A stretch of DNA of 64,000 bases from a virus (taxonomy: Duplodnaviria; Caudoviricetes): positions 39,767 through 103,766 of the IMG/VR virus record IMGVR_UViG_3300030433_001901. One strand, 5' to 3'. The position numbers were made by a program, and so were the translations under genes. The notes beneath the pieces were generated by a model. That model was not told where the DNA came from. It did not search any database and was given only the letters and a program-made list of their open reading frames with translations. This document shows positions 1 to 64,000 of this stretch, in pieces; positions within the stretch are counted from its first letter, which is position 1; each line of letters starts with the position of its first letter.

Positions 1-1674
1 GTCGGAAGCAATGACGGTCATGGATAATTCATACTCCATTGCTTTTTCAATCATAATGTTAGCATTCCTTGACCCACCGAATGGTATTTGCTCAAGAGAA
101 CTACCAGCGGTATTGCGTGATTCTGCTTGACTGTTGCCGCGAATAGTATAAATTGCTTCGGCATTGTTGTTGCCGCTTAGAGCAAAGTTTGTCACTTGCG
201 CGATATTAATTCCAAATGAACTAATTTGTCCATTGTAAAAGAAAAATGGTTTTTCTGTATTAGGTGCGATACCTGCTTTCTTTCTATTTACTGTGCTATT
301 ACCAACATTCTCAAACATTCGGTGTGCTGTGAATCGGTCGCCTTTGTTGCTGTCTTCAAGACGGCCTGTGTCGGTGTAGCAGTAAAGCGCATCAAAGTTG
401 ACAGTTAACTTAACTTCTGCATCTGCGTCTGCCGCGAGAGAGAAGTCTTTAACCTTACAACCTTTCCAAACGCGCGTAAGTTGCTTGCTATCATTCACCG
501 AACCCGGTGCCGCAAGACCTTCGCCACTTGCATTAAATGAACCAGTATTGTGTGTGCGAATACTGGATTCTATTGCGAAAGATGGGAGAGTAGCACCGGA
601 GAATAGAAGTCGTGATTGGCGGTTAGTGATTTTTCCATAGTTAGCGGCAGTTGTGTCAAAATTTGGTGAACCGTCGGCAGAACCGGGCATGTATTTGACC
701 CTCTTGAAACTATAAGTGCCGCTATCATGATTGAAATAAAATGGCTCATCAACATGTATTCTTCTTAAATTAGGGTCTATGTATAACACTTGGCGAATTT
801 CGTTTCGCTCGGTGTTCTCCATATCTATACCAAGACCATCAGCACCCCATTCTTTTGATGCGGCGGCAGGTGTGTCCTTCGGGAAATCTGTTGCTGTGCT
901 ATCAACAACGATGATATACTCACCAGCAGTAATATTAGAAATTGCACCTGTGTAAGCAATAAAAGTATCACCAGCCGCGATGTCCACCTTGCCGCCTACT
1001 GATGGGTCGCCGCTCATTGTAGTGGAAGGCACATCAATTACTTCGCGCCCAAGTGAATAATACAACCAACGCGCGCTGTTCATCATTGTTTCAATAGAGC
1101 CACCTTCGTTAGAAAATCGCTGTGGTTCTTGAATAACAACATCACGACCAACACCGACAATGTGGGAGCGTCTAATTTCCACTTTCGTTTCCGGTAGCGC
1201 GACGGTTGCCGCAAGACCGATAAACTGGTCAGTAAGAACCGACTCATCGGAAGAAGCGGCTTGAGCATGGTAAGTCATACCTGTGTCAATTGTTGGTGTT
1301 CCTATGGTATCAATAAGTAATTCATCATGAGTAGTTGAAGTGGTGCTTACTTCTTTCATAGCAGGTGATACGGTAAGTGTTTTGCCGCTGTTTGCAACAA
1401 TAGTATAGACATGACCGTTTGTTGCGTTATCATCGTCGGTAAAATTACCAGCACCGACAACGCGAAGTTGTGAACCAACAAGCATACCAACAGGGTATTT
1501 CAAATTAGATGAGCCGTCAAAGAAACCTTGATTCGCGCCGCTGAATGTAATAGTCGTCCCTGTTGCATCAGTCTGCCATTGAAGTGCGCCGAAGCCACCA
1601 TGCTTTAATGCTAATCCACATTCTTTACCGAATGTCACTTCGGATATGTCCCCTTTATACACCGTTGATGCCAT
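1..1674 (-). CDS. Major tail tube protein (3' end runs off the window; absent from ORF track)
   Basis: Hand translation from ATG 1674 gives MASTVYKGDISEVTFGKE, open in all segments checked. Tube-like motifs LPETKVEIRRSHIVGVGRD, LPSFAIESSIR and TRVWKGCKVKDFSL. Lies downstream of the neck genes. Confidence 0.7.
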   Translation of the reverse strand, partial: MASTVYKGDISEVTFGKECGLALKHGGFGALQWQTDATGTTITFSGANQGFFDGSSNLKYPVGMLVGSQLRVVGAGNFTDDDNATNGHVYTIVANSGKTLTVSPAMKEVSTTSTTHDELLIDTIGTPTIDTGMTYHAQAASSDESVLTDQFIGLAATVALPETKVEIRRSHIVGVGRDVVIQEPQRFSNEGGSIETMMNSARWLYYSLGREVIDVPSTTMSGDPSVGGKVDIAAGDTFIAYTGAISNITAGEYIIVVDSTATDFPKDTPAAASKEWGADGLGIDMENTERNEIRQVLYIDPNLRRIHVDEPFYFNHDSGTYSFKRVKYMPGSADGSPNFDTTAANYGKITNRQSRLLFSGATLPSFAIESSIRTHNTGSFNASGEGLAAPGSVNDSKQLTRVWKGCKVKDFSLAADADAEVKLTVNFDALYCYTDTGRLEDSNKGDRFTAHRMFENVGNSTVNRKKAGIAPNTEKPFFFYNGQISSFGINIAQVTNFALSGNNNAEAIYTIRGNSQAESRNTAGSSLEQIPFGGSRNANIMIEKAMEYELSMTVIASD

Positions 1675-1693
1675 ATTATCAGTCCGCCTTACT

Positions 1694-2134
1694 TCACGCG
1701 ATGAGTTCACTAAAGATAACTATTTCCACTTGGAAGGTCATTCTATGCAACCTCTTTGTCCGGTCGGAGAGGTCAGTCCGCATCTTATAGAGTAATCGGT
1801 CAAAATTCGCGCCATCACCCTTTCTTTGGCTATGCACGATGCGCCGAATCTCATCTTCCATCTTCATGAGATGCTTTCTCCCGCTCATTGTTCGCGCATC
1901 AACCGTGATATTGATTCGCGTGTGGACAAAATCATAGAACACTTCCGGCTGTTCTTCATTGTGGACAGTTTCATACAGCAGTATAGCGTCTTTATGGGTA
2001 AGGTCAAGACGCTTACCACGCCCAGCCTCAACAGTTGTAATATCATCAATGATAGGAGTTCGCTGGTCTGTGTTGCCGCGATTCCACCCATCGCTAAGAA
2101 TTTTTTTAATTAGTTCAACAGATTCAAGAGCCAA
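1694..2134 (-). CDS. Putative tail terminator/neck protein
   Basis: 146 aa, directly upstream of the tail tube; alpha/beta pattern ending HRMTFQVEIV. Mainly positional. Confidence 0.5.
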   Translation of the reverse strand: MALESVELIKKILSDGWNRGNTDQRTPIIDDITTVEAGRGKRLDLTHKDAILLYETVHNEEQPEVFYDFVHTRINITVDARTMSGRKHLMKMEDEIRRIVHSQRKGDGANFDRLLYKMRTDLSDRTKRLHRMTFQVEIVIFSELIA

Positions 2135-2396
2135 TCAAATCACTTCCTATGCTTGATTGTGCGCGTGCTTGTTTTTTCGCCGCGTTGATAATATTTTGAT
2201 AGTCGGGGTGTTTTTCGTCCATGACTTTACCATTCGCGTCAATCAACTCTCCTTCCCCATTGACCGCCGCTCCGTAAAGACTGGCTGTTGCATCAAGAAA
2301 GATTCGCCCACTATCATTGAAGATAGACATTTCACGCGCTTGTTTAATAGGTTCTGTGAGAGCCTGTGCGATAGCCTTCTTGATTATTTCTTCCAT
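2124..2396 (-). CDS. Hypothetical protein (neck region)
   Basis: 90-aa ORF tightly packed in the operon with a GGTG RBS. Confidence 0.55.
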   Translation of the reverse strand: MEEIIKKAIAQALTEPIKQAREMSIFNDSGRIFLDATASLYGAAVNGEGELIDANGKVMDEKHPDYQNIINAAKKQARAQSSIGSDLIGS

Positions 2397-2400
2397 ACTA

Positions 2401-3984
2401 TCACAACACCGTCATTACTTCTGTATAGCGTGGTAGTGTTTCAGCCACCTGCGCCTTGAATAGTTGATACTTGCTACCCAAGTCAACATTCTGTGTTCCT
2501 TCGGGTAGTAGCACGCTTCGGTCGTCGGACAGTATCAAGTCCATCGCGACCAACTTGGTGCATATATCTTCAATCGCTTTCTCAACATATCGCTCACCAT
2601 AGACATACGATACCTTGACTGCGTTCCATGAGAAATAAGGGTATGAGTTGTTGAAGTAAATAACACCCATATCGTAGTCAGCCCACCAATCGCGAAGTCT
2701 TGCTTCATCACCTGTGGTTGTGCCGACATAATCAATCTTGAACTTCTTTTGTAAAAGTGTAGCACCATTGGTTGCCGCCGCGCTAATATCACCTACGAGG
2801 TCAATAACGCCGTTAAGTGTAGTTCCTGTAATACTTGTGTAGTATCCGTATGTCGCGCCAATGTTAATGATGCCGTATGGTGCAAGCCCTGTGACATCAT
2901 TAAGAACAATAGTAGTGGCTGTTGATGAAGACACAGTTTTACTTGTTTCGGTTGCCCCTGTAAATGTAATACCGGAAGATGTGCAAGCATAGGTGGCGTT
3001 TTCACCTGCTTCACCACGACGCATTGAAGTAATCTTTAATTGACCGCCTCCGTAATCAGCGTTTGCTGATGCCATAAACTCATGATGCACATTTGCTGTA
3101 ATTGTTCCGTCAGCCTCGGTCGTATCTTCAAATACAAACGATGGGCTAAACTCGGTAGCAGACTTGCCTTTGCGCGCATCTTTGTTGATGAGGTCAGCCA
3201 ACTGTTGTGCTGTGCTTACATTATCAAACTGTGCGCGGAACTTAGAAGCCCCATCACCAACGGTTAATGTTGCTACACCACCTCCACCGGGACACAAAAA
3301 GAGTTTATCTGTATCAGCAGTTAGTTGTGTAAAATCATCAACTTTTAATCTTATTTCAGCCGCGGCAATTTCGCGGTAATCTTGACCTTGCCATATTTCA
3401 AGTCGTAGTATTTGTTGAGCATTGCGGAACATCAAAGGAACAGAACCAACATAATCTGTATAGTATCTGCGGCGATATGGTTTGTAAGTATCAAAATTAA
3501 GATATTCAGCAGTCTGCAACATAGGTCGCCAAGCGTTATTTGTTAGGTTATCTATCTTATCTTGGGTGCGCAGAATAAGAGTTTCAACTTGTTTCTTTGT
3601 GATACCTTTACGCTTACCATTTGTGAATGATTGGAGGTTTTGCACCTGCGCATTGTCAGCCGTTGTGTAAGTTCCTGTCAAGGCGGGTGAAAATGTTAGA
3701 CGGACATTACCCGATGCTCTCGCGGGGTCTTGTGTTATCACCACCGTTTCACCCATTTCAGCGTCGCTGGTAATCTCAATCGTATCACCTTTTTCAAAAC
3801 CAACCAAACGAAAATCGGCTGGTGATATGTCAATATGAGTATTACCGTCATTAAGTGCTAAATAAACAGGGTCGGGAAATGGTATTTGCAAAATATCTGC
3901 TACTTTCTGTGGAGATGTGTAGTATATTCTGTTAGGAAATAGCGGTCTTCCTTCGCGCTCTCCTGTTTGAAATACTGTTGGCAT
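2401..3984 (-). CDS. Head-tail adaptor (gp6/gp15-like) with inserted beta-rich domains
   Basis: N-terminal YYTSPQKVADIL and LILRTQDKIDNLT, C-terminal VKVSYVYG..AIEDICTKLVA adaptor pattern; Thr/Gly-rich insertions. Confidence 0.6.
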   Translation of the reverse strand: MPTVFQTGEREGRPLFPNRIYYTSPQKVADILQIPFPDPVYLALNDGNTHIDISPADFRLVGFEKGDTIEITSDAEMGETVVITQDPARASGNVRLTFSPALTGTYTTADNAQVQNLQSFTNGKRKGITKKQVETLILRTQDKIDNLTNNAWRPMLQTAEYLNFDTYKPYRRRYYTDYVGSVPLMFRNAQQILRLEIWQGQDYREIAAAEIRLKVDDFTQLTADTDKLFLCPGGGGVATLTVGDGASKFRAQFDNVSTAQQLADLINKDARKGKSATEFSPSFVFEDTTEADGTITANVHHEFMASANADYGGGQLKITSMRRGEAGENATYACTSSGITFTGATETSKTVSSSTATTIVLNDVTGLAPYGIINIGATYGYYTSITGTTLNGVIDLVGDISAAATNGATLLQKKFKIDYVGTTTGDEARLRDWWADYDMGVIYFNNSYPYFSWNAVKVSYVYGERYVEKAIEDICTKLVAMDLILSDDRSVLLPEGTQNVDLGSKYQLFKAQVAETLPRYTEVMTVL

Positions 3985-4250
3985 TAAATCACCTCTTCTG
4001 TCTTAGCAAGATTGTAGTCCATTGGCTTCTTACAAGCACCGCAACGCTCAAGATAACAGAAGTGAAGCATACCGCAAAAACGGCATCGCGTTCCCGAACC
4101 AATGTTAACAATATCCCGTATGTTGCGCGTTTTCATGTTTTGACGCTTTACAACGCCTTTCAACTTATCGCGCTCATCGGTCTTGACCATTGACTCTTCG
4201 GCTTTACGCCAGCCCTGTTTCTCAAGTCGTCGGAGTTCTTGTATGTCCAT
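3984..4250 (-). CDS. Zinc-ribbon protein
   Basis: CRFCG...CGACK; start moved to ATG 4250, which follows a GGTGA RBS. Confidence 0.6.
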   Translation of the reverse strand: MDIQELRRLEKQGWRKAEESMVKTDERDKLKGVVKRQNMKTRNIRDIVNIGSGTRCRFCGMLHFCYLERCGACKKPMDYNLAKTEEVI

Positions 4251-4261
4251 GCCGTTCACCT

Positions 4262-4435
4262 TCAAGCGGTGACGACTACAACATATAAGTTGCCCTGCAT
4301 AGTATATGATGTTATACTCTCAACGGTTTTACTGTTGGTATAATCATCAAGAACCTTTTGGACTCCACCTGCAACTGACGCGCCTGTTTCACAAGCCTCG
4401 TTAGGTGTGAACTCAAACACTTTGGTATCGGACAA
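4262..4435 (-). CDS. Small hypothetical protein (57 aa, below ORF-track cutoff)
   Basis: TTG start after GGTGA; MSDTKVFEFTPNEAC...NLYVVVVTA*; fills the gap in the operon. Confidence 0.6.
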   Translation of the reverse strand: MSDTKVFEFTPNEACETGASVAGGVQKVLDDYTNSKTVESITSYTMQGNLYVVVVTA

Positions 4436-4446
4436 GGTGAATCACC

Positions 4447-4692
4447 TTATCTCTTACCAAGTGCGAACAGTCTGCCACCATCAGCGTGTGAAATATCAGT
4501 AAAGTGAACCACTAACCCTGCTATCTTCGCTACACTTGCAGTTCCTAACTTATTAGAAGGTTGAACTTGCACCATGAGTATTTCGCTCATGAAATCGCTA
4601 AGGTCAATTTCTGTGTCGCCATTCGCTACTGTTCCGGTAATTGCTATCAAATCGCCTAATGTATGTGGTCTATTATCACTTGTAAATGCCAT
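4447..4692 (-). CDS. Putative small virion/decoration protein
   Basis: 81 aa, beta-rich, in the operon after the MCP. Confidence 0.5.
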   Translation of the reverse strand: MAFTSDNRPHTLGDLIAITGTVANGDTEIDLSDFMSEILMVQVQPSNKLGTASVAKIAGLVVHFTDISHADGGRLFALGKR

Positions 4693-4694
4693 AA

Positions 4695-5066
4695 TTATTC
4701 ATCTCCTGTTGTATCTGCTTCTTCGCCTTCGGTTATAGACTCTTCGGGTGGATTGAGATGTGTTTCAATCGCCGCGAGCAACTTGGCTTTGGTGGAGAGC
4801 GCGGAGTATTCAATTCCCTTCTCATCACACCAAGCCATAATATCACCCTTCTTCCAACCCATATCGGGGATACCGTCATTTCCAAGGTCAACTGATTCAA
4901 AGGTATGCCCTTTGATTACAAAGTCTGCCCCGTCAACAGCGGCGCGGTTTGTATCAAGCCATTCAGCCGATACTTCAACCTCTTTACCCCAAGTCCACCA
5001 ACCTAAACGACCCATGTTCGCGCCAGCGCGTCGTGAGCCTTTGTAAGTTATAGTTGGCAGAAGCAA
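4695..5066 (-). CDS. HeH/LEM-like domain protein
   Basis: WKKGDIMAWCDEKGIEYSALSTKAKLLAAI helix-extension-helix motif. Confidence 0.6.
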   Translation of the reverse strand: MLLPTITYKGSRRAGANMGRLGWWTWGKEVEVSAEWLDTNRAAVDGADFVIKGHTFESVDLGNDGIPDMGWKKGDIMAWCDEKGIEYSALSTKAKLLAAIETHLNPPEESITEGEEADTTGDE

Positions 5067-5071
5067 TCACC

Positions 5072-5485
5072 TCAAGCCACAAGAACCCAAATGGTCGCGT
5101 TGCTGGTGTCGTTGGTAGTTCCGTCAGTCGTTGCTTCACAATCAGCAGTCAGCACAAGGGCGGCTGTTTTGGCTACGCCAAGATTGGCGGTCGCGTCGGA
5201 GCCGTGTGCAATTACGCTTAGAATGACATTTACGCCACCGCTAAAAGTAATGGTTTCTGCTTCTGCAAGATTACCAAGTGTTAAACACAACAATCGCGGT
5301 TGCATTCGGTTTGCACCATCAGTTTGACGCGGTTCAAACGAGTCCAAAGCACCCGGATAGTTTGCACCAAACCATGTAGTATCATCTTGGTCAACACCTG
5401 CTTGAAGTGGAAGGTCGTAATCAATATTGATTGTTGCACTTCCGCTGGTCGTTACTGTTATTCCTCTATGTGTATCATTTGCCAT
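5072..5485 (-). CDS. Putative capsid decoration/minor virion protein
   Basis: 137 aa, Thr/Ala/Gly-rich beta protein immediately after the MCP; GAGGTGA RBS. Confidence 0.5.
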   Translation of the reverse strand: MANDTHRGITVTTSGSATINIDYDLPLQAGVDQDDTTWFGANYPGALDSFEPRQTDGANRMQPRLLCLTLGNLAEAETITFSGGVNVILSVIAHGSDATANLGVAKTAALVLTADCEATTDGTTNDTSNATIWVLVA

Positions 5486-5496
5486 ATCTAATCACC

Positions 5497-6645
5497 TCAT
5501 TGTAAGTCGCGAATGCTACCACTTGCACCGAAGAAAGAACACCATAGTTCTCCCATAGTTCTGTAAAGTCCTTCTTGTCCAAGACGGTTAATCGCGAATG
5601 GGTCGCCAGTTTCTATACCGGATTCATAATATTGAGTTGGGATAGCAGTTTGGAACCATAGGTAATCTGTGTCAAGGTAATACATACGAGATAGTGAACC
5701 TGCACCATCTTGTGGCATGTCTTTGGTTGGGATAATTGGGACACCATTATAGGTAGCCACAATGAAACCAGCCTCAAGCCCCGGAACACCCTTTACACCG
5801 TTATAGGTTGGTGTGATTCTCTTGCTGTCCATGAATCTTTGTTGGGATTGTAGCAACTGTTGAACTCTCATTAGAGTATCATATCCAGTTAGCATAACCT
5901 TTGGATTACCACCACGGGTCCATAGTTGTTGGAACAATCCGTCAAGTTGGTTTAAAGATAGGTTTCTGTTAGTGCTTGAACTGCTTGAAACATCAACTTC
6001 CGCGCTGTGGAAATCTGCGCTTCCGTCGCGAGTAATGGAGTAAATGTCGTGGTCAGTGGTTGCGCTTACATGGCCTGTTCCTGTTGTCATCTTGTCCGGG
6101 TCGGAAGTTAATCTGTCAAGAGATTCAAAGTCGTTTCCAACTGGTGTGTCAACATCTTCAAGAAGCATTCTGTTAATGTGTTCAGCGTGGTGCTTACCCA
6201 TTTCTTCTTTCAAGACTTGTCGGACATCGCCCAATCCATCGTCCTTATCGGAAAGGAACATGCTCACTTCGGATAGGTCAAAAGTGTGCGCGATGGTCTT
6301 TGGCTTTGCGGCTACATGTAGAAACTCCGGCTTAGAAGTGTCCGGTAGTGTTCCGTTCTCCGCGATTCCTCCACCCTTGGTAAAGTCAGCACGACCAGTT
6401 AGAATTCTCCAACCACTTCTTTCCCACGGCTTCTTTGGTAGTATAGAAAACGCATTGAATTCTTGGTTCAATTGCGACCATACTTTTCTGCCGTATATTG
6501 CTTGGTATGTTCCAGCAGTAGTGGACAATAGAGGCGCGTCTGCCTTTAGAATGTCCCCGCTACCATAAGTATATCCTGTTTGAGAAGCACCGCCGTAGTA
6601 ATACCTCTCCATGTCTTGCACTGTTCTTACATAATTTCTTGCCAT
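5497..6645 (-). CDS. Major capsid protein (HK97 fold)
   Basis: 382 aa after the protease/scaffold. GGGIAENGTLP, PKTIAHTFDLSE, TYNGVPII and MYYLDTDYL match HK97-type MCP patterns; probable maturation site DILK/ADA. Confidence 0.9.
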   Translation of the reverse strand: MARNYVRTVQDMERYYYGGASQTGYTYGSGDILKADAPLLSTTAGTYQAIYGRKVWSQLNQEFNAFSILPKKPWERSGWRILTGRADFTKGGGIAENGTLPDTSKPEFLHVAAKPKTIAHTFDLSEVSMFLSDKDDGLGDVRQVLKEEMGKHHAEHINRMLLEDVDTPVGNDFESLDRLTSDPDKMTTGTGHVSATTDHDIYSITRDGSADFHSAEVDVSSSSSTNRNLSLNQLDGLFQQLWTRGGNPKVMLTGYDTLMRVQQLLQSQQRFMDSKRITPTYNGVKGVPGLEAGFIVATYNGVPIIPTKDMPQDGAGSLSRMYYLDTDYLWFQTAIPTQYYESGIETGDPFAINRLGQEGLYRTMGELWCSFFGASGSIRDLQ

Positions 6646-8084
6646 CAGTATTCACCTCCGTTCAACGCTTTGTTTGCAAGTCTGTGAACATCGTCCCATG
6701 TCATGTCTGCAAGTTCAGCGGTTTCGGGAATTGTGACAGTCGCGCTGTTAGCGGACTTTGCTATTGTTGTTGCTGTTGAAGAAACATTGTCAATTCTGTC
6801 GTTTAGAGCAAGAACAGCCTTTTGTAGTTCAACAAGAGGTGCGCGAGCATCAAATTCATTCTTTGCTATTGCATCTGCTTCTTGCTTCTGTTCTTTTAGG
6901 AACCTTTCTGTGAAGTTGTTGTTTAGGTCAGCCTTGAATTGTTGTTCCATTGCCGCCGCTTTATACACTTCATACGCCGCTTCTATTTCACTTGGTGAAA
7001 CATTGTGTGCGTTTAGGTAGTCGCTCTTAATTACATTCTTATTTCCTGTTGGAGCGGAGCCGAAGTTTGGTTGTGGCCTCTTAGGGGAGTCGTCTTCACC
7101 TGCTCCTTCAAGAGAACCTTGTCCACGCATGTCAAATGCGCTTTCGCCCGGTCCGTATCCTTTACTGAAATGGTCGCGCGCCGCAGACGGGTCAAAACCC
7201 GCGCTTTTTGCGGTCTGCTCTAACCAAGTCAAATAATCGCTCGTTATCATATCATCTGCTTTGTTTGTCATATCATCACCATAGTTCATGTCTTCCATGT
7301 CCTCGTCGTCGTCATCTTCCTTCTTGTCTTTTCGCGCTTCTATCAACGGCTCTTTTCTGTTATCATCACCGTCAACATCTTTCGTGTCAAGAAGGTCCTC
7401 AATGCCTTTGTCTTTGGACTCTTTATCTTCATCTTTCTTTTTATCATCAGCCATCATAGCCTTGTCTTTTTCTTCCTTGTCTTTGTCCTTGTCGTCAAGT
7501 TTCTTTGACAAGCGTTCAAGGACACTTTGCAATTCGCTCATTGTGTTTGTCATATTATCACCTGTGTCCTCCTTGAGAATCCTAAATTGCGCTTCGGGAT
7601 TAATACCCTTCTCACAAATTGTCACCTCATGGAGTTCCATACGACGGATTTCGCGGTAATCACCGCGAGTTTGGTCGCTCTTGTTAACGCGCTCAAATGC
7701 TTGACCGCCAATAGAGAACGAGCGCAAGTTCCCTTTGCGGATTTCGGAAGCCACTTCGCGTGCCTTCTCTATGTCGCCGCGTAGTTTGATAACTACAAAC
7801 ATACCTGTGTCGTCCACTTCGGACTTCCAAACACGGCCACTTGAATCTGTGTAGGAAGGAATGACACTTCCTACTTGAATATTAGAATGAGCAAGTTGAA
7901 CATTGCGGAATCCATCTGCTTTCATAAATTTACCAAAAGCATCTTTCAAAGCACCGCGAGTAATTAAATCGCCTTGCTTGTCAACCATCTCAACAGACGC
8001 ATATCCAGCAACAACAAGGTCATTACCAATACCCTTCAAAATGATAGGGTTGCTGGATACAGACGGTGCCGCAAGAATCGCCAT
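6645..8084 (-). CDS. Prohead protease (HK97 type) fused to scaffolding domain
   Basis: GYASVEMVDKQGD, AHSNIQVG (His), SFSIGG (Ser), ELHEVTICEKGINPEA; long charged/coiled C-terminal half. Confidence 0.9.
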   Translation of the reverse strand: MAILAAPSVSSNPIILKGIGNDLVVAGYASVEMVDKQGDLITRGALKDAFGKFMKADGFRNVQLAHSNIQVGSVIPSYTDSSGRVWKSEVDDTGMFVVIKLRGDIEKAREVASEIRKGNLRSFSIGGQAFERVNKSDQTRGDYREIRRMELHEVTICEKGINPEAQFRILKEDTGDNMTNTMSELQSVLERLSKKLDDKDKDKEEKDKAMMADDKKKDEDKESKDKGIEDLLDTKDVDGDDNRKEPLIEARKDKKEDDDDEDMEDMNYGDDMTNKADDMITSDYLTWLEQTAKSAGFDPSAARDHFSKGYGPGESAFDMRGQGSLEGAGEDDSPKRPQPNFGSAPTGNKNVIKSDYLNAHNVSPSEIEAAYEVYKAAAMEQQFKADLNNNFTERFLKEQKQEADAIAKNEFDARAPLVELQKAVLALNDRIDNVSSTATTIAKSANSATVTIPETAELADMTWDDVHRLANKALNGGEY

Positions 8085-8101
8085 TGCTCACGAACATAAT
8101 T

Positions 8102-11100
8102 TCATTGTATATCAATGGAACTGTTCTCAATCGCGACAACTCCATCGTCTTCAAGACGCGCGGTTTCGCCTTGACTTGTTCGCAGTCGCTTGGTTTTTTT
8201 CTTAGTAGCAGGTTTTAATTCATCATCTGTTCGCGATTGAGGGTCAAAGTCGGGCATAGTATCGTCGCGTATATTTTGTGTTGGTCCTCGCGGTGATTCA
8301 TCGGGTGTTGCATAATCCATTCCCAACCCTTGAACTCCTGTGCTTGTAATCTTCTCTTTACTAATATGTTCAAGACCGCGCTCAATCAACTCCAATCCAC
8401 GCTTGATAACTTCTTCTTCTTCATCAAGCACCTTCTTCGGTTTCTTGCTATGACCCGCTGGTGGTTCGGGGTCAACCTCGTCGTATTCGGGTTCTTCTTC
8501 ATCTCTTTTCAACAACCAAGCGGCTTTCGCACCCCAATACACTTCTTGGTCGCGTGCTAATTTGACAAGGTAATCGTTGCCCCAAATTGAAGATTGAGGC
8601 TCAACAAACCAATGTCCATCTTCTTTTCGTGTTTTACAAATAACCTCATCATCAAATGCAGGGAATAGAATAGTGATGTTGCCTTTCTTCATATTGACTT
8701 GTTGAGGAATATGGTGGTCGCCGCACATAATTGCAAGAGTTTCAACGCTGTCAGCGGCAAGTGGTTCATTGTCTGTTATCTTAGCAGACCGGATACGATA
8801 GACTGGATTATCTTTCTTAGAACTGCTTACACCTGTGCAACTAACAGTAGCAAAATCTCCAACCTTCAACCCGCGTGGTCCCTTCGCGCTTCCAACATTC
8901 ATGTAATGTTCATCACCAACTTGCTGTGCGCGCTTACCGTAATTTTCGGGGTGCATCAATGGACCAACACCAACTGTGTAATTTTTTCCGCTGGCTGATA
9001 AAATGACAACATCAACCATTTTTTCTTGAGTTAACAATACCCACTTAGGGTGGCGAGGTTCACCTTTCATATATGTAGCGTTAGCATCTCTAAGTAGTAT
9101 ATCCATATCATTTTCTTTTCTCAACCCTTCAACTGCTGTCTTCAACCCTTCATCATCACTACGCTTTGTGTTGATAGGTTCGGGCATCTTGATGTGTTCG
9201 CTGGATTCGTATTGAGCGCGAAGGTGGCGGATACGGTCTTTAGTCGGCATGTTATGTGTATCTTCATCACCCGTTTTAAGTAAATCAATTACTGTCATGA
9301 TACCGTCATGTAATATCGCGTGAACTATGAAATCTTTTTCATACACTTTGCTTACTTCTTCATTAAACACATCATCTAACTTAACTTCACCATCAACGCT
9401 ATACGCGCTTATCTTGTTATCTTTCTTAGTAGCAATGATGTGTTCACCATGCGGATATAGACTTATTACCCAATCGCCAGTAAAACCGCGCAGATGAGTC
9501 ATGTCTTCTAAATCAAAAATGCGATGCATGAATTTGATAGGTTGTGGTTTGCCGTCGTCTTTGATGATGAGGGTGTCGTCAAGCGCGACATCAAGAACAT
9601 ACGACGAGTATCTCATATTATCATCAGTTGACTGTAATGGTTCGGGTGAAGTAGCCATTGCTTGATTCACCGCTTGCCCCATACGGGTGTTCGGGTTTGG
9701 TTCTTGACCTTCGCTAAACTCCGCATAATCACCATAATATCTATCCCCTTGTTGAGCCGCAGTCAACGGCTTGAGGGAAGGGTTGACATATCTTCTCAAA
9801 TTCCGCGGAGCGAACAATCTTTGCTTAGGTAGTGTATTATAGGCGTGATTACTTTCGTCTTCAAGAAGCAACATACCATCATTTAACGCGTCCGGTCTTG
9901 CAACAAACGGCACATTCGTATTTTCACCGTAGTGGAATTTTTTGTGTGTGCTGGTAAATATAGGAACAACGGGCGCGTGGTCAAAGTTATGACCACCCAT
10001 AGGAGTCGCTTGTTCACCCGCTGTTGATTTATCAAGCATATCAGTTTTAGTGTCGCTACTAATCAAACTTGCTATATTTTGAATTGATTTTAACTTATTA
10101 AAATTCATAACCTTCTTAGTTTTAGGTGTGATAGTTTTATCAGTTATATTAGTGCCGCCACTAAAGAACTTCATGTTTTTGAAATCTAAAGCGACATCAC
10201 TACCCTTTCTTGTTTGTTGGTGAGCATTGTGTAATAATCTAAAAATTAAATCGCGCTCTTTGTCAAGACTGATTGTTTTACCGTCTTTATCAAGAATAGT
10301 TTGACCGCCACTTCTTAACTGTTCGCGACCATGAAAAATACCACCTTCGTTATAGACAAAATTATTACCACCCCTCTTAGGTATGTTGAGTATGTCAAAC
10401 AATCTTTTTCTTTCTGCGCCGCTTATAGGATTACCAGCCTCATTGATAGGATAATATCTCGCGGTAAATGCTTGGTTGAAAGTTATACCTTGCTCTTTCG
10501 CTGACTCTTTGACATTCTTTATTAGTTCATCAAAGATTCTTATTTCATCTTCATTAATGTTTTTAGCATCTTGAGCAAAATGTGTTAACGCTCTATACCC
10601 TTTTGGTTGAACGCCGCCGAATTTGCTATCAAGTATTTGTTTTGCATCTTCGTAGTCGGAACCTTCGTGTGTAGCGCGCATTGCCGATATACCCACTAAC
10701 TCATCAACTTCTTGTGAAGATAAATCAAATGATGCTTTTTTATCACCTAAACGGATATTGTCTTCTCCTGTGAATAATTTTTTTCTCGCATCGGGCGACA
10801 TTGTAAGTATTTGTTCTGCGAGTTTTAATGTATATGCAGTAGCCGCGTGCGCTTCGCGATTGTCTTTAGCAAATATGTTAGGGTATATTTTTTCAATCGC
10901 TGGGCGTAATGCTTTGAATATTTTTTCAACACCTAAGATAGTGTCAATATGATTCTGTATATGGTCTTCATCATTCTTTATTGAAGATTTGAAAGAAGGT
11001 TCGCGTTGCGCGATTTCACGGAGTTGTTGCATTCTTTTCTCAATAACATCTTGAAGAATCTCATCACCTGCATTACGAGCAATCTGTAAAGATTTACCTA

Positions 11101-14092
11101 ACATTGCTTCATGTTGAGATATAAGCGAAGCAGGGCTTGGTCCGACAACAATCGCGGATAATTTATTTTCATCTTCGTCGTGCATATATCCAACAACATC
11201 TTCTTCGGAGTTCAACATATCTTCTATCCGTTGTTGGATAGTAGCCATCTTGTCAACATCATCATTTTCGCGCGCTTGTTGATATTCGTGGTCGCGATTT
11301 TTAATCTCTTGAATTAATCTATTTCTTGATTTAATTCCTTTTACTTGATGGTCGGGTAGTTCATAGGGTTTGTCAAAACTCATTAAATGGTTGAGGTTGT
11401 TATCAAAATCTTCTTTTTTGTATAGCGCAAGCCTTGATGGTTCTTCAACACCTTCCAGTATTTCTTTAACCATATCTTCGCCTGTTCTTCCACCATAACC
11501 GATTATATCTTTGTGTGAACCATTCTTGAGTATGTTTAGTCTTTCTCCTTTTTTCGCGTTGAGAATCGCTATAAGCAAATCAAGCGATTCATCATCATGA
11601 ATGTGTTGCGCATGGTGCGAGCCAAGTAAAAGCGCGTCTATCGCCATTCTAAGTTCATTGGTAATATTACTTTTCTTAGTTCCAAATTGTCTTACTGTAT
11701 CTTTCTTTTCTTTACGATAACCGGGCATTTGATTTCTGTCAAGCATTCTTCTGCGGCCTTTTGTTTCACTATTTATTCTTTCTTTTTGCGCGGTGTATCT
11801 TGGTGTTTTTAACGAGGCTTCTGTGCTATGAACGGGTTTGTTATCATTACTCAAAAACCCAACATGACTTCTTAGAAGTAAATTCAAAGCATCGCTGTGA
11901 GCCATCATAAAAGAATTCATACCTAATGATGATGGACTTCTAAGTTGCGGCATACCTTTGGTGTATGCGTCTATACCTTCAAAACCTCTTATCGGGTCAT
12001 CTCCTTCTTCTTTTCTTTTTTCATTTGAGTAAGGGTTGATGATTTCATTAACGATGTCGTCTGTGGTCTTTACTTTTCGCGGAACATCAAGACTAACCAC
12101 TTCACCATTTCTAAAACGCGCAAGTATGTCATCTTTATTATCAACATTATATTTCTCCATCGCTGTCAACAAATCTTGTTCAACCTGCCCCTCATCATTT
12201 TCTTTTTTAGGGTCAAAAACATCTTGTTGTTCAACCGACTTTGCTTTACCCCCACCTTCTTTTAAGCCCCTACTTGGTATCATAAACGCTTTTTCGGGCA
12301 ACTCAACGCGGAAGATATTAGGGAAGGCATTATCGTAAGCAACACCAAAGTCACCGGATTCACCACCAGCACTACCTCTTTTGGTGCCGACACCTTCCAT
12401 TAAAATACCCAATGGAGTTAAATTTACTTCGGGTTTATCAAGCATACTAAACTCCCCATCAACATTATGACTATGAGTATATCCAGCAACAGTTTCGCGA
12501 ATACTATCTGCGTATTCACTTTGTCCAACAAGATTCGCGCTTACTTTTATTATGTCTTTCAATTCTTCTTCTTCAAAGAAATTATGACTAACTAAACTTT
12601 TCATGTCGCGAGGTTCAAAGTCGGGCGACATGTAAATGAAAGAACCATATTCACTATGGTCAATATGTGGATATAAGCCACCATCATCTATTATTTCAGC
12701 ATTGGTTTTATCAGCGTATTTCTCCACCATGGTTTTCATGTCAAAACCCGCCAGTGCTGATTGAAGAGTATCAGCGTCAATATTAGACCAATTATTTCTT
12801 TCAAACTTTTTTGTCAAATCTTGTTCTCTTTGAGCCATTTGCTTCTTCATTTCTGCTCTCCCTTTAGCAGTAAAACGATTAGGTAATATATGACTCATGC
12901 CATTTTTCAAGGGATTACCAGCGTATAACTCATTAAGCATATTATCTATCATGAACGCGTGGTTAGCCATATATCCTCTCGCGTCGGGTCCAAGAATATC
13001 TTTAATCACATCATCATTACCAACTGTCCCATCATCTTTCATACCACCGTTGGTTGTTAAAAGCCATTTTTTAATTTTGTAAATATCATCATAGGGGAGT
13101 AAAGCAATACCATATCGCCAAGCATCATCGCCAACAATACCATGATTTTCTTCACCTTCCATTGGTCTTGACCGTCTTTTTCTTTTAGCGTCAGCAATAG
13201 CGCGTAATTGTTCAACAGGCGTTGTATCACCTTCGTCCGAAAACCTACGAGGGAATCCTCCGTCATTGTATAATATGTCAAACACTTGCTGGCGCGATAC
13301 ACCTTCATTCTCCCAAAACTTTTGTCTTAAAAACAACTCATTTAATTGCGCATGTGATAATACAGGGTGCGCGTGTCCAAACTTTTTAGCAAACGATTCT
13401 TTGAAATCTTCTAACCCACGGTTGAATATTTTTAGAATAGAAGCATTATTACCTCTCCAATCACTAAAATGATGTATTTGTTTCAAGACAGGGTGCAAAC
13501 CCTTTGCTGTCTTCACCATCGCGTCGTGTAGTCTTTCAGCATTTGCTCCGTTATTACTGTAAAGAAATCTTGCTAATTGTTGCCATAACGGTTTCTCATT
13601 GTAAGAAATTTCACCTGCGCGTGGAGGGTGAAGACCTAATGTTTTGAATTTAGAATGATTGCCGATAATTTCATCGGAACTAAAATCTCTTAGGTTTGGA
13701 ATACTATCTTCAAAACGGAAGCCTACTAATTTTCTAACCATCTTGTCAATTTCATCTTCGTTTAGATTCTCATTAGCCTCGCTCCATTTATCGCTATTGA
13801 ACAACTGTCGTGGCTTGTGGTGTCGCTGGGGTGCAGGTTCAGCCCTTGTTTCACCACCGGAGAAAATTCTCTCCATACCTTTTTCAGTTGGGGTTTTTAT
13901 TTGTAATTGTGGTCCTTTGAGGAAGTTTTCTGCTTCTTCTCTAAACGGTATATGTAAATACCCATGATTCTCTAAGTTATTCGCACTTAGTAAAACATTA
14001 ACTGCTTCGTCGCGAGCATCTTGTTTGTTGATAATTGCTTGCGCAAAATCATTTACCACGCGTTGATGATATTGAAAAGCATCTTCGCGCAC
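8102..14092 (-). CDS. 1996-aa putative internal virion protein with C-terminal degenerate ATP-dependent DNA ligase fold
   Basis: C-terminal WVISLYPHGEH, VIDLL, DILLRD, YMKGEPRHPKWVLL, DVVIL and YRIRSAK follow ligase motif order. No recognisable motif in the first ~1500 aa. Confidence 0.65.
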   Translation of the reverse strand: MREDAFQYHQRVVNDFAQAIINKQDARDEAVNVLLSANNLENHGYLHIPFREEAENFLKGPQLQIKTPTEKGMERIFSGGETRAEPAPQRHHKPRQLFNSDKWSEANENLNEDEIDKMVRKLVGFRFEDSIPNLRDFSSDEIIGNHSKFKTLGLHPPRAGEISYNEKPLWQQLARFLYSNNGANAERLHDAMVKTAKGLHPVLKQIHHFSDWRGNNASILKIFNRGLEDFKESFAKKFGHAHPVLSHAQLNELFLRQKFWENEGVSRQQVFDILYNDGGFPRRFSDEGDTTPVEQLRAIADAKRKRRSRPMEGEENHGIVGDDAWRYGIALLPYDDIYKIKKWLLTTNGGMKDDGTVGNDDVIKDILGPDARGYMANHAFMIDNMLNELYAGNPLKNGMSHILPNRFTAKGRAEMKKQMAQREQDLTKKFERNNWSNIDADTLQSALAGFDMKTMVEKYADKTNAEIIDDGGLYPHIDHSEYGSFIYMSPDFEPRDMKSLVSHNFFEEEELKDIIKVSANLVGQSEYADSIRETVAGYTHSHNVDGEFSMLDKPEVNLTPLGILMEGVGTKRGSAGGESGDFGVAYDNAFPNIFRVELPEKAFMIPSRGLKEGGGKAKSVEQQDVFDPKKENDEGQVEQDLLTAMEKYNVDNKDDILARFRNGEVVSLDVPRKVKTTDDIVNEIINPYSNEKRKEEGDDPIRGFEGIDAYTKGMPQLRSPSSLGMNSFMMAHSDALNLLLRSHVGFLSNDNKPVHSTEASLKTPRYTAQKERINSETKGRRRMLDRNQMPGYRKEKKDTVRQFGTKKSNITNELRMAIDALLLGSHHAQHIHDDESLDLLIAILNAKKGERLNILKNGSHKDIIGYGGRTGEDMVKEILEGVEEPSRLALYKKEDFDNNLNHLMSFDKPYELPDHQVKGIKSRNRLIQEIKNRDHEYQQARENDDVDKMATIQQRIEDMLNSEEDVVGYMHDEDENKLSAIVVGPSPASLISQHEAMLGKSLQIARNAGDEILQDVIEKRMQQLREIAQREPSFKSSIKNDEDHIQNHIDTILGVEKIFKALRPAIEKIYPNIFAKDNREAHAATAYTLKLAEQILTMSPDARKKLFTGEDNIRLGDKKASFDLSSQEVDELVGISAMRATHEGSDYEDAKQILDSKFGGVQPKGYRALTHFAQDAKNINEDEIRIFDELIKNVKESAKEQGITFNQAFTARYYPINEAGNPISGAERKRLFDILNIPKRGGNNFVYNEGGIFHGREQLRSGGQTILDKDGKTISLDKERDLIFRLLHNAHQQTRKGSDVALDFKNMKFFSGGTNITDKTITPKTKKVMNFNKLKSIQNIASLISSDTKTDMLDKSTAGEQATPMGGHNFDHAPVVPIFTSTHKKFHYGENTNVPFVARPDALNDGMLLLEDESNHAYNTLPKQRLFAPRNLRRYVNPSLKPLTAAQQGDRYYGDYAEFSEGQEPNPNTRMGQAVNQAMATSPEPLQSTDDNMRYSSYVLDVALDDTLIIKDDGKPQPIKFMHRIFDLEDMTHLRGFTGDWVISLYPHGEHIIATKKDNKISAYSVDGEVKLDDVFNEEVSKVYEKDFIVHAILHDGIMTVIDLLKTGDEDTHNMPTKDRIRHLRAQYESSEHIKMPEPINTKRSDDEGLKTAVEGLRKENDMDILLRDANATYMKGEPRHPKWVLLTQEKMVDVVILSASGKNYTVGVGPLMHPENYGKRAQQVGDEHYMNVGSAKGPRGLKVGDFATVSCTGVSSSKKDNPVYRIRSAKITDNEPLAADSVETLAIMCGDHHIPQQVNMKKGNITILFPAFDDEVICKTRKEDGHWFVEPQSSIWGNDYLVKLARDQEVYWGAKAAWLLKRDEEEPEYDEVDPEPPAGHSKKPKKVLDEEEEVIKRGLELIERGLEHISKEKITSTGVQGLGMDYATPDESPRGPTQNIRDDTMPDFDPQSRTDDELKPATKKKTKRLRTSQGETARLEDDGVVAIENSSIDIQ

Positions 14093-14103
14093 ACTTCATC
14101 ACC

Positions 14104-14460
14104 TCATAGATAGTCTGTGAGGTTGTATGCTGATTCGGGGTTTTTGTCCGATGGGTCGCCCTTTTTGTTTTCTCGCGCCTCAAGTGGATATGGATAACCA
14201 ATAGGAGTTAAATTGACATTCTCCGTTTTTGGTTTTGTCTTAGCGACATCTTTGACTTCTATGCGTCGCTGGTTAGTGTCATAGTATCCAGTCTTAACGG
14301 GTTTGTCTTTACCTGTGACATTCACAAACAAATCACCATGCTCCGAACCAAACTTATCAGTTTCTTTTTGTTCTGCCTTTTCCATCAATTTGTTGGCTTT
14401 CTCAAGTAAATCGTCAACATCGGGCGCAAGTTGCCCTGCTTCAACTTTTATTGGTTTCAT
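14104..14460 (-). CDS. Hypothetical head-module protein
   Basis: 118 aa, coupled to neighbours; DLLEK/A and KLMEK/A motifs. Confidence 0.6.
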   Translation of the reverse strand: MKPIKVEAGQLAPDVDDLLEKANKLMEKAEQKETDKFGSEHGDLFVNVTGKDKPVKTGYYDTNQRRIEVKDVAKTKPKTENVNLTPIGYPYPLEARENKKGDPSDKNPESAYNLTDYL

Positions 14461-14807
14461 TGGTCAATCCTCCTTCCTTCTGCTTGCGCGGCTGTATCAG
14501 CCATCGCGTGGATTTCCTCCCAAGACATTTCATGCCATGCTTCGTTTGATTCCGGCATACTCATACCCGCTTCATCAATAGCGGCGGCGGCTTTGCTGAT
14601 AACAGAATCGCGGTCGCCACGGAGAGGGTCGCCCCATACATCTTCATTAGCAGGGGTGTTGGCCTTTACAAAACCAGCGCGTTTTAGCAACATCTCCGGT
14701 GTGTCTATACTTTTGCGCATAGCGTTAATTTCAGCGTCCATAGACTCCATTTTAGTGATAAGAGCCTTCATCAGCACCATTGCATCGGTGTCTTCAGCCA
14801 CGCTCAC
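14457..14807 (-). CDS. Scaffold-like small protein
   Basis: C-terminal MSWEEIHAMA resembles the scaffold C-terminus MTWDDVHRLA. Confidence 0.6.
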   Translation of the reverse strand: MSVAEDTDAMVLMKALITKMESMDAEINAMRKSIDTPEMLLKRAGFVKANTPANEDVWGDPLRGDRDSVISKAAAAIDEAGMSMPESNEAWHEMSWEEIHAMADTAAQAEGRRIDQ

Positions 14808-15145
14808 ACCTGTCCTTGTTTCTTGAAATATCCACCAATTCTGTCCGGTCCAATGTAGCCCATTGGTCTATCACCGGATTTCGCGATAACTCCTTGTGTG
14901 CTGTTGAACTGTGCAACAGGGAAGCCACCAGCAAATCTATCATTAACACCAAGAACTTTATCTCCACCGTTTTCGGATTTGTAAATCGCGGTGACATCAT
15001 CAGCAAGATAATCACTTGTTGATTGTATGCTTCTTAAGAATTGTTCGGCTGATACTAAGTCATTATTCGCGAGCGCAACCTTGAATTCTGCTACCGCAGT
15101 TTCTAATTTGCGAACTATCGGGTCCATCTTTGCTAATAGGCTCAT
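14804..15145 (-). CDS. Hypothetical head-module protein
   Basis: Start moved to ATG 15145 (MSLLAKMDP), which avoids overlap with the portal and sits about 30 nt after an AT-rich box. Confidence 0.6.
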   Translation of the reverse strand: MSLLAKMDPIVRKLETAVAEFKVALANNDLVSAEQFLRSIQSTSDYLADDVTAIYKSENGGDKVLGVNDRFAGGFPVAQFNSTQGVIAKSGDRPMGYIGPDRIGGYFKKQGQV

Positions 15146-15182
15146 GCGGTGGACGAGGCGCGGGTAAGTCTTTAACTTATCC

Positions 15183-17027
15183 CTAAAAACCACTTTCTTT
15201 TTCTTTATTAGTTGGGTCTTTCGCGGCTTGAACACTATCAAGTGCTTGCTCTAACGGTGTCTTCTTAGCACCGCGCTGATTTTTCTTAGTGGAAGGTGCG
15301 CCGGATTGATGAGTTTCGGAACTAATAGGTGCAGGGCCGCGGTCGCGTTGACCTGTTCCTTCACCTAACCCGATTGCTTTCTCCATCATCATGATTTGTC
15401 CACCTCCGGCTGGGGACGCTCCCCCTGTCGGTGGAGAAGCCCCTACCCCCGACGGCATCATCGCGCCCCCACCCTGTGGAGGTATGCCACCGCCCCCCGG
15501 CGGCATTGGTGGAGCCATACCGCCACCCGGCGGCATACCGCCTCCCGGTGGCATTGCACCGCCCATCGCGCCACCTTGCTGTTGCATCATGGCTTCTTGT
15601 GGGTCGGGTTTCTTATAGACAAAGCGTATATCGCGACCTGCATCTTCTGTTAATTCCGGTTGGAATCCAAGTGCTTGCATACGCTGTGCGATGTTAACTT
15701 CTTGTTCATCGCGGCGAAGTCGTGTGATTTCATCTTCTTCTTCGTTTGGATATAGTGTCAAGCACCAATCTTCAACACCCATTTGGTCTAACATTCTTGG
15801 GAATAATTCGCGTGAATATAATTTTTGACCGGACTCAACTGCTCGGTTTGTTACAAGGATTTGCATACCTTCATTGTTCAAACCACCGGATTTACCAGCG
15901 TCCATCATGAAAACATTAGATACACCATAGAAAGCCGCGATGCGCATTCTTATCTCATCACGGACTTGCGCGTATTGCATTTCATCAAGGCTATCCATGA
16001 AGCGAACAAACTCAACTTTACCACGACCCGATGAAGATTCAACACCAACCTTTGGTATGTAGTGTGGGTCGCGCTCCATCTTTTCTTCCGCACCTTTCCA
16101 AAATGATGCAGTTGATTGAATATTGTCAGTAGTAATAGCGAGAACACCACGCGGTATTCTTCGCTTTTGGTATGCGAGATAAATATAATTGTCCATAGCA
16201 GTAAGTGATTGCGCTTGCCTCCACATACTCGCGACAGGTGAACGCCCGTAAAGTTTTGATGGATTGAATTTTGATAAATGCAACACTTCACCGTCAAGAT
16301 AGTATTGTGTTTTACCACTACCTGCTGTGTTGATATAATGAACATCTTGGAGAGGAAGGGAGCATACATCACACTTGCTATGGTCGCCGTTGTGTGGGTA
16401 TGTTTTATCACGATGGACAGGGCATAACAAATATCTGCCTCCGCGCTTACCCGCTTTATCTGCTACAATACGCATGAATGTTGGGTCGCCACGCACTAAT
16501 TCTTTAACTCGGAAAAACTCAATCTCACCACTTTTTGGGTCAATAAAGTATTCTTTGATGAGTAGTAAAAACGCATCATCAACAATATCTAAATCCCATT
16601 CAATCTCTTTCATCACTTCAATGAATGATTGGTCCATGCTGTTGCGTTGCTTTAATAGCCAGCGCGGATATAATATTTGGTCAGCATCGGGGCTGTCAAA
16701 TTCTTCATTACCACAGATACGGCATTCATCAACTGTGTCGTGTTGATATTCTTCTTGACAATTAGTGCATTTCTTGTGAAATTTTTTCTCCCAATAATAA
16801 CCGCGACGGAATATTTCTTGACATAAAGTGTTGATTGTTGTTCTCAAAATTATTGACTCTTGAACTGTTGCGTAAAGAGCGGGAATTGATACACCTTGAA
16901 CTAAAACAGGCTCTTGAATACCAGTTTTCCAAAGAGGCATTTGTGGTTCGGGCGTTGTGCGCCGACTAAACGGCTTCGTTAATCTTGACAAAAAACGACC
17001 CACTAAGCCTTTTTCCTCTACCATCAT
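15183..17027 (-). CDS. Portal protein with Zn-finger insertions and Gly/Pro/Met-rich tail
   Basis: EVLHLSKFNPSKLYGRSP, IPRGVL and RIAAFYGVS portal motifs; two CxxC/CxxH pair inserts. Confidence 0.9.
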   Translation of the reverse strand: MMVEEKGLVGRFLSRLTKPFSRRTTPEPQMPLWKTGIQEPVLVQGVSIPALYATVQESIILRTTINTLCQEIFRRGYYWEKKFHKKCTNCQEEYQHDTVDECRICGNEEFDSPDADQILYPRWLLKQRNSMDQSFIEVMKEIEWDLDIVDDAFLLLIKEYFIDPKSGEIEFFRVKELVRGDPTFMRIVADKAGKRGGRYLLCPVHRDKTYPHNGDHSKCDVCSLPLQDVHYINTAGSGKTQYYLDGEVLHLSKFNPSKLYGRSPVASMWRQAQSLTAMDNYIYLAYQKRRIPRGVLAITTDNIQSTASFWKGAEEKMERDPHYIPKVGVESSSGRGKVEFVRFMDSLDEMQYAQVRDEIRMRIAAFYGVSNVFMMDAGKSGGLNNEGMQILVTNRAVESGQKLYSRELFPRMLDQMGVEDWCLTLYPNEEEDEITRLRRDEQEVNIAQRMQALGFQPELTEDAGRDIRFVYKKPDPQEAMMQQQGGAMGGAMPPGGGMPPGGGMAPPMPPGGGGIPPQGGGAMMPSGVGASPPTGGASPAGGGQIMMMEKAIGLGEGTGQRDRGPAPISSETHQSGAPSTKKNQRGAKKTPLEQALDSVQAAKDPTNKEKESGF

Positions 17028-18415
17028 ATCATCTCCACAAGTCGGTTAGCGTCGTCAAGAAGACGCAGGGTTTCGCCGTCCCGATTAAACATCGCATGAA
17101 GTCCGACTTCATCAATGTTCCAGTCTTTAAGTAATTCTTCACGCTTATCCGGCACATCTTTCCAATTCAACCATTTTACTATACGATACAATTCATCGCG
17201 TCGTGATTTGATAATGTCGGTTTTACGACCGCGCAAATCAAGCAATTCAAGAACAGCACCCGCTTGACCTTTTTTCATTCGGAGATGTGGGCGCAAACCT
17301 TTCATTAATTTCCTTAAATCGTCTTCACTATAAAACTGTAATCTATGTTGTGTTCGTCTGCTATTTTTATGAATCTTCAAGTCTGTTTGAAGAACACCGC
17401 AACCAAGAGCCTTGTGTAGTTGTTCGCAATGCATCTTACCTCTTTCTCCTGTGGCTATGAATCCAGCCCTTGGTTCAAGACGCTTAGTGATTGTAATATA
17501 ACCATCAGCGTCAAGAAATCCAGCGGCGTAAGCCCACACATCTTTGAAAATAACTGTGTCGTCGCGAACTACACCCCATGTTGCACCAATCTTTTCAATA
17601 TCATATTCAACCCCATGCATTTTGAAAAGCGCGCTTAATTTCTGCGTAGTCAAACTTTTTACTCCGTCCATGCTGGCAACAACTTCTCTTGCTGATAAAG
17701 GACCGCGCTTTTCAAGTATTGATGTTGCTTTAGTCAACCATATCGCTTCACTTTTTTTGATGTTGTCAATTGAATGCAAACTATTTTTCCATTCTTTTTT
17801 AGAATCTTTTTTCAACTGTTGAGCATCAACCCACATTTGTCTTTGTTCATCGTTAAATTCTCCATCTATCAAAAGCAACTTACTAATGATGTCGTTTGCT
17901 TTCTCCCATTGAACACAAGCGCGGCGAAGTGCATACTCGCGAGTCAAACCGTGTTTGCGAAGTGCTTGAAGGTCGCGCTCATTAATACCTAAATTTCTAA
18001 CCGTATCTTCATGCTTACCAATCCATTCAATAGATTGAAGAGTTGCTTCAACTTCTTGTTTCTTTGCTATACGGATTGCATTGATAGCATGGTCAATAGC
18101 ATCGCGCATATCTTTATGTTCACGACGCGCCATTCTCAAATCTTTGACTAAATCACCAGCACCGCGACCAAACATTGATTGAAACCAACCTCCATCGGGT
18201 AGTGAACGCTTAAGTTGTTCTTGCACTACTTGTTTTATTTTATCTTCTTCTTCTTGCTCACCCGTTTCATTGGGTTTTGGTGGTGTTGGGTTGGCGTTTG
18301 CTTCACCTTGTCCTTGATTAGTTGGTTGTGGTGCGTCGCCAAACGATGCACCCTGTATAGTATTTTTCAATATCATATCAATGAAAGTGCTTTCATCGGA
18401 TAAATCAATCATCAT
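17024..18415 (-). CDS. Multidomain protein with wHTH-like and C-terminal LAGLIDADG endonuclease domains
   Basis: WAYAAGFLDADGYITI motif and PHLRMKKGQA; upstream GPLSAREVV..LTTQKLSALF HTH-like segment. Confidence 0.75.
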   Translation of the reverse strand: MMIDLSDESTFIDMILKNTIQGASFGDAPQPTNQGQGEANANPTPPKPNETGEQEEEDKIKQVVQEQLKRSLPDGGWFQSMFGRGAGDLVKDLRMARREHKDMRDAIDHAINAIRIAKKQEVEATLQSIEWIGKHEDTVRNLGINERDLQALRKHGLTREYALRRACVQWEKANDIISKLLLIDGEFNDEQRQMWVDAQQLKKDSKKEWKNSLHSIDNIKKSEAIWLTKATSILEKRGPLSAREVVASMDGVKSLTTQKLSALFKMHGVEYDIEKIGATWGVVRDDTVIFKDVWAYAAGFLDADGYITITKRLEPRAGFIATGERGKMHCEQLHKALGCGVLQTDLKIHKNSRRTQHRLQFYSEDDLRKLMKGLRPHLRMKKGQAGAVLELLDLRGRKTDIIKSRRDELYRIVKWLNWKDVPDKREELLKDWNIDEVGLHAMFNRDGETLRLLDDANRLVEMI

Positions 18416-18530
18416 TCTGTTCCACCTTCTTCATCGCTTGAGGTTTTCCATACTTAATCCAACACTTCTTACATAATCCAAACGGGTAAATACTTTCTTC
18501 AACATAACACCACCCGCAATAATCAAACAT
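18405..18530 (-). CDS. 41-aa zinc-finger microprotein (not in ORF track)
   Basis: MFDYCGWCYVEESIYPFGLCKKCWIKYGKP...*; CxxC..CxxC; fills the operon gap. Confidence 0.55.
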   Translation of the reverse strand: MFDYCGWCYVEESIYPFGLCKKCWIKYGKPQAMKKVEQNDD

Positions 18531-18531
18531 T

Positions 18532-19206
18532 TCAACAATTCCATCTTTTCAACGCCGCACCCTTCGGTGTTAGTTTGCCCTTTTTAGAAGTCGGTCCTTT
18601 AACACCGCTCATTCTCGCGCAGAATGATTTTCGCCTTTTGGCCTTCTTTGACCCTGCTTTGAGTTTGCTTGGTTTAGTGGTCACAGGAGGTTTCAAGTTT
18701 GAACCTTGTTCGCGTTTTGCTTTAGCGCGACCTTTAGCGTTCAAGCCGCCTTTGCGATGATGTCTGTTTGGGTTATAACCATGAAATGGTTTGCTCTTCT
18801 TCTTCGCTTTCAATACAGAACTTGCTATATCAAACGGTGAACAACAATCACAAAAAGATACTTCTTTCGCTATGTCTTCATCATTCATCATTGCTAATTC
18901 TTCGGCTGTTATCGGTTCATGCATTATATATTCGTAGTCCATCTTCACCACCGTGGGCTTACCGCCCACACCTTGTTTTTTACTGCGCTTGCGTTTTGTC
19001 GCCGCGCGTTTTTGACCTTCGGACATAGAGCCGGAAGTCTTTGGAGTTTTACTTGATACCTTGACGGAAGGGCGACATTTTGGATAACCCTTTGAAGAAG
19101 TCTTGGCTTTACTTCGCCCACACGGGGGGTGTGAACCGTCTTTATTTTTACGAGAAACATCAACCCACTTCTCCTTAAACCAACGGTTCAAATTTTTCTC
19201 AACCAT
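18532..19206 (-). CDS. Very basic two-domain head-module protein
   Basis: NLNRWFKEKWVDVS..CGRS..YPKCRP and GGLNAKGRA..NLKPPV..RRKSFCARM modules, familiar from marine tailed-virus head regions. Confidence 0.65.
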   Translation of the reverse strand: MVEKNLNRWFKEKWVDVSRKNKDGSHPPCGRSKAKTSSKGYPKCRPSVKVSSKTPKTSGSMSEGQKRAATKRKRSKKQGVGGKPTVVKMDYEYIMHEPITAEELAMMNDEDIAKEVSFCDCCSPFDIASSVLKAKKKSKPFHGYNPNRHHRKGGLNAKGRAKAKREQGSNLKPPVTTKPSKLKAGSKKAKRRKSFCARMSGVKGPTSKKGKLTPKGAALKRWNC

Positions 19207-19514
19207 TACTTACCCGCCCACGCATCACATGTATAATCTTCGCGGCAATTGAAATCATACCACTTACAATAACCCGTCATTGGGTCTTCTGTTGCTGAAT
19301 CGTCCCACGCTTTACAATTCCCACACTTCTTTGAACCTGTGGCCTTGCGATAATTTGGCGCGTCTTTCTTGGCTTTCATGAAAACCCACGCATCGTCCAT
19401 TTTAGCAACCATTTGTGTATCTGCGTATTTCGGACACATACCAACTGCATGATTATGAATAGGACAAGGCGCGTTAGGGTCAACAGCACCGCATGTTCCG
19501 CAAGCAACATTCAT
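19206..19514 (-). CDS. Cys-rich protein with HiPIP-like C-terminal module
   Basis: PNYR...CGNC..W...GYC..Y...C....CDAW. Confidence 0.55.
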   Translation of the reverse strand: MNVACGTCGAVDPNAPCPIHNHAVGMCPKYADTQMVAKMDDAWVFMKAKKDAPNYRKATGSKKCGNCKAWDDSATEDPMTGYCKWYDFNCREDYTCDAWAGK

Positions 19515-19711
19515 TTCTTCTTACCCCCTTTCTTCTTTTTACCACGGAACTTACCGCGACAGTATTGAACAGCCCAACCATTTGCATACGCGCTTGGATA
19601 AACCTTGAATTTACGCTTCGCCGCGGCTTTACCCGCCGGACATAGTTTCTTTTCAAGCATATCAAACGCCGCATTCGTTCCTACACAAAATTCACAATTA
19701 CAATCAGTCAT
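19511..19711 (-). CDS. Small basic head-module protein
   Basis: AAKRKFKVYPSAYANGWAVQYC motif common in tailed viruses; start ATG 19711. Confidence 0.6.
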   Translation of the reverse strand: MTDCNCEFCVGTNAAFDMLEKKLCPAGKAAAKRKFKVYPSAYANGWAVQYCRGKFRGKKKKGGKKK

Positions 19712-19713
19712 TA

Positions 19714-20016
19714 TCAAACACCTCGGCATATAGGGCAAGGGTCGCCCTCATCTATTGTTCCTCTCCCTTGACAAGCAGGGCAGTTAGCATCACCGCTTGG
19801 AGTTTGTGTCATAAACTGTTGAAGAAATTGTTGCATTTCGCGCTCTTCTTCAAGATTCAAAGGTTGACTTAAATCTCTTGCTGGTTGACAATGATGGTTG
19901 TTTAATCCGGTTTCACCGTAAAAATAACGCTTACATTTAGGGCATTGCACTTTACGACCACCATAACCTTCATCACCGAGAGGTATGTTTTTCAAAAGAT
20001 TCCACCAATCGCTCAA
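19714..20016 (-). CDS. Double zinc-finger protein
   Basis: CPKC..F....L..HHC and CPACQGRG..CPICRG; N-terminus MSDWWNLLK. Confidence 0.6.
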   Translation of the reverse strand: MSDWWNLLKNIPLGDEGYGGRKVQCPKCKRYFYGETGLNNHHCQPARDLSQPLNLEEEREMQQFLQQFMTQTPSGDANCPACQGRGTIDEGDPCPICRGV

Positions 20017-21413
20017 TCTAACAACCCCGCCATTATTTCATCTAAGTCCACTATGCGCTCACGGAACTCCGTGGTCGCCCAATGCGCTAACGCGAGAGCA
20101 ATAGCAAAGTCATCGTGCCTACCAATGCTGTCAAGCCGACCCTTCTTGCTCATACCAAACATAAGCAACTCTCGCTCAAGTTCGGACATCAGCGTGCGAG
20201 AACGGTCGTCGCCCCACGGCAGACGGATTTGCTCTTTCTCAAAGCGCAATACCAAACCCATGAGAAGCGACTCGCGGCGTTGGCGTGTGGAAATAAATGT
20301 CTTGATAGGTAAATCTGTATCTGCGCGTAATTCAGTTGCGAACACACGCTGGAAGTTGTTTGCTTCAAGTTCAATCACATCGGGGTTAAACTTCGCGTTG
20401 AGTCTTTGAATCTCCATAATCTGCGTGCGGAAGTCCATATTCTTACGACGGATTGCGTGAACTAACTCAAGCAGTTCGGGATTAGTTGATGGACGGCGAA
20501 GCACCACCATTACAGTATAGTCAGCCGCTCGGTCGCTTGAAATCGCAGGGTCCCAACCAATGAAGTATTGGTCGTCGGGGTCGCCTACTTCGCGTTCAAT
20601 CAACTTCAATGATGAGTCTTTAGCGGCTTGAAGAATGGTTGATGGGAATAGACTTGATACATCGTCCATTGGTTCACAAAGATATTCACGCGCGAATGCT
20701 ATCGCTGGCATATCATTTCTGCGCGCATCTAATGATTCTAAATCCCAACGCTCCGGCCACAACGCTTCGCCTTTGACATTGATAGCCGGGTATGTTTCAA
20801 CAAGATAACCGTCGCGACTTTCAAGTTCTGTGTATAAATCAGTTGGAGTAAAGGGTGTCCCGACTATCATTAGTTTTGATGTGTGGTGGAGCGTCGGGAC
20901 AAGGACTTCATAAAACCATGATGCGACGCGAGCAAGTTCTGTGTCAGTTGTTCCCCACAGAATGTCGTCGCATAAAATAAGGTCGGGGTGAATACCACGG
21001 ATAGCACCACCAACTGACTTCGCGCTAATGTTAGAACCATTAGCAAAACCAAAAAATGTCTTTGACCAAGAATCCGGCTTCTTCATTTTAGCAAGAAACG
21101 GCACACTATCAATCAAATCATTAAGTGTTCTCATGTGGTGTATAGACTGGTGAAGACTGTGTGAAATCAATACCGCTTTGGTCTTTGGATTAAACGCTGT
21201 TTTCCAAAGCATATAACCAAGAAATAGCGTTGACTTGCCGTGGTCACGCGCCGCTTTTACACAGTATCTTTTACGCGACTCAAGATTGTTGAACCACTGT
21301 TCGTGATGCCACGATAGTTGAAAACCAAGTATTTCTTCAAAGAAGAACTTGAAATCACGCTTCGCTACCTCAAAGTCAATTTCTTCAATTGCTTCAAGTG
21401 ATAGCGACTGCAC
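20013..21413 (-). CDS. terL: Terminase large subunit
   Basis: Walker A ARDHGKST, Walker B LILCDD, coupling motif VGTP, nuclease IGWDPA and HDDFAIALALA. Confidence 0.95.
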   Translation of the reverse strand: MQSLSLEAIEEIDFEVAKRDFKFFFEEILGFQLSWHHEQWFNNLESRKRYCVKAARDHGKSTLFLGYMLWKTAFNPKTKAVLISHSLHQSIHHMRTLNDLIDSVPFLAKMKKPDSWSKTFFGFANGSNISAKSVGGAIRGIHPDLILCDDILWGTTDTELARVASWFYEVLVPTLHHTSKLMIVGTPFTPTDLYTELESRDGYLVETYPAINVKGEALWPERWDLESLDARRNDMPAIAFAREYLCEPMDDVSSLFPSTILQAAKDSSLKLIEREVGDPDDQYFIGWDPAISSDRAADYTVMVVLRRPSTNPELLELVHAIRRKNMDFRTQIMEIQRLNAKFNPDVIELEANNFQRVFATELRADTDLPIKTFISTRQRRESLLMGLVLRFEKEQIRLPWGDDRSRTLMSELERELLMFGMSKKGRLDSIGRHDDFAIALALAHWATTEFRERIVDLDEIMAGLLD

Positions 21414-21419
21414 ACACCA

Positions 21420-23108
21420 TCACCTAATATCTAACCCTTTCAATAATGAATCCCATGATGCTTCGTGATTATCTTCACTTAGATTCATTGCTCCTATATC
21501 CGCCATTTCACTTGCCATATCGGGATTATCAAATACAAATTCTTCTTCTGCTTCTTCAACAATCTTTTTTGCATCGGGATTACCTTGCTTCGCGGCTTGG
21601 TCAATAGCCTTTGCTTGTGCCGGAGTATAACCCATTTCCATTAAAGCCGCTTCAACAGCCTTTCCTGTTTTACCACTAAACTTACCAGCGGCAGTCATAC
21701 CTTCCGTTCCTACACCACCTTGCAACATGGCTTGCATTGCATCTTCGTAATTAGCGAATGGGGTTTTTTGGTGTTGAGCATACACTTTATCTAACCCACC
21801 CGCGACTCTATCACCTGCGGTTGCACCTAATTTCATACCAGCGTCGCCAGCAAACCTTTGTCCAAATGTTGGTTCAGTCGCCGTAGCGGTTTCCGGTTCA
21901 ACCTTCATTGGTTGCCCCGCGTCTTGTGGTGGTGTTCCTGTTTCGGGTCCTTCTCTATTTTCATTTATGTATTCTTCAACGGATTGACCGGAGCGTGGGA
22001 ATTGCGGTGTTGTTCCTGTTTGCGGCTCGTTGAATACAAATTCTTCTTCTTCTTCCTTCGGCACTATATCAGTATCAGCCGCTCGCTCCGCTTCGGGTGT
22101 TGGTGCTTTCGGCATTGCTGGTGGCTCCGGTTCTTTTTCCGGCACGACATTAGAAGGCGCGTATGCCGCTCCTTCTCGTTCTGCTTGATTCCTTGCTCGT
22201 CGCTCATCACCGCGTCGCTTCATACCAGCGAAGAAACCTTCTTTTGGTTGTTCGCGTCTTGCACCTATGTCTTTGATTTCTTGTCGCATAGCGTCTTGAG
22301 CAGTCATAGTTGGGTTGCCTTCACTATCGGTTGGGATATTGATGTTGTAGTCGCGAGCAAGTTGTTGATTGATGGCTCCACGCGCTCTATCCATGTTTTC
22401 ATCAAAGCCTTGACTACCCGGAACATTTCTGCGTTCTGCGTCGTCAACTTGTCGCTGTCCGCGACCAAGACCAGTTTCAAGTGCATTTCTTCGTGCTTCA
22501 TCTTCGCTCCTTGCGCGGCTATCTCTAAATGATTGCATAGCGGCTTGTGGGGCATGTCGTAAGTCGCTAATTCCACGACCAACCTTACCCATGAAATTAC
22601 CCATGCGTTGTCGCATACCTCCTTCTTTAGAAGTGTCGGCGGCTCTTGCGGCTCTTCGGTCCTTCATTCCTTGAAAGATATTCTTACCCGCTTGCATAGC
22701 GGCTTGGCCGTAAAAACCAGCACCCGCTAAATCTCCAACTTTGGTGCTACCACCACGGACTGCTTCACCTGCTTGCGCAGAACGCATAGCGCGGTTTGCT
22801 TGCTTCACCGCTCTTGGGTTTGGTGCGACAGCAGTTCCCGCCGCCGGAACAGCAGGTCTAAATTGTTCATTAGGCATACCGAATATCGGTTGTTGTGGAA
22901 GATTCTTCCGAATGATGTCGGGGTGAGAGTTGTCGCGCTCCGCGACAGCCTTGATGAGAGGTTCCCAACTGTTGTCTTGGACATCAAACATAACATAGTT
23001 CATGTCCGCGACGGTGCCGCCTTTTGCAAAAATAAATTCCATAGTCCCTAAGTCGCGACCGTGTTCCAGCATACTACTATTCCATTCTATTTCCCATGTT
23101 TCAACCAT
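21420..23108 (-). CDS. Low-complexity putative internal virion protein with two EEEFVF motifs
   Basis: Start ATG 23108 after GGAGGTG; Ala/Gly/Gln/Arg-rich; ends SWDSLLKGLDIR. Confidence 0.65.
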   Translation of the reverse strand: MVETWEIEWNSSMLEHGRDLGTMEFIFAKGGTVADMNYVMFDVQDNSWEPLIKAVAERDNSHPDIIRKNLPQQPIFGMPNEQFRPAVPAAGTAVAPNPRAVKQANRAMRSAQAGEAVRGGSTKVGDLAGAGFYGQAAMQAGKNIFQGMKDRRAARAADTSKEGGMRQRMGNFMGKVGRGISDLRHAPQAAMQSFRDSRARSEDEARRNALETGLGRGQRQVDDAERRNVPGSQGFDENMDRARGAINQQLARDYNINIPTDSEGNPTMTAQDAMRQEIKDIGARREQPKEGFFAGMKRRGDERRARNQAEREGAAYAPSNVVPEKEPEPPAMPKAPTPEAERAADTDIVPKEEEEEFVFNEPQTGTTPQFPRSGQSVEEYINENREGPETGTPPQDAGQPMKVEPETATATEPTFGQRFAGDAGMKLGATAGDRVAGGLDKVYAQHQKTPFANYEDAMQAMLQGGVGTEGMTAAGKFSGKTGKAVEAALMEMGYTPAQAKAIDQAAKQGNPDAKKIVEEAEEEFVFDNPDMASEMADIGAMNLSEDNHEASWDSLLKGLDIR

Positions 23109-24873
23109 TGATTGCACCTCCGCAAGACCTCTTGATAGCGCGAACCACATCGTGGGTAGTGTTAAAGGATTTCGCTATAACCCCCCAATCACCAAGCGAC
23201 ATAGCAATCGCGCGAACATCAATACTTGACATGCCAACATCTTGACCCAATTTCTGCATATCAAAATTATCCATAGGGTCATATTTCACTAACAAAGAGC
23301 CACCTGCATCATGCATTTGCACGCGCTCCATGATAGTCGCGATGATACCCATTGGGTCGTCATCGGAGAATTGAAAACTTGATGGGTCAAAGTAAGGATT
23401 GAATGATGGATTGATTTGTGGTTGAACTGGTGCTGGCGGTAGTGGCTCTTGTGTTGACAGCGCGGGTGGTGGTTCGCTCATAGGCATATCCGATACAATA
23501 GGTTGAGGTGGTAATACATCAGCAGTTGAACCACCGCTCAAATGTTCGGGGAATGATTCGTATATGTGTTTCATATCACTTGCGAAATTACCTCTCATCG
23601 CGTGTCTTTCATCAACACTACCAAGCGCGTCTAAATCAACTTTCTTACCACCCTCATTCAAAGCAATTTGTCGCCAACCATTTACTATACTTGGTGGCGG
23701 TGAACCAAATAAAGAATACTCGGCTGGCTCAACACCTAACTCTTGCGCTGTTTTCATCATTGCTAAAATTTCAACAGCCTTAGCGTTTCTTCCTCTATCT
23801 CCACCTTCAACCTCTCTTGCTATATGGCTTCGGTGATTAGCAAACATGTTATGCACATCTTCATCACTATTTATTCTTAGAACATTACGCATGTTGCGAA
23901 CTATCTTATTGACATTAGTTTCAGCACCTTCCGAGCCGCGCCCATATAACAATTGATTGATTGGTGCGCGAGCCATTGAGCGCGCGGTTGGTTGGTCATA
24001 GCCCATTTCTATTAATTGATTCATAACTTTCTTTGACATATTACCTTCTGTTGAAGGAACAAAGAAATCGGGAGGTAATATAGATACTATATCCATCGGA
24101 CTATACTTACCATAAGCGGCAGTTTGTGAATGTAAATCTTTGTAATGAGAAGGATATAATGTATTATCTCTATGAGTTGGAGGTCTGTCTTTTGAAGTAT
24201 AACGATGCGTTATACCTTGTGTTAATTGTTGTGGTTCAAGCACATTTTGTTTAGCACCAAGGACGCTTTCAACACCCATCTGTTCTGCTATATTACGGAA
24301 CTCTTTTTCAATATGAAAAGCCGCTGATTCAAGATGTTGTCCAAGTTGTTTATGTTGTTCATTTCGCGGGTGATTATTAATGACTTTACCATCTTTAGTT
24401 CTTGTTGCTCTCTTAGATGTTGGAACGCGGCGAGAAACATGACCTCCATAATGATTATTTTTATAATCGGGGTGCAATTGACCGTTCTCATCAAACTTCA
24501 TCGGTAAAACATTGAAATCATCATTGTGTTCGCGCTTGATTTTATTGAAGTCTTTTGTCGCATTATTGAATACAGTTTTTGCTACTCTCAACGCCGATGC
24601 TTCCGAAGCGGGTTTTCTTCTAATTCCGTTTTCATCTTTGTAGCCTTGCTCCATAAGTTCGCGTGCAAAAATACCAGCGGCTATTTCTATTGGGAATTTA
24701 CCGACTAAACCTTTACCTTCAAGTTCTTTGAACGGCTTTCCTGTTTTACTATTGATGTGAAAGTGTGATATATTTTCATGGTCGGAATCGGGAGGCGGAA
24801 ATGACATTGGGTGCATCATACCGTTCTCGTCCATATACCAAACTCCTTGGCCTTTCAAGATAATATCGCTCAA
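23101..24873 (-). CDS. Hypothetical (putative internal virion) protein
   Basis: 590 aa; begins MSDIILK/G; Pro-rich linker; HTH-like C-terminus. Confidence 0.6.
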   Translation of the reverse strand: MSDIILKGQGVWYMDENGMMHPMSFPPPDSDHENISHFHINSKTGKPFKELEGKGLVGKFPIEIAAGIFARELMEQGYKDENGIRRKPASEASALRVAKTVFNNATKDFNKIKREHNDDFNVLPMKFDENGQLHPDYKNNHYGGHVSRRVPTSKRATRTKDGKVINNHPRNEQHKQLGQHLESAAFHIEKEFRNIAEQMGVESVLGAKQNVLEPQQLTQGITHRYTSKDRPPTHRDNTLYPSHYKDLHSQTAAYGKYSPMDIVSILPPDFFVPSTEGNMSKKVMNQLIEMGYDQPTARSMARAPINQLLYGRGSEGAETNVNKIVRNMRNVLRINSDEDVHNMFANHRSHIAREVEGGDRGRNAKAVEILAMMKTAQELGVEPAEYSLFGSPPPSIVNGWRQIALNEGGKKVDLDALGSVDERHAMRGNFASDMKHIYESFPEHLSGGSTADVLPPQPIVSDMPMSEPPPALSTQEPLPPAPVQPQINPSFNPYFDPSSFQFSDDDPMGIIATIMERVQMHDAGGSLLVKYDPMDNFDMQKLGQDVGMSSIDVRAIAMSLGDWGVIAKSFNTTHDVVRAIKRSCGGAING

Positions 24874-26159
24874 CCTACACCACCTCTTCTAACATACAAA
24901 TCGTAAGGGTGCGCGCCCCATCGCGTAGCGTCGTCGTCGGGGTCTGTTTCTGTTGCACCTGTCGGGTTAGATGTCAAACCACCCGATGAATTAGGTGATG
25001 ATTTCTCATCAGCACCTTGCATGGATTTATCTTCTTTACGCATCAATCGGCGCAATAAATGATTGAGTTGGTCTATCAGTTGGCGATATTCAATGCGGTC
25101 GCGATGTGATATTCCTAATTTTAATTTCTGTGCGCGCTTATGCAAAAACTCTTCGGAAGCCAATATAGCATCTGTTGAACCAATACCACCCGCGGCCATA
25201 GCAGAAGCACCACCACCAGCAAGAGAAGTCGCTTCCGACGCTTCTTTCCCACCCGGTGTTGCGGCAGTTCTTGGTTGCCTTAGTGCTTTTTTGTGTGGTC
25301 TTGAATCTCGCGAACCGCGTGGTGCGCGTGCTACCCTTGATTGAGGACTGACTGTGGGTATAGGAGGGGTGATGTCCTGTGTCGGTGTGTCTTGACGCAT
25401 AGCCTGTCGTAAGTCTTGCTCCACCTTTTTTTGCGGATTAGTGGCTGTTCTTGCTTGAGTTCTTCCTGTTGAGAAAGTCAAAAACCTTGGTCCTGTCGGA
25501 GAGGGTCTTCTTGAACCCATCAAACCAAATGAAACATAAGGTGCGCGAGCCGCTGTCATTGTTGAAGCGATGCTTGGTGTTCTTACATTCCCACCTTTGA
25601 GTCTTCTCTTTTTTGTGCTACGACTTCTTTTCGCACTTTCAGTATCTTTCATACCGTATTTCTTTTTACGCCTACCTTTTTTCGCACGCGCTCTTGCTTG
25701 TTGTGTTTCAAGCGTAGTAGTTTTCTTAGGCTTCTCGTCGTCGTATTTCGGCTCGTTTTTTTTGGCCTTGCGTATTGACTCAAAAGCATCATCAATGAAA
25801 GGTGCGGTTGATAACAACATATTCATTCCAGCACCACCACCAAAACTACCGCGAGGGTTTGCACCATCTATTGCCTCGTTTTGACCCACTTGACCGGATA
25901 GTTGACCAGCCTCGGCTTGCCTTTTCATGTCGCTATCTTCTTCATCATCGCGTTTTTGAGGTATTTTTATCTTCATGTGTTGAAGACCTTGCATCATTTT
26001 GGCGCGCTTTTCTTGCTTTTCGCGCTTTTTCGCATCATGAAGTGCGCGCTCTTCGGAATCTTCCCGACCTACATTAGAATCATCTTGTAATTCTTCCGCA
26101 CTTTGACGAGGATTGAAACGCATACCTGCGGTGCTACCTTCGGGTCCACCTACCATCAT
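24870..26159 (-). CDS. Basic, largely disordered protein
   Basis: 429 aa with a Lys/Arg-rich centre after DDAFESIRK/A. Confidence 0.6.
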   Translation of the reverse strand: MMVGGPEGSTAGMRFNPRQSAEELQDDSNVGREDSEERALHDAKKREKQEKRAKMMQGLQHMKIKIPQKRDDEEDSDMKRQAEAGQLSGQVGQNEAIDGANPRGSFGGGAGMNMLLSTAPFIDDAFESIRKAKKNEPKYDDEKPKKTTTLETQQARARAKKGRRKKKYGMKDTESAKRSRSTKKRRLKGGNVRTPSIASTMTAARAPYVSFGLMGSRRPSPTGPRFLTFSTGRTQARTATNPQKKVEQDLRQAMRQDTPTQDITPPIPTVSPQSRVARAPRGSRDSRPHKKALRQPRTAATPGGKEASEATSLAGGGASAMAAGGIGSTDAILASEEFLHKRAQKLKLGISHRDRIEYRQLIDQLNHLLRRLMRKEDKSMQGADEKSSPNSSGGLTSNPTGATETDPDDDATRWGAHPYDLYVRRGGVG

Positions 26160-26824
26160 TCATCACCCCCAATCAACTTGCCGCGAAGTCGCGCCCATAC
26201 TTCGGGGGACTCTTTCGCTAATTCAACTTTGAGTATGTTTATGGTCTGTGCGTTCATGGTTTCATTAGTATTACCAGCCGCGCGTTCTTGCACCCTCATG
26301 ATGTCTTTGACCGTTTCGCGAACTTCTTTGTGTAAAGATACTATGTTGCGAACATATTGTGGGTCATTCCGGTCTGCATCGTCAAGAAAATGACCTAATT
26401 CACCATTTATGCGTGATAAATTTGTTCTCAAACTCTCCATTTCTTTACCAGCCTCAACTATGATAATATCTGCCGCGCCTTTCTGCACTACTGGCTTAAG
26501 ATGATGTTTGAGATGATGATAAACGCTGGATTCGGGCATCTGTATATCTTGGGCTATTTCTTCAACGCTCATACTGGCGTTAAAATAAGCCATTTCTAAA
26601 TTTTCTCTTTTTGAGGATACACAAAAACCACATTCGCTATTACTACCCATGTGATATTCTCCCATGTGGTTGCGAAAATGCCTATCAGCGGTGCCTTCTC
26701 GCCACCCTTTATCTTTATCTAATTGCTTCGCTGTAATCAACCCAGCCTTCATCAATTCTTCCATACCGTCGCGGTCGGGGTCTTGACAGAACTTACAAGA
26801 GGCTCTTGATATACGCTCCGCCAT
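26156..26824 (-). CDS. Putative terminase small subunit (tandem Zn/HTH repeats plus coiled coil)
   Basis: Two CxxC...HTH...H-x3-H repeats followed by a helical oligomerisation-like segment; start ATG 26824; upstream of terL in the same operon. Confidence 0.55.
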   Translation of the reverse strand: MAERISRASCKFCQDPDRDGMEELMKAGLITAKQLDKDKGWREGTADRHFRNHMGEYHMGSNSECGFCVSSKRENLEMAYFNASMSVEEIAQDIQMPESSVYHHLKHHLKPVVQKGAADIIIVEAGKEMESLRTNLSRINGELGHFLDDADRNDPQYVRNIVSLHKEVRETVKDIMRVQERAAGNTNETMNAQTINILKVELAKESPEVWARLRGKLIGGDE

Positions 26825-26862
26825 AGCAAAGACCAAGTAGTGGTAGCAAAAGAGTCTTTCCC

Positions 26863-27171
26863 ATGAGAAAGAGATTGAAACGCGCACCAAAAGTAGGCGG
26901 AGTTCCAATCTCATTAGGAACTGCTAAGAGTCTTTCGCGAGCCGCGGCTGATTTAATCACAAATCAGCGCGCGGACTTGACAGAAAGGGAGCGTCGCTAC
27001 AATATTTGCTTAACATGCCCCGAAAGAAACCACGATAGATGCAGTCTTTGTGGTTGTTTCATCAAGACAAAAACTATTTTTAAAAACAGCGAATGTCCTA
27101 TCGGTAAATGGTCAACCTTGTTGACCGAGCCGACGATAGACGATACCGCTTGCACTAAAAGAGAGGAATAA
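26863..27171 (+). CDS. Cys-rich protein (DUF6171-like)
   Basis: RYNICLTCP..RCSLCGCFIKTKT..CPIGKW; the only convincing plus-strand gene in the late arm. Confidence 0.65.
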   Translation: MRKRLKRAPKVGGVPISLGTAKSLSRAAADLITNQRADLTERERRYNICLTCPERNHDRCSLCGCFIKTKTIFKNSECPIGKWSTLLTEPTIDDTACTKREE

Positions 27172-27345
27172 AGCACCTATAACCCAACTTAAGTCCTTTG
27201 ATGACATCTGTGGGCCGGAGAAAACCAAAATTAAGAAGCAACCAAGTGTCAAAGCAATAAGTTGAACCATAATCATATCAACAATAACAGACTTACGCAA
27301 GTTAGTCATATCACTAATAGTGTTGTAAATAGAGCCAATATCCAT
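27112..27345 (-). CDS. Small two-TM membrane protein (holin-like topology)
   Basis: Two hydrophobic helices and a basic C-terminus; ATG 27345 after GGAGG. Confidence 0.65.
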   Translation of the reverse strand: MDIGSIYNTISDMTNLRKSVIVDMIMVQLIALTLGCFLILVFSGPQMSSKDLSWVIGALFLSFSASGIVYRRLGQQG

Positions 27346-27346
27346 A

Positions 27347-27928
27347 TTATCTTCCTCCTGTTGTGACACCGCGAAGGAATGAACCTATACCACCGCCAAC
27401 ATTTTGCATCAATCCGGGGTCGGCCATAGCATCATTCAACATATTTTGCATCAAACTTTGATTTGCGAGGTTAACCATTTGCTGAAACTCCATAGATTTT
27501 TGTTGAACATTGTTTGACGCGTTGTTTAGTAATTGAGTTTGCGACATGGTTACGCTATCAACAGTCGGCATTCCTTGAACTCCGCTAAAATCAAACTTAT
27601 ATCCATCTCCGTCTTCAACTAAACGCGCGTCTTTAAGCAAAGTATTCATTGATACTGCGACTAAACTACTCAAAAGTGATACAAGCATATTCATATTGGA
27701 ACCGTTGTTATCGGATAACCACTTATCTATCATTGGATTTGTTGTTATCATCGCGGATAATATCTCCATCTCGCTCGGAGGTGCTTGATATTGGAATCCA
27801 TACTGTTGTTGACCCCATTGCTGTTGTCCTTGTGCGGCAACTTGTTGTTGTCCGTTAGGTAATCCAAGATTCAAAGCACCATTTTGTTGCTGGTTTTGCT
27901 GATTATTGTTGTTAGACCACCACGCCAT
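27347..27928 (-). CDS. Asn/Gln-rich protein with amphipathic termini
   Basis: MAWWS followed by an N/Q tract; C-terminal GLMQNVGGGIGSFLRG. Confidence 0.65.
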   Translation of the reverse strand: MAWWSNNNNQQNQQQNGALNLGLPNGQQQVAAQGQQQWGQQQYGFQYQAPPSEMEILSAMITTNPMIDKWLSDNNGSNMNMLVSLLSSLVAVSMNTLLKDARLVEDGDGYKFDFSGVQGMPTVDSVTMSQTQLLNNASNNVQQKSMEFQQMVNLANQSLMQNMLNDAMADPGLMQNVGGGIGSFLRGVTTGGR

Positions 27929-27937
27929 GATACCACC

Positions 27938-28822
27938 TCACGCGCTCCCATCATTTGATTCTGTCGGTAGTGGGAGAGGTGCTGATTGTTGTTGAGATTG
28001 ATGCATCGCGAGCGCATCATATAGCAATCTTGCGTTATTCCCTGCTTGAAATTGACGCATATCAAAGACAATCATTACTAAATCATTCATTCCTGTCGCG
28101 GCATTAGTTAGATGTGTGATAGGAATATTGTCTTGTTTGAGCATTTGAAAGAATTGTTCGTATTTTGACAGTATAGGAGGTGTGTTATCTTTCTTTTTTA
28201 TGCTATTTATCGGCACAGCAACGGTTGAAACACCTTTTTTCAACTTGGCTCTTAGTGTTCCGTTGTTGGCTTCTTGCTCTTTTTCTTCCTCTTTCTCCCA
28301 TTTACACAATAAATGATACAAATGTAAGTGTTCGGGACAGTATGTTCCGCGCATTTTACGCCCACTTGTGACATTTTCGCGCGCTACAAAGGCTTCAACT
28401 TCGCCCGTAACGGGGTTTTTGAAGTATAAATCCCACAAAGATTGACCAGTTTCTTCATCAATTACCTGCTCATATATGTTCCCTGCGTGCCGTAAAAGGT
28501 GTTCAATATCCGCTCCATCAATGACACAACGCATTGTATTGGTATTATATCGGTATTTTCCACCAAATAACCATCTTCGCGGCGAAAAAATGCTTCTTTT
28601 TGTCGGTTTTAGCAATTTATACGCCTGTTTTATGTCTTTTCTGCGCGCTTTTTTGGGATTCGGGTGTTGTGAAGGGTAAAAATTGACTTGCGGCACTTCA
28701 ATATGGTCACTTGCGTTGTTCATCGCGGCTTGCGCGGTGGCTTGTTGTTGCATTTGAGCATAACTCATCTGTGTCTGTGCGGCAAGGCGTAATAAATCAT
28801 TTTGAGGTGTATTTCCGAGCAT
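27938..28822 (-). CDS. Hypothetical protein in the GTPase cassette
   Basis: 294 aa; Gln-rich ends, basic/aromatic SIFSPRRWLFGG patch, YCPEHLH. Confidence 0.65.
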   Translation of the reverse strand: MLGNTPQNDLLRLAAQTQMSYAQMQQQATAQAAMNNASDHIEVPQVNFYPSQHPNPKKARRKDIKQAYKLLKPTKRSIFSPRRWLFGGKYRYNTNTMRCVIDGADIEHLLRHAGNIYEQVIDEETGQSLWDLYFKNPVTGEVEAFVARENVTSGRKMRGTYCPEHLHLYHLLCKWEKEEEKEQEANNGTLRAKLKKGVSTVAVPINSIKKKDNTPPILSKYEQFFQMLKQDNIPITHLTNAATGMNDLVMIVFDMRQFQAGNNARLLYDALAMHQSQQQSAPLPLPTESNDGSA

Positions 28823-28826
28823 TTTA

Positions 28827-29549
28827 TCACCAACTTAGCATTTCTATCATTGTTTTTTCCACATTCCAGCCAATTTTAGTCGCCATCATGCTAACACGAC
28901 ACGGAATACCCGCTTTTTGTAGTCTTCGCATGGCTGGGCGGTGCGCATCAAACACTTTATGTTCTCGCAAACGGTTAGATTGCCATAAAATGTTAGCATT
29001 ATCGTCCCACCATTCATCGGCTTTGTTCGCTACAAGCCATATTTGCTTTGGAGCGTAGCGTTTTCCTTTCAATCTTGATTTTAAAGAGCGATATTTCCAT
29101 CTTTTTTCTATCAATGAGTCAACAAGATACTCAAAACCACCCACCGCGTCAATAACTTGCGCACCATTTCCTTTCAAAACGCGCGTATCAGTCATAAAAA
29201 TAGCAATTTCAACCTGTCTATCAACCATATCATCAATCCATAGGTTCCAAAAACGCTGTTGACCGCCAATATCAGCAGAATGCACTACTCTTTTTTCTCC
29301 TTTCCAGCGAATACGCTTACGGCTTGCTTTAGGAAGCACATATCCACCACCAAATAACCGTTGAGCGTGCATAGTCCTTTCCTCTATATCGTCCATTTCA
29401 CCCGGTGTGCGCATAAATTGGTCAAGTGTTGTCTTACCGACTTGTGTTGGTCCATAAACGCCGATTCTGCGCGGTTTGAGGAAGTTGTATAGTTCGCGCC
29501 CATAAACAACTGCCCCCATAAGTGCGCTTCCAGCGAATGTAGCAACCAA
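28827..29549 (-). CDS. Arf-like small GTPase
   Basis: G1 GPTQVGKTT, G2 Thr (ERT), G3 DIGGQQRFWNLW, G4 NKAD, G5-like ATKIGWNV; hydrophobic/amphipathic N-terminal helix. Confidence 0.85.
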   Translation of the reverse strand: MVATFAGSALMGAVVYGRELYNFLKPRRIGVYGPTQVGKTTLDQFMRTPGEMDDIEERTMHAQRLFGGGYVLPKASRKRIRWKGEKRVVHSADIGGQQRFWNLWIDDMVDRQVEIAIFMTDTRVLKGNGAQVIDAVGGFEYLVDSLIEKRWKYRSLKSRLKGKRYAPKQIWLVANKADEWWDDNANILWQSNRLREHKVFDAHRPAMRRLQKAGIPCRVSMMATKIGWNVEKTMIEMLSW

Positions 29550-29786
29550 TCACCCCACCCAGCCGCGTATTTTTTCTAAAAACCAGTTAACAGTATTCTC
29601 CCAAACGCTAAAATCTGTTCCATATTCAAACCAAGATACCCCTAACGCTGATACAATACCGACAATTATACACAAAACCAACGCTTTACCACGCTCGTAA
29701 TATGTATCAAGCGTATTTTGTGTATGTAAAGCGCGTAGCGTGGCTTCTGTCGCATCATCGCTTGGGGTTTTGAATAACCAACCCAT
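29550..29786 (-). CDS. Single-TM membrane protein
   Basis: ALVLCIIVGIVSALGVSWF helix plus a Trp-rich amphipathic C-terminus. Confidence 0.7.
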   Translation of the reverse strand: MGWLFKTPSDDATEATLRALHTQNTLDTYYERGKALVLCIIVGIVSALGVSWFEYGTDFSVWENTVNWFLEKIRGWVG

Positions 29787-29791
29787 AGAAA

Positions 29792-30310
29792 TTACTCCTT
29801 CTTTGTTTTCTTGTAAGTGCCGTCGGCATTTCTTTCTCTATTTGTGCCTAATTTAATTGCTTTTTTTTCTGCGGCTTTGTGTTTTGGAGTTCCTTCTTCG
29901 GTATCAAGCCCCATCAAACCAAGATATTGTTGAACTTCGGGGTCTTTTTCTAATTCTTCCATTTGTTTCGCGAATGCTACCTCTTGTTTTTTAATTTCCA
30001 TATCCATTTGCGCTTGTGCAAATCGCATTTGTTGGCTTTGCATTTGTCGCGTCATGTTTCGTTGCATGTTTGAAATAATTGCGCGTTGGTCCATTCCGTC
30101 TTGAGCCAACATTTTGTAAATGAAGTAAGCCATTCCTTGCAATGTGAACGCTCCCATCATATATGTTATCGCGTTTGTGTGGGTTGAAGTGTCCTTCAAC
30201 CACAACCCCGCATCAAATACTGCGATAGCGCAACCTACAAGTATGCTTACAAATGAAATTAGCCCTAATACTCTTAACTCGTCTTTATTTTGTGGTGTTC
30301 GCTCTTGCAT
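29792..30310 (-). CDS. Two-TM membrane protein with coiled-coil tail
   Basis: Two hydrophobic helices then a Gln/Met-rich coil; ATG 30310 after GGAGG. Confidence 0.7.
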   Translation of the reverse strand: MQERTPQNKDELRVLGLISFVSILVGCAIAVFDAGLWLKDTSTHTNAITYMMGAFTLQGMAYFIYKMLAQDGMDQRAIISNMQRNMTRQMQSQQMRFAQAQMDMEIKKQEVAFAKQMEELEKDPEVQQYLGLMGLDTEEGTPKHKAAEKKAIKLGTNRERNADGTYKKTKKE

Positions 30311-30344
30311 AACAACCAACCTCCTTGCGTAGTGCGTGGCGCGA

Positions 30345-30440
30345 ACCATAAATAAGTCTATTGATTCACCTTTTTATCAATATTATAATATTATTATTAT
30401 AACAATATATTAATTATCATTCTAATAATAAAATGATATT
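30345..30440 (-). promoter_or_regulatory. AT-rich tract and probable promoter of the GTPase cassette
   Basis: About 70 nt of near-pure A/T, then TTATTTATG upstream of the GGAGG RBS. Confidence 0.45.
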
Positions 30441-33400
30441 ATTGAGAATTTTCGTCGCCACCTATTGTTCTCGGACCTACACCGTATTGGTAAAATTGTA
30501 ATGGCTGTTGCGGCGGTGGTGGGAAGAAGGGGTAAGGTGCAACTTGAGGTGCGGGTTGCACAGGAGGTGTCGCGGCCTGTCCCTCATTTACAGCATGTTC
30601 GTATTTGAGCATATCACTATGGTTTTGAAGTGATAATGTCGGGTGTGACAAGTATGATAACATAAATGATGTAGTAATTTGTTTTGCTAACTCCGGCGGT
30701 AAAGCATTATTAGCGTGTGCTTGTCTAAGTTCTTCGTAGTTAGCAAAACCATCTTCTTTATCCTCTTCGCCTTTAATTATGTTATTTATCTCATTACGAT
30801 GATGCCAATTTGGTGCTTCGTGATAATTACCAACCTTCTTCATGACATCATACATTTGTTGGTCTGCTGGTGTTATTAAAGAGTTTCTTGCTCGCGTAAG
30901 TATCGCTGATGCCATAGAAGGAACAAACTTGCTCTCTATCTCGCCGTCTTCATCTCTTTTTAATTCTTCATATCCAATAGGAAACTCGCCTTCGTCGCTA
31001 TGTTTTGCATTAGCCATCACGCTGTCTTTGAATTCCGACGGTTTAATTTCTTGAACTATATTACCTCTTCCACCAGTAATCTGTGCTGTTTTCTTTAAGT
31101 TAAATTTCTTCTCAAAGTGGCTATAATCATCATACCCAAGTAGTTTCGCGGCTTCATCATGCATTAGTTCATACAATGCGCTATCTTCACGCGTCAAGTC
31201 TTGGAAATTGTTTTGGTTGATACTTTGCGGTATCTTTGGAAATTCAAGAGGATTATTAATTTCACGCATAAATACATTCATTGCGCTCATTATAGCGTAT
31301 TTTTGCCACATTTCGCGTATAGCCATATTCAAACCCATCGTATATCTGCTATTCAACGGGCGTTGTTTTCCATCTGCGTTAGCCGATGTCAAAAGATTGT
31401 TGACTTTACTCTTGGTAATATCACTATCAGCAATTGCTTTCATAGTTTCATCACTATAAGTCAAATGATGGTCTTCCATTTCACCAACCATTTCTTTTTC
31501 ACCATAATTTCTAAGCAAATCGTTTAACGCAGAACTCGTCAAGTTTGTTGTCTTACGACGAGTCATAGGTCTTTTTATCTTATCAAATACATCTACTATA
31601 CTTTGCATCGCTTCGGGGCTATAATCATTGACTCTTTCGCGTCTTTTTATTACACCTTGCGCTTTTCTATTACCTGCAAATAATCTTTTCAAATCTTCGT
31701 CTGTTATATCGCTTGGTGCATGTGTCGCACCCGGCTCAAAGACACCTTCGCGGATTTCTTTCATAGTCAACATACGACCATGCGCGGGGTAAAGTGATTG
31801 AAAATCTCCAAATGTCATAGGTGAATTACCACCAAACACATCTGCGGCTGTTAAAGAAATGTTGCCTTTTTCATCAACAGGTAATCTTCTCCTTTGAGCG
31901 ATTAATTTATTTCTATCTTTTCTTTTCATCGCTTTTCCAGCCATAACATCGCTTAGGTCGTCAACAAAAGGTGCTTCCGCCATTTCTTGCAATTCATGTA
32001 TTTTCTCAAGCAAATGGTGTTCTGTGTTGCCATGAACATCACCATTGATAAACGCTGGGTGTGCTTTTATTTCATTAACTAAATCGTTAATTTGTTGTTT
32101 AACATCTATCGGCACTTGTTCGTAAATTTCTTCATCATCACTTGTTAGTCCTTTGAATTCACTTCGGAACTGCGGAGCATCACCTTGACCCGCTAACGCC
32201 ATTCTCGCTAATTTATTAATATGATTTTCAAGCATAAGTTTGTTGTGATTGTTTGTCGCGGTGTTATGAACAGTTGGTAATTTTATCTCCGGTTTAGGCT
32301 TTGTTGGTTGCGAAGTAAGTTTTTCCGCTAATCTCTTTTGTCGTATCTCTTCTGTTCTCGCAGGGTCAATTTGTTCCGTCGGCACACCTTGGAACTCCGG
32401 GGCATCTTCGTCAATTTCTATTTCCGGCAACTCTTTCTTCTTGCGCGCTTCGCGTAATTCTTCAAGTGTTCTAAATTTACCACTATCAGTAGCGTCCCCA
32501 TACATCTGCCATAGAGGTTTTGTTGGTGCTAACATACCCGCTGGCATTTCATGACCACCAATTGAGGCTTGCGCGCTTTGCAACATTATTGAGTTAAGGA
32601 AATCAAACTTCGCGTCAACAGCACCATTGTGTGTATAGTGGTGATTTTTACCATCTATCTTATTTCCTTCTTTGTCTGTATAACCTTCATACAAGTGGGC
32701 TTCATCATCGGGGTCGCGAATACCGCTACCACCACATTCGGAGCAGATACCATTACATAATTGTCCACCCCTAACATAATCCGCGCTATGATTACAAGAA
32801 GGACAAGCGAGTTGTTCATGCTCACCATCTTCCATATCATCAGCCATCGCGTGTCCCGCGAATGAAGCACTATTACGAGGTCGCAAATTATCCGCGATGT
32901 ATCTATCAAACCTCGGACTTCCCATTGGTTCATCTCTTAATTCCGGTATATGATGGCGCAAGTATGTTTTTGCTTCATCTCTTGTCACAAATCTATGTCC
33001 ATGACATGTTCCGCACAATGTCGGTGCGTGTTGTCGCCAGTTGCTTATCAATTGGTCTGCGCTGGCGAAATCACCACGCGCAATTGCTTCTTCTGCTTCT
33101 CTTGTGAAGTGTGAATTCAACTCTCTTCGCGCGGCTTCTTCTTCGGATAGCAACCCCAACTCATCTTCGTTTGAGTCGTGGTGATGATGTCTTAACTCCG
33201 ACATGTTGACATCGGCTAATTCTTCTAATGATAAATTAGCGATTGCTTCATTTATCGCTTCATCATCAAAACTATCATCTGCGTTTTCTGCGTCGTCCAT
33301 CATCGCGTTGGCTTGCGCAATTTGTTCTTCGCTAAGTGGGAATCCATTTTTCATACGATGAGCAATTAATTGCATCTCGGAACTAATACGCGGCATCGCT

Positions 33401-36400
33401 TTGTTGTTGATATTGAATCTTATACCTGTTCCAGCCATTTGACCCAATCTTCCATCTTTGTATTTAGACAAACTGTGCGTTTTATCATATCCTATGTTGC
33501 CATTCATGTCAGCAGTTATGATTGAGTCGTATTCACCCGAAGGGCTATCTGCGTATAATTTATTATAGACATTCTCAATAACTTCCCTTTCAGTCATTTT
33601 TTCGGGGTTTTTGACAAAATTTGCTAATTCTTCACCACCCATAATAAAAGCACCAAGCATAAGTTTATTTGCGCGCTCAATAGATTCGTTACTTTTGTCT
33701 TTATATCTATCTATTTTTTTCTTGGCTTTCTCAATTTTTTTATTAGCCTCTTTCATAATGGCTAACATATTACCGTGTTCTTTTTTTATTTTTTGACCCA
33801 TATCTTTGATGATTGCTATTTGCGCTGGTTCACCGAATTTTCCGCGTCTTTCGCGCTCAATACCATCTTCGTCTTTATATTTTACCATCTTGGTTTCAGC
33901 CAACAAATTTTCATAGTTCGCTTGTTCTTTCAAATAGCGCGCATATTGCTTCTTGTATGTTGCTTTTTCAATTTCATTTCGCTTGATAACACTTTCTTGT
34001 TTCTCTATACCGCTTAATGGTTGTGAAATCATATCTTTTAATGTATCGCGTCTATACGAGTCTTGTGCTAATGCTCCCGCTTTTATTTTTTTACCATAAG
34101 CACCTTCGGTCAACTCCCTCATGAATGATAGCGCATCTTCTATTGCATTGTAGCGAGTCGCTAATAAATTCCTACTTCTTACCTTCTCATAGTGTTTATC
34201 AGTAGCGTCGTCATTGTTTAAGAAAAATGACGCGGCTGTTAATTCTTTATTGGACATACCTGCTGGCCCTGTCGCTAATGGATTTTCAAGAGTTTTACTT
34301 AGTCCAAATTTTTTGTAAATGTTAGCCGCGCGTGGGTTTCCTGTAATCACAGCATCTTTGATTTCACGCTTCATGCGCTTTTGTATATCTTTCGCCCATG
34401 CTCTAACTCGCTTTTCTTCACGCGCTGTTTTTTCTTGGTCTAACAAATCATCAATGTCATACTTATTAGGGAATATGTGATTTGCGATGGCGGCTAATGA
34501 AGGACTACCTTTGGGTGCTACCGCAGGTAAAAAACCACTTTTGTTACCTTTGCTGTATCCTGTCAATGACGGCACTACTACTGATTTATGAGCGAATGGA
34601 CTTTTGATACTTCTTATTCTTCCTCTTGAAGTCGGTATTCTTGGTCCACGCGCATACGCTTCTTTCGCAGTTCTATTACCAAATCTGTCGGGGTGGCAAG
34701 CAAGACATTCTTCTTTATCATGAACAACATCTTCGGCGTGTTCATGGTTGGGGTCAAACCATGCATCGGACTCTTCTGTTTTCTTAGATTTAGTTTTAGC
34801 ATATTCTTCTTTCATAATTTGTCGCGCTTCGTGGTTTTTACGGAATTTTTCTTTCTGCTCCATTAACGGTGCATGATATTCTTCATCTAAAGCGCGCCTA
34901 TATCCAACATCTTTTAGGTAGTTCAACAAACGCTTTATTGGGTATGTATTTAGGGTGCCGTCTTTCATTTGTGATGCTAATAGAGATGTAAATGCATCAT
35001 TGTAGCCTGTTGTAGTCATATCTGCGTTTGCATATTTTATCGCGGCGTTAATAATATCAATAGGGTTTAATCCTAAATTATTCAGCATTTTTTGTTGATA
35101 ACTCATTGTTGATGTCAACCTTGGTATATACGCTGATAATTTACCATTCATCAAATCATCTAATGTTTTATAACGCGCATTTTCTTCTTTAGTGCGTTCT
35201 TCTTTGGGTTTGCCAAATGCAACAATATTATCCGCGTCTAATTTTAAAGCGGCTATTTTATCATCAATGTCTTGCTTTGTTAGTGGCTGTGGCTTTTTGT
35301 TTTTTCCTTTCTTTACCATCTTACCTTCGCTATGTTTGTATGCTTCATATCTCAAATCTCGGATTATACGACCCATACCAATTAGACCATCAACAAATGT
35401 ATCTGTTGAAGCAATCAAATCATCTTCGTTTTTACCATGCAATGGGTGGTTAACATCAAAATCATCACCAGTTAAACCTCCTAATTTAGCATCGGGGTCT
35501 AATAGATGTCGTCCGTCTAAATCCATCGCCATTATTTGCATTTTGTAATCATAATCGTCAATATCACCTATGTTCAATTGTCGCTCTAATTGCTGTATTT
35601 TTTGCGAAGGAGTCAATTTTCTTTTACCGCGCAAGACTTTTATTTCATCTTCGGGTGTCATCAACGCTGATTCGGTTTCAGCACCACCTTTCTCACTTCT
35701 GCGTGCTTCTTTAGCGCGTGTTTCTTTTTCTTCTTGGTCGCCACCAATAAAACCGGGGTCAACAACTTGAACATTCGGGTCGCCATACAAAGTGCTTAAC
35801 AAACCTTCTTCGCCCATCGCAGTCAACAATGTTGGGTGAAAACCTTGGTTAGATGTTTCATCGGACAATTGTTCTGTTATTTCTTCTCTAAGATTCATAC
35901 TGAAAGGGTCAGCCTCTTCCCTCCACCTCTTACCGATGAAATCCGGTATGTTTGGTGCTTGCATACCAATACCAAGACTTCTGCCTAATTCATTCATTGA
36001 TGGAGTAATCGCGTCGGGTGTTCGCCCTACTTCTATTTCAGCACCGAATTTACCTGCGCGCCCCGATGTTCCGAACGCTTTGTTGCCTGTTAATGAAATC
36101 ATAAAGTTGTTGAAATCATCTTGTATTTTAGCAAAAGCGGCCTTTTTATCAAGATTAAATTCTCGCATCAAATCTTTGTGTTTTGTTTCTAAAGCCCTCG
36201 TTTCTTGTGTTTGTGGCCTTCTTACCGACACACTTGCTGGGGCTTTTGGCCCACGGTCAATATCAGTCTGTGAAAAGAATTTGTCGTAGTAATCTTCTGC
36301 GGCGCGTTGTTGTTTTTCACCACCGTATTTGAATCTCTTATCGTCTTTGAACTCCATGTTTTCTTTTTGTTCTTGCACCAATCGGTTCATCTCATCTTCA

Positions 36401-37050
36401 AAAGATGTATCAGTCATAGGACCTGCGACTCTTACTCGCGATTGTGGCTTTCGTCTTTTGATATTAGGTTGAATTTGACTTCCGGCTAATTTAGCGTCTG
36501 CTGTAATCGTAGGTGCTATTGGGTGCATGTATTTCTCAAATAAGTTATGAATCCCCTTAATTTCATTCTCTTGCGCAAATCGTTTTTTATTGTATGGTTC
36601 GGCGATAAATGCCGATATGTCGGGTCGTATGCCACCCATACCAGCCATAGCATCTTCCAACGACCCATTTATCTCTTCGTCTTTATCGCGCGCTTCCTGT
36701 AATTCGGGGTGTTTAGCAATCAATTGCTTTAGGTGCAACATAACTGGCGCGTTAATGAGAGGTTCTTCGCCTAAACTCATATTGTCATCTTCGCGCTCAT
36801 CGTGAATACTTCTTGGAGTATCTTTTTCTGTTAAGCCGCTATAACCCAACGCATTAGCGAGTAAATGGTTGTTCGCGTATATTATAGCATCAAAGAATGA
36901 AAAAATACCAAATTTGTTGTCTTTATCTAAGTATTTTTTCTCGGCCTCGTTCATGTATTTTTGCAACGCGTCAAAGCCTTTTTGGGTTGGTCCGCCCTTC
37001 TTTTCACCCTTCTTTTCATCGGACTTGATGATGCGGACAAAAGAACCCAT
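30439..37050 (-). CDS. 2203-aa protein with DnaJ-type Zn-finger repeats; putative internal virion protein
   Basis: Begins MGSFVRIIK/S; CLACH, CGTCHG, CPSC and CSECGGSG; Pro-rich C-terminus. Confidence 0.65.
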   Translation of the reverse strand: MGSFVRIIKSDEKKGEKKGGPTQKGFDALQKYMNEAEKKYLDKDNKFGIFSFFDAIIYANNHLLANALGYSGLTEKDTPRSIHDEREDDNMSLGEEPLINAPVMLHLKQLIAKHPELQEARDKDEEINGSLEDAMAGMGGIRPDISAFIAEPYNKKRFAQENEIKGIHNLFEKYMHPIAPTITADAKLAGSQIQPNIKRRKPQSRVRVAGPMTDTSFEDEMNRLVQEQKENMEFKDDKRFKYGGEKQQRAAEDYYDKFFSQTDIDRGPKAPASVSVRRPQTQETRALETKHKDLMREFNLDKKAAFAKIQDDFNNFMISLTGNKAFGTSGRAGKFGAEIEVGRTPDAITPSMNELGRSLGIGMQAPNIPDFIGKRWREEADPFSMNLREEITEQLSDETSNQGFHPTLLTAMGEEGLLSTLYGDPNVQVVDPGFIGGDQEEKETRAKEARRSEKGGAETESALMTPEDEIKVLRGKRKLTPSQKIQQLERQLNIGDIDDYDYKMQIMAMDLDGRHLLDPDAKLGGLTGDDFDVNHPLHGKNEDDLIASTDTFVDGLIGMGRIIRDLRYEAYKHSEGKMVKKGKNKKPQPLTKQDIDDKIAALKLDADNIVAFGKPKEERTKEENARYKTLDDLMNGKLSAYIPRLTSTMSYQQKMLNNLGLNPIDIINAAIKYANADMTTTGYNDAFTSLLASQMKDGTLNTYPIKRLLNYLKDVGYRRALDEEYHAPLMEQKEKFRKNHEARQIMKEEYAKTKSKKTEESDAWFDPNHEHAEDVVHDKEECLACHPDRFGNRTAKEAYARGPRIPTSRGRIRSIKSPFAHKSVVVPSLTGYSKGNKSGFLPAVAPKGSPSLAAIANHIFPNKYDIDDLLDQEKTAREEKRVRAWAKDIQKRMKREIKDAVITGNPRAANIYKKFGLSKTLENPLATGPAGMSNKELTAASFFLNNDDATDKHYEKVRSRNLLATRYNAIEDALSFMRELTEGAYGKKIKAGALAQDSYRRDTLKDMISQPLSGIEKQESVIKRNEIEKATYKKQYARYLKEQANYENLLAETKMVKYKDEDGIERERRGKFGEPAQIAIIKDMGQKIKKEHGNMLAIMKEANKKIEKAKKKIDRYKDKSNESIERANKLMLGAFIMGGEELANFVKNPEKMTEREVIENVYNKLYADSPSGEYDSIITADMNGNIGYDKTHSLSKYKDGRLGQMAGTGIRFNINNKAMPRISSEMQLIAHRMKNGFPLSEEQIAQANAMMDDAENADDSFDDEAINEAIANLSLEELADVNMSELRHHHHDSNEDELGLLSEEEAARRELNSHFTREAEEAIARGDFASADQLISNWRQHAPTLCGTCHGHRFVTRDEAKTYLRHHIPELRDEPMGSPRFDRYIADNLRPRNSASFAGHAMADDMEDGEHEQLACPSCNHSADYVRGGQLCNGICSECGGSGIRDPDDEAHLYEGYTDKEGNKIDGKNHHYTHNGAVDAKFDFLNSIMLQSAQASIGGHEMPAGMLAPTKPLWQMYGDATDSGKFRTLEELREARKKKELPEIEIDEDAPEFQGVPTEQIDPARTEEIRQKRLAEKLTSQPTKPKPEIKLPTVHNTATNNHNKLMLENHINKLARMALAGQGDAPQFRSEFKGLTSDDEEIYEQVPIDVKQQINDLVNEIKAHPAFINGDVHGNTEHHLLEKIHELQEMAEAPFVDDLSDVMAGKAMKRKDRNKLIAQRRRLPVDEKGNISLTAADVFGGNSPMTFGDFQSLYPAHGRMLTMKEIREGVFEPGATHAPSDITDEDLKRLFAGNRKAQGVIKRRERVNDYSPEAMQSIVDVFDKIKRPMTRRKTTNLTSSALNDLLRNYGEKEMVGEMEDHHLTYSDETMKAIADSDITKSKVNNLLTSANADGKQRPLNSRYTMGLNMAIREMWQKYAIMSAMNVFMREINNPLEFPKIPQSINQNNFQDLTREDSALYELMHDEAAKLLGYDDYSHFEKKFNLKKTAQITGGRGNIVQEIKPSEFKDSVMANAKHSDEGEFPIGYEELKRDEDGEIESKFVPSMASAILTRARNSLITPADQQMYDVMKKVGNYHEAPNWHHRNEINNIIKGEEDKEDGFANYEELRQAHANNALPPELAKQITTSFMLSYLSHPTLSLQNHSDMLKYEHAVNEGQAATPPVQPAPQVAPYPFFPPPPQQPLQFYQYGVGPRTIGGDENSQ

Positions 37051-37510
37051 TGTTGTATCGGATAACGACCATGCCCTTGAATATAGCGGTTGATGAAAAT
37101 TTTTGCTGGATTTTTTTTGACCCCCACGAAAAAAATATCTGTATTTCGCACGCGGTTAAGGAGGGCAAATTGGTCGCGCGCGAGCGCGACTCCGGCTAAG
37201 CAATTTGCGCCGCGAAGCGCGAGAGCCTCGCGCTACACCTATTATCACGCGCATATCGCACATTTCGCGATAAAACAGGGGCGCGATACAGCGTTTAGCG
37301 CAATTACCGCGAGGGGGTTTCCGGCGCGAGTCCCTCGCGCCTCCAACCATACGGTTGTCGCGCGGTCTTGCCTTCCCTTTCCGAGCAAGTCCGCGACAGA
37401 CCGACAACCCGATTTTTGGCTGACCCCTTATAAGGGGCGCGTTAAACCATACTGAAAAAGCACTTCCCTTGATAACAGCAAAGAGGGAAGATAATAGAAA
37501 GGTGAAAAAA
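37051..37510. other. Divergent intergenic control region (candidate origin or packaging site)
   Basis: Strand switch; A/T tracts around GACCCCC; dense CGCG; short inverted repeats. Confidence 0.5.
37424..37448 (+). promoter_or_regulatory. Palindromic TATA promoter, copy 1
   Basis: CCCCTTATAAGGGG palindrome plus CGCGTTAAACC; 23/24 identical to 58686-58709. Confidence 0.7.
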
Positions 37511-38593
37511 ATGGAAAACGAAAAGCAATGGTGTAAGGTAATGCTTACATCTTATGAAAAGAAAGATGATGAATGGTTCTCTCAAAGAGATACTAACATT
37601 AAGACCGCTAAAAATGAAGGCGGTAAGAAAACAGAAAACAACGCTACTGTAATGGTGCGTTTAGCCAAAAGAATGAACATAACAGGGCATAGTATTGTTG
37701 ACAATTACTATAACTCATCAAGTGGAGTTAATGTTAACAATCAACTTAACCAACTCAAGGAATTGAGAAAAGCGGTAATGAGAGTTCACTATGCTAACTG
37801 CAACAAAGACATGATTGTATTGGCCGGAATGATTGCTGAGCATCTATCAACTATGACAGCAACTACCAAACCTGCTGAAACTGATGATGAATTCAGTTTT
37901 AATACAGCGCAAGATGGCGTTTTGTCTGGGTTGACTGATGATGCACCAAAAGCAACAGCCACCGAAACTGATGGCTATTTACTTGATGAGTTTGATATTA
38001 ACTTCATCAATGAGAATGTTGACAGTGCTATGATTCAAGAAACAATCGGCAAACTATTCAGCACTAATGCAAACGGTAAGTTCTATCAATACGGTAGCAA
38101 ATCAATCAAGACAACTGACAGACCGGAATGGATTGAGAAAGGTGTTAAGGCTGGCAATGGTAATGTTATCTTCAACGGATTGTTTAGACAACCAATGGCC
38201 GACTTACTTCAAGTTAGAGCGAAGGCTCAATCAACATTGGCTAAGACTGAACAGAATCCTAAAGCACAATTCAAGCATTGGTTCACTGAATTAGTAGCCA
38301 ACAAAACTGCTGAAGTCAAAGCAACTATCATGAAGGTCGTATCTTATGTAATGCATCACAGTGGCCGCAACTTTTGGGCTAAGAGAATTGCTTGGGCAGT
38401 TAGTCCGGCGTTTGTTGAATCATTCAAGGAATACATTGGCTTCAATCAAGAAGTAGCAGACAGTCCTGTAATGGGTGGAACTGCGAAAGATTGGAACTGG
38501 CCGTATGAAGCAAATGATTGGGAGGCATCAGCCGCTGAATCAGTTGACTTGTCTGCTATGGGTCTTGACCTTAACGACTTGAAGAAACTTTGA
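37511..38593 (+). CDS. First early protein, function unknown
   Basis: ATG 37511 after GGTGA; own promoter and terminator; contains ETDDEFSFN. Confidence 0.7.
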   Translation: MENEKQWCKVMLTSYEKKDDEWFSQRDTNIKTAKNEGGKKTENNATVMVRLAKRMNITGHSIVDNYYNSSSGVNVNNQLNQLKELRKAVMRVHYANCNKDMIVLAGMIAEHLSTMTATTKPAETDDEFSFNTAQDGVLSGLTDDAPKATATETDGYLLDEFDINFINENVDSAMIQETIGKLFSTNANGKFYQYGSKSIKTTDRPEWIEKGVKAGNGNVIFNGLFRQPMADLLQVRAKAQSTLAKTEQNPKAQFKHWFTELVANKTAEVKATIMKVVSYVMHHSGRNFWAKRIAWAVSPAFVESFKEYIGFNQEVADSPVMGGTAKDWNWPYEANDWEASAAESVDLSAMGLDLNDLKKL

Positions 38594-38614
38594 TTAGTTA
38601 AGTAGTCAATCCAA

Positions 38615-38645
38615 ACCCGTTTTATGGAGTCCGAAAACCATAACC
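38615..38645 (+). repeat. 31-nt 3'-UTR motif, copy 1
   Basis: ACCCGTTTTATGGAGTCCGAAAACCATAACC; 28/31 identical to 46540-46570. Confidence 0.8.
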
Positions 38646-38655
38646 AATTCTTATT

Positions 38656-38703
38656 AGGGCGTGATACATAGTCGGGTTGGCTATGTATCACGCCCTTTTT
38701 TTT
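38656..38703 (+). terminator. Hairpin plus U-tract terminator
   Basis: 16-bp perfect stem AGGGCGTGATACATAG/CTATGTATCACGCCCT followed by a T run. Confidence 0.8.
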
Positions 38704-39080
38704 ATGCCTCATAACTGCAATGACCCTCATTACAGTTATTCTCTTTGGCATAAAGACAAGGACATGATACTCCGCCAACCATACGGTTGAGGATTACTGT
38801 CTTGCGCTAAAATAACTTGGCGTTGTTGTCAAGCATGCACGATTCTTGATGCTCTTGACATATTACCTGTTGCTATTGAAGCAACGATTCACATTCACCC
38901 TTTCAGTATTGATACTACCACTACGCATGTGTAGTTTCAAATCATACTGATAGTTTAACTCCGCGCTAATCTAACATTTAACACGAAGGATTATCGCGAT
39001 TATCATATTCTTATTATAATAATAATTAACTTATTATTATAATAATAAAACAATAATAACAATAAAAGGAAGGAACAAAA

Positions 39081-39341
39081 ATGAAGAACGAACAATTGAA
39101 TAAGATACTGAAAGATATACTAAGCGAGTTTGGCTTTGAGCCTAACGCTTTTGCTATGGGTATGCTTGATGGTGAAAGCCACAGACGCGCTAAGATACAA
39201 ATGCTTGGTCGCATCACTAATCATATCAAAAGCATCGCTGACTATGATTACCAAATGTTTTGTATAATTAGAGATGATATTGAAATGGCATACGATGAAA
39301 TGATAAGGAAAAAAGAGGTTGAAGATAATGATAGAAGTTGA
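39081..39341 (+). CDS. Hypothetical protein
   Basis: 86 aa after an AT-rich tract and an AGGA RBS. Confidence 0.6.
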   Translation: MKNEQLNKILKDILSEFGFEPNAFAMGMLDGESHRRAKIQMLGRITNHIKSIADYDYQMFCIIRDDIEMAYDEMIRKKEVEDNDRS

Positions 39342-40911
39342 AGAAGTTGAAGAAGAATTTGTATTTACTAACTCACATGATATGTGGCTTAACCAAGAGG
39401 CTGACGAAGATGAAATGATATTCACATTCGCACCGGATATTGATGTGGCTAAATCACTACCTGCTAACAGGACAGGTGAACAACTACAAGAAGGAGCGCG
39501 ACCGTGGCAACAGGAAGGTTATGCTTCATGGCTTGGCTTAGATGGCAAGCGCATGGGAACATGGGTTGCTACCGGAGCAGGTAAGACGCGTCTTGCTATT
39601 ACTGTCGCTCACAATTGGCTACACGAACACGAACCTCACCCCGTTATCATATTCTATGTGCCGACTAAAGCATTACTTAATCAAACGCGAACTGTATTCC
39701 GTATGTGGGGTCTAACTGTTGGTCGTATTGGTGGTGGATACAATGAACGCTCACCAAACAAAGATGTGTATATTACTACTTACTTATCAGCCAAGAAGAT
39801 ACCTAACATCAAACACTTACAGAACAGAAAGAAACTTCTCATCTTAGATGAATGCCACATGGCGGGTGGAGAAGGTGCGCTCAAACACTTTCGCAACTTT
39901 CAAGGTGATGCTTGTCTATTACTTAGCGCAACACCGCACAGAAGTGATGGTGTTTGTGTCATGTGTGAGTTGAATACCACACCAAAGAACCATGTCTGTC
40001 AAGGCGAGGATTGTGTTGCAGGTATTCATTGTCGCGTCAAACTAATTGAAGGTATCAAACAATCAAGGACAGACGATGACGAATTAGATTACACATTCCA
40101 CCTTATCAAAATCAAGATGAAAGATGCTGAACAGATTGAATACAATGAGTTGACTGAACAGATTAGCAAACTGTATTGGAAGTGCTACAAGGCGGCTGAT
40201 GAAACAGCGGGTGCTAACAAACACAATCTATTTGACAGACGCAACTTCAAAGTTGGAGGGTTGTTGAATGAGGTTGTATCTTATTCACAGGCAGGTAAGC
40301 CTATGACTATACTACACATGTATCAGTATCTATGCAACAAGCGCAAGAGATTGATGAATGACATGGAGAATAGATTTACTGCCGCGCAATACATACTCAA
40401 TGAAAACATTGGTAAGAAAGGATTACTATTTCACGAAACCATCTTTGGTATTGAAAGACTCAATGGTATGTGTAAGAACTTGGGTATTCACCCACACATA
40501 TATCACAGCGGTCTTTCCACATTACCTGCTGATGTCTATGAAACTTACCCCGAACTAAACAACGCGGGATTCAAACGCAGACTACAACAATATAGCGAAG
40601 ATGCTACTAAGGAATTGAAGAGATGGGAACGCTCATCATCGGACATTCTATTATCATGTAAGTCATTGAAGGTTGGTTTCAATGCACCGGACATTGACTA
40701 CTTAGTGATGATGACAGGCACAAACAATGTGCGCTCTCGCATTCAAACTATTGGTCGTGTGTTTCGCGGTAGCAAGCACAAGGACATCTACATGTTTGTG
40801 TATGACAATGAAGAAGGAGGCGACATGAAATGCTTTTACAAATTGATAAACGAAACAGGCATCAATGAAGAGCCGGAGAAAATACGAGTCCACATTTACG
40901 ATAGTGAATGA
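39319..40911 (+). CDS. Superfamily 2 helicase (XPB/Rad25-like)
   Basis: RPWQ, ATGAGKT, DECH, SAT, GFNAPD, QTIGRVFR. Confidence 0.9.
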   Translation: MKIMIEVEEVEEEFVFTNSHDMWLNQEADEDEMIFTFAPDIDVAKSLPANRTGEQLQEGARPWQQEGYASWLGLDGKRMGTWVATGAGKTRLAITVAHNWLHEHEPHPVIIFYVPTKALLNQTRTVFRMWGLTVGRIGGGYNERSPNKDVYITTYLSAKKIPNIKHLQNRKKLLILDECHMAGGEGALKHFRNFQGDACLLLSATPHRSDGVCVMCELNTTPKNHVCQGEDCVAGIHCRVKLIEGIKQSRTDDDELDYTFHLIKIKMKDAEQIEYNELTEQISKLYWKCYKAADETAGANKHNLFDRRNFKVGGLLNEVVSYSQAGKPMTILHMYQYLCNKRKRLMNDMENRFTAAQYILNENIGKKGLLFHETIFGIERLNGMCKNLGIHPHIYHSGLSTLPADVYETYPELNNAGFKRRLQQYSEDATKELKRWERSSSDILLSCKSLKVGFNAPDIDYLVMMTGTNNVRSRIQTIGRVFRGSKHKDIYMFVYDNEEGGDMKCFYKLINETGINEEPEKIRVHIYDSE

Positions 40912-40949
40912 TTGACAAAAAGAAAATAAAAAATAAACGAGGAATATAT

Positions 40950-41342
40950 ATGGAAAAGATATTAAGTTATAGAGAAAAAATAGAACAAGAAAGAAAACAA
41001 AGAGCGCAAGCCAATAGGGAGAAGCATAGCAAACCCAAAGACGCGAAGCCTATTGTTTGGGAAAGTAAGAACCACATACATACAAGGACAAAGTATGGCA
41101 CTACAAGTGAACGCATTAGTGGTTTCAATACACACAGACCACAGCGACGCACAACAACTGATGGCTTCCCAGCAACAGACCAAGAGAAAGCATTTGCTGA
41201 CGCATGGAAACCCATGACAGTCGCGAAGATTAAAGCAGATTTGAAATTATTTGGTGAGAAAGTTAGCGGAAGAAAGATGGAATTGATTGCGCGCTTATTT
41301 GTAGCAATAGAAAAGGCTAATGCGATAGGTGAGGAAGAATGA
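40950..41342 (+). CDS. SAP-domain protein
   Basis: MTVAKIKADLKLFGEKVSGRKMELIARL; ATG 40950 after GAGG. Confidence 0.7.
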   Translation: MEKILSYREKIEQERKQRAQANREKHSKPKDAKPIVWESKNHIHTRTKYGTTSERISGFNTHRPQRRTTTDGFPATDQEKAFADAWKPMTVAKIKADLKLFGEKVSGRKMELIARLFVAIEKANAIGEEE

Positions 41343-41578
41343 GCGACCAAAATAATCACAAGCCACAACCAATACCAACTACCCTTGCAGGTTATGTTAG
41401 AAGACATGGCGGATTGATTAAGGTGTCAATTAGTGTTGATGCTTTCAACGATTGCATATCATATACTTCCAGCGACGGAATTGAATTTGTCGCGTTAGAT
41501 ATTAACCTAAAGCAATTGCACAAAGTCATAAACGGAGAGCGCAACTTAACAACTATCATTCAGCGAGGTGATGAGTAA
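41339..41578 (+). CDS. Hypothetical protein
   Basis: ATGA-coupled 79-aa ORF. Confidence 0.6.
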   Translation: MSDQNNHKPQPIPTTLAGYVRRHGGLIKVSISVDAFNDCISYTSSDGIEFVALDINLKQLHKVINGERNLTTIIQRGDE

Positions 41579-41946
41579 TGACATTCATGCCGGATTGGGA
41601 TACTATTGAGAACAGCATTGTTGATAACTTAGACAACACATCAAGGAGAGATGAGCCAAGAGTATATGTTCTGTCTGTAATCAAAACATTTGATAGGATA
41701 GATACTACAATACACGCGACTAAAGAATCAGCGATTCAAACATTGAGGTATGAACTATACACTTCTCTTATGAAAAGATACCATCGCTTCGCGAAAGTAA
41801 TGGCTAAAGTAAATCCCGATAAAGAGAATCAAACCCTCAAACAACTATCACTTGATGTAGTTGAGGGGAGAGTCCAACATGAAATCGTTGATTATCTAAT
41901 ACAAGCGCAAGTTGTTAACGACAAGAAAGGTGAGAAGAATGACTAA
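41578..41946 (+). CDS. Hypothetical protein
   Basis: TAATG-coupled ORF. Confidence 0.6.
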   Translation: MTFMPDWDTIENSIVDNLDNTSRRDEPRVYVLSVIKTFDRIDTTIHATKESAIQTLRYELYTSLMKRYHRFAKVMAKVNPDKENQTLKQLSLDVVEGRVQHEIVDYLIQAQVVNDKKGEKND

Positions 41947-42145
41947 GAAAATATCATTGAATGAACAGATTGAAATTTGGGCTAAAGAAAGAGAGGCGAA
42001 CCCTATCCGATGCAAATGCGGAAGCACAGAACATGAATCAGTAATGAGTCGCGGCCTTGCAGGTATGACTGTTATTACATCATGCCCTCTTGAAATAGAA
42101 GCGGCGCACAAAGCGTTTATGAAATCAGCAGGTGAGGAAGAATGA
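41939..42145 (+). CDS. Small Cys-containing hypothetical protein
   Basis: ATG 41939 after GGTGA; CKCG. Confidence 0.55.
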   Translation: MTKKISLNEQIEIWAKEREANPIRCKCGSTEHESVMSRGLAGMTVITSCPLEIEAAHKAFMKSAGEEE

Positions 42146-42408
42146 CATTTGAATTCAAAGGAAAGAGAAAAGCACACGCAACAAGAATCATATCATATCT
42201 TGATGACATCTATGAGGTCGGTCAATCTTTCAATGCTCGCGATGCTATCTATCAAATGACACACAACCACACACCAAAGACAAAGAGCGGAACGCGCTAC
42301 ACAAGAAAGAACATACCACAACAGCGACAGTTATCTATGTGGTTGAGAATCCACCCGCGATTTCAACCCGTTGGTTATCAAACAGGACTATGGAGGCGAG
42401 TTGAATGA
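42142..42408 (+). CDS. Hypothetical protein (possible winged helix)
   Basis: ATGA-coupled 88-aa ORF. Confidence 0.55.
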   Translation: MTFEFKGKRKAHATRIISYLDDIYEVGQSFNARDAIYQMTHNHTPKTKSGTRYTRKNIPQQRQLSMWLRIHPRFQPVGYQTGLWRRVE

Positions 42409-42698
42409 AGATAGATATACTATTTGACAAACAAAAGCGCGAAGATGGATTTCTCAACTTTGTTATACACCCTAACTACATTACTGAAGTTGATAGATAC
42501 ACAGCCAACACTTACAGAAAAGATGTAAGAGATACTGCGGCGCGTCTATACTTCATCACTAACTTACTACCCAACTTGAAAGGGCGCGACTTGTTATTGA
42601 TTGCCGAAGGTGATTACACACTTGAGATTGATGAGGACAGCGATGAGAATTACTACATCGCCACACTAACAACAGGAGTCAAGGGGGAAGAAGAATGA
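42405..42698 (+). CDS. Hypothetical protein
   Basis: ATGA-coupled ORF. Confidence 0.6.
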   Translation: MKIDILFDKQKREDGFLNFVIHPNYITEVDRYTANTYRKDVRDTAARLYFITNLLPNLKGRDLLLIAEGDYTLEIDEDSDENYYIATLTTGVKGEEE

Positions 42699-42931
42699 GT
42701 TGGCCTCGCACTTTGAAAGACTATCGTAAGTTTGAACGAGTTATTGCTCGCGTTGATGGTGTCGCTATAACCATACCATTGATACCACCACACTACAAAT
42801 TCTTTGGAGTTGATTCAAAAAGCAACGGTATCTATCGCAGATACAATCAAGACGAGAGAATGAAAGCGCATCAGCACAAGTTTGTATCAATTCCTTACAG
42901 CGCACTACACCGCTACGAGGTGATACAATGA
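42695..42931 (+). CDS. Hypothetical protein
   Basis: ATGA-coupled ORF. Confidence 0.55.
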   Translation: MSWPRTLKDYRKFERVIARVDGVAITIPLIPPHYKFFGVDSKSNGIYRRYNQDERMKAHQHKFVSIPYSALHRYEVIQ

Positions 42932-43077
42932 GCGAGATACTATTCATTCGCATTGAATGTGAAGAACACATCATTGAAGAATACATTGATGAGTCAAACA
43001 TGAGAACAAACCTGCGCGTATGGTCAAGCGCAATACAAAAGTTAGACCAACAATATAATATGGAGGAAAAAATATGA
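42928..43077 (+). CDS. 49-aa hypothetical protein (not in ORF track)
   Basis: MSEILFIRIEC...MEEKI*; ATGA overlaps at both ends; GAGGTGA RBS. Confidence 0.55.
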   Translation: MSEILFIRIECEEHIIEEYIDESNMRTNLRVWSSAIQKLDQQYNMEEKI

Positions 43078-43754
43078 AACAGAAATATATGAGAAGACCA
43101 AATGAAAGAGCATACGAGTTTGCTATACGCATCATGAAAGGTGCGACAACACATGGAGGAAACTTAGAACACCTAACGGCGAAGCAAGTCCACAAACTTG
43201 TTGACCAAAGAGGTTCGCGCAAGATGGATTTGAGGCAAGTGCAATCAAGTTTATACTACGCGGCTAAGAAAACAGGTAAGATTACCATACACAAAGTGAA
43301 AGGTAAGCGCAAGACATACACATACAATCATACTCTTGGTGGTATGTTTGGTAAGCCTAAATTTACACAAGATGATAGTTTCTTTGACGAAGAAGATATG
43401 TCAGCACCGGACATAATGTATGAGCCATCTAAGATGAAGAAAATAAATGAGATGAAGGAAATGAATAAGAAACTCATCGCAGAACACAAAAGCAACTTCA
43501 TCAAGTATGATAAGAAAGAACCACGCGATGCTCTTGTGTCCACAGTCAAGCATGAGTTCACAGCAGAACAGTTGCTTGAATCACTTGAAGCATTGAACCA
43601 AGACTTGCATGACAATGTTATCGTTGCTATCTTTGCCGCGCTTGGTAAAGATAACTACTTACCATTCCATCATGACTTTACCAAACCACAACCGCGCAAG
43701 ACCGCGTTGATGGATTGGCACTTTGAACACGGCAACTTGGTGGTGAAGGAATGA
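43074..43754 (+). CDS. Putative DNA-binding (wHTH-like) protein
   Basis: LTAKQVHKLV..LRQVQSSLYY..GKITIHK..RKTY. Confidence 0.55.
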   Translation: MKQKYMRRPNERAYEFAIRIMKGATTHGGNLEHLTAKQVHKLVDQRGSRKMDLRQVQSSLYYAAKKTGKITIHKVKGKRKTYTYNHTLGGMFGKPKFTQDDSFFDEEDMSAPDIMYEPSKMKKINEMKEMNKKLIAEHKSNFIKYDKKEPRDALVSTVKHEFTAEQLLESLEALNQDLHDNVIVAIFAALGKDNYLPFHHDFTKPQPRKTALMDWHFEHGNLVVKE

Positions 43755-43918
43755 AATGCACAATCTATTGCGCTGTCAAAGGACAAGAATCATACAAAGT
43801 AAAGGTCGTTGACAATGATGAGTTGGCTAAGTCTTTCTGTCTTAGATACAACAGTCCAGCATCACAACTACATGACCCCGATGTATCTTACTATTTTGTA
43901 AGAGGTGAAGAAGAATGA
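43751..43918 (+). CDS. 55-aa hypothetical protein (not in ORF track)
   Basis: MKCTIYC...RGEEE*; ATGA overlaps at both ends. Confidence 0.55.
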   Translation: MKCTIYCAVKGQESYKVKVVDNDELAKSFCLRYNSPASQLHDPDVSYYFVRGEEE

Positions 43919-44373
43919 CATTTAATGAAAAAGAATTCCACGCGCTAATTGATGATGACCACACAGTAGTTAACATGACTACCAACGATGCAGGTGATGG
44001 TAATTATGTCATAGTGATGAACGCTTTTGTTAGACCAACAAGCGCACTACGAGATAACTACCTCAACCCTCATAGAAACATGGGAAGAATACCTGTTCAG
44101 TATGTCCGCGCTTGTCCTAAGTGTGATACTGAATGGAAGCCTCTCACCTATGACATCAAGAAAGGTAAGATGCAATCAACGCATTATCATTGTTGCTCTA
44201 ACGCTATTTGTTCACAGACTTACAACAAGTTTGTGGCGCGCGGTGAGAAAGTTGATATACTACACAGCCAACAAGATACTATGACGCGCGGTGAAGAAGA
44301 TGAAGAATTTGTTTTCATCAACGAAAACGAAAGCGAAGAATTTGAATTCATATTTGTGGGAGGCGAGCAGTAA
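43915..44373 (+). CDS. Zn-ribbon protein with C-terminal EEFVF/EEFEF motifs
   Basis: CPKC...CCSNAIC; ends EEDEEFVFINENESEEFEFIF. Confidence 0.65.
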   Translation: MTFNEKEFHALIDDDHTVVNMTTNDAGDGNYVIVMNAFVRPTSALRDNYLNPHRNMGRIPVQYVRACPKCDTEWKPLTYDIKKGKMQSTHYHCCSNAICSQTYNKFVARGEKVDILHSQQDTMTRGEEDEEFVFINENESEEFEFIFVGGEQ

Positions 44374-44463
44374 TGCGTTCTCCCTATGAGATAGAACAAA
44401 CCACCAATGAAACATTGGTTATAACACAGTCCATTGGACAAAAAATAATAGGAGGAAAAAGAA

Positions 44464-46512
44464 ATGAATAAAAATAACCCCCAAGAAGCCACGCGCACCG
44501 TAGTAATCGGTGTCGCTCAAGATGAAAAGAACAACATGCAATTGGTAGCAAGCCCAGCATGGGAAGGTGTCAAATACATTCCCAATGATTGTATTGCTGA
44601 TACCATAGAACACGGTGAGCAAACTGTATTCTTGTTGCAAGACGCTAATGTGAACAGCGTAAATATTCGCGTTGCGGATAATTACAACTACGACACTAAC
44701 GGCGATGCTGTGCTACAAGACATTGCTGATATGTGGATTGAGTTTGGTGAAACAAACGCTGTTGATGAAGAACCGGAGATGGAGTTTGTCTTCAATGATG
44801 CATCGGAAGAAACATCATCGGAAGAAGAATTCACATTCAATGAACCAACAACACAAGAAGCAGACTACGATGACAGCACACCTAACTTTGGTGATGCGCT
44901 TGGTGTTGAGTTAGCAGACCATGTTCTTGCCGAGAATGAAACAGCAGATGATGTCGCATTGAAACAAGTCAAGACTAAATTGACAGCGGCACAGCGCGCT
45001 AACAAAGCAAGACAAGAAAGGTATGCTGAATCAAAAGTAATCAAGGACAACATGAAGTCGGACATCAGCAGGGCTATGGCAGACGGCAAGCGACACGAAG
45101 ACTTTGGTGCATGGAACTTCCGCACCAAGACTTACGACATGGTTGCTCGCACAGTTGACCCAATCACAGGCAATACTGAATACCACGAAGTGCATTCGGA
45201 GAAAGGCGATACAAGAGTCCGCGCTATCTTCAATCCAACACTTGCTACTCAAGACAACCCACTTGGTCATTGTTTGAACCGCGCGATTGGCCCGAACTTT
45301 GTTCCGGTTGAACACCCCGATGTGTTTATCCCAATCATTCAAACTGTTCGCGGTATCAATGAAGCCAATGGTTGTGTCTATGAATTGAAGGAAGGCGACA
45401 AGGAAGCAACACTTGTGTCCGGTCAAGAACTAATTACTTATGACGCATTCTCTTTCAACAAGGGTGCGCGTGCTATGATTAACCTTGACCTAACTGACTA
45501 CTCAACTAAGACTCGCAATGAATCTGCTAAGAGCCTCGGCAACTTTGGCTATGTCAATCTATCAGCAAACAGAATCAGCGACGCGCTTGTTGAAGAAGAA
45601 GGTGGACATCGTATTGGTGTATCAATCATCAATGCTCACGATGGTAAGTCTGCTCTTCAAGCATTCATGACTGTTCTCCGCACTTACTGTGGTAATCTTG
45701 CCGCACGCGGTGGTGTTCAAGCATTGCTAATGGCTGGCGACAAGACTAAGATACGACACATGGAAGGTGTAGTTTCACAGTTTGATGGTGAAAGATTTGC
45801 TTCTCAACTTGGACAAGCACTTCTTGAATCGCGTAAGAACTTGGTTGCTATGCACATCTTAAGACACATACCTGTTGAGGCTAACGCGTTTGATAAGATA
45901 CTAACTTCATTCTCTTCACATGGTCTTATCGCACAACCGTCAATCACAATCAGCGCGGCTGACATTGATACATTCCCGAAGGATAAGAACGGAAACATTG
46001 TTATCACTAAGGCTGTAATGGATTCCGATGCCGCTAAGGTTGGACACGGCCATGCTTGGAATGCTATGAACAAAGGTTGGATTGACCCCGACCAAGACTT
46101 CGTTGCTATGGGTAAGACAGAATTGGATAAGCAATCTGTTGGAAGTGTATTCCATGCCGCGCAATGTTTGACTGGTGTTATTACTCACAACCCTATCTTT
46201 GACGATGGTAAGAGGACACTAACAGGACAGAAGCATGGTATTGAAACGCTGATGAAGAAGTCGGACAAAGCCGCGAACATGTTTGAAGATATTGCTATGG
46301 CCGCTGTCAATGCTTACTCTAAACATACAGGCAAACCCGTTGATGATTTAGAAGCAATGGGTCAATGGCTTGCTGACAACCCCGACCAATTCAAGATACC
46401 TTACAGTAAGACTAAGGCTGGTAAGAAAGTTATGACACCTATCAATGAGATACCAACCTTCCAAGAAACATGGAAGCCAACTATCAAACTTGTCAAGGTT
46501 GATAACAAGTAA
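44464..46512 (+). CDS. DUF932-like (TIGR03299-type) protein with acidic N-terminal extension
   Basis: IINAHDGKSAL...LRTYCGNL...KIRH signature. Confidence 0.7.
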   Translation: MNKNNPQEATRTVVIGVAQDEKNNMQLVASPAWEGVKYIPNDCIADTIEHGEQTVFLLQDANVNSVNIRVADNYNYDTNGDAVLQDIADMWIEFGETNAVDEEPEMEFVFNDASEETSSEEEFTFNEPTTQEADYDDSTPNFGDALGVELADHVLAENETADDVALKQVKTKLTAAQRANKARQERYAESKVIKDNMKSDISRAMADGKRHEDFGAWNFRTKTYDMVARTVDPITGNTEYHEVHSEKGDTRVRAIFNPTLATQDNPLGHCLNRAIGPNFVPVEHPDVFIPIIQTVRGINEANGCVYELKEGDKEATLVSGQELITYDAFSFNKGARAMINLDLTDYSTKTRNESAKSLGNFGYVNLSANRISDALVEEEGGHRIGVSIINAHDGKSALQAFMTVLRTYCGNLAARGGVQALLMAGDKTKIRHMEGVVSQFDGERFASQLGQALLESRKNLVAMHILRHIPVEANAFDKILTSFSSHGLIAQPSITISAADIDTFPKDKNGNIVITKAVMDSDAAKVGHGHAWNAMNKGWIDPDQDFVAMGKTELDKQSVGSVFHAAQCLTGVITHNPIFDDGKRTLTGQKHGIETLMKKSDKAANMFEDIAMAAVNAYSKHTGKPVDDLEAMGQWLADNPDQFKIPYSKTKAGKKVMTPINEIPTFQETWKPTIKLVKVDNK

Positions 46513-46539
46513 GGACTAACTCACTAAGCCCCTGCCCTC

Positions 46540-46570
46540 ACCCGTTTGTTGGAGTCCGAAAACCATCACC
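46540..46570 (+). repeat. 31-nt 3'-UTR motif, copy 2
   Basis: ACCCGTTTGTTGGAGTCCGAAAACCATCACC. Confidence 0.8.
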
Positions 46571-46579
46571 CCTATTTCA

Positions 46580-46641
46580 TGGGGAGGGTCGCGAACCCTT
46601 TTCCTCGTTCTTTCCTATCTTGAACACCGCGACCCTCCCCA
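46580..46641 (+). other. GC-rich 14-bp stem with 34-nt pyrimidine-rich loop (terminator or sRNA)
   Basis: TGGGGAGGGTCGCG/CGCGACCCTCCCCA perfect inverted repeat. Confidence 0.6.
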
Positions 46642-46699
46642 CCCCTTGACTGTCGTTGCTCATGGAATGATGAGCGCATAGCAAGAATGGTGAAAGCCT

Positions 46700-47248
46700 A
46701 TGAAGAAAGAAAATAAAATAAATTGGAAACTGAATGCGCAGAATCAAGAAACCAAAGATGGTGAATTGACTCGCGCTGTTCAAGAAATAACAGAACTGAA
46801 TGATGAAAACAGAATGGAAGTGTTGACCGACCTTTACGGTGCAGAAGCATTGAATGTTCTAATTGAGATGTATGGTGAACCCAACCGAGTTATGGGTATC
46901 GCTAACATTGATGGAAGAACAGTAATGCTTGGCGACTGTGCTTGTGGTGGAGAACATTGCCGCGCTAATTGGGGTTGGGTTTGGAAGACTCGCGACCTTA
47001 ACATGACTGGACACCGAGGTAGTATGCATGCTGAACCATGTCCGAAAGCAAAGCCGACAATCTTTGACGCTAATCAAGGCATGTTATACGACGCGCCTTG
47101 GGGTATGGATAGAGAAGAGTTTTACAGATTCCAACGCAAAGATTGGGGAGATGTTGACAAGATTGGTTTGCAGAACTTCATGAATGCGAATGTTGCTACC
47201 GCTGAAAAGAGAAAGACTGGAATGAATGATTGGGTGGTTGACCAATAA
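46700..47248 (+). CDS. Hypothetical protein
   Basis: 182 aa; GGTGA RBS; CACGGEHC. Confidence 0.6.
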   Translation: MKKENKINWKLNAQNQETKDGELTRAVQEITELNDENRMEVLTDLYGAEALNVLIEMYGEPNRVMGIANIDGRTVMLGDCACGGEHCRANWGWVWKTRDLNMTGHRGSMHAEPCPKAKPTIFDANQGMLYDAPWGMDREEFYRFQRKDWGDVDKIGLQNFMNANVATAEKRKTGMNDWVVDQ

Positions 47249-47278
47249 ATCAACTAAGAAATAAAACAGGTGAAAGAA

Positions 47279-47566
47279 ATGAAAACGAAACTGAAAACAA
47301 TAGATAATGAACTATACCTTGAGTATGTAGATAGTCAAGGTGAATTGATACAGAACAAAGTGCTGAAAGGTTGGGAGTCAATGACTGGCTGGTATTGGTT
47401 CGCGACTGAACTGAACTGTCATGGTGAAGATGGCTACCACTTCGGATATGTCCAAGGTAGTTATCCCGAATGGGGATACTTTACCGAAGGCGAGTTGAAG
47501 AGCATCAAATTTGTTTGGCCTATCAAAGACATAGACTTACCGCACGCTGGAAGGAGGAATGACTGA
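47279..47566 (+). CDS. DUF2958-like protein
   Basis: WYWFATE...FGYVQG..PEWGYFTEGEL. Confidence 0.6.
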   Translation: MKTKLKTIDNELYLEYVDSQGELIQNKVLKGWESMTGWYWFATELNCHGEDGYHFGYVQGSYPEWGYFTEGELKSIKFVWPIKDIDLPHAGRRND

Positions 47567-47889
47567 TGGTATCAATGGGAGAATTGCACGACATGACTAT
47601 GGAAGAACTACGCGAACTCAATGAGAATGTGGTTCATGTCATCAAGCACAAGAGGAAACTCGCGGCTAAGTTGATGAAGGAACAACTCAATGAAGGTGAT
47701 GAAGTGTATTGGATTTCACACAGAACAAACAAGAGAGTTGATGGAAGAATATTAAAAGTGAACAGAACCAAGTGCAAGGTTATTGCTAACGACGATGGTG
47801 CGCGCTGGACTGTTCCTATGAGTATGCTCAAACCTAATTACAGTAAGAGGCTTGTTAACTTCAATGCAAACACAGGGGGTTTTGAGTAA
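47566..47889 (+). CDS. SH3/KOW-like barrel protein
   Basis: LNEGDEVYW..GRILKVNRTKCKV..WTVPMSML. Confidence 0.55.
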   Translation: MVSMGELHDMTMEELRELNENVVHVIKHKRKLAAKLMKEQLNEGDEVYWISHRTNKRVDGRILKVNRTKCKVIANDDGARWTVPMSMLKPNYSKRLVNFNANTGGFE

Positions 47890-48806
47890 TGGGATACACA
47901 CACTATGCTTACATACCTGCTGGGAGAATTGACGATGATGAATGGACAGCCTTACAGCAAGACATTTTACTATTGACTCTTGATGGTGATTGGGAAGAAA
48001 AGAAAGTAATACTCACTAATGATTTGATTCAAGTGCAAGGCAACCACGAATGGTTTTCTATACCACGCGAACCTAAAGCAACAGACTTCATAAGCAAGAA
48101 AGATACTTACTATACCTTTACTAAGACAGCGCGTAAGCCATACGACTACATCATTGTTGCTTGCTACATGGCTTTGTATCGTTGTGTCAAGGGTGTTAAG
48201 TTATCAAGTGATGGCGACTATGATGAACTCGCAGAAGGCAGACAACACTACGCTGAAATAATGTGCTTTGATGAAGATGCTATCTTTGAATTGTTCGCTG
48301 ACACTATCCACGACCCGCGACCCGAATGGTATATTGGCGACCCATGCTATGCAATCAATGACCACTTTTGGGACGACTTTTGTAAAGAAGTAAGTAAGTT
48401 CTCACATGATGGACTGGAAGGTGATGGTATTGAATTTGAATTCATGGGGAATAAATGTTATGTCTATAACAGCGGTCTTGGTGGCGATGGTTCATTCAAT
48501 GTTCATGGCCGCGAGTTTTGTGTTGATGCTGGATTAGTTTCCGTATTACCTGCGCGGCTTGTTGATGAGGATAGACAAGGTGGACACATGGTTCGCTCGC
48601 GACTACGACCTGTCTTTGACATAGACACAAACAACTTCCCGCATATCACACTAACTCTTGATGGTGATACACAGTTTGCTAACGGTGGACATCTTGAATG
48701 TGATGGTTGCGGTGAATGGCGCATGATAAATGATACATGGTCTAACAATGATGGTGAAACAGTTTGTGTTGAATGTGAAGAAGAAGAAGATGTGGAGGAA
48801 TACTGA
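47889..48806 (+). CDS. Multidomain hypothetical protein
   Basis: MGYTHY..FTKTARKPYD module, YIGDPCY..VDAGLV module and C-terminal CxxC pairs. Confidence 0.6.
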   Translation: MGYTHYAYIPAGRIDDDEWTALQQDILLLTLDGDWEEKKVILTNDLIQVQGNHEWFSIPREPKATDFISKKDTYYTFTKTARKPYDYIIVACYMALYRCVKGVKLSSDGDYDELAEGRQHYAEIMCFDEDAIFELFADTIHDPRPEWYIGDPCYAINDHFWDDFCKEVSKFSHDGLEGDGIEFEFMGNKCYVYNSGLGGDGSFNVHGREFCVDAGLVSVLPARLVDEDRQGGHMVRSRLRPVFDIDTNNFPHITLTLDGDTQFANGGHLECDGCGEWRMINDTWSNNDGETVCVECEEEEDVEEY

Positions 48807-49285
48807 TGAGAATAGATACAAAGAAATGGTTAAATGATTTTGACATAAACACGACGGATAACATTAGTGGTTTAGTTGATGGTATGAGATGCGCGGCTGT
48901 TATACCTATCAAACCTAAAGCACAGATGAATGTCTTACTTGAATGCGGCTATGCTGTTGATACTGATACCAATAAAAGGTATTACGAACAGACACCTAAC
49001 CCTATTGGAAAGGTTCTTGTGCGCGCATTGAAACCTATGCTCAAAGGTAATGTCTTGATTGGTAAGAGCGTTTTTGATAGTAAGAAACTAAGACTATTCA
49101 CTAAGCATTACAGACGCGCCGATGATAGTTTGACTATCTATGGTGGTGATAAGAATAGTATCATTAGAATGTTATCACCTTGTGGTGATTGGTTGTTCTT
49201 GTTAGCACCTGTCGTTGATGATATGGATACACAATTCAATCATGCGTCTGTCGTAGAACTTGATGAGATAAAGGAGTTGTGGTAA
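48806..49285 (+). CDS. Hypothetical protein
   Basis: TGATG-coupled 159-aa ORF. Confidence 0.6.
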   Translation: MRIDTKKWLNDFDINTTDNISGLVDGMRCAAVIPIKPKAQMNVLLECGYAVDTDTNKRYYEQTPNPIGKVLVRALKPMLKGNVLIGKSVFDSKKLRLFTKHYRRADDSLTIYGGDKNSIIRMLSPCGDWLFLLAPVVDDMDTQFNHASVVELDEIKELW

Positions 49286-49286
49286 G

Positions 49287-49640
49287 ATGACAACACGAAC
49301 ACCTATACTACTTGCAGACGGAACAATTATTTCTGTTCAAGCAAACAGTGGAGTTAAATGTTCACCACCAAGTGATTCGGCTTTCGCATATTCATCAGTT
49401 GATATTCTCATTGAGAAACCAAACGACCACGAATGGAATAACGGAACAGACAAGCACGGAGCATGGACTTCAACAGAAGACCTCATGCAACTAATCATCA
49501 AAGGTGGAGGTATTGTCGGAGGACAACTACCACCGTTGGACTTTGGTAATAAGTTCCTTGTTGAAGCGCGCCTTGAGAAAATCCATAGAGAAACCGATGA
49601 TTGGTTTTGGGCGCGACAAGCAAAGAAGGAGGAAGAATAA
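49287..49640 (+). CDS. Hypothetical protein
   Basis: ADGTIISVQA motif common in viral early proteins. Confidence 0.6.
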   Translation: MTTRTPILLADGTIISVQANSGVKCSPPSDSAFAYSSVDILIEKPNDHEWNNGTDKHGAWTSTEDLMQLIIKGGGIVGGQLPPLDFGNKFLVEARLEKIHRETDDWFWARQAKKEEE

Positions 49641-49984
49641 TGTATAGATACACAGATGATAAACACGGAATAAGACAAATAGAACTGATAGAGTTTGACG
49701 ACAATGAACACTATGATACTTTCATAGCGGAAGTATCGGAGATAGCATGGGGAGATAGCGGAACATACACAGACGCTAAGACAAACGAACTTGTATGTCC
49801 ACGCCCTCCCTATGGTGTAAGTGAAACTCTTGAACGACTACGCAAAGATAACACCTATGCTCACGCATGGATAGCATTGAGTATGTGGTGTGGCGCGGGG
49901 GAGTTTGATGTTGATGAGGACACAGATGAGAAAATGGACTTGCGCGATTTCATGAATGACATATTGAAGGAGGCTAAACAATGA
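49640..49984 (+). CDS. Acidic hypothetical protein
   Basis: ATG 49640 after GGAGG. Confidence 0.6.
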   Translation: MYRYTDDKHGIRQIELIEFDDNEHYDTFIAEVSEIAWGDSGTYTDAKTNELVCPRPPYGVSETLERLRKDNTYAHAWIALSMWCGAGEFDVDEDTDEKMDLRDFMNDILKEAKQ

Positions 49985-50424
49985 CACGATACTACCACGC
50001 AACACCAAGAGATAACTTAGATTCAATCATGCAACACGGAATCCAAATGAACTTTGGTGAAGTGTATTGCTCAACTGATGAAGAATCAGCCGCGCGTTGG
50101 ATATGTTTTACACGAAGACATAGTAAAGAGATAATGACATTACCATTTGACAGACCCGATGGAGATAAGCGAATGCGCTTAGGTGCAGACCATTCACCTC
50201 TCATGACAAAGATGCTTGGCATTGATGATGAAGGCGCGTCGTTTGTTTCAACTGAATCAATACCACCTAAAGATATTGTAATACACGAAATCCATGTATG
50301 GCAGAATCCATTTTACACACCGAAAGCAGAATACGATATGCTCAAGATGATGAAACAAAATCAAGACGCGCTAATGAAAGCAGGTGCAGAAGTAATGAAA
50401 GACATAGGAGATGAAGAGGAATGA
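49981..50424 (+). CDS. ADP-ribosyltransferase-fold protein
   Basis: YYHAT..NLDSIMQHGI..VYCST..IPP pattern. Confidence 0.6.
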   Translation: MTRYYHATPRDNLDSIMQHGIQMNFGEVYCSTDEESAARWICFTRRHSKEIMTLPFDRPDGDKRMRLGADHSPLMTKMLGIDDEGASFVSTESIPPKDIVIHEIHVWQNPFYTPKAEYDMLKMMKQNQDALMKAGAEVMKDIGDEEE

Positions 50425-50948
50425 ATATATTTGTATTAGATGAGAACCCTATTACTGCCGCGCAGATGATGTGCGACAAACACATACCAAAGATGGTAGT
50501 TGAAACAGCGCAGATGTTAGCAAGCGCGCTACGACGACATGGTGCTACTGATGATATGATGCCTATTGCGAAAACTACTGGCCGCCCATACAAGGGGGGC
50601 TATCACAATCACCCATGCACTATATGGTCGTCTGTATCACAGATGAACTTCTTATGGTTGGTTGAACATGGCCTCGCGCTATCAGTTGAATACATGACGC
50701 GCTTTGGTAAAACTCATGCTTGTAGTGATGCGATTACTCAAATGCAACATCATTACAATATCATACCCGTCGGCAAACTTACACCGTTTGCTCGCGCATT
50801 CAACAAGGAACTATACCCTTTCTTGTATGATGAAGAACAATACAGCGCAGTTGAAGCATACCGCGCTTACTATTCCATTGACAAACGCAGGTTTGCCAAG
50901 TGGGAAAAAGGAACACCCGCGCCTTACTGGTGGGAGGAATTAGAATGA
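50421..50948 (+). CDS. Pyrimidine-dimer DNA glycosylase (DenV/Pyr_excise)-like protein
   Basis: MNIFVLDENP..AQ..CDKH..KMVVETAQML, NHPCTIW, EY..RFGKTH, AYRAYY. Confidence 0.75.
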   Translation: MNIFVLDENPITAAQMMCDKHIPKMVVETAQMLASALRRHGATDDMMPIAKTTGRPYKGGYHNHPCTIWSSVSQMNFLWLVEHGLALSVEYMTRFGKTHACSDAITQMQHHYNIIPVGKLTPFARAFNKELYPFLYDEEQYSAVEAYRAYYSIDKRRFAKWEKGTPAPYWWEELE

Positions 50949-51199
50949 ATAGACAAACGAATATAAAAGAATTAGAAATGAAAAAGAGAATAGAAAAACT
51001 TGAGAAAGAACTCGCGTTCTATAAAGACAACTGCACGGTTGTATGGTTGCCCGAAGATGTGTTGTCGCTTGACGACACGCTAACAAAAGAGCAAGTATCG
51101 TGGGTTCTTGAAAGAATGGAACATAAACACGACGCTACATTGGGTATCAGTTGGGACACGGTTGACTTTTGGATTCAAGAGGTGAAGAATTATGAATGA
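50945..51199 (+). CDS. Hypothetical protein
   Basis: W.PEDV..HDATLGISWDTV. Confidence 0.6.
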   Translation: MNRQTNIKELEMKKRIEKLEKELAFYKDNCTVVWLPEDVLSLDDTLTKEQVSWVLERMEHKHDATLGISWDTVDFWIQEVKNYE

Positions 51200-51392
51200 A
51201 GAAGTAGTATGGAATGAATTGACAGGAACTTTGTGGCAATACATAAAGAAAGAACACATGGAAATGAATACAAATGAAACCATTACAGACGAACAATGGG
51301 AACTGTTTATTCATGGGGTTCAAGATTCATTTGCTGACGAAGTTTCGCGATTGGCTTCCGATTTTTGGAGAGATTGGGGGATTAGTCAATGA
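51192..51392 (+). CDS. Hypothetical protein
   Basis: 66 aa; GAGGTGA RBS. Confidence 0.55.
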   Translation: MNEEVVWNELTGTLWQYIKKEHMEMNTNETITDEQWELFIHGVQDSFADEVSRLASDFWRDWGISQ

Positions 51393-51904
51393 CATTTTGG
51401 TTGCTTGATAAGAACCCTGTTCAAAGTGCAAACAGACTATGTTGGCTTGATTGCGAGAGCGCGGCTTTTGATGGTGCGCGTATCATAGTTTCAGCGTTTG
51501 AAGAACAAGGTCAAGACATTGAGGGAATAGGTGTTGAGCCTATGAAGAAGCACCCGCTTATCCGTTGGGCTGTTGTGTCCGCTGATAATGCAAGGTGGTT
51601 ATACAGATACACTTTGGCCGCTACAATCAAGTGGGGTAAAGAACACAAAATGAAAGACTACCAAGATATGCTTAAGACCCTTAGTAATGTCGCATGTCGT
51701 ATTGACGAAATGTTGCCTCAAAAACAAATGACGCTATTTGGAAACTTCTATTTGACTGATGAGTTAAATGAAATGTGGCCGACATCAGCAAGGAAGTTAA
51801 CCATAGAAGACATTGAATCAAACCGCGCTTATTACGAGCGCACAAGAGAACACTTGATGTGGGCTGACCACAATCCAAAGTTATACGGAGGCGAAGAAGA
51901 ATGA
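51389..51904 (+). CDS. Diverged paralogue of the DenV-like protein
   Basis: MTFWLLDKNPVQSA, KHPLIRW..S..N..WL and NRAYY align with 50421-50948. Confidence 0.6.
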   Translation: MTFWLLDKNPVQSANRLCWLDCESAAFDGARIIVSAFEEQGQDIEGIGVEPMKKHPLIRWAVVSADNARWLYRYTLAATIKWGKEHKMKDYQDMLKTLSNVACRIDEMLPQKQMTLFGNFYLTDELNEMWPTSARKLTIEDIESNRAYYERTREHLMWADHNPKLYGGEEE

Positions 51905-52191
51905 GTTTTGAAGAATACATGAAACTTGGTGAAGAGAGAATTGAACGCACCGCTAACGCGTGGGATAAGATGGCCGAATCTTTCTTTGAACGACACGGTT
52001 GGACTAAATCACACATGGCTTACTCCACCGAGCGAGCCACAAAGACGCTATGGGTAATGACTCAAGACGACCCCGAAGTTTGGGAGGACACAGGCATTAG
52101 CGCAAAGAAGGCTGACCGATTACTATGTGAAGGGTGGGACACGGCTGAACTTATTGGCTACGAAGAATGGATAAAGGAGATGAAACAATGA
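51901..52191 (+). CDS. Hypothetical protein
   Basis: ATGA-coupled ORF. Confidence 0.6.
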   Translation: MSFEEYMKLGEERIERTANAWDKMAESFFERHGWTKSHMAYSTERATKTLWVMTQDDPEVWEDTGISAKKADRLLCEGWDTAELIGYEEWIKEMKQ

Positions 52192-52634
52192 GCGAGAAAG
52201 CGATTGAAACTTTAAGAGAGGTAATACAGTTCATCAAAGATGAATGTCCAAGTTGGGAGGCTATATCCGACATGTTTGAATTATGTCATGAATGTGGCGG
52301 AATACCAACAGGCAGTTATGGTAAAGATACACCGTTTATTGAATGCGCGTCGGACAATTGCGATACAGCATTTGATAGAATGTGTGAAGATTTCATAGAC
52401 GAAACAGGTAATGGTAATAGCACACGCAATTTACAGTCGCAACTGTATGATTTAATGAGAGCGAACAGTCAACTACTTGAGTTTGCGCGTATAGAAGCAG
52501 ACAATCTAAAGACGCATGGTATAGATACCAAACACATGACTACTGATGAATTAGTATGGTCGCGCTTAAATGGTTTTGACCGAAGCATGCTCAATGAAAG
52601 AATAGTTGAATATTGGAAGGAGATGAGAAATTGA
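52188..52634 (+). CDS. Cys-containing hypothetical protein
   Basis: ATG 52188 coupled; CHECGG..CASDNC. Confidence 0.6.
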   Translation: MSEKAIETLREVIQFIKDECPSWEAISDMFELCHECGGIPTGSYGKDTPFIECASDNCDTAFDRMCEDFIDETGNGNSTRNLQSQLYDLMRANSQLLEFARIEADNLKTHGIDTKHMTTDELVWSRLNGFDRSMLNERIVEYWKEMRN

Positions 52635-52954
52635 AAGCAGATGAAGCAATAGAAATAATAAAAGAAAAGCAAAAAGAAATGATGAGAGAAGCACAAAGAA
52701 TGAGCGAACGCGCAGACAAACTGCAAGCAATAGCCGAATGCCAAGACCTTCAAGGTGGAGGCTACCAATGGCAAGTTTCGGAAATTGTATTTACAGACTG
52801 TTTGATGAAAGTCAAACATCTTAGAATGTTTTGCGTAAAGACGGGCGTTTCATTTGAACTGAAACCAAACCATAGCGATAACAAATACGGCTTACTTATG
52901 TTAGATAATGAGAATATGTCGTTAGAAGAATTCATTGGAGGCGAGGAAGAATGA
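52631..52954 (+). CDS. Hypothetical protein
   Basis: TTGA overlap with the upstream gene. Confidence 0.55.
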   Translation: MKADEAIEIIKEKQKEMMREAQRMSERADKLQAIAECQDLQGGGYQWQVSEIVFTDCLMKVKHLRMFCVKTGVSFELKPNHSDNKYGLLMLDNENMSLEEFIGGEEE

Positions 52955-53349
52955 TTGACACAGACAAATACGCAGAAGTAATTGATGATGATGGATATTT
53001 TTGTGAGGATAAGATAGCAGACCTGCTCGCAGAAGTCAAGCGGCTTAACCGACGACTTGTTGAAGCCGATTGTCTTATAGATACGCTTCAAACAATGGCT
53101 GATAATCAAGCCGAAGAAGTCAAGCGGTTGCGTGAATCAAATGAGTTCCTCATGAGGATTGATAGAGAAGCAACAAAGGAGAATCTAAAGGTGTATGAAG
53201 AGAATGACAATTTAATGAAGTTATGTATAGAAAGATACGCTGAAATCAAGCGGTTGCGTAAGCAGTTAGATAGTCTAAGAGAGTTTTGTCATAAAGAAGA
53301 TTACGACATTTATAATTGGGAAGTAAAGAACCTTGGTGATGAACAATGA
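52951..53349 (+). CDS. Coiled-coil protein with repeated (A)EVKRL motif
   Basis: EVKRL, EVKRLR and EIKRLR repeats. Confidence 0.6.
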   Translation: MIDTDKYAEVIDDDGYFCEDKIADLLAEVKRLNRRLVEADCLIDTLQTMADNQAEEVKRLRESNEFLMRIDREATKENLKVYEENDNLMKLCIERYAEIKRLRKQLDSLREFCHKEDYDIYNWEVKNLGDEQ

Positions 53350-55307
53350 ATATAACATTTGAAAGATATACAGATAACTACGGTGCGCGTATTGCACTTA
53401 ACAAAATACCATTTGAATTGAAAGACGCTATGAAAGAACACATGGGTTGGCCTCAATTCTCATGGAATGGAGCAAAGGGTCTATGGACAATTCAAGACCG
53501 CGCTGATGTAATTGAGAAGGCTCTTGCTTTCCTTGCTGAACATGACATTGAAGTGTATGGTTTAGAATATGATGAGTCGGCTATTGAAACACCCGTTGGT
53601 CAAGCAACTGCACACTATTCCGCGCCGGATAATATTGTCCTTGCTTGGGATTTCCAACCAAACTGGCAAAACATCAACGCGGCATTGAAAGATGCGGCGG
53701 TTGGTAGTGCTAAGTGGGTCAACAAAACTAAGTCTTGGGTTATACCTATCAACACGGCTATTGCTGTCGCTAACGCTGTCCGACCACACTTCGCACCATT
53801 GGCTGATGCTATTGAGGAATGTCCTCAAGTGCAATCTTCTCACGAAGCAACACTACAACGAGTTGAACTATCAAGCGCGGTTGAAACCAAACTTGAACTT
53901 CCCGACATGCCTATCTATAACATGATGCGACCATATCAACGCATAGCACCTATTATGTATCGCACAGGTGGTCGCAATCGTATTCTCATTGCTGACGAGA
54001 TGGGTCTTGGTAAATCATTACAGGCTCTTGGTTGTTCTCACTTCGCTGAACATCAGCGCGTCTTGATTGTATGCCCTGCTATTGTTAAACACAATTGGGC
54101 TAACGAGATAACCAAATGGTTGCAGACATCATCTTTCATCATCAACGGTTGGCAAGGAGATATTGAAGAAACGCGCTTCAACATTATCAACTATGATATT
54201 TTAGAGAAGCGTCTTGACCACTTGATGGCGATTGACTATGACTGTATCATCTTTGATGAGGTTCACAGAATCAAGAACCCAAAGAGTAAGACAACCAAAG
54301 CCGCGCTAAAATTGGCTCAAGGTAAGCAAGGTATCATTGCGCTGTCGGGAACTCCAATCACTAACAGACCGATAGAGTTCTTCACATCACTAAATATGAT
54401 GCTACCCGCCACCTTCTCTAATTACTTTACTTTCGCTAAGAAGTATTGTAATGCACGACACAACGGCTTCGGTTGGGATTACAGCGGTTCATCTAATATT
54501 GACAAGAGTTATGACGGTATTACTACACCACTAAATCACATCTTGCGTGATTTCATGTTGCGCAGAACAATGGACGACCCGCGTATTGCAGGTGAGATGC
54601 CGGACTTAGTTGAAACTATTATCAATCTTGATTTACCACCGGAAGCCATCAAAGCATACAAGTTAGAATACAACTCATGGACAGAAGAATGGGTCAAGCA
54701 ACAGTCTAACTTTGGTTCAACAGACGCGGGCTTTGCTCTCAACATGATGACACAACTCCGACATATCGCAGGTCGCCTCAAAGTTGACGCGGCTGTTAAG
54801 TGGGCAACAACTTACTTTGACCAAAACAAAAAACCGTTGGTTATTTTTGCGCATCACAAAGATGTGCTTAATGAACTATTTACGCGTCTTGACCTTGAGA
54901 GAAAATCGGACATCATCACAGGAGATACACACAATGATGATAGGAAGTCAATCATAGATAGTTTCCAAAAGGGAGAGATTGCTTTCCTTGTCTGTTCCAC
55001 CAACGCTATGCGTGAAGGTGTTAACCTTGACTATGCTAACACAACCTTGTTCGTTGAGCGTGAATGGGTGCCAGCGTGGGAACAACAAGCGGCGGCGCGT
55101 GTTCGTCGTATGACTCAAGAAGAATCCACTTGTCATAAAGTAGTTCTATCTGCTAACGATACAATAGATACTATGTTTGACCAAGTAGTAGCGGAGAAGG
55201 CTGACCTTGTGCAACGCGCTCTTGATGGTGAAACAGGAAAGACGCGTGATGAGATTGGTAAAGCATTACTGAACAAACTAAAAAGCGGAATGGGGGTGAT
55301 GGTATGA
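53346..55307 (+). CDS. SNF2-family (HARP/SMARCAL1-like) helicase
   Basis: IADEMGLGKS, DEVH, LSGTP, EGVNL, QAAARVRR; two N-terminal HARP-like W..K.W repeats. Confidence 0.9.
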   Translation: MNITFERYTDNYGARIALNKIPFELKDAMKEHMGWPQFSWNGAKGLWTIQDRADVIEKALAFLAEHDIEVYGLEYDESAIETPVGQATAHYSAPDNIVLAWDFQPNWQNINAALKDAAVGSAKWVNKTKSWVIPINTAIAVANAVRPHFAPLADAIEECPQVQSSHEATLQRVELSSAVETKLELPDMPIYNMMRPYQRIAPIMYRTGGRNRILIADEMGLGKSLQALGCSHFAEHQRVLIVCPAIVKHNWANEITKWLQTSSFIINGWQGDIEETRFNIINYDILEKRLDHLMAIDYDCIIFDEVHRIKNPKSKTTKAALKLAQGKQGIIALSGTPITNRPIEFFTSLNMMLPATFSNYFTFAKKYCNARHNGFGWDYSGSSNIDKSYDGITTPLNHILRDFMLRRTMDDPRIAGEMPDLVETIINLDLPPEAIKAYKLEYNSWTEEWVKQQSNFGSTDAGFALNMMTQLRHIAGRLKVDAAVKWATTYFDQNKKPLVIFAHHKDVLNELFTRLDLERKSDIITGDTHNDDRKSIIDSFQKGEIAFLVCSTNAMREGVNLDYANTTLFVEREWVPAWEQQAAARVRRMTQEESTCHKVVLSANDTIDTMFDQVVAEKADLVQRALDGETGKTRDEIGKALLNKLKSGMGVMV

Positions 55308-55621
55308 ATGATGTATTAGACGACGATTATGTTGTTCACATTGGTAATGGTATCCATGCTTATTTGAAGGACATAGACAATAAAACTTTGAAGAATAAAG
55401 CACACAAAAGTCTGCATCGTTTGAGAGAAGCAGTTATTAGAGTAGCGGCGATGAAGTCCGAGTTTGAAAGACGCGGGGAAGATGCACCGTTTGTGTTCGC
55501 CCTTTCGGAATTCAACATATTCCAAATATCAACGCACGCAACCCTAATAGGAGTTAAGTCATTTAATGAAAGACAACCTCAAAGACAATTAAGCACGCGT
55601 AAGGAGGGAGAGGAAGAATGA
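55304..55621 (+). CDS. Hypothetical protein
   Basis: ATGA-coupled ORF. Confidence 0.55.
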   Translation: MNDVLDDDYVVHIGNGIHAYLKDIDNKTLKNKAHKSLHRLREAVIRVAAMKSEFERRGEDAPFVFALSEFNIFQISTHATLIGVKSFNERQPQRQLSTRKEGEEE

Positions 55622-55733
55622 AGTATGAAGGAATGTATAGAGAATTATACTACATTATAACCCGTCAATCAGCGCAAGAAAGAATGGATTTATTCTATAA
55701 TTGGTATCTAAAAAACAAAGGAGATGAACAAGA

Positions 55734-55931
55734 ATGAGAAGCGCGGCTGAACCTCTTGATGTTATCATACTACCATACAAAGACTGTCCGTGTGGACAAC
55801 ACCCTAATGCCTATGTTGATATGCTGATATATAGAACCGTTCCATACGGCATCTTCCATAAGATAGAGATTGTCTGTGATATTACAAACACAACTTACGA
55901 GATGCTACCCGCTTTTATTGAGAAAGAATAA
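55734..55931 (+). CDS. Small Cys/His protein
   Basis: CPCGQH; GGAG RBS. Confidence 0.55.
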   Translation: MRSAAEPLDVIILPYKDCPCGQHPNAYVDMLIYRTVPYGIFHKIEIVCDITNTTYEMLPAFIEKE

Positions 55932-55945
55932 AAAGGTTCTCCCGC

Positions 55946-56254
55946 TTGGGGGTGAATGTGTCGGTTTCTTTTGAAATAAGCGTCGCTGATTTTACCGACT
56001 GTGGAAGGTTAATCAAACCAAACGGTGAAGACGCGGTTCTCAAAGGCATCATCATTGATACCGACGACGGACAATCACACATGATAGAAGGTTATGACTA
56101 TGCCTCGCACTTGCTTGGTGATGTTATCATGTGTTCATGTGGCGAACAAATTGACCCCCACCAAATTGCTCTTTACACAAAGAAGCGTGAGGTAATTCTA
56201 ATTCCCGCGAGATGTTGTAGTAAATTCCGCTGGTATAAAGGTGAAGAAATATGA
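55946..56254 (+). CDS. Small Zn-binding hypothetical protein
   Basis: CSCG..RCC; true start may be GTG 55958. Confidence 0.55.
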   Translation: MGVNVSVSFEISVADFTDCGRLIKPNGEDAVLKGIIIDTDDGQSHMIEGYDYASHLLGDVIMCSCGEQIDPHQIALYTKKREVILIPARCCSKFRWYKGEEI

Positions 56255-56898
56255 TAGAAGATAATTGGAAGCCCACGCAAGATGATATAGATTGGACAAA
56301 AGAGCATTTCACGCGTATGCAAGTTGGTGATACATGGGGTGTCGCTGATGCTGTATTGCGCAAAGATAAAGACGATACTCTAACGATACTGCAAGCAAGC
56401 CCCGCTTCTCTATTACCTCTTGAAAGAATCAAGAAGGTCTGTGAAGAAATTGATGTTGAACTTATATCCGACGGTGCGGAGATGATACACGACGCACAAG
56501 CCGCCGCACAACAGGCCGCGCAAGAATGGACATGTCCGAAAAGTGGTGTTCCTATCGTGAACTTTGACTTAGATAATCCCGAATGGATATGTATTGACGA
56601 AGGCGAAGAAGCGTGGCGTGTATTAGTTAAACACGAATCCGAAGAAGGCGAAGTGAACGAAGTTGAATTGAGTCCTATGGACTACAACCTTGTTGCGGGT
56701 GATGCATTATTCTTTTCATGGAAAGGCATGAGCGTTCTTGAACGACACGAAATCATAGACTTGGCTGATAACCAAACATTACAAGATTCACTTATTGATG
56801 GGCGCGTATTTATTATGCCTACACAAAGAGATGGTATCATAATACCACCACATCTGCGAGGGCTAATTTTCCGAACTGACCGAGATGAAGAAGAATGA
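56251..56898 (+). CDS. Acidic hypothetical protein
   Basis: 215 aa, ATGA-coupled. Confidence 0.6.
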   Translation: MIEDNWKPTQDDIDWTKEHFTRMQVGDTWGVADAVLRKDKDDTLTILQASPASLLPLERIKKVCEEIDVELISDGAEMIHDAQAAAQQAAQEWTCPKSGVPIVNFDLDNPEWICIDEGEEAWRVLVKHESEEGEVNEVELSPMDYNLVAGDALFFSWKGMSVLERHEIIDLADNQTLQDSLIDGRVFIMPTQRDGIIIPPHLRGLIFRTDRDEEE

Positions 56899-58202
56899 AG
56901 TTTGAAGACTTAGCAAGTGCTGTCTATGCTTCACAGACGGAACCTAACGGTAGTGCGCTTGCTGATTTATTCTCCAACAACTATGACCACGCGCATGACA
57001 TAGTAATGATATGTTGCGCTAATCCAAGAAGTTCTATCAAACCCCACAATGTCGTTAAGATGTTGGCGAACTCTTACGGTCTATTCCCCGAAGAGTATGA
57101 TGAACTAATGGAAGAACACGAAATGCCTACACTACTCGCAAGTGAATCACCACAAGATGTTGAATCCTCATTGACGCTACGAGAAGTTATTGAATTGAAG
57201 GAGATGATTTACTGTGGTGAAGATGTCAACGCTGATATTGTTTTCAAATCAATGAGTCAATTAAGCGCAATGGTGTTTTGGGGTTATGCGTTTGGTAAGA
57301 ACTGCTTGTCGTATAAACGAATCATGCAAGCGATTGCGTCTATCACGAAATACGAAACGAATCATCTTCAACGAATGCGCTCTATTATGCCAGCGGGTGA
57401 GATAATCCAGCGTGCGCTAAACGAAACGCTACCCGACGAATACACAATCCAACCCGCGTATCCTTTCAAAGCACCACACTACTCCCGATGGAACAGGTGG
57501 TCGCTCCCGTTCAAAAATACCCACTATGAAATTGTAAGAGGCAAGAGATACTTTGCACACAGGAGGGGAGATGCCGTCTTTTGTTTTGATTTAAACGCGA
57601 CGCGAATTTCACGGTCGCCCGCGTTCAATGATACTAAGTTTGATTTTGTCTGCGAGATGGACTCGGCTGACAATGTAGTTGAATGGCTATACACAGAAAA
57701 CACACCTACTCTATGGAAAAGAAACCGGAATGAGCGCGCCTTGAATGCTAAGAAAGTTGAAGACCGCGCACATTTGAGAGCGTTAGTTCAATCTTTAGAC
57801 GAAGGTGAAACGCTACGCCTCATTGATGCTGACCGACCATATTTCCATAGTGGAGCCGTTGGAGGATTTATTGTGCCGAGAAGAACATTTGATTTACCGT
57901 TATTGATACTTGGTGGATACCGTGATGGAGAGGGTATCCGCGTTAAGATTGCCGCGCTTGATGGGTTTGACCCATTCCCGATAGGATACGCGTTCATCAA
58001 AGCCGACGACATACCCGAACGACTGGCGAGATTATACGACGCTCAAGGTATGATGGATATAGACGAAGGACTCATCGGTATATTCCACGCACTATCATAC
58101 GACCATGACACGAAAACGCTACGCGCACCTTACTTGACACGGATTGATACCACGCTTGGACAATCCGACGCAATGCAGATTGGAGATTTGATGGAGAGGT
58201 AA
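56895..58202 (+). CDS. Degenerate ATP-dependent DNA ligase homologue (DBD-NTase-OB layout)
   Basis: MKFEDLA start, QPAYPFKAP, YEIVRGKRYFAH (motif I without Lys), FDLPLLILGGYRDGEG, LRAP. Confidence 0.65.
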   Translation: MKFEDLASAVYASQTEPNGSALADLFSNNYDHAHDIVMICCANPRSSIKPHNVVKMLANSYGLFPEEYDELMEEHEMPTLLASESPQDVESSLTLREVIELKEMIYCGEDVNADIVFKSMSQLSAMVFWGYAFGKNCLSYKRIMQAIASITKYETNHLQRMRSIMPAGEIIQRALNETLPDEYTIQPAYPFKAPHYSRWNRWSLPFKNTHYEIVRGKRYFAHRRGDAVFCFDLNATRISRSPAFNDTKFDFVCEMDSADNVVEWLYTENTPTLWKRNRNERALNAKKVEDRAHLRALVQSLDEGETLRLIDADRPYFHSGAVGGFIVPRRTFDLPLLILGGYRDGEGIRVKIAALDGFDPFPIGYAFIKADDIPERLARLYDAQGMMDIDEGLIGIFHALSYDHDTKTLRAPYLTRIDTTLGQSDAMQIGDLMER

Positions 58203-58204
58203 TC

Positions 58205-58561
58205 GTGGACGAAGACGCTTTCTTTCTTGGTTGGCTGGCGAGAGAATGCCGATTCCAATTAAGCGTTCACTTCGCTCCAAACACACGAATAGGATACCGA
58301 GTAGCAAGACGCGTGCTGGTATCACGAAAAGACGAACCCGCCCTCAACATGTGGCTATCCACGAAAGGTATCAACGCACGAATTCTCAAAGACCCCGAAC
58401 TAATCCAACAACTAATACGAATACTCGCTCCTGTCAAACAACATGTGGCTGACATAGACAACATGCTCAAGATGATACGCTTGATGGATTATAAAAAAAG
58501 GAACCCAAAACACGCAGACATAGAAGAAGTCATACGCCTAATAGAAGAAAGTGCTGATTGA
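58205..58561 (+). CDS. Degenerate single-motif LAGLIDADG-like protein
   Basis: FFLGWLARECRF..IGYRV..DEPAL..LIRILAP pattern. Confidence 0.45.
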   Translation: MDEDAFFLGWLARECRFQLSVHFAPNTRIGYRVARRVLVSRKDEPALNMWLSTKGINARILKDPELIQQLIRILAPVKQHVADIDNMLKMIRLMDYKKRNPKHADIEEVIRLIEESAD

Positions 58562-58685
58562 CGCTTCACGAAACTAATTATCAATATTATTATTTTATTA
58601 CAATAAAAATAATTTACTTTATCTTTATAATAATAATATTATAATATCAATAATTCTGTATCCAAAATCGCTGGACTGAATGTAT

Positions 58686-58709
58686 CCCTTATAAGGGGCG
58701 CGTTGAACC
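58686..58709 (+). promoter_or_regulatory. Palindromic TATA promoter, copy 2
   Basis: CCCTTATAAGGGGCGCGTTGAACC; TTATAA about 30 nt upstream of the RFC ATG (leaderless arrangement). Confidence 0.7.
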
Positions 58710-58722
58710 TTGCTTGAAAAAC

Positions 58723-59607
58723 ATGCCCGAAAACAAACCGAAAACGATTGCCGATTTTATCGGCCACAATGACCCAAACTTGCCCCTGTTCTATCTTGAC
58801 GAATGGACAAGTGATAGCCCCCAATGCCTTCTGTTCAGCGGACAGCCGGGGTTAGGAAAAACAACTGCCGCTTATCTAATTGCGAACGAATTAGAACTTG
58901 ACCTTGTTGAGTTGAATGCCTCCGATGAGAGAGGCATTGATGCTGTTCGCAACAAGATAAAGCAGATAGTGTATAGCACCTCACCTTGGAATCAAACGCT
59001 GGTTCTGTTAGATGAGTTTGAAGGAATGACAAAAGCCGCTCAAGAAGCCTTGAAGCGCATGATGGAGAAAAGCAACTGTTGGTGGATTCTCACTTGCAAT
59101 GATTTGTCTTCTGTTATACCTGCTATCAAATCACGCTGTGTTCAATTTCATTTCAAGCCTTACAGCGTAAAACAAATACGCGCGTATCTTGAAACCTTAG
59201 TTTCAGCGCATGGTGTAATTGCAACGGATAGCCCCGAAGTGTTGCATTCATATTTTGGTGGCGACCTTCGCGCTATTGGTAATCACATACTAAGTGGCGC
59301 GAAACTTACTGAACATCAAACAGATTTTGATTCACTGACTCTTGACATCGCCGCTGGTGATTGGGAGTCAACACACAAAGCCATGCTTGACATGGTTCGC
59401 AACGGAGTATCATTACACATGGTGATGCTTGAGATTCATAAACATGTGAAAACCGTTGGGATTTCAACGGAACAATTATATGCCTTCTTCGCTGTGTGGG
59501 GTAATTTCGTGTTAAGAATGCACGCGTGGCCCCTCTCAAATGAGTCCTTCGTGGACTACTTTGTGGCTACCTTGCACACCGAAGACAAAAAAAATATGGA
59601 GGAATAA
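58723..59607 (+). CDS. rfcS: Replication factor C (clamp loader) small subunit
   Basis: GQPGLGKT, ELNASDERGIDAVR, LLDE, LKRMME, SRC. Confidence 0.92.
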   Translation: MPENKPKTIADFIGHNDPNLPLFYLDEWTSDSPQCLLFSGQPGLGKTTAAYLIANELELDLVELNASDERGIDAVRNKIKQIVYSTSPWNQTLVLLDEFEGMTKAAQEALKRMMEKSNCWWILTCNDLSSVIPAIKSRCVQFHFKPYSVKQIRAYLETLVSAHGVIATDSPEVLHSYFGGDLRAIGNHILSGAKLTEHQTDFDSLTLDIAAGDWESTHKAMLDMVRNGVSLHMVMLEIHKHVKTVGISTEQLYAFFAVWGNFVLRMHAWPLSNESFVDYFVATLHTEDKKNMEE

Positions 59608-59610
59608 AAT

Positions 59611-60963
59611 ATGCCAAACCTAAACCCAAATGATGAAAATAAGAATGAACAAACAAACGCGGGTCTTCACACCGAAGTGGAAGAACGCCTCAAGTGGTGG
59701 GCTGAAAAGCACAGTAAGACACTTGATGATGCAACAGGTGAGTTTTACACTTACTTGAAAGCGGAACTTGGTGTTTCTAACCCTAATGATGAAGACGACG
59801 ACTTCTTGATTGATGCCGCAGAAACCTTCGTTGTTGAGCGAAGAGTAATGTCGGGAACATCACAAGCAAACGCTGTTGAACTTGCCGGATACTTTGTCGG
59901 TGTTGACCCTAAAGTAAGAGATGGACAAGAAAGAAAGCGCGCCCCTGCCGTATCAGCCGCAATGAATGACCTTGATGATGCAATCCAACAAGGACTTGTA
60001 GCACGCGCTTATACACAAGACGGTGTGTGGTATCTTGAGAAGAGAGATGGTGATGTCACAACAGACTCAACAACCATATCAGTGAAAACTGATGAACCAG
60101 CAGACTCAAAACCTTGGTTCTTGTTTGAAGAGAATGGATTATCTATTGCTATCTTACAGAACAACCCCAAGTGGAGTCGCTTTGGTGAACCAATCACACC
60201 TTACAGATGGCAACGCACATATTACTACCTTGGTAATGAGAAGAGTAATTTCTTGAATGACCAAAGACTACTGCGCATTACTGTGACATCAAGCAATCCC
60301 GATGAATGGTTCATTCCACAAATGTTTGCTGAATGCACACTGAAAGTGCGCGCTCAATCCGAGAATGTCAAACCCGAATGGGCTGATACATACAACAGTT
60401 TTGCATTACCCGGTGCAATCACTTTCGGTAATGACTTTGTTGAAGAGCATGTTCGTGGTGCAATCAAACCTTCTAAGTTGATACCGGAACTAAACTCATA
60501 CATCAGCGACTTGTCAACACTTACTGAAGTATTTGAAACGCGTCAAGAAATAGTCCCCGGCTACAATCCAGTCGGACCTCTAATCTTTGTTCGTGCTAAG
60601 ATAAGTGATATGAGAAAAGAAGCGCGTGAGTCGGAATGGGACCCAACAGGTCATGACTATTCAATGAGCCTAACTTCCTTTGACCTCGCAAGAACATTTA
60701 ATGGTGGCCTTCGCCAAAACTTACCATGTTATATCCATGGATTACTTGGTGATGAAGGACACCCATTTGATTATGCAACAGAAGAAGGTTGGAAACCATA
60801 CGCTGTAAAGTCAACCGTCATTGTCTTTGGACGATTAGCGGTGCGCGTAACAGATGATGGACCAACACCTTCTATCAAGACATTCGGTGTATTCGCTGTT
60901 CCAAGACTTGCTATCCCAGCAGGTGAAGGTGGCGAAACATCAACAAGCCAATACGGAGAGTAA
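59611..60963 (+). CDS. Putative ssDNA-binding protein (RPA/OB-fold)
   Basis: Acidic, beta-rich; sits between RFC and the ATPase/PCNA; OB-like VRAKISD..VIVFGRL. Mostly contextual. Confidence 0.5.
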   Translation: MPNLNPNDENKNEQTNAGLHTEVEERLKWWAEKHSKTLDDATGEFYTYLKAELGVSNPNDEDDDFLIDAAETFVVERRVMSGTSQANAVELAGYFVGVDPKVRDGQERKRAPAVSAAMNDLDDAIQQGLVARAYTQDGVWYLEKRDGDVTTDSTTISVKTDEPADSKPWFLFEENGLSIAILQNNPKWSRFGEPITPYRWQRTYYYLGNEKSNFLNDQRLLRITVTSSNPDEWFIPQMFAECTLKVRAQSENVKPEWADTYNSFALPGAITFGNDFVEEHVRGAIKPSKLIPELNSYISDLSTLTEVFETRQEIVPGYNPVGPLIFVRAKISDMRKEARESEWDPTGHDYSMSLTSFDLARTFNGGLRQNLPCYIHGLLGDEGHPFDYATEEGWKPYAVKSTVIVFGRLAVRVTDDGPTPSIKTFGVFAVPRLAIPAGEGGETSTSQYGE

Positions 60964-60968
60964 TATAT

Positions 60969-61979
60969 ATGCCAAACCTAAATGATTTAAAGAAAGAAGC
61001 CAGTAATAATGAACAAACATTTGACCCAGCAACAGGACAGACTGTTCCAGTTGCTTTAGTTGAAGAGAAAACAAGTCAGCGTGTCAAACCAATAGCCCAA
61101 TCAGTATGGGACGAGATAGTTAGCGCAGGTGAAACTGTGCCTAACAACATGATTCTATGTGGTCTTGTTGGACCGGAAGGAGTTGGTAAGACAGGTATTG
61201 TTCTTGACAGCATGACTGATGAAGAAAAGAAGCGCGGAGATGTAATCTTTGTTCTTGACTTTGACGGTGGAGGACAGACAACTCGCGTAACTCATCACAA
61301 AGAACACGCTAACAATATCCGTTGTCTTAATCCAAATGTAATGTTTGAAACATTTGATGAAGACGGAGAGATTCGTGAAGCAATTGACTATCCAGCAACA
61401 CACAGGAGAGTTATGAAGATTGGACAAACGCTTGTTGATTGGGCGGCTAACCCCGGCGACAAACCAAAACTACATTCTGTTCTCTTTACAGCGATTGACT
61501 TATGGGACGAGGTTGCGAAGAATTGTATGTTCATTGAAGACTTAGGAACTGCACCCGATGGTATCGGTGCTAAAGTCAAACCGCATGAGCAAGTTGGACT
61601 AAGATTCAATTGGCAAATCCGAACTACTCGGTTCCATCAATTGACAACTATCGCAAGAACCTTGATGTCGCTTGGAGTCCGCGTCTATTTTGAAACACAC
61701 TTCAAAGATTTACAAGACAAATCCGGCACAGTCATTGGTAAGAAAGCGGCTTGGGAAAAGCATACTGCTAACTATCTAAATCAAATACTTTACTTCCACA
61801 AAAAGAAAGTGCGCGGAGAAGATAATAAACCAACAGGAGAAACACGCTATGAGGTTGAGTTTGTCAAATGTAAGACAAATGCTGACCTTCTTGACCAGCG
61901 TAGAACAATCATGGTAACAAAGCAGAATGCCTCTCCCGAATGGTTCGGACTACCGGAACTACGAGAGGGCGGATTATGA
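60969..61979 (+). CDS. RecA/AAA_24 (Sak4-like) P-loop ATPase
   Basis: GPEGVGKT, VLDFDGG, YFETH, FVKCK. Confidence 0.7.
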   Translation: MPNLNDLKKEASNNEQTFDPATGQTVPVALVEEKTSQRVKPIAQSVWDEIVSAGETVPNNMILCGLVGPEGVGKTGIVLDSMTDEEKKRGDVIFVLDFDGGGQTTRVTHHKEHANNIRCLNPNVMFETFDEDGEIREAIDYPATHRRVMKIGQTLVDWAANPGDKPKLHSVLFTAIDLWDEVAKNCMFIEDLGTAPDGIGAKVKPHEQVGLRFNWQIRTTRFHQLTTIARTLMSLGVRVYFETHFKDLQDKSGTVIGKKAAWEKHTANYLNQILYFHKKKVRGEDNKPTGETRYEVEFVKCKTNADLLDQRRTIMVTKQNASPEWFGLPELREGGL

Positions 61980-62335
61980 CCGAATGGAAGCGAACAGGCA
62001 AACCAGCACACAACAAAGCAGTTGAGCGTAGCGCGGAAGATGAATACGAATGGATACCCGACCCCTCTTGTCAAAAATGTGGGGGTAGTGGTGAAGTTTG
62101 GTATGTCGGAAGCGTTTATTCAAGTGATGGAGAAAGAGAACCCGAATGGACTAATGAGCCTTGCGACTGTATAATGCAAAGGTGGGTTATGAAGCCCGAC
62201 CCTCGCTGTCTTCAATGCAATGGAACAGGCGCGGTTCAAGAAAGATTGATACACCCCGATACTAAAGAAGAGTATATCAAATTCCACGATTGCGTTTGCT
62301 TACGCTTTGTAAAGGAGATGATAAATGATGAATAA
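61976..62335 (+). CDS. DnaJ-type zinc-finger protein
   Basis: CQKCGGSG..PCDC and CLQCNGTG..DCVC. Confidence 0.7.
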   Translation: MTEWKRTGKPAHNKAVERSAEDEYEWIPDPSCQKCGGSGEVWYVGSVYSSDGEREPEWTNEPCDCIMQRWVMKPDPRCLQCNGTGAVQERLIHPDTKEEYIKFHDCVCLRFVKEMINDE

Positions 62336-62480
62336 AGTAAGACACATTAAAGGAAAAAAGAAACCAAGACTATGCGGTGCTAAAGGAAACTATGAACCAG
62401 TCGGCACAGATAAAAAACTACGAATTTGTAAAGATTGTCAATTGATACACTTTGTTGAAACAGGGGAGATGATTGAATGA
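62325..62480 (+). CDS. 51-aa Zn-finger microprotein (not in ORF track)
   Basis: RHI..LCG..ICKDC; coupled to PCNA. Confidence 0.5.
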   Translation: MMNKVRHIKGKKKPRLCGAKGNYEPVGTDKKLRICKDCQLIHFVETGEMIE

Positions 62481-63235
62481 GTTTTGTTCAAGCCACATTT
62501 AACAACGCGGCTTTGTGGGCTTTCATAACAGGCTTTGGTGAAGGTGTTAACGACCTTCGCTGTCAAGTCGCTGATATGAGATTGAAAGGTTCTGTTGATA
62601 CTACTACACACTACTTCACTAAGAGCATCAATATATTGATGGAAGAATACAAAGCAGGTGTTGTCAACATTCCCGATGTTCACAAAGTTGGCGCGTTCCT
62701 CAAATCTTGTAAAGAGGACAACACTACTCTTCGCTATGTTGGTAATACGCTGACATTGAAGAACGGTAATGATGAATTCAGCACACCATCACACGACCAC
62801 ATCATGTCTTACGCAACAGTTGGGAGAGCCGAGCAAGCAATTTCAGCGGCTAAAAAAAACTCTTGGAAGAAACTTGGCCGCGCGGATTTAGAATGTCATG
62901 GTAATTTCAGCACAGAAGAAATACAAGGATTGTCTTCTATGACTAAGGTTGTTGGTAAAGACGCTCCGGTTAAGGTTCGGCTTGCTGATAATGAAATGAT
63001 AATTACTGCGGGTAATCAAAGAGGTGCTAAGATGAGCCGACAAATCAATGTTGATGTCAATGCACAAGGACAGGAATGCGAAACGGTGTTCGGTTCTCAC
63101 TTCCCTAAATTATTGAATCTTATGTCAAGCGGAACTATTCTGTTCCACATGGGGAACAAAAGCGCGCTTGTCTTAGACCATTCGGAGATTCAGCAAACGC
63201 TTGTTCTCAAACATCAAGAGGGGGCTGACCAATGA
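62477..63235 (+). CDS. PCNA-like sliding clamp
   Basis: 252 aa, two-domain alpha/beta repeat; between RFC and PolB. Confidence 0.7.
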   Translation: MSFVQATFNNAALWAFITGFGEGVNDLRCQVADMRLKGSVDTTTHYFTKSINILMEEYKAGVVNIPDVHKVGAFLKSCKEDNTTLRYVGNTLTLKNGNDEFSTPSHDHIMSYATVGRAEQAISAAKKNSWKKLGRADLECHGNFSTEEIQGLSSMTKVVGKDAPVKVRLADNEMIITAGNQRGAKMSRQINVDVNAQGQECETVFGSHFPKLLNLMSSGTILFHMGNKSALVLDHSEIQQTLVLKHQEGADQ

Positions 63236-63426
63236 AGTATCCAACATTAGTTGTTCAACTAACAAGTGATGCGGGTGTGCCTGTTGATATGCCCCATGAT
63301 TGGATTGAAAGTGTTATGCAAATAGCAAGTATGCTTCACAGCAAATATAGATGCGGTCTTGATGTGGTATATGGAGAAGCGACAAAAGAAGGATTCAACA
63401 TCATAGAAGAAGAGGTGAACTCATGA
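63232..63426 (+). CDS. Hypothetical protein
   Basis: 64 aa, coupled at both ends. Confidence 0.55.
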   Translation: MKYPTLVVQLTSDAGVPVDMPHDWIESVMQIASMLHSKYRCGLDVVYGEATKEGFNIIEEEVNS

Positions 63427-64000
63427 TTGCTGATGCTATCTATCACGATGATACACCACCTACTCTATACCTAAGATGGCGTAATGACAAAGGAGAACTG
63501 CAAGAAGAAACAGTTGATGATTACAGACCTCACATGTATGTTCCTATTGCTACACCGGAGTTTAGACTAAAGCAACTTAAGACATCATTCCCCGGAACTA
63601 CTATACTAAAAGATAAAACATACAAGGGTCTTGATGGTGCAAGTTTATGGCGCGTTGAAAACGATAACCCATACAATATACATGCTATGCGAAGTATGTT
63701 CGGTAAAACATACGAGGCTGACATGAGATATGTTGACCAATACTTAGTTGAGAATGTATCAGTTATGCCTAACTGGAAGCCGCGCAAGTGGTGGTATGAT
63801 ATTGAATGTAATACAGGTGATGATAATTTCACTACTGTCATTGCTGTTATTGACTCCGACCTTGACACACCCGTTGTTTTTGCATGGGCTGATGAGCGAA
63901 CTAATTGTGATATTGATTACAACAATGGTAATTGGGGGAACCCTTGTTTGTTGAGAGATAGAGAGGTGCGTGGTGAAAAATATGAACTGCGTCTATTCAA
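63423..64000 (+). CDS. polB: Family B DNA polymerase, N-terminal part (runs off the window)
   Basis: Hand translation gives DYRPHMYV, TYEADMRYVDQYLVE and the ExoI motif WYDIEC. Confidence 0.85.
   Translation, partial: MIADAIYHDDTPPTLYLRWRNDKGELQEETVDDYRPHMYVPIATPEFRLKQLKTSFPGTTILKDKTYKGLDGASLWRVENDNPYNIHAMRSMFGKTYEADMRYVDQYLVENVSVMPNWKPRKWWYDIECNTGDDNFTTVIAVIDSDLDTPVVFAWADERTNCDIDYNNGNWGNPCLLRDREVRGEKYELRLF

Follow-up and report, generated by a model that had tools for sequence, protein, structure and literature searches.

A genome-private short peptide repeated on unrelated proteins of both arms of a magrovirus-like locus as a putative docking tag

The acidic tails at the C-terminus of bacterial SSB (DDDIPF) and of the T7 proteins gp2.5 and gp4 compete to occupy the same basic sites of their partners. 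In T7, a helicase and a second, different replication protein share this type of tail. These tails are strictly C-terminal, single-copy, and conserved over wide ranges, and the free carboxylate of their Phe takes part in binding. Encapsulin targeting peptides have the alternating hydrophobic pattern L-x-I-G-S-L, are located at flexible ends, and may occur in several copies. A dockerin is a domain that folds and measures about 70 aa. Amyloid signalling motifs are G/N/Q-rich and uncharged, the core of RHIM being a tetrad of the phi-x-phi-G type; as a rule, the two members of an amyloid signalling pair have sequences that match. The clients of the T4/RB69 gp45 clamp share a peptide present as EKASLDFLFG at the C-terminus of gp43 and as EPEGLDFLFD in a loop of the ligase, and also found in gp33 (PMC6212786).

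The DNA analyzed here (64,000 nucleotides, referred to below as the window, with positions counted from its first nucleotide) covers positions 39,767 to 103,766 of the IMG/VR virus record IMGVR_UViG_3300030433_001901. It encodes a head module (TerL, portal, S78 protease, MCP, and tail tube), as well as SNF2 and an RFC-like AAA+ protein, and a related genome, G002, encodes PolB, ERCC4, PD-(D/E)XK, and Cpn60_TCP1. The magrovirus gene set comprises a tailed-virus head module, PolB, clamp loader, clamp, SNF2 helicase, and a thermosome-type chaperonin (PMC5434244), and by this gene set the virus would be a marine archaeal, magrovirus group A-like virus of Poseidoniales.

Proteins of this virus share a short peptide, below called the tag, that resembles each of the described systems in part. 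Similarly to the gp45 clients of T4/RB69, where gp45 is the single viral hub, one short acidic-hydrophobic peptide recurs among several unrelated proteins, positioned at their flexible ends or in loops; unlike in that system, the polymerase and the remaining replisome are untagged, up to nine tandem copies occur, and each close lineage has a sequence of its own. As in the SSB and T7 tails, an acidic run is followed by Phe, essential in those tails, but the tags are also internal or N-terminal, repeated, and hypervariable. Encapsulin cargo peptides and the T4 capsid-targeting sequence, too, are short, sometimes repeated peptides with alternating hydrophobic residues at flexible ends of unrelated proteins in an HK97-fold shell system; here, however, the shell protein is 98.7–99.5% identical across genomes with different tags, and most carriers are encoded outside the head module. 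Finally, as in dockerin–cohesin and amyloid signalling pairs (NLR/effector; RHIM, BASS), matching system-specific elements occur on several proteins of one genome and differ between systems, while the tags, in contrast to dockerins and amyloid motifs, are acidic peptides of 5–9 residues, frequently with proline, for which the models predict disorder.

The window contains nine to ten acidic F-x-F copies spread over five unrelated proteins, and all peptides (9–10) quoted in an earlier note, which was based on the sequence of the window, were found in the ORFs named there. On the minus strand, the 576-aa ORF (21420..23150), encoding a largely disordered protein just upstream of the large terminase, contains two copies about 167 aa apart, EEEEEFVFNE (residues 366–375; 22026..22055, minus strand) and EAEEEFVFDN (residues 533–542; 21525..21554, minus strand); the C-terminal end of this protein is ...SWDSLLKGLDIR, a W-x-x-L-L-K tag. 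The first gene of the minus arm encodes a giant protein of 2203 aa (30439..37050, minus strand), which has no tag in the window. The first gene of the plus arm is the 374-aa ORF of no known family (37469..38593, plus strand) with one copy, ETDDEFSFNT (37877..37906, plus strand), in an interdomain linker. The SF2 helicase (39319..40911, plus strand; ResIII/DEAD and Helicase_C, with Pfam and PHROG matches) has two copies in its N-terminal tail, EVEEEFVFTN (39343..39372, plus strand) and the degenerate EDEMIFTFAP (39406..39435, plus strand), both within the first 45 residues. The 152-aa ORF (43915..44373, plus strand) encodes a Cys-rich (zinc-ribbon) protein with a folded N-domain (residues 1–108) and a disordered C-terminal tail (110–152), where two adjoining copies, EEDEEFVFIN (44293–44322) and NESEEFEFIF (44326–44355), occupy 44293..44355 of the plus strand.

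The fifth carrier, of 682 aa (44464..46512, plus strand), consists of an N-terminal beta domain (10–95), a disordered linker (99–159), and a DUF932 region. Its match to PF06067 (DUF932) covers residues 386–481 (29.3 bits vs. the gathering cut-off of 23, E 9.4e-7), and since this match is partial, the protein is named DUF932-like. The linker copies, EPEMEFVFND (44770–44799) and SSEEEFTFNE (44815–44844), together span 44770..44844 of the plus strand, and in the alignment these variable copies are directly followed by a conserved element, DDSTPNFG (44869..44892, plus strand), with D136, D137, and P140 invariant and F142 nearly invariant among DUF932-like orthologues; this element may be a fixed relative of the variable tag.

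The enrichment of the motif was assessed on a greedy proteome of the window comprising 80 ORFs and 20,978 aa, with 300 shuffles within proteins as the control. The pattern [ED][ED]F.F is observed seven times vs. 0.62 expected, none of the 300 shuffles reaching seven, and [ED][ED]F[VTS]F six times vs. 0.11, although these figures overstate the significance because the pattern was selected after the data had been seen; the tests in related genomes given below are independent and free of this bias. Plain F.F is not enriched in the same set (35 observed vs. 30.8 expected). The acidic motif is more frequent than the composition predicts. The view of the earlier note that the motif is not a DNA repeat holds, since Phe codons (TTT/TTC) and Val codons (GTA/GTT/GTC) vary between the window copies, and so does the placement of the copies at termini or in linkers, which AlphaFold2 (AF2) models as disordered (pLDDT about 30–40). 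In the DUF932-like model, the linker residues 99–159 have pLDDT of about 27–35; in the model of the 152-aa protein, the N-domain has about 85, and the tail 110–152 has 33–41; in both models, no strands are formed at the tags. Location in disordered regions or terminal tails is characteristic of short linear motifs (SLiMs). As regards a possible OB-fold ssDNA-binding protein among the carriers, a Foldseek search with the N-domain model of the 152-aa protein yielded no matches to structures at E≤0.001; the best VIA-align Z was 4.8, with SSB chains seen solely among the weak rows.

The window and 11 related loci, together 12 non-redundant lineages, were compared. EEFxF is private to the lineage of the window, while in orthologues the corresponding disordered places still bear a short repeated motif, with a sequence private to each genome. 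The private forms include EEFVFN, NTMPDL, IDWG, LDIGDITID, FDMT, DDMxIDFG, MFDLTL, PLTEED, [YF]EEEDVP, and others, and the form of a given genome recurs on its non-homologous SF2 helicase, 152-aa, DUF932-like, 374-aa, and 576-aa proteins; in every related genome examined, the motif co-varies over five to six proteins. In particular, comparing the linker of the DUF932-like protein with all other proteins encoded at its locus yields a diagonal total of 67 shared 4-mers, as opposed to a mean of 6.1 and a maximum of 16 over 36,705 derangements. The linker itself is hypervariable: all 31 of 31 orthologues carry two to nine tandem copies of their own short motif, and even DUF932-like orthologues with 93% identity can differ in the tag. 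The tails of 152-aa orthologues contain two to six copies of the lineage tag, and among 374-aa orthologues we observe AAVDFGD twice (L003), AGIDFSMT (L005), and DDEFEFGE (L001). The helicase tag is N-terminal in four lineages (the window, L003, L004, L005) and C-terminal in three (L009, L010, L014). The giant is tagged only in G002, where its orthologue (2310 aa) has three tandem copies, and a genome-wide scan of G002 finds the tag confined to this protein and the helicase, 152-aa, DUF932-like, and 576-aa orthologues.

Overall, the copy number varies from one to nine, and gain, loss, and relocation of the tag within a retained set of proteins represent the evolutionary plasticity typical of SLiMs. 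The earlier note had treated the absence of the motif from orthologues as grounds for abandoning it. Literally, EEFxF is indeed not conserved, but the presence, place, and copy number of a motif are, with its sequence changing in concert; literal conservation is the wrong yardstick, and the pattern that replaces it is stronger evidence.

The co-variation extends to the other arm. The 576-aa orthologue, encoded about 23 kb from the carriers of the replication arm, bears the tag of its own genome in seven of the seven contigs that hold both regions, plus G001 and G002. Within this family, 19 of 52 distinct orthologues have, at two sites separated by about 150 aa, a lineage-specific heptad identical at six of seven residues, compared to about 0.2 in shuffles. 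At these two sites, 39 of the 103 codons for identical residues differ, and in some lineages the peptide is identical yet five to six of the seven codons differ. Synonymous codons also often differ between tag copies of different genes, which indicates selection on the peptide. At the same time, sharply bounded DNA-identical patches of 21–38 nt link distant sites in some lineages, hence tag variants spread by copying too, and tandem copies inside one gene are often DNA-identical. The copies always share the reading frame and lie on the coding strand of both arms.

Taking these data together, all of them comparative, we suggest, with a probability of roughly 0.55, that the peptide is a genome-private, multivalent short linear docking tag with one common, co-evolving putative reader. 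The original proposal of a short linear docking motif on unrelated proteins of both arms is thereby strongly supported as regards protein-level selection and co-variation, whereas its other part, recruitment to a common hub, is something we infer. The note also speaks of early proteins and of an injected virion protein, labels that are putative here, with the W-x-x-L-L-K end of the 576-aa protein as the one pointer. The tag would bind some partner, a single reader probably serves all copies in a genome, and this reader is likely virus-encoded, given that the tag differs between viruses with nearly identical structural genes. In terms of design, the core of the tag would be hydrophobic-x-hydrophobic, in most cases with a small or turn residue after it, and the surrounding stretch would be acidic and disordered. 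The tag would be presented in one to nine copies on loose ends or linkers of a fixed protein set (the SF2 helicase, 152-aa Cys-rich, DUF932-like, 374-aa, and 576-aa proteins, in some lineages also the giant) encoded on either side of the divergence point of the arms. The common partner would read every copy in the genome, its binding site co-evolving with the tag, and serial copies would provide avidity. New forms could arise and be kept uniform by tandem slippage inside a gene, occasional copying of 20–40-nt patches between sites, and subsequent purifying selection on the peptide. Two observations form a counterpoint to the docking tag: the proline-rich, nearly non-aromatic forms (PLTEED, EEDVP, NTMPDL) would demand a large change of any one fixed binding mode, and the DNA-identical patches mean that DNA copying, rather than independent selection site by site, accounts for some of the uniformity.

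Several rival interpretations were considered. It is unlikely, in our opinion, that the role of the tag is clamp binding, in the manner of a PIP box or of the T4 (S/T)LDFLF peptide, with the helicase and accessory proteins being tethered to DNA via the sliding-clamp-like protein of the virus (252 aa; 62477..63235, plus strand; a weak match to phrog_947, "DNA polymerase processivity factor," E 6.8e-4). This candidate reader is encoded just before PolB, it diverges at about the rate of the DUF932-like protein, with 51–76% identity to the window, multivalent tags would suit a trimeric clamp ring, and the lineage forms MTLDFGD, EEPMDFGD, and DMNIDFG resemble the gp45-binding peptides EPEGLDFLFD and EKASLDFLFG (PMC6212786). 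However, in eight lineages no lineage tag is found on plus-strand ORFs within 10 kb of the 336-aa gene, a stretch that encodes the RFC-like, 450-aa, 336-aa, and clamp-like proteins, PolB, and nucleases and is likewise tag-free in G002; hence, the usual clamp clients are untagged. The actual carriers, on the contrary, include a mostly disordered protein adjoining the terminase and, in one lineage, the 2310-aa giant, and up to nine copies at 7-aa spacing differ from known clamp clients. The window form EEF[VT]FN matches neither Qxx[ILM]xx[FY][FY] nor LDFLF; more generally, EEF[VTS]F[ND] lacks Gln, the required spacing, and LDFLF, with MTLDFGD and PMDFGD of other lineages being partly similar. 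Still less support exists for a virion cargo-loading signal (comparable to the targeting peptides of encapsulins or to the T4 capsid-targeting sequence) that docks proteins to a head component for packaging and injection, which we regard as quite improbable. It would account for the 576-aa carrier, which adjoins the terminase and ends in W-x-x-L-L-K, for the tagged giant of G002, and, by analogy, for the form LDIGDI, reminiscent of the encapsulin L-x-I-G-S-L. On the other hand, most carriers are encoded at the start of the replication arm, and another motif is a better candidate for head targeting. Moreover, G005 and G006 have tags clearly different from that of the window, but their MCPs are 99.5% and 98.7% identical to the MCP of the window, the portals 98.5–99.6%, and the terminases 99–100%; for G002, also with a different tag, these proteins are 90–98% identical. 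Judging from this conservation, an HK97-fold shell or head protein is probably not a reader that varies with the tag.

Binding to, or mimicry of, a host hub (the basic cleft of SSB/RPA type, partners of ribosomal stalk tails, PCNA), with tag differences reflecting different Poseidoniales hosts, is suggested by the acidic-aromatic make-up, which by analogy resembles SSB C-termini (DDDIPF), the T7 gp2.5 and gp4 tails, and acidic stalk tails, and by the DDSTPNFG element, similar to an internal SSB tip. We consider this very unlikely: a conserved hub such as PCNA, SSB, RNAP, or chaperonin appears to fit poorly because tag forms differ between viruses with 99–100% identical terminases, and conserved host hubs are not expected to drive turnover such as that between the 93% identical DUF932-like orthologues. 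The tag is not an SSB-type tip, with its extreme C-terminal position and free Phe carboxylate, as the copies lie inside the protein or at its N-terminus, or else the chain continues beyond them (...FEFIFVGGEQ). Alternatively, the carriers could be brought together by their tag copies binding each other, either as homotypic stickers or as amyloid signalling motifs of the RHIM/BASS kind. This would explain the matching within a genome, analogous to that in amyloid signalling pairs, and many forms are phi-x-phi-G tetrads (LDIG, IDFG, VQFG, IVFG) like the RHIM core; nevertheless, strongly acidic flanks, proline in PLTEED, EEDVP, and NTMPDL, and the lack of strands in the AF2 models make self-binding highly doubtful. 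An uncharged, proline-free cross-beta core of the RHIM/BASS type is not seen: the flanks are acidic throughout, and the lineage forms include PLTEED, [YF]EEEDVP, and NTMPDL. Hardly any credence is given to the absence of a peptide function, with the repeats being either an element of the DNA or RNA or the neutral outcome of slippage and gene conversion, which GAA-rich linkers would tolerate. The DNA-identical patches and the DNA-identical tandem copies would be natural under this scenario, but peptide identity persisting in other lineages despite five to six synonymous differences in seven codons, the constant reading frame and coding strand on both arms, the same protein set tagged in all lineages, and the tag regained at the opposite end of the helicase are not.

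Conserved docking peptides common to several proteins have been described for a few model phages (T4 clamp clients, T7 acidic tails, SSB tips). Here, among closely related uncultured archaeal viruses, one peptide varies jointly on five to six proteins that are unrelated to each other. The tag links proteins of wholly unknown function (DUF932-like, 152-aa, 374-aa, 576-aa, and the giant) and the helicase in one putative interaction network, and the more than 20 matched forms constitute a natural series for studying the evolution of docking specificity by slippage, patch copying, and selection. It also provides a search rule applicable to any viral metagenome, namely, genome-private peptides recurring on non-homologous proteins. 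Much more tentatively, and by analogy with plasmid incompatibility determinants, albeit at the level of protein docking, the tag and its putative reader might be a private address code: a virus-encoded, fast co-evolving pair gathering the first-acting proteins (these would be the helicase, the DUF932-like, zinc-ribbon, and pre-terminase proteins, and the giant) into one complex or compartment, and diversifying in a way that keeps the machinery of each virus from being used or disturbed by co-infecting relatives. If the reader is indeed virus-encoded and private, the tag may insulate competing viruses from each other.

All ten acidic peptides quoted in the earlier note were found in the window, and the pattern [ED][ED]F.F is enriched there: seven occurrences in 20,978 residues vs 0.62 in within-protein shuffles, with seven reached in 0 of 300 shuffles. 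Plain F.F shows no enrichment in the window proteome under the same shuffling. Phe and Val codons differ from copy to copy, in agreement with the varied codon usage described before. Since the pattern was fixed after the data had been seen, we place the weight on independent tests in relatives. The carriers of this short acidic peptide, here called the tag (EEFxF in the window), are the 576-aa protein (21420-23150, - strand) and, on the + strand, the 374-aa protein (37469-38593), the SF2 helicase (39319-40911), the 152-aa protein (43915-44373, C-terminal tail), and the DUF932-like protein (44464-46512, linker). In AF2 models of the last two, the tags fall in disordered parts, and no docking in cis was seen in these monomer models. 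A single copy, DEDFVFDN, in the 556-aa tail-region protein of the related genome G001 was taken as a chance occurrence; G002, a complete related genome, has no counterpart.

A search with the DUF932-like protein yielded 31 relatives (39–97% identity) on contigs of marine origin, the longest of 104 kb. Literal conservation of the motif in orthologues, which the earlier note had set as a test, did not hold up, as EEFxF is kept only in the relative with 97% identity. The linker (residues about 100–135) is hypervariable in the alignment, and every orthologue contains in it two to nine copies, in tandem, of one or another short acidic-hydrophobic motif (MTLDFG, ALSFG, IVFG, DPFA, NPFAGL, DDFG, LVFDM, MTLSL, PLTDDD, and others), the variable copies being followed by a nearly invariant DDSTPNFG. 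Foldseek comparison of the DUF932-like model with PDB gave nothing at E<=0.001, and a literature search yielded no lead on DUF932 function.

The private motif of each linker reappears on non-homologous proteins of the same genome, as seen among the 15 loci taken around the DUF932-like gene. In L003, [IV]D[WF]G occurs twice each in the DUF932-like protein, the helicase, the 152-aa tail, and the 374-aa protein; in L004 (the locus of G002), LD[IV]G or ITID is found in the helicase N-terminus, the 152-aa tail, and the DUF932-like protein; in L005, FDM is present in four proteins. PLT[ED]ED of L010 occurs nine times in the DUF932-like protein, five times in the 152-aa protein, three times in the helicase, and twice in a 359-aa protein for which BLAST finds no counterpart in the window. 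The DUF932-like protein and the 152-aa tail share NTMPDL in L002, DDMxIDFG in L007, [VI]SF[TS] in L008, and F[VI]EEDMP in L015; MFDLTL of L009 is found in both and in the helicase C-terminus, PMDF of L014 in the helicase C-terminus and the DUF932-like protein, and NPFAGL of L012 in the DUF932-like protein and a fragment of a probable 152-aa orthologue. In a regex-free test, 4-mers of each DUF932-like linker were counted in every other protein of each locus; the sum along the same-genome diagonal was 67 vs a mean of 6.1 and a maximum of 16 over 36,705 derangements. Protein ancestry cannot account for this sharing, because the compared proteins are not homologous. The helicase tag is N-terminal in the window, L003, L004, and L005, and C-terminal in L009, L010, and L014; such relocation, together with varying copy number and placement at termini or in linkers, is typical of docking motifs.

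The claim that unrelated proteins on both arms share the motif is borne out in relatives: among 80 terminase-anchored loci, the 576-aa orthologue bears the tag of its own genome in each of the seven contigs where a DUF932-like locus is present too, at times as a slight variant (MYDLTL for MFDLTL, EEEDVP for EEDMP). A lineage-specific heptad is common to two sites about 150 aa apart in 19 of 52 distinct 576-aa orthologues, vs approximately 0.2 expected, and takes more than 20 forms; the flanks of the two sites are too variable for anchoring by conserved flanking words. G002 carries its tag twice in the 576-aa orthologue and three times in the giant protein, a 2203-aa protein in the window (30439-37050, - strand), where the site of these three copies bears no tag and no internal repeats were found. 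The C-terminus of the 576-aa protein (21420-21470) reads ...EASWDSLLKGLDIR, and orthologues end in SWDALLKGLNIR and GWNLLMKQLAIR; it fits a proposed W-x-x-L-L-K tag, and thus the protein bears two different tags.

The window comes from a tailed virus of ~100 kb, in which two arms diverge. The - arm (1-37050, - strand) encodes the tail tube, major capsid protein, S78 prohead protease, a 1996-aa head-region protein, portal, and large terminase, and, upstream of the terminase, the 576-, 590-, and 429-aa proteins, a small membrane cassette, and the giant. The + arm (37469-64000, + strand) starts with proteins of unassigned function and the SF2 helicase; farther along are an SNF2 helicase, an RFC-like AAA+ protein, a clamp-like protein of 252 aa (62477-63235, weak phrog_947 match), and the first part of a family-B polymerase; G002 (102,931 nt) adds PolB, ERCC4 and PD-(D/E)XK nucleases, and a Cpn60/TCP-1 chaperonin. 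In gene content, this set matches that of group A magroviruses, which have been assigned to Poseidoniales (PMC5434244). Evolutionary rate is mosaic along the genome: across the clade (window vs G002, G005, and G006), identity is 95–100% in head and terminase genes and goes down to 25–75% in the block from the 429-aa protein to the giant and in the initial 10 kb of the + arm. The arm junction (~37 kb) coincides with the cumulative GC-skew minimum of the window. A 137-aa acidic protein (5072-5485) adjoining the major capsid protein is 40–46% identical in G002, G005, and G006, though the capsid protein is 92–99% identical there; it is a hypervariable head protein, probably exposed on the surface.

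The C-terminus is G-G-E-E-E, G-D-E-E-E, or R-G-E-E-E in many proteins (51889-51904, 52939-52954, 43903-43918). About a dozen + arm genes finish at the DNA level with GGAGGCGAAGAAGAATGA, which consists of a GGAGG ribosome-binding site followed by a spacer and an ATGA start/stop overlap with the next gene; hence these acidic ends are a by-product of translational coupling rather than a peptide motif. Another conserved C-terminal motif, F-[ND]-P-x-T-G-E-[WF]-E-COOH, is represented in the window at 47566-47889 (C-terminus ...NFNANTGGFE) and 46700-47248 (internal IFDANQGMLY), and in G002 at 11502-11993 and 27226-27579. It ends the 107-aa family in every aligned lineage, the 159-aa family in L010, L015, L011, and G002 (LDPFPMEVL in L002, L005, L006, and L009), and a 117-aa protein of G002, and is internal in the 182-aa family; it may form a second docking network. 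The 226-aa basic protein (43074-43754) has in its disordered middle a FFAT-like element, two Phe in an acidic tract (DSFFDEED in the window, SKFFDEN in L005, EEFFSEE in L014, VFTFDEDDD twice in L003), and its C-terminal 75 residues are highly conserved. The 171-aa protein (51389-51904), with a weak match to phrog_624 "DNA binding protein," may be a diverged paralogue of the neighbouring T4 endoV-type pyrimidine-dimer glycosylase homologue (50421-50948), whose start it resembles (MTFWLLDKNP... vs MNIFVLDECP... of the G002 glycosylase homologue). Iterated HMM searching recovered an 88-aa basic protein (42142-42408, pI 10.6) from 12 of 15 related loci, with ~30% identity and at varying places in the arm; it ends in a conserved W-R-R-[IV]-[EQ] and looks like a putative small DNA binder of the winged-helix type.

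Candidates for the reader, the supposed binding partner of the tag, were sought by comparing close genomes with different tags (window vs G005 and G006, L010 vs L015, L005 vs L006, L002 vs L006); the L010 and L015 tags have a common EEDMPL core, so that this pair is uninformative. TerL, portal, and MCP are 98–100% identical between the window and differently tagged genomes and are thus poor candidates for a co-evolving reader; these comparisons rule out only the highly conserved head and terminase proteins in this role. Clamp binding, one rival to docking on such a reader, may be considered here: the clamp-like protein diverges at about the same rate as the DUF932-like protein and is a candidate reader. 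In eight lineages the replisome module bears no tag, which differs from the T4 clamp-client scheme (PMC6212786). The 590- and 429-aa neighbours, many small proteins, and several fast-evolving core proteins of unassigned function are also possible readers. Complex predictions for the 159-, 226-, and 107-aa neighbours with the 152-aa tail (residues 109–152) scored 0.00 and 0.01 (mark 0.32), which is evidence on binding in neither direction. No match came from Pfam, PHROGs, or NCBIfam for the 576-, 374-, 590-, 429-, 2203-, 1996-, 159-, and 182-aa proteins; the 226-aa protein had one marginal match (phrog_20408, E 0.0094, no stretch passing alone) and none in Pfam. PDB sequence searches were empty for the clamp-like protein and returned a single row, at chance level (E 0.33), for the 182-aa protein; the ESM Atlas matches of the 159-aa protein were all viral hypothetical proteins, and the 152-aa model had nothing at E<=0.001 in Foldseek vs PDB and a best Z of 4.8 in wide VIA-align.

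A neutral DNA process is another rival, and both copying and selection have left traces. Tandem copies inside one gene are often identical in DNA, which points to slippage; copies in different genes differ in synonymous codons. A comparison between the two distant sites within the 576-aa protein gives a bimodal picture among lineages: some have sharply bounded identical patches of 21–38 nt, which indicates recent copying, and others have 5/7–6/7 synonymous differences under an identical peptide. Thus, copying partly makes the tag uniform, and selection on the peptide then holds it. The tag shifts gradually together with the variable module, and tags are related in genome pairs whose 590-aa neighbours are 90–98% identical (EEEFVFN/EKTKFTF, EEMYDLT/EETFDV). 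The other rivals are cargo loading, host mimicry, and homotypic assembly.

In sum, a fixed set of proteins from both arms carries the motif as a peptide tag that is under selection and private to each genome. Docking on one co-evolving reader would be its best explanation, to which, on the sequence comparisons, we give slightly better than even odds (about 0.55).

Follow-up and report, generated by a model that had tools for sequence, protein, structure and literature searches.

A conserved operon of membrane proteins and a virus-only small GTPase in a magrovirus-type tailed virus: a candidate for virion release

The window analysed here is a 64-kb stretch of DNA from a magrovirus-type tailed virus, one of an abundant oceanic group with marine archaea as hosts. 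One arm of this genome carries the genes for the terminase, portal, protease, capsid and tail tube, while the other encodes helicases, SNF2 and a clamp loader. The open reading frames of the window include six co-directional genes on the minus strand (g1–g6; 27112–30310). As the initial annotation had described, these genes are tightly packed, with intergenic gaps of 5, 0, 4, 9 and 1 nt from g1 through to g6. A Shine-Dalgarno-like AGGAGG, read directly from the sequence (30320–30325, minus strand), precedes the g1 start codon (position 30310) by 9 nt, and this start is supported by the N-termini of relatives, which begin at the equivalent methionine. The 3' end of the operon is marked by a convergent, Cys-rich gene on the plus strand (26863–27171), which overlaps the 3' end of g6 by 60 nt. 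Its product belongs to DUF6171 (Pfam PF19668; 30.9 bits, cut-off 27) and is kept in 80 of 84 loci. Hydropathy analysis agreed with the transmembrane (TM) content predicted earlier, with a strong and a weaker TM segment in g1, a single one in g2 and a pair in g6. Outside this operon, the window encodes no convincing TM protein.

Gene g1 (29792–30310, minus strand, as for all six) encodes a 172-residue membrane protein that, besides TM1 and the weaker TM2, has a coiled-coil tail rich in Q and M. All 80 close loci retain g1, as do distant lineages (dN/dS 0.05–0.11), and it has no family match in Pfam, PHROG, PADLOC or NCBIfam. The 78-residue, single-TM protein g2 (29550–29786) begins with the conserved stretch MGWLFKTPSDD and ends in an aromatic tail (dN/dS 0.08–0.23); its stop codon directly abuts the start of the GTPase gene g3. 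Downstream of g3, g4 (27938–28822) encodes a 294-residue orphan with a basic/aromatic patch and, in the alignment, a conserved Cys/His motif (C99 and C162-P-E-H-L-H-L-Y-H). In distant lineages, the Cys residues of g4 are retained and the His residues are partly or wholly missing. C99 and C162 are kept throughout, and the His residues are lost in locus L084, which makes a catalytic metal (Zn) site unlikely; a structural Zn site is possible. The AlphaFold2 (AF2) model of g4 is poor (pLDDT 59). A wide fold search with g4 gave no match above Z 6, those found being helical hairpins, and a comparison with the Atlas returned no usable match. A modelled complex that paired residues 40–270 of g4 with the GTPase, GTP and Mg scored 0.01, a value that is uninformative either way on binding. 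The 193-residue, N/Q-rich g5 (27347–27928) is moderately hydrophobic in its central part and rich in Gly at its C-terminus. It was detected by tblastn in 78 of 80 loci (dN/dS about 0.1), and Q/M-rich equivalents are present in every distant lineage. The least universal of the six is the 77-residue, two-TM protein g6 (27112–27345), which occurs in 80/80 close loci and in L088 and was not seen at its position in L084, L089 and L128.

The third gene, g3 (28827–29549), encodes a 240-residue protein with a hydrophobic N-terminal helix, the motifs G1–G5 and a basic interswitch hairpin. It is strongly basic (41 K+R versus 26 D+E), with dN/dS values of 0.03–0.09. The G boxes reported in the initial annotation (GxxxxGKTT, T59, DxxG and NKAD) are present and conserved in relatives. 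Across 20 GTPase sequences, down to 24% identity, G33, G38, K39, D93, G96, N175 and K176 are invariant, and G1 (GxxxxGK[ST]), G3 (DxxG) and G4 (NKxD) occur in the order that defines the Ras superfamily (TRAFAC P-loop). The roles of two further elements are assigned from their position: the switch I residue T59 (G2), which is at least 90% conserved, and G5, which reads MAT in close relatives and ISA or VSA in distant ones. Switch II follows the pattern D-x-G-G-x-x-x-hydrophobic-x-x-L-W, with the Trp 11 residues past the Asp, and close relatives share an invariant RFWNLW. Compared with the Arf signature DxGGQxxxRxxW, the spacing of D, GG, L and W is retained, whereas the Gln is variable and the Arg replaced. 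The Gln of DIGGQ, earlier listed among the intact motifs, is Q, E, D or H in close relatives and A or F farther out, so GTP hydrolysis may be slow or partner-dependent. The expected N-terminal helix is predicted at residues 3–24 of the AF2 model, with G7, S8 and G12 conserved in the alignment. In Arf proteins this helix is amphipathic and coupled to an interswitch toggle; in g3, residues 1–17 are uniformly hydrophobic (mean Kyte-Doolittle value 1.54), with a low moment.

Structural comparison placed the AF2 model of the GTPase (pLDDT 72, pTM 0.72) among small GTPases, many of which match it at Z 12.4 to 9 over about 160 residues. The top matches were the signal recognition particle receptor subunit SR-beta, Arf/Arl, Rag and G-alpha proteins at Z about 12, with Rab/Ras at Z ≤9.9. 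SR-beta (2fh5_B; Z 12.4, r.m.s.d. 3.3, 160 aligned residues) ties as the best match and is followed in the ranking by Arf6, Arl2, Arl8 and Sar1. Motifs and model together indicate that g3 is a Ras-superfamily small GTPase. Alignment by hhalign to Asgard small GTPases gave probabilities of 97–98% and did not separate Arf from Rab/Ras (ArfR 97.3%, score 76.8; Rab/Ras 97.9%, score 87.0).

Sequence-based searches returned few relatives. The GTPase has no Pfam match at E ≤1. At E ≤10, the Arf profile PF00025 gave no match in the nearest virus record, while the same profile was positive in 14/14 control genomes; it also fails to report the viral-type GTPase gene in G007 and G008. Among the six proteins, PADLOC and NCBIfam yielded nothing except a sub-threshold small_GTP match at 13 bits. 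A profile search with the GTPase recovered only 86 relatives among 1.84 billion proteins, and none of the PDB sequences was significant, the best being 8oun_A (deposited as 'GTP-binding protein') at E 0.26. P0007 had no relative among viral contigs, and the five most distant family members diverge too far for their alignment to serve in scanning metagenomes. In a tree with 30 Asgard GTPases, the viral sequences form a clade (support 100/98) on a long branch outside the Arf/Rag and Ras/Rab clades, a placement in which long-branch effects are possible.

The label 'Arf-like' given in the initial annotation is thus only partly apt. Switch II spacing, the N-terminal helix and the structural ranking favour it, and those language-model neighbours of the GTPase that carry a family annotation are mostly Arf; Pfam, the profile search and the tree do not, and hhalign does not discriminate. 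With Arf/Arl/Sar1, including Asgard ArfR (PDB 8OUM, 8OUK), the viral protein shares the Ras-like G fold, G1–G5, the switch II D-x-G-G...L-W spacing and a membrane-seeking N-terminal helix (structural Z 11–12.3). It differs in lacking a PF00025 match even at E 10, in lying outside the Asgard Arf clade, in its uniformly hydrophobic rather than amphipathic helix and in being about 60 residues longer, including basic inserts. The missing Pfam match, the restriction to 86 relatives, the separate long branch and the variable Gln place the protein, by sequence, outside the Arf family. SR-beta shares the Arf-like G domain and a hydrophobic N-terminal membrane anchor, and acts as the receptor for a soluble partner. 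However, g3 has no match to the SR-beta profile PF09439, no SRX/longin partner was recognised (best Z 6.0 for g4, on the poor model), and the GTPase here is viral and accompanied by three additional TM proteins. The only viral proteins among the structural matches are GTPases of giant eukaryotic viruses. These Rab/Ras/Ran proteins are likewise virus-encoded small GTPases, but they are recent captures, recognisable by sequence and carried by viruses with eukaryotic hosts, whereas the g3 family is an orphan in archaeal tailed viruses. Judged by sequence, g3 represents a virus-only, very divergent family of small GTPases.

We found 153 relatives in IMG/VR and fetched 80 loci for a comparison of gene order. 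The order g1–g7 is preserved in 80 of 80, in line with the synteny that the initial annotation proposed as a check. A five-gene core, consisting of the 2-TM coiled-coil protein, the 1-TM protein, the GTPase, the Cys/His orphan and the Q-rich protein, persists where GTPase identity is only 31–41%. The core order is also kept in 60/60 loci of a second lineage and in L084, L088 and L089, and one divergent copy of the core is found on a 106-kb contig within a Poseidoniales single-cell genome. All six genes are under purifying selection (dN/dS 0.03–0.28 against relatives, with synonymous sites saturated). Relative to two viruses of 91–101 kb, identity is 60% for the GTPase, 53–54% for the terminase and 74% for the capsid protein, which puts the conservation of the GTPase on a par with that of core genes. 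Gene content and synteny thus bear out the central earlier proposal of a viral small GTPase within a conserved membrane-protein cassette. The six genes are best explained as one operon for a host cytoplasmic-membrane complex around a virus-specific Ras-superfamily GTPase, and they very probably constitute a conserved membrane-associated GTPase module.

When this module is expressed is less clear, because two timing clues disagree. Upstream of g1 lies an AT-rich, promoter-like element (30361–30449, minus strand), which is a candidate for the separate promoter suspected earlier. It sits within the one large intergenic gap of high AT content that the 37-kb minus-strand arm contains. The element is 74% identical over 89 nt to 38990–39078 and 85% identical over 40 nt to 58614–58653, and shares an exact 23-mer with 58625–58647 (chance expectation 0). 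Both copies sit upstream of plus-arm operons, in the direction of transcription, and these replication-arm operons begin with the helicase block and the clamp-loader block. AAGGTGAATCAA was considered as a promoter box and dropped, since elsewhere it mostly matches Shine-Dalgarno-like or coding sequence. The shared element suggests that expression in the window genome may not be late. The previous argument, that a cassette in the late arm should serve lysis, is therefore weak, the operon being a separate unit. In the P0025-like second lineage (L126–L205), by contrast, the core starts 9 nt behind a head-module gene, and in 46/46 loci the same strand carries the capsid gene upstream of the core. 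The core is probably co-transcribed with the head genes there, implying late co-expression in that lineage.

These clues bear on whether the module remodels host membranes early or in the middle of infection, by forming a replication or assembly compartment, by generating vesicles as ArvA or Arf do, or by taking over membrane functions. Besides the element common to the helicase-block and clamp-loader-block operons, the Arf/SR-beta-like fold predicted by the model, with its N-terminal membrane helix, is consistent with such a role. There is also a cellular precedent: haloarchaeal ArvA and its Zn-ribbon partner drive vesicle formation (PMC10927574). In the vesiculation operon of Euryarchaeota, the GTPase ArvA lies beside ArvB (DUF2073) and ArvC (DUF2072), (PMC10927574). 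Like g3, ArvA is a small GTPase with an N-terminal helix, is encoded in an operon with a Cys-rich partner and has an archaeal membrane as its setting. The viral operon differs in being virus-encoded and in having TM proteins as partners, and neither its six proteins nor g7 match DUF2073 or DUF2072. Moreover, the complete 118-kb relative G004, whose GTPase is 73% identical, lacks the shared element in front of its cassette, the linkage to head genes in the second lineage points to a later stage, and Poseidoniales have no known intracellular compartments. On this balance, we regard membrane remodelling as rather unlikely.

The same head-gene linkage would also suit a membrane platform for virion morphogenesis, where the GTPase complex marks the site at which proheads or packaging complexes initiate. 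In T4, gp20 and gp40 take part in starting prohead assembly at the inner membrane. The terminase here is of the T4 type, the cassette adjoins the terminase block in the window and equals the terminase in conservation, the core lies inside the head module immediately behind the capsid gene in one lineage, and the excess of basic residues in the GTPase fits as well. Nevertheless, none of the proteins is homologous to any assembly factor, tailed-virus assembly generally proceeds without a GTPase, and a regular expression (W-x(1-3)-hydrophobic-hydrophobic-K) standing in for a head-targeting tag of the W-x-x-L-L-K type matched 0/6 proteins. A morphogenetic platform is accordingly an improbable explanation.

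Small viral membrane proteins often serve superinfection exclusion in phages, for example Imm and Sp of T4. An accessory host-interaction module of this kind, which would exclude other viruses or else hinder or aid the entry of DNA at the membrane, could be expressed early from the operon's own promoter. Yet modules of that sort tend to vary and to be dispensable. This cassette, in contrast, occurs universally, keeps its order and is subject to strong purifying selection, and PADLOC gave no match. We consider this role very unlikely.

The operon may instead be a means of breaching or reshaping the host membrane, and the likeliest role, which we put forward tentatively, is an egress or lysis machine that times or executes virion release from a murein-less host. 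The GTPase would be held at the membrane by its hydrophobic N-terminal helix, rich in small residues, beside the TM proteins g1, g2 and g6, as SR-beta or Arf/Sar1 are. In its GTP state it could recruit or release the soluble partners g4 and g5, and the assembled complex would locally deform or breach the membrane, thereby timing or performing release from a host without a murein wall. We favour release because the window's convincing TM proteins all belong to the operon, because the GTPase is conserved like core genes and the five-gene core strictly ordered, and because the core of the second lineage follows the head module. The top structural matches (SR-beta, Arf6, Arl2, Arl8 and Sar1) are membrane-acting switches, which argues in the same direction. 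The players in the egress of head-tailed archaeal viruses have been described as completely uncharacterised (PMC10791045), which leaves room for such a machine.

The position of the cassette in the window, upstream of the terminase, portal, protease and capsid genes, further favours egress, as lambda places S-R-Rz upstream of its terminase and head genes. Both cassettes are compact, contain small proteins with one or two TM segments and are linked to late or structural genes. However, the viral operon has no wall hydrolase and no spanin, encoding a GTPase and two orphan soluble proteins instead. To our knowledge, a murein-type lysis gene is not expected for such a host, which counts in favour of release. 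Against egress, searches of the cassette proteins, holin-sized TM proteins among them, in Pfam, PHROGs and NCBIfam found no holin, endolysin, hydrolase or other lysis family. Six conserved components and a GTPase also exceed what, as far as we know, holin systems need, which is far fewer. Phage lysis genes are usually variable, and the conservation of this module, similar to that of the terminase, weakens the case, as do the upstream element common to two replication-arm operons and the variable G3 Gln. A complete relative encodes further TM proteins, one of them a multi-pass protein of 517 residues, among which other lysis candidates may lie. Finally, GenBank phage records, assumed to include haloarchaeal tailed viruses, contain no match to the module, which is therefore not a general egress system of archaeal tailed viruses. 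The fuller proposal is that abundant head-tailed archaeal viruses owe their release to a GTP-switched, membrane-anchored complex, built on an old branch of the Ras superfamily confined to viruses, that times and performs rupture of the envelope in murein-less hosts; this is possible but doubtful.

Among the archaeal viruses of the surface ocean, magroviruses rank with the most abundant (PMC5434244). The searchable literature contained no paper describing this GTPase operon, and the magrovirus papers covered mention no GTPase; together with viral structural matches confined to giant viruses and the GenBank result, this agrees with the earlier remark that no described equivalent in tailed viruses was known. 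A strictly conserved, virus-only GTPase with membrane proteins offers six clonable genes as a candidate system for a step of infection that acts on the membrane, and would be an unusual Ras-superfamily switch in a prokaryotic tailed virus. Whichever role it plays, it adds to the small-GTPase superfamily a deep orphan branch outside cells, which is relevant to the spread and diversification of GTPase switches associated with membranes.

The cassette consists of six minus-strand genes at 27112–30310: g1 (29792–30310), g2 (29550–29786), the GTPase gene g3 (28827–29549), g4 (27938–28822), g5 (27347–27928) and g6 (27112–27345). The initial annotation described them as co-directional with gaps of 0–9 nt, which was borne out after the starts of g1 (30310, with AGGAGG 9 nt upstream) and g6 (27345) were refined; the successive gaps are 5, 0, 4, 9 and 1 nt. 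Judged from sequence comparison, all six are genuine coding genes, even g5 with its low complexity and g2 and g6 with their small size, because their dN/dS values are 0.03–0.28 with synonymous change saturated. Hydropathy analysis placed transmembrane segments in g1, g2 and g6, a hydrophobic 17-mer at the N-terminus of the GTPase and a weakly hydrophobic centre in g5, and found no transmembrane segment in any other credible gene of the 64-kb window. None of the six proteins had a family match in Pfam, PHROGs, PADLOC or NCBIfam.

The window comes from the genome of a head-tailed virus, whose genes are arranged in two divergent arms. The minus arm (1–37050, (−)) encodes a T4-type large terminase, portal, prohead protease, HK97-type capsid protein and tail tube, and the plus arm ((+)) encodes SF2 and SNF2 helicases and an RFC-like clamp loader. 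This gene content matches the published magrovirus description, which mentions SNF2 for group A (PMC5434244). A GTPase relative with 41% identity lies on a 106-kb contig in a single-cell genome labelled Candidatus Poseidoniales, which supports a Poseidoniales host. That contig (L088, CACGHY010000002.1, 106,262 bp) is magrovirus-like and holds the complete arrangement of g1 to g7, the gene following the cassette. As a single-cell record, it links the module to this host directly. Further copies are on contigs that had been assigned to MAGs of Asgard archaea (Promethearchaeati), Maricaulis, Parvibaculum and Flavobacteriales; these are read as misbinned viral contigs. The window also encodes two giant proteins without a Pfam family, of 2203 and 1996 aa (30439–37050 (−) and 8102–14092 (−)); the former gene directly precedes the cassette and is highly variable (22–89% identity among relatives). 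A 35-nt inverted repeat, 89% complementary (21526–21560 and 39337–39371), lies within two coding regions on opposite arms and coincides with an acidic EEEF-V-F peptide motif.

Of 153 GTPase relatives in IMG/VR, 80 loci were fetched, and the synteny check proposed at the outset gave the g1–g7 order in 80/80, with g5 undetected by tblastn in two. The GTPase is the best-conserved cassette member; against two 91–101-kb relatives it is 60% identical, compared with 53–54% for the terminase and 74% for the capsid protein. Remoter family members were found in a library of 1.84 billion proteins. Their loci (L084, L088, L089, L128) retain, in unchanged order, a five-gene core of a 2-TM coiled-coil protein, a 1-TM protein, the GTPase, a Cys-bearing g4-like protein and a Q/M-rich protein; g6, not seen at this position in L084, L089 or L128, is not universal. 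Within the lineage represented by L128, the five genes are in order in 60/60 loci with sufficient flank, and in 46/46 loci they are preceded by a capsid gene on the same strand. At L128 itself, the core begins 9 nt past a head-module gene; a SAP-domain protein (DNA-binding motif, E 4e-11) is encoded at L128:4470–4973, between the capsid gene and the GTPase core.

The G boxes reported for the GTPase are present: G1, DxxG and NKxD do not vary even at 24% identity, and switch I T59 and the G5 [ST]A are kept. The 'catalytic' Gln of the DIGGQ box varies between Q, E, D and H even in close relatives. An AF2 model shows a small-GTPase fold (pLDDT 72, pTM 0.72). In a Foldseek-independent structure search, a Lokiarchaeal RagA-like protein and SR-beta tied first (Z 12.4), followed by Arf6, G-alpha-i, Arl2, RagD and Sar1 (Z 11.8–10.9), with Rab/Ras-type chains only from Z 9.9 downward; a second structure search agreed. 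The N-terminal helix is hydrophobic throughout and carries conserved small residues (G7, S8, G12); it resembles an anchor of the SR-beta type, or a face for helix packing, more than the amphipathic helix of Arf proteins.

Arf-family membership was rejected on profile and tree evidence. The GTPase had no Pfam match at E 1 or below, and its family profile recovered only 86 of 1.84 billion proteins, all of the same family. An Arf model returned nothing from the nearest virus record at E 10, while detecting matches in 14/14 control genomes. Compared with 30 small GTPases from an Asgard genome, the viral protein tied in hhalign (97.3% to ArfR, 97.9% to Rab/Ras), and a PMSF maximum-likelihood tree with these sequences placed the viral clade (100/98) on its own long branch outside both groups, a position that long-branch effects may influence. 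On these grounds the GTPase forms a family of its own within the Ras superfamily, confined to viruses and with features reminiscent of Arf and SR-beta; 'Arf-like' holds for the structural ranking of Arf6, Arl2 and Sar1 above Rab/Ras, but not for family membership. The claim that tailed viruses have no described equivalent stands: the magrovirus literature searched does not mention a GTPase, the viral structural matches all come from giant viruses, and GenBank phage records lack a match. Within the literature searched, the nearest report concerns GTPases of the Arf type in a region of an Asgard genome that resembles a mobile element (PMC11529989).

Among the partners, g4 aligns well across relatives, folds poorly in prediction and had no match in structure or database searches. 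Its Cys residues persist, and the His residues of CPEHLHLYH are missing in one lineage. The N-termini of g2 and g5 share a short aromatic motif, M-[GV]-W-[LP]-F (29786 and 27928; L088:3181; L004:7622); MVWPF opens g2 in L088 and g5 in L004, and g4 of other clades opens with NFGFGG or NPFG. These termini may be a recognition motif common to the module proteins. The always adjoining g7 (26156–26824, (−); true start 26824, not 26914) has two CxxC pairs, a helix-turn-helix and weak ArsR/sigma-r4-type matches, and may act as a regulator or bind DNA in the manner of a small terminase.

The six genes are a unit apart from g7 and the terminase block, since downstream of them a conserved DUF6171 gene runs on the other strand (26863–27171 (+)) and shares 60 nt with the 3′ end of g6. 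Its Cys-rich 102-aa product, antisense between g6 and g7, is kept as a protein in 80/84 loci; L088 has another Cys-rich gene there, on the cassette's strand. The minus arm has a single large AT-rich gap, which is located upstream of the cassette. An AT-rich element of ~65–89 nt (30361–30449, 38990–39078 and 58614–58653) precedes three operons: that of the GTPase, one starting at 39081 and the one at 58714 that encodes the clamp loader. The 89 nt upstream of the cassette are 74% identical to the region before the operon at 39081, and 40 nt of the gap are 85% identical to that before the clamp-loader operon, with an exact common 23-mer. The element is probably a promoter class common to the three units, in line with the promoter predicted for the cassette. 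Because it is shared with replication-arm operons, it undercuts the argument that a late-arm position implies lysis; an earlier remodelling of the host membrane, which would suit such an element, seems unlikely. Timing evidence is mixed, because no such element precedes the cassette in the complete 118-kb relative G004, and the L128 lineage has the core inside its head operon. That embedding would suit a membrane platform for virion assembly, which we also consider improbable. Separately, a 38-nt direct repeat, 84% identical (37425–37462 and 58686–58723), lies just upstream of two plus-strand genes, contains the palindrome CCCTTATAAGGGG and may be an operator or processing site.

Against a role in egress stand the unusual conservation and complexity of the module, the shared promoter element and the absence of matches in GenBank phage records, which we assume include haloarchaeal tailed viruses. 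Exclusion or entry functions are very unlikely. In favour of egress, no machinery is known by which head-tailed archaeal viruses leave the cell (PMC10791045), the host has no murein, and the cassette is a core module, linked in two lineages to genes for morphogenesis. For these reasons egress is tentatively ranked first among the possible roles. The anatomy of the cassette, as read from its sequence, points to a complex on the host membrane that would be switched by GTP and built from g1–g6.
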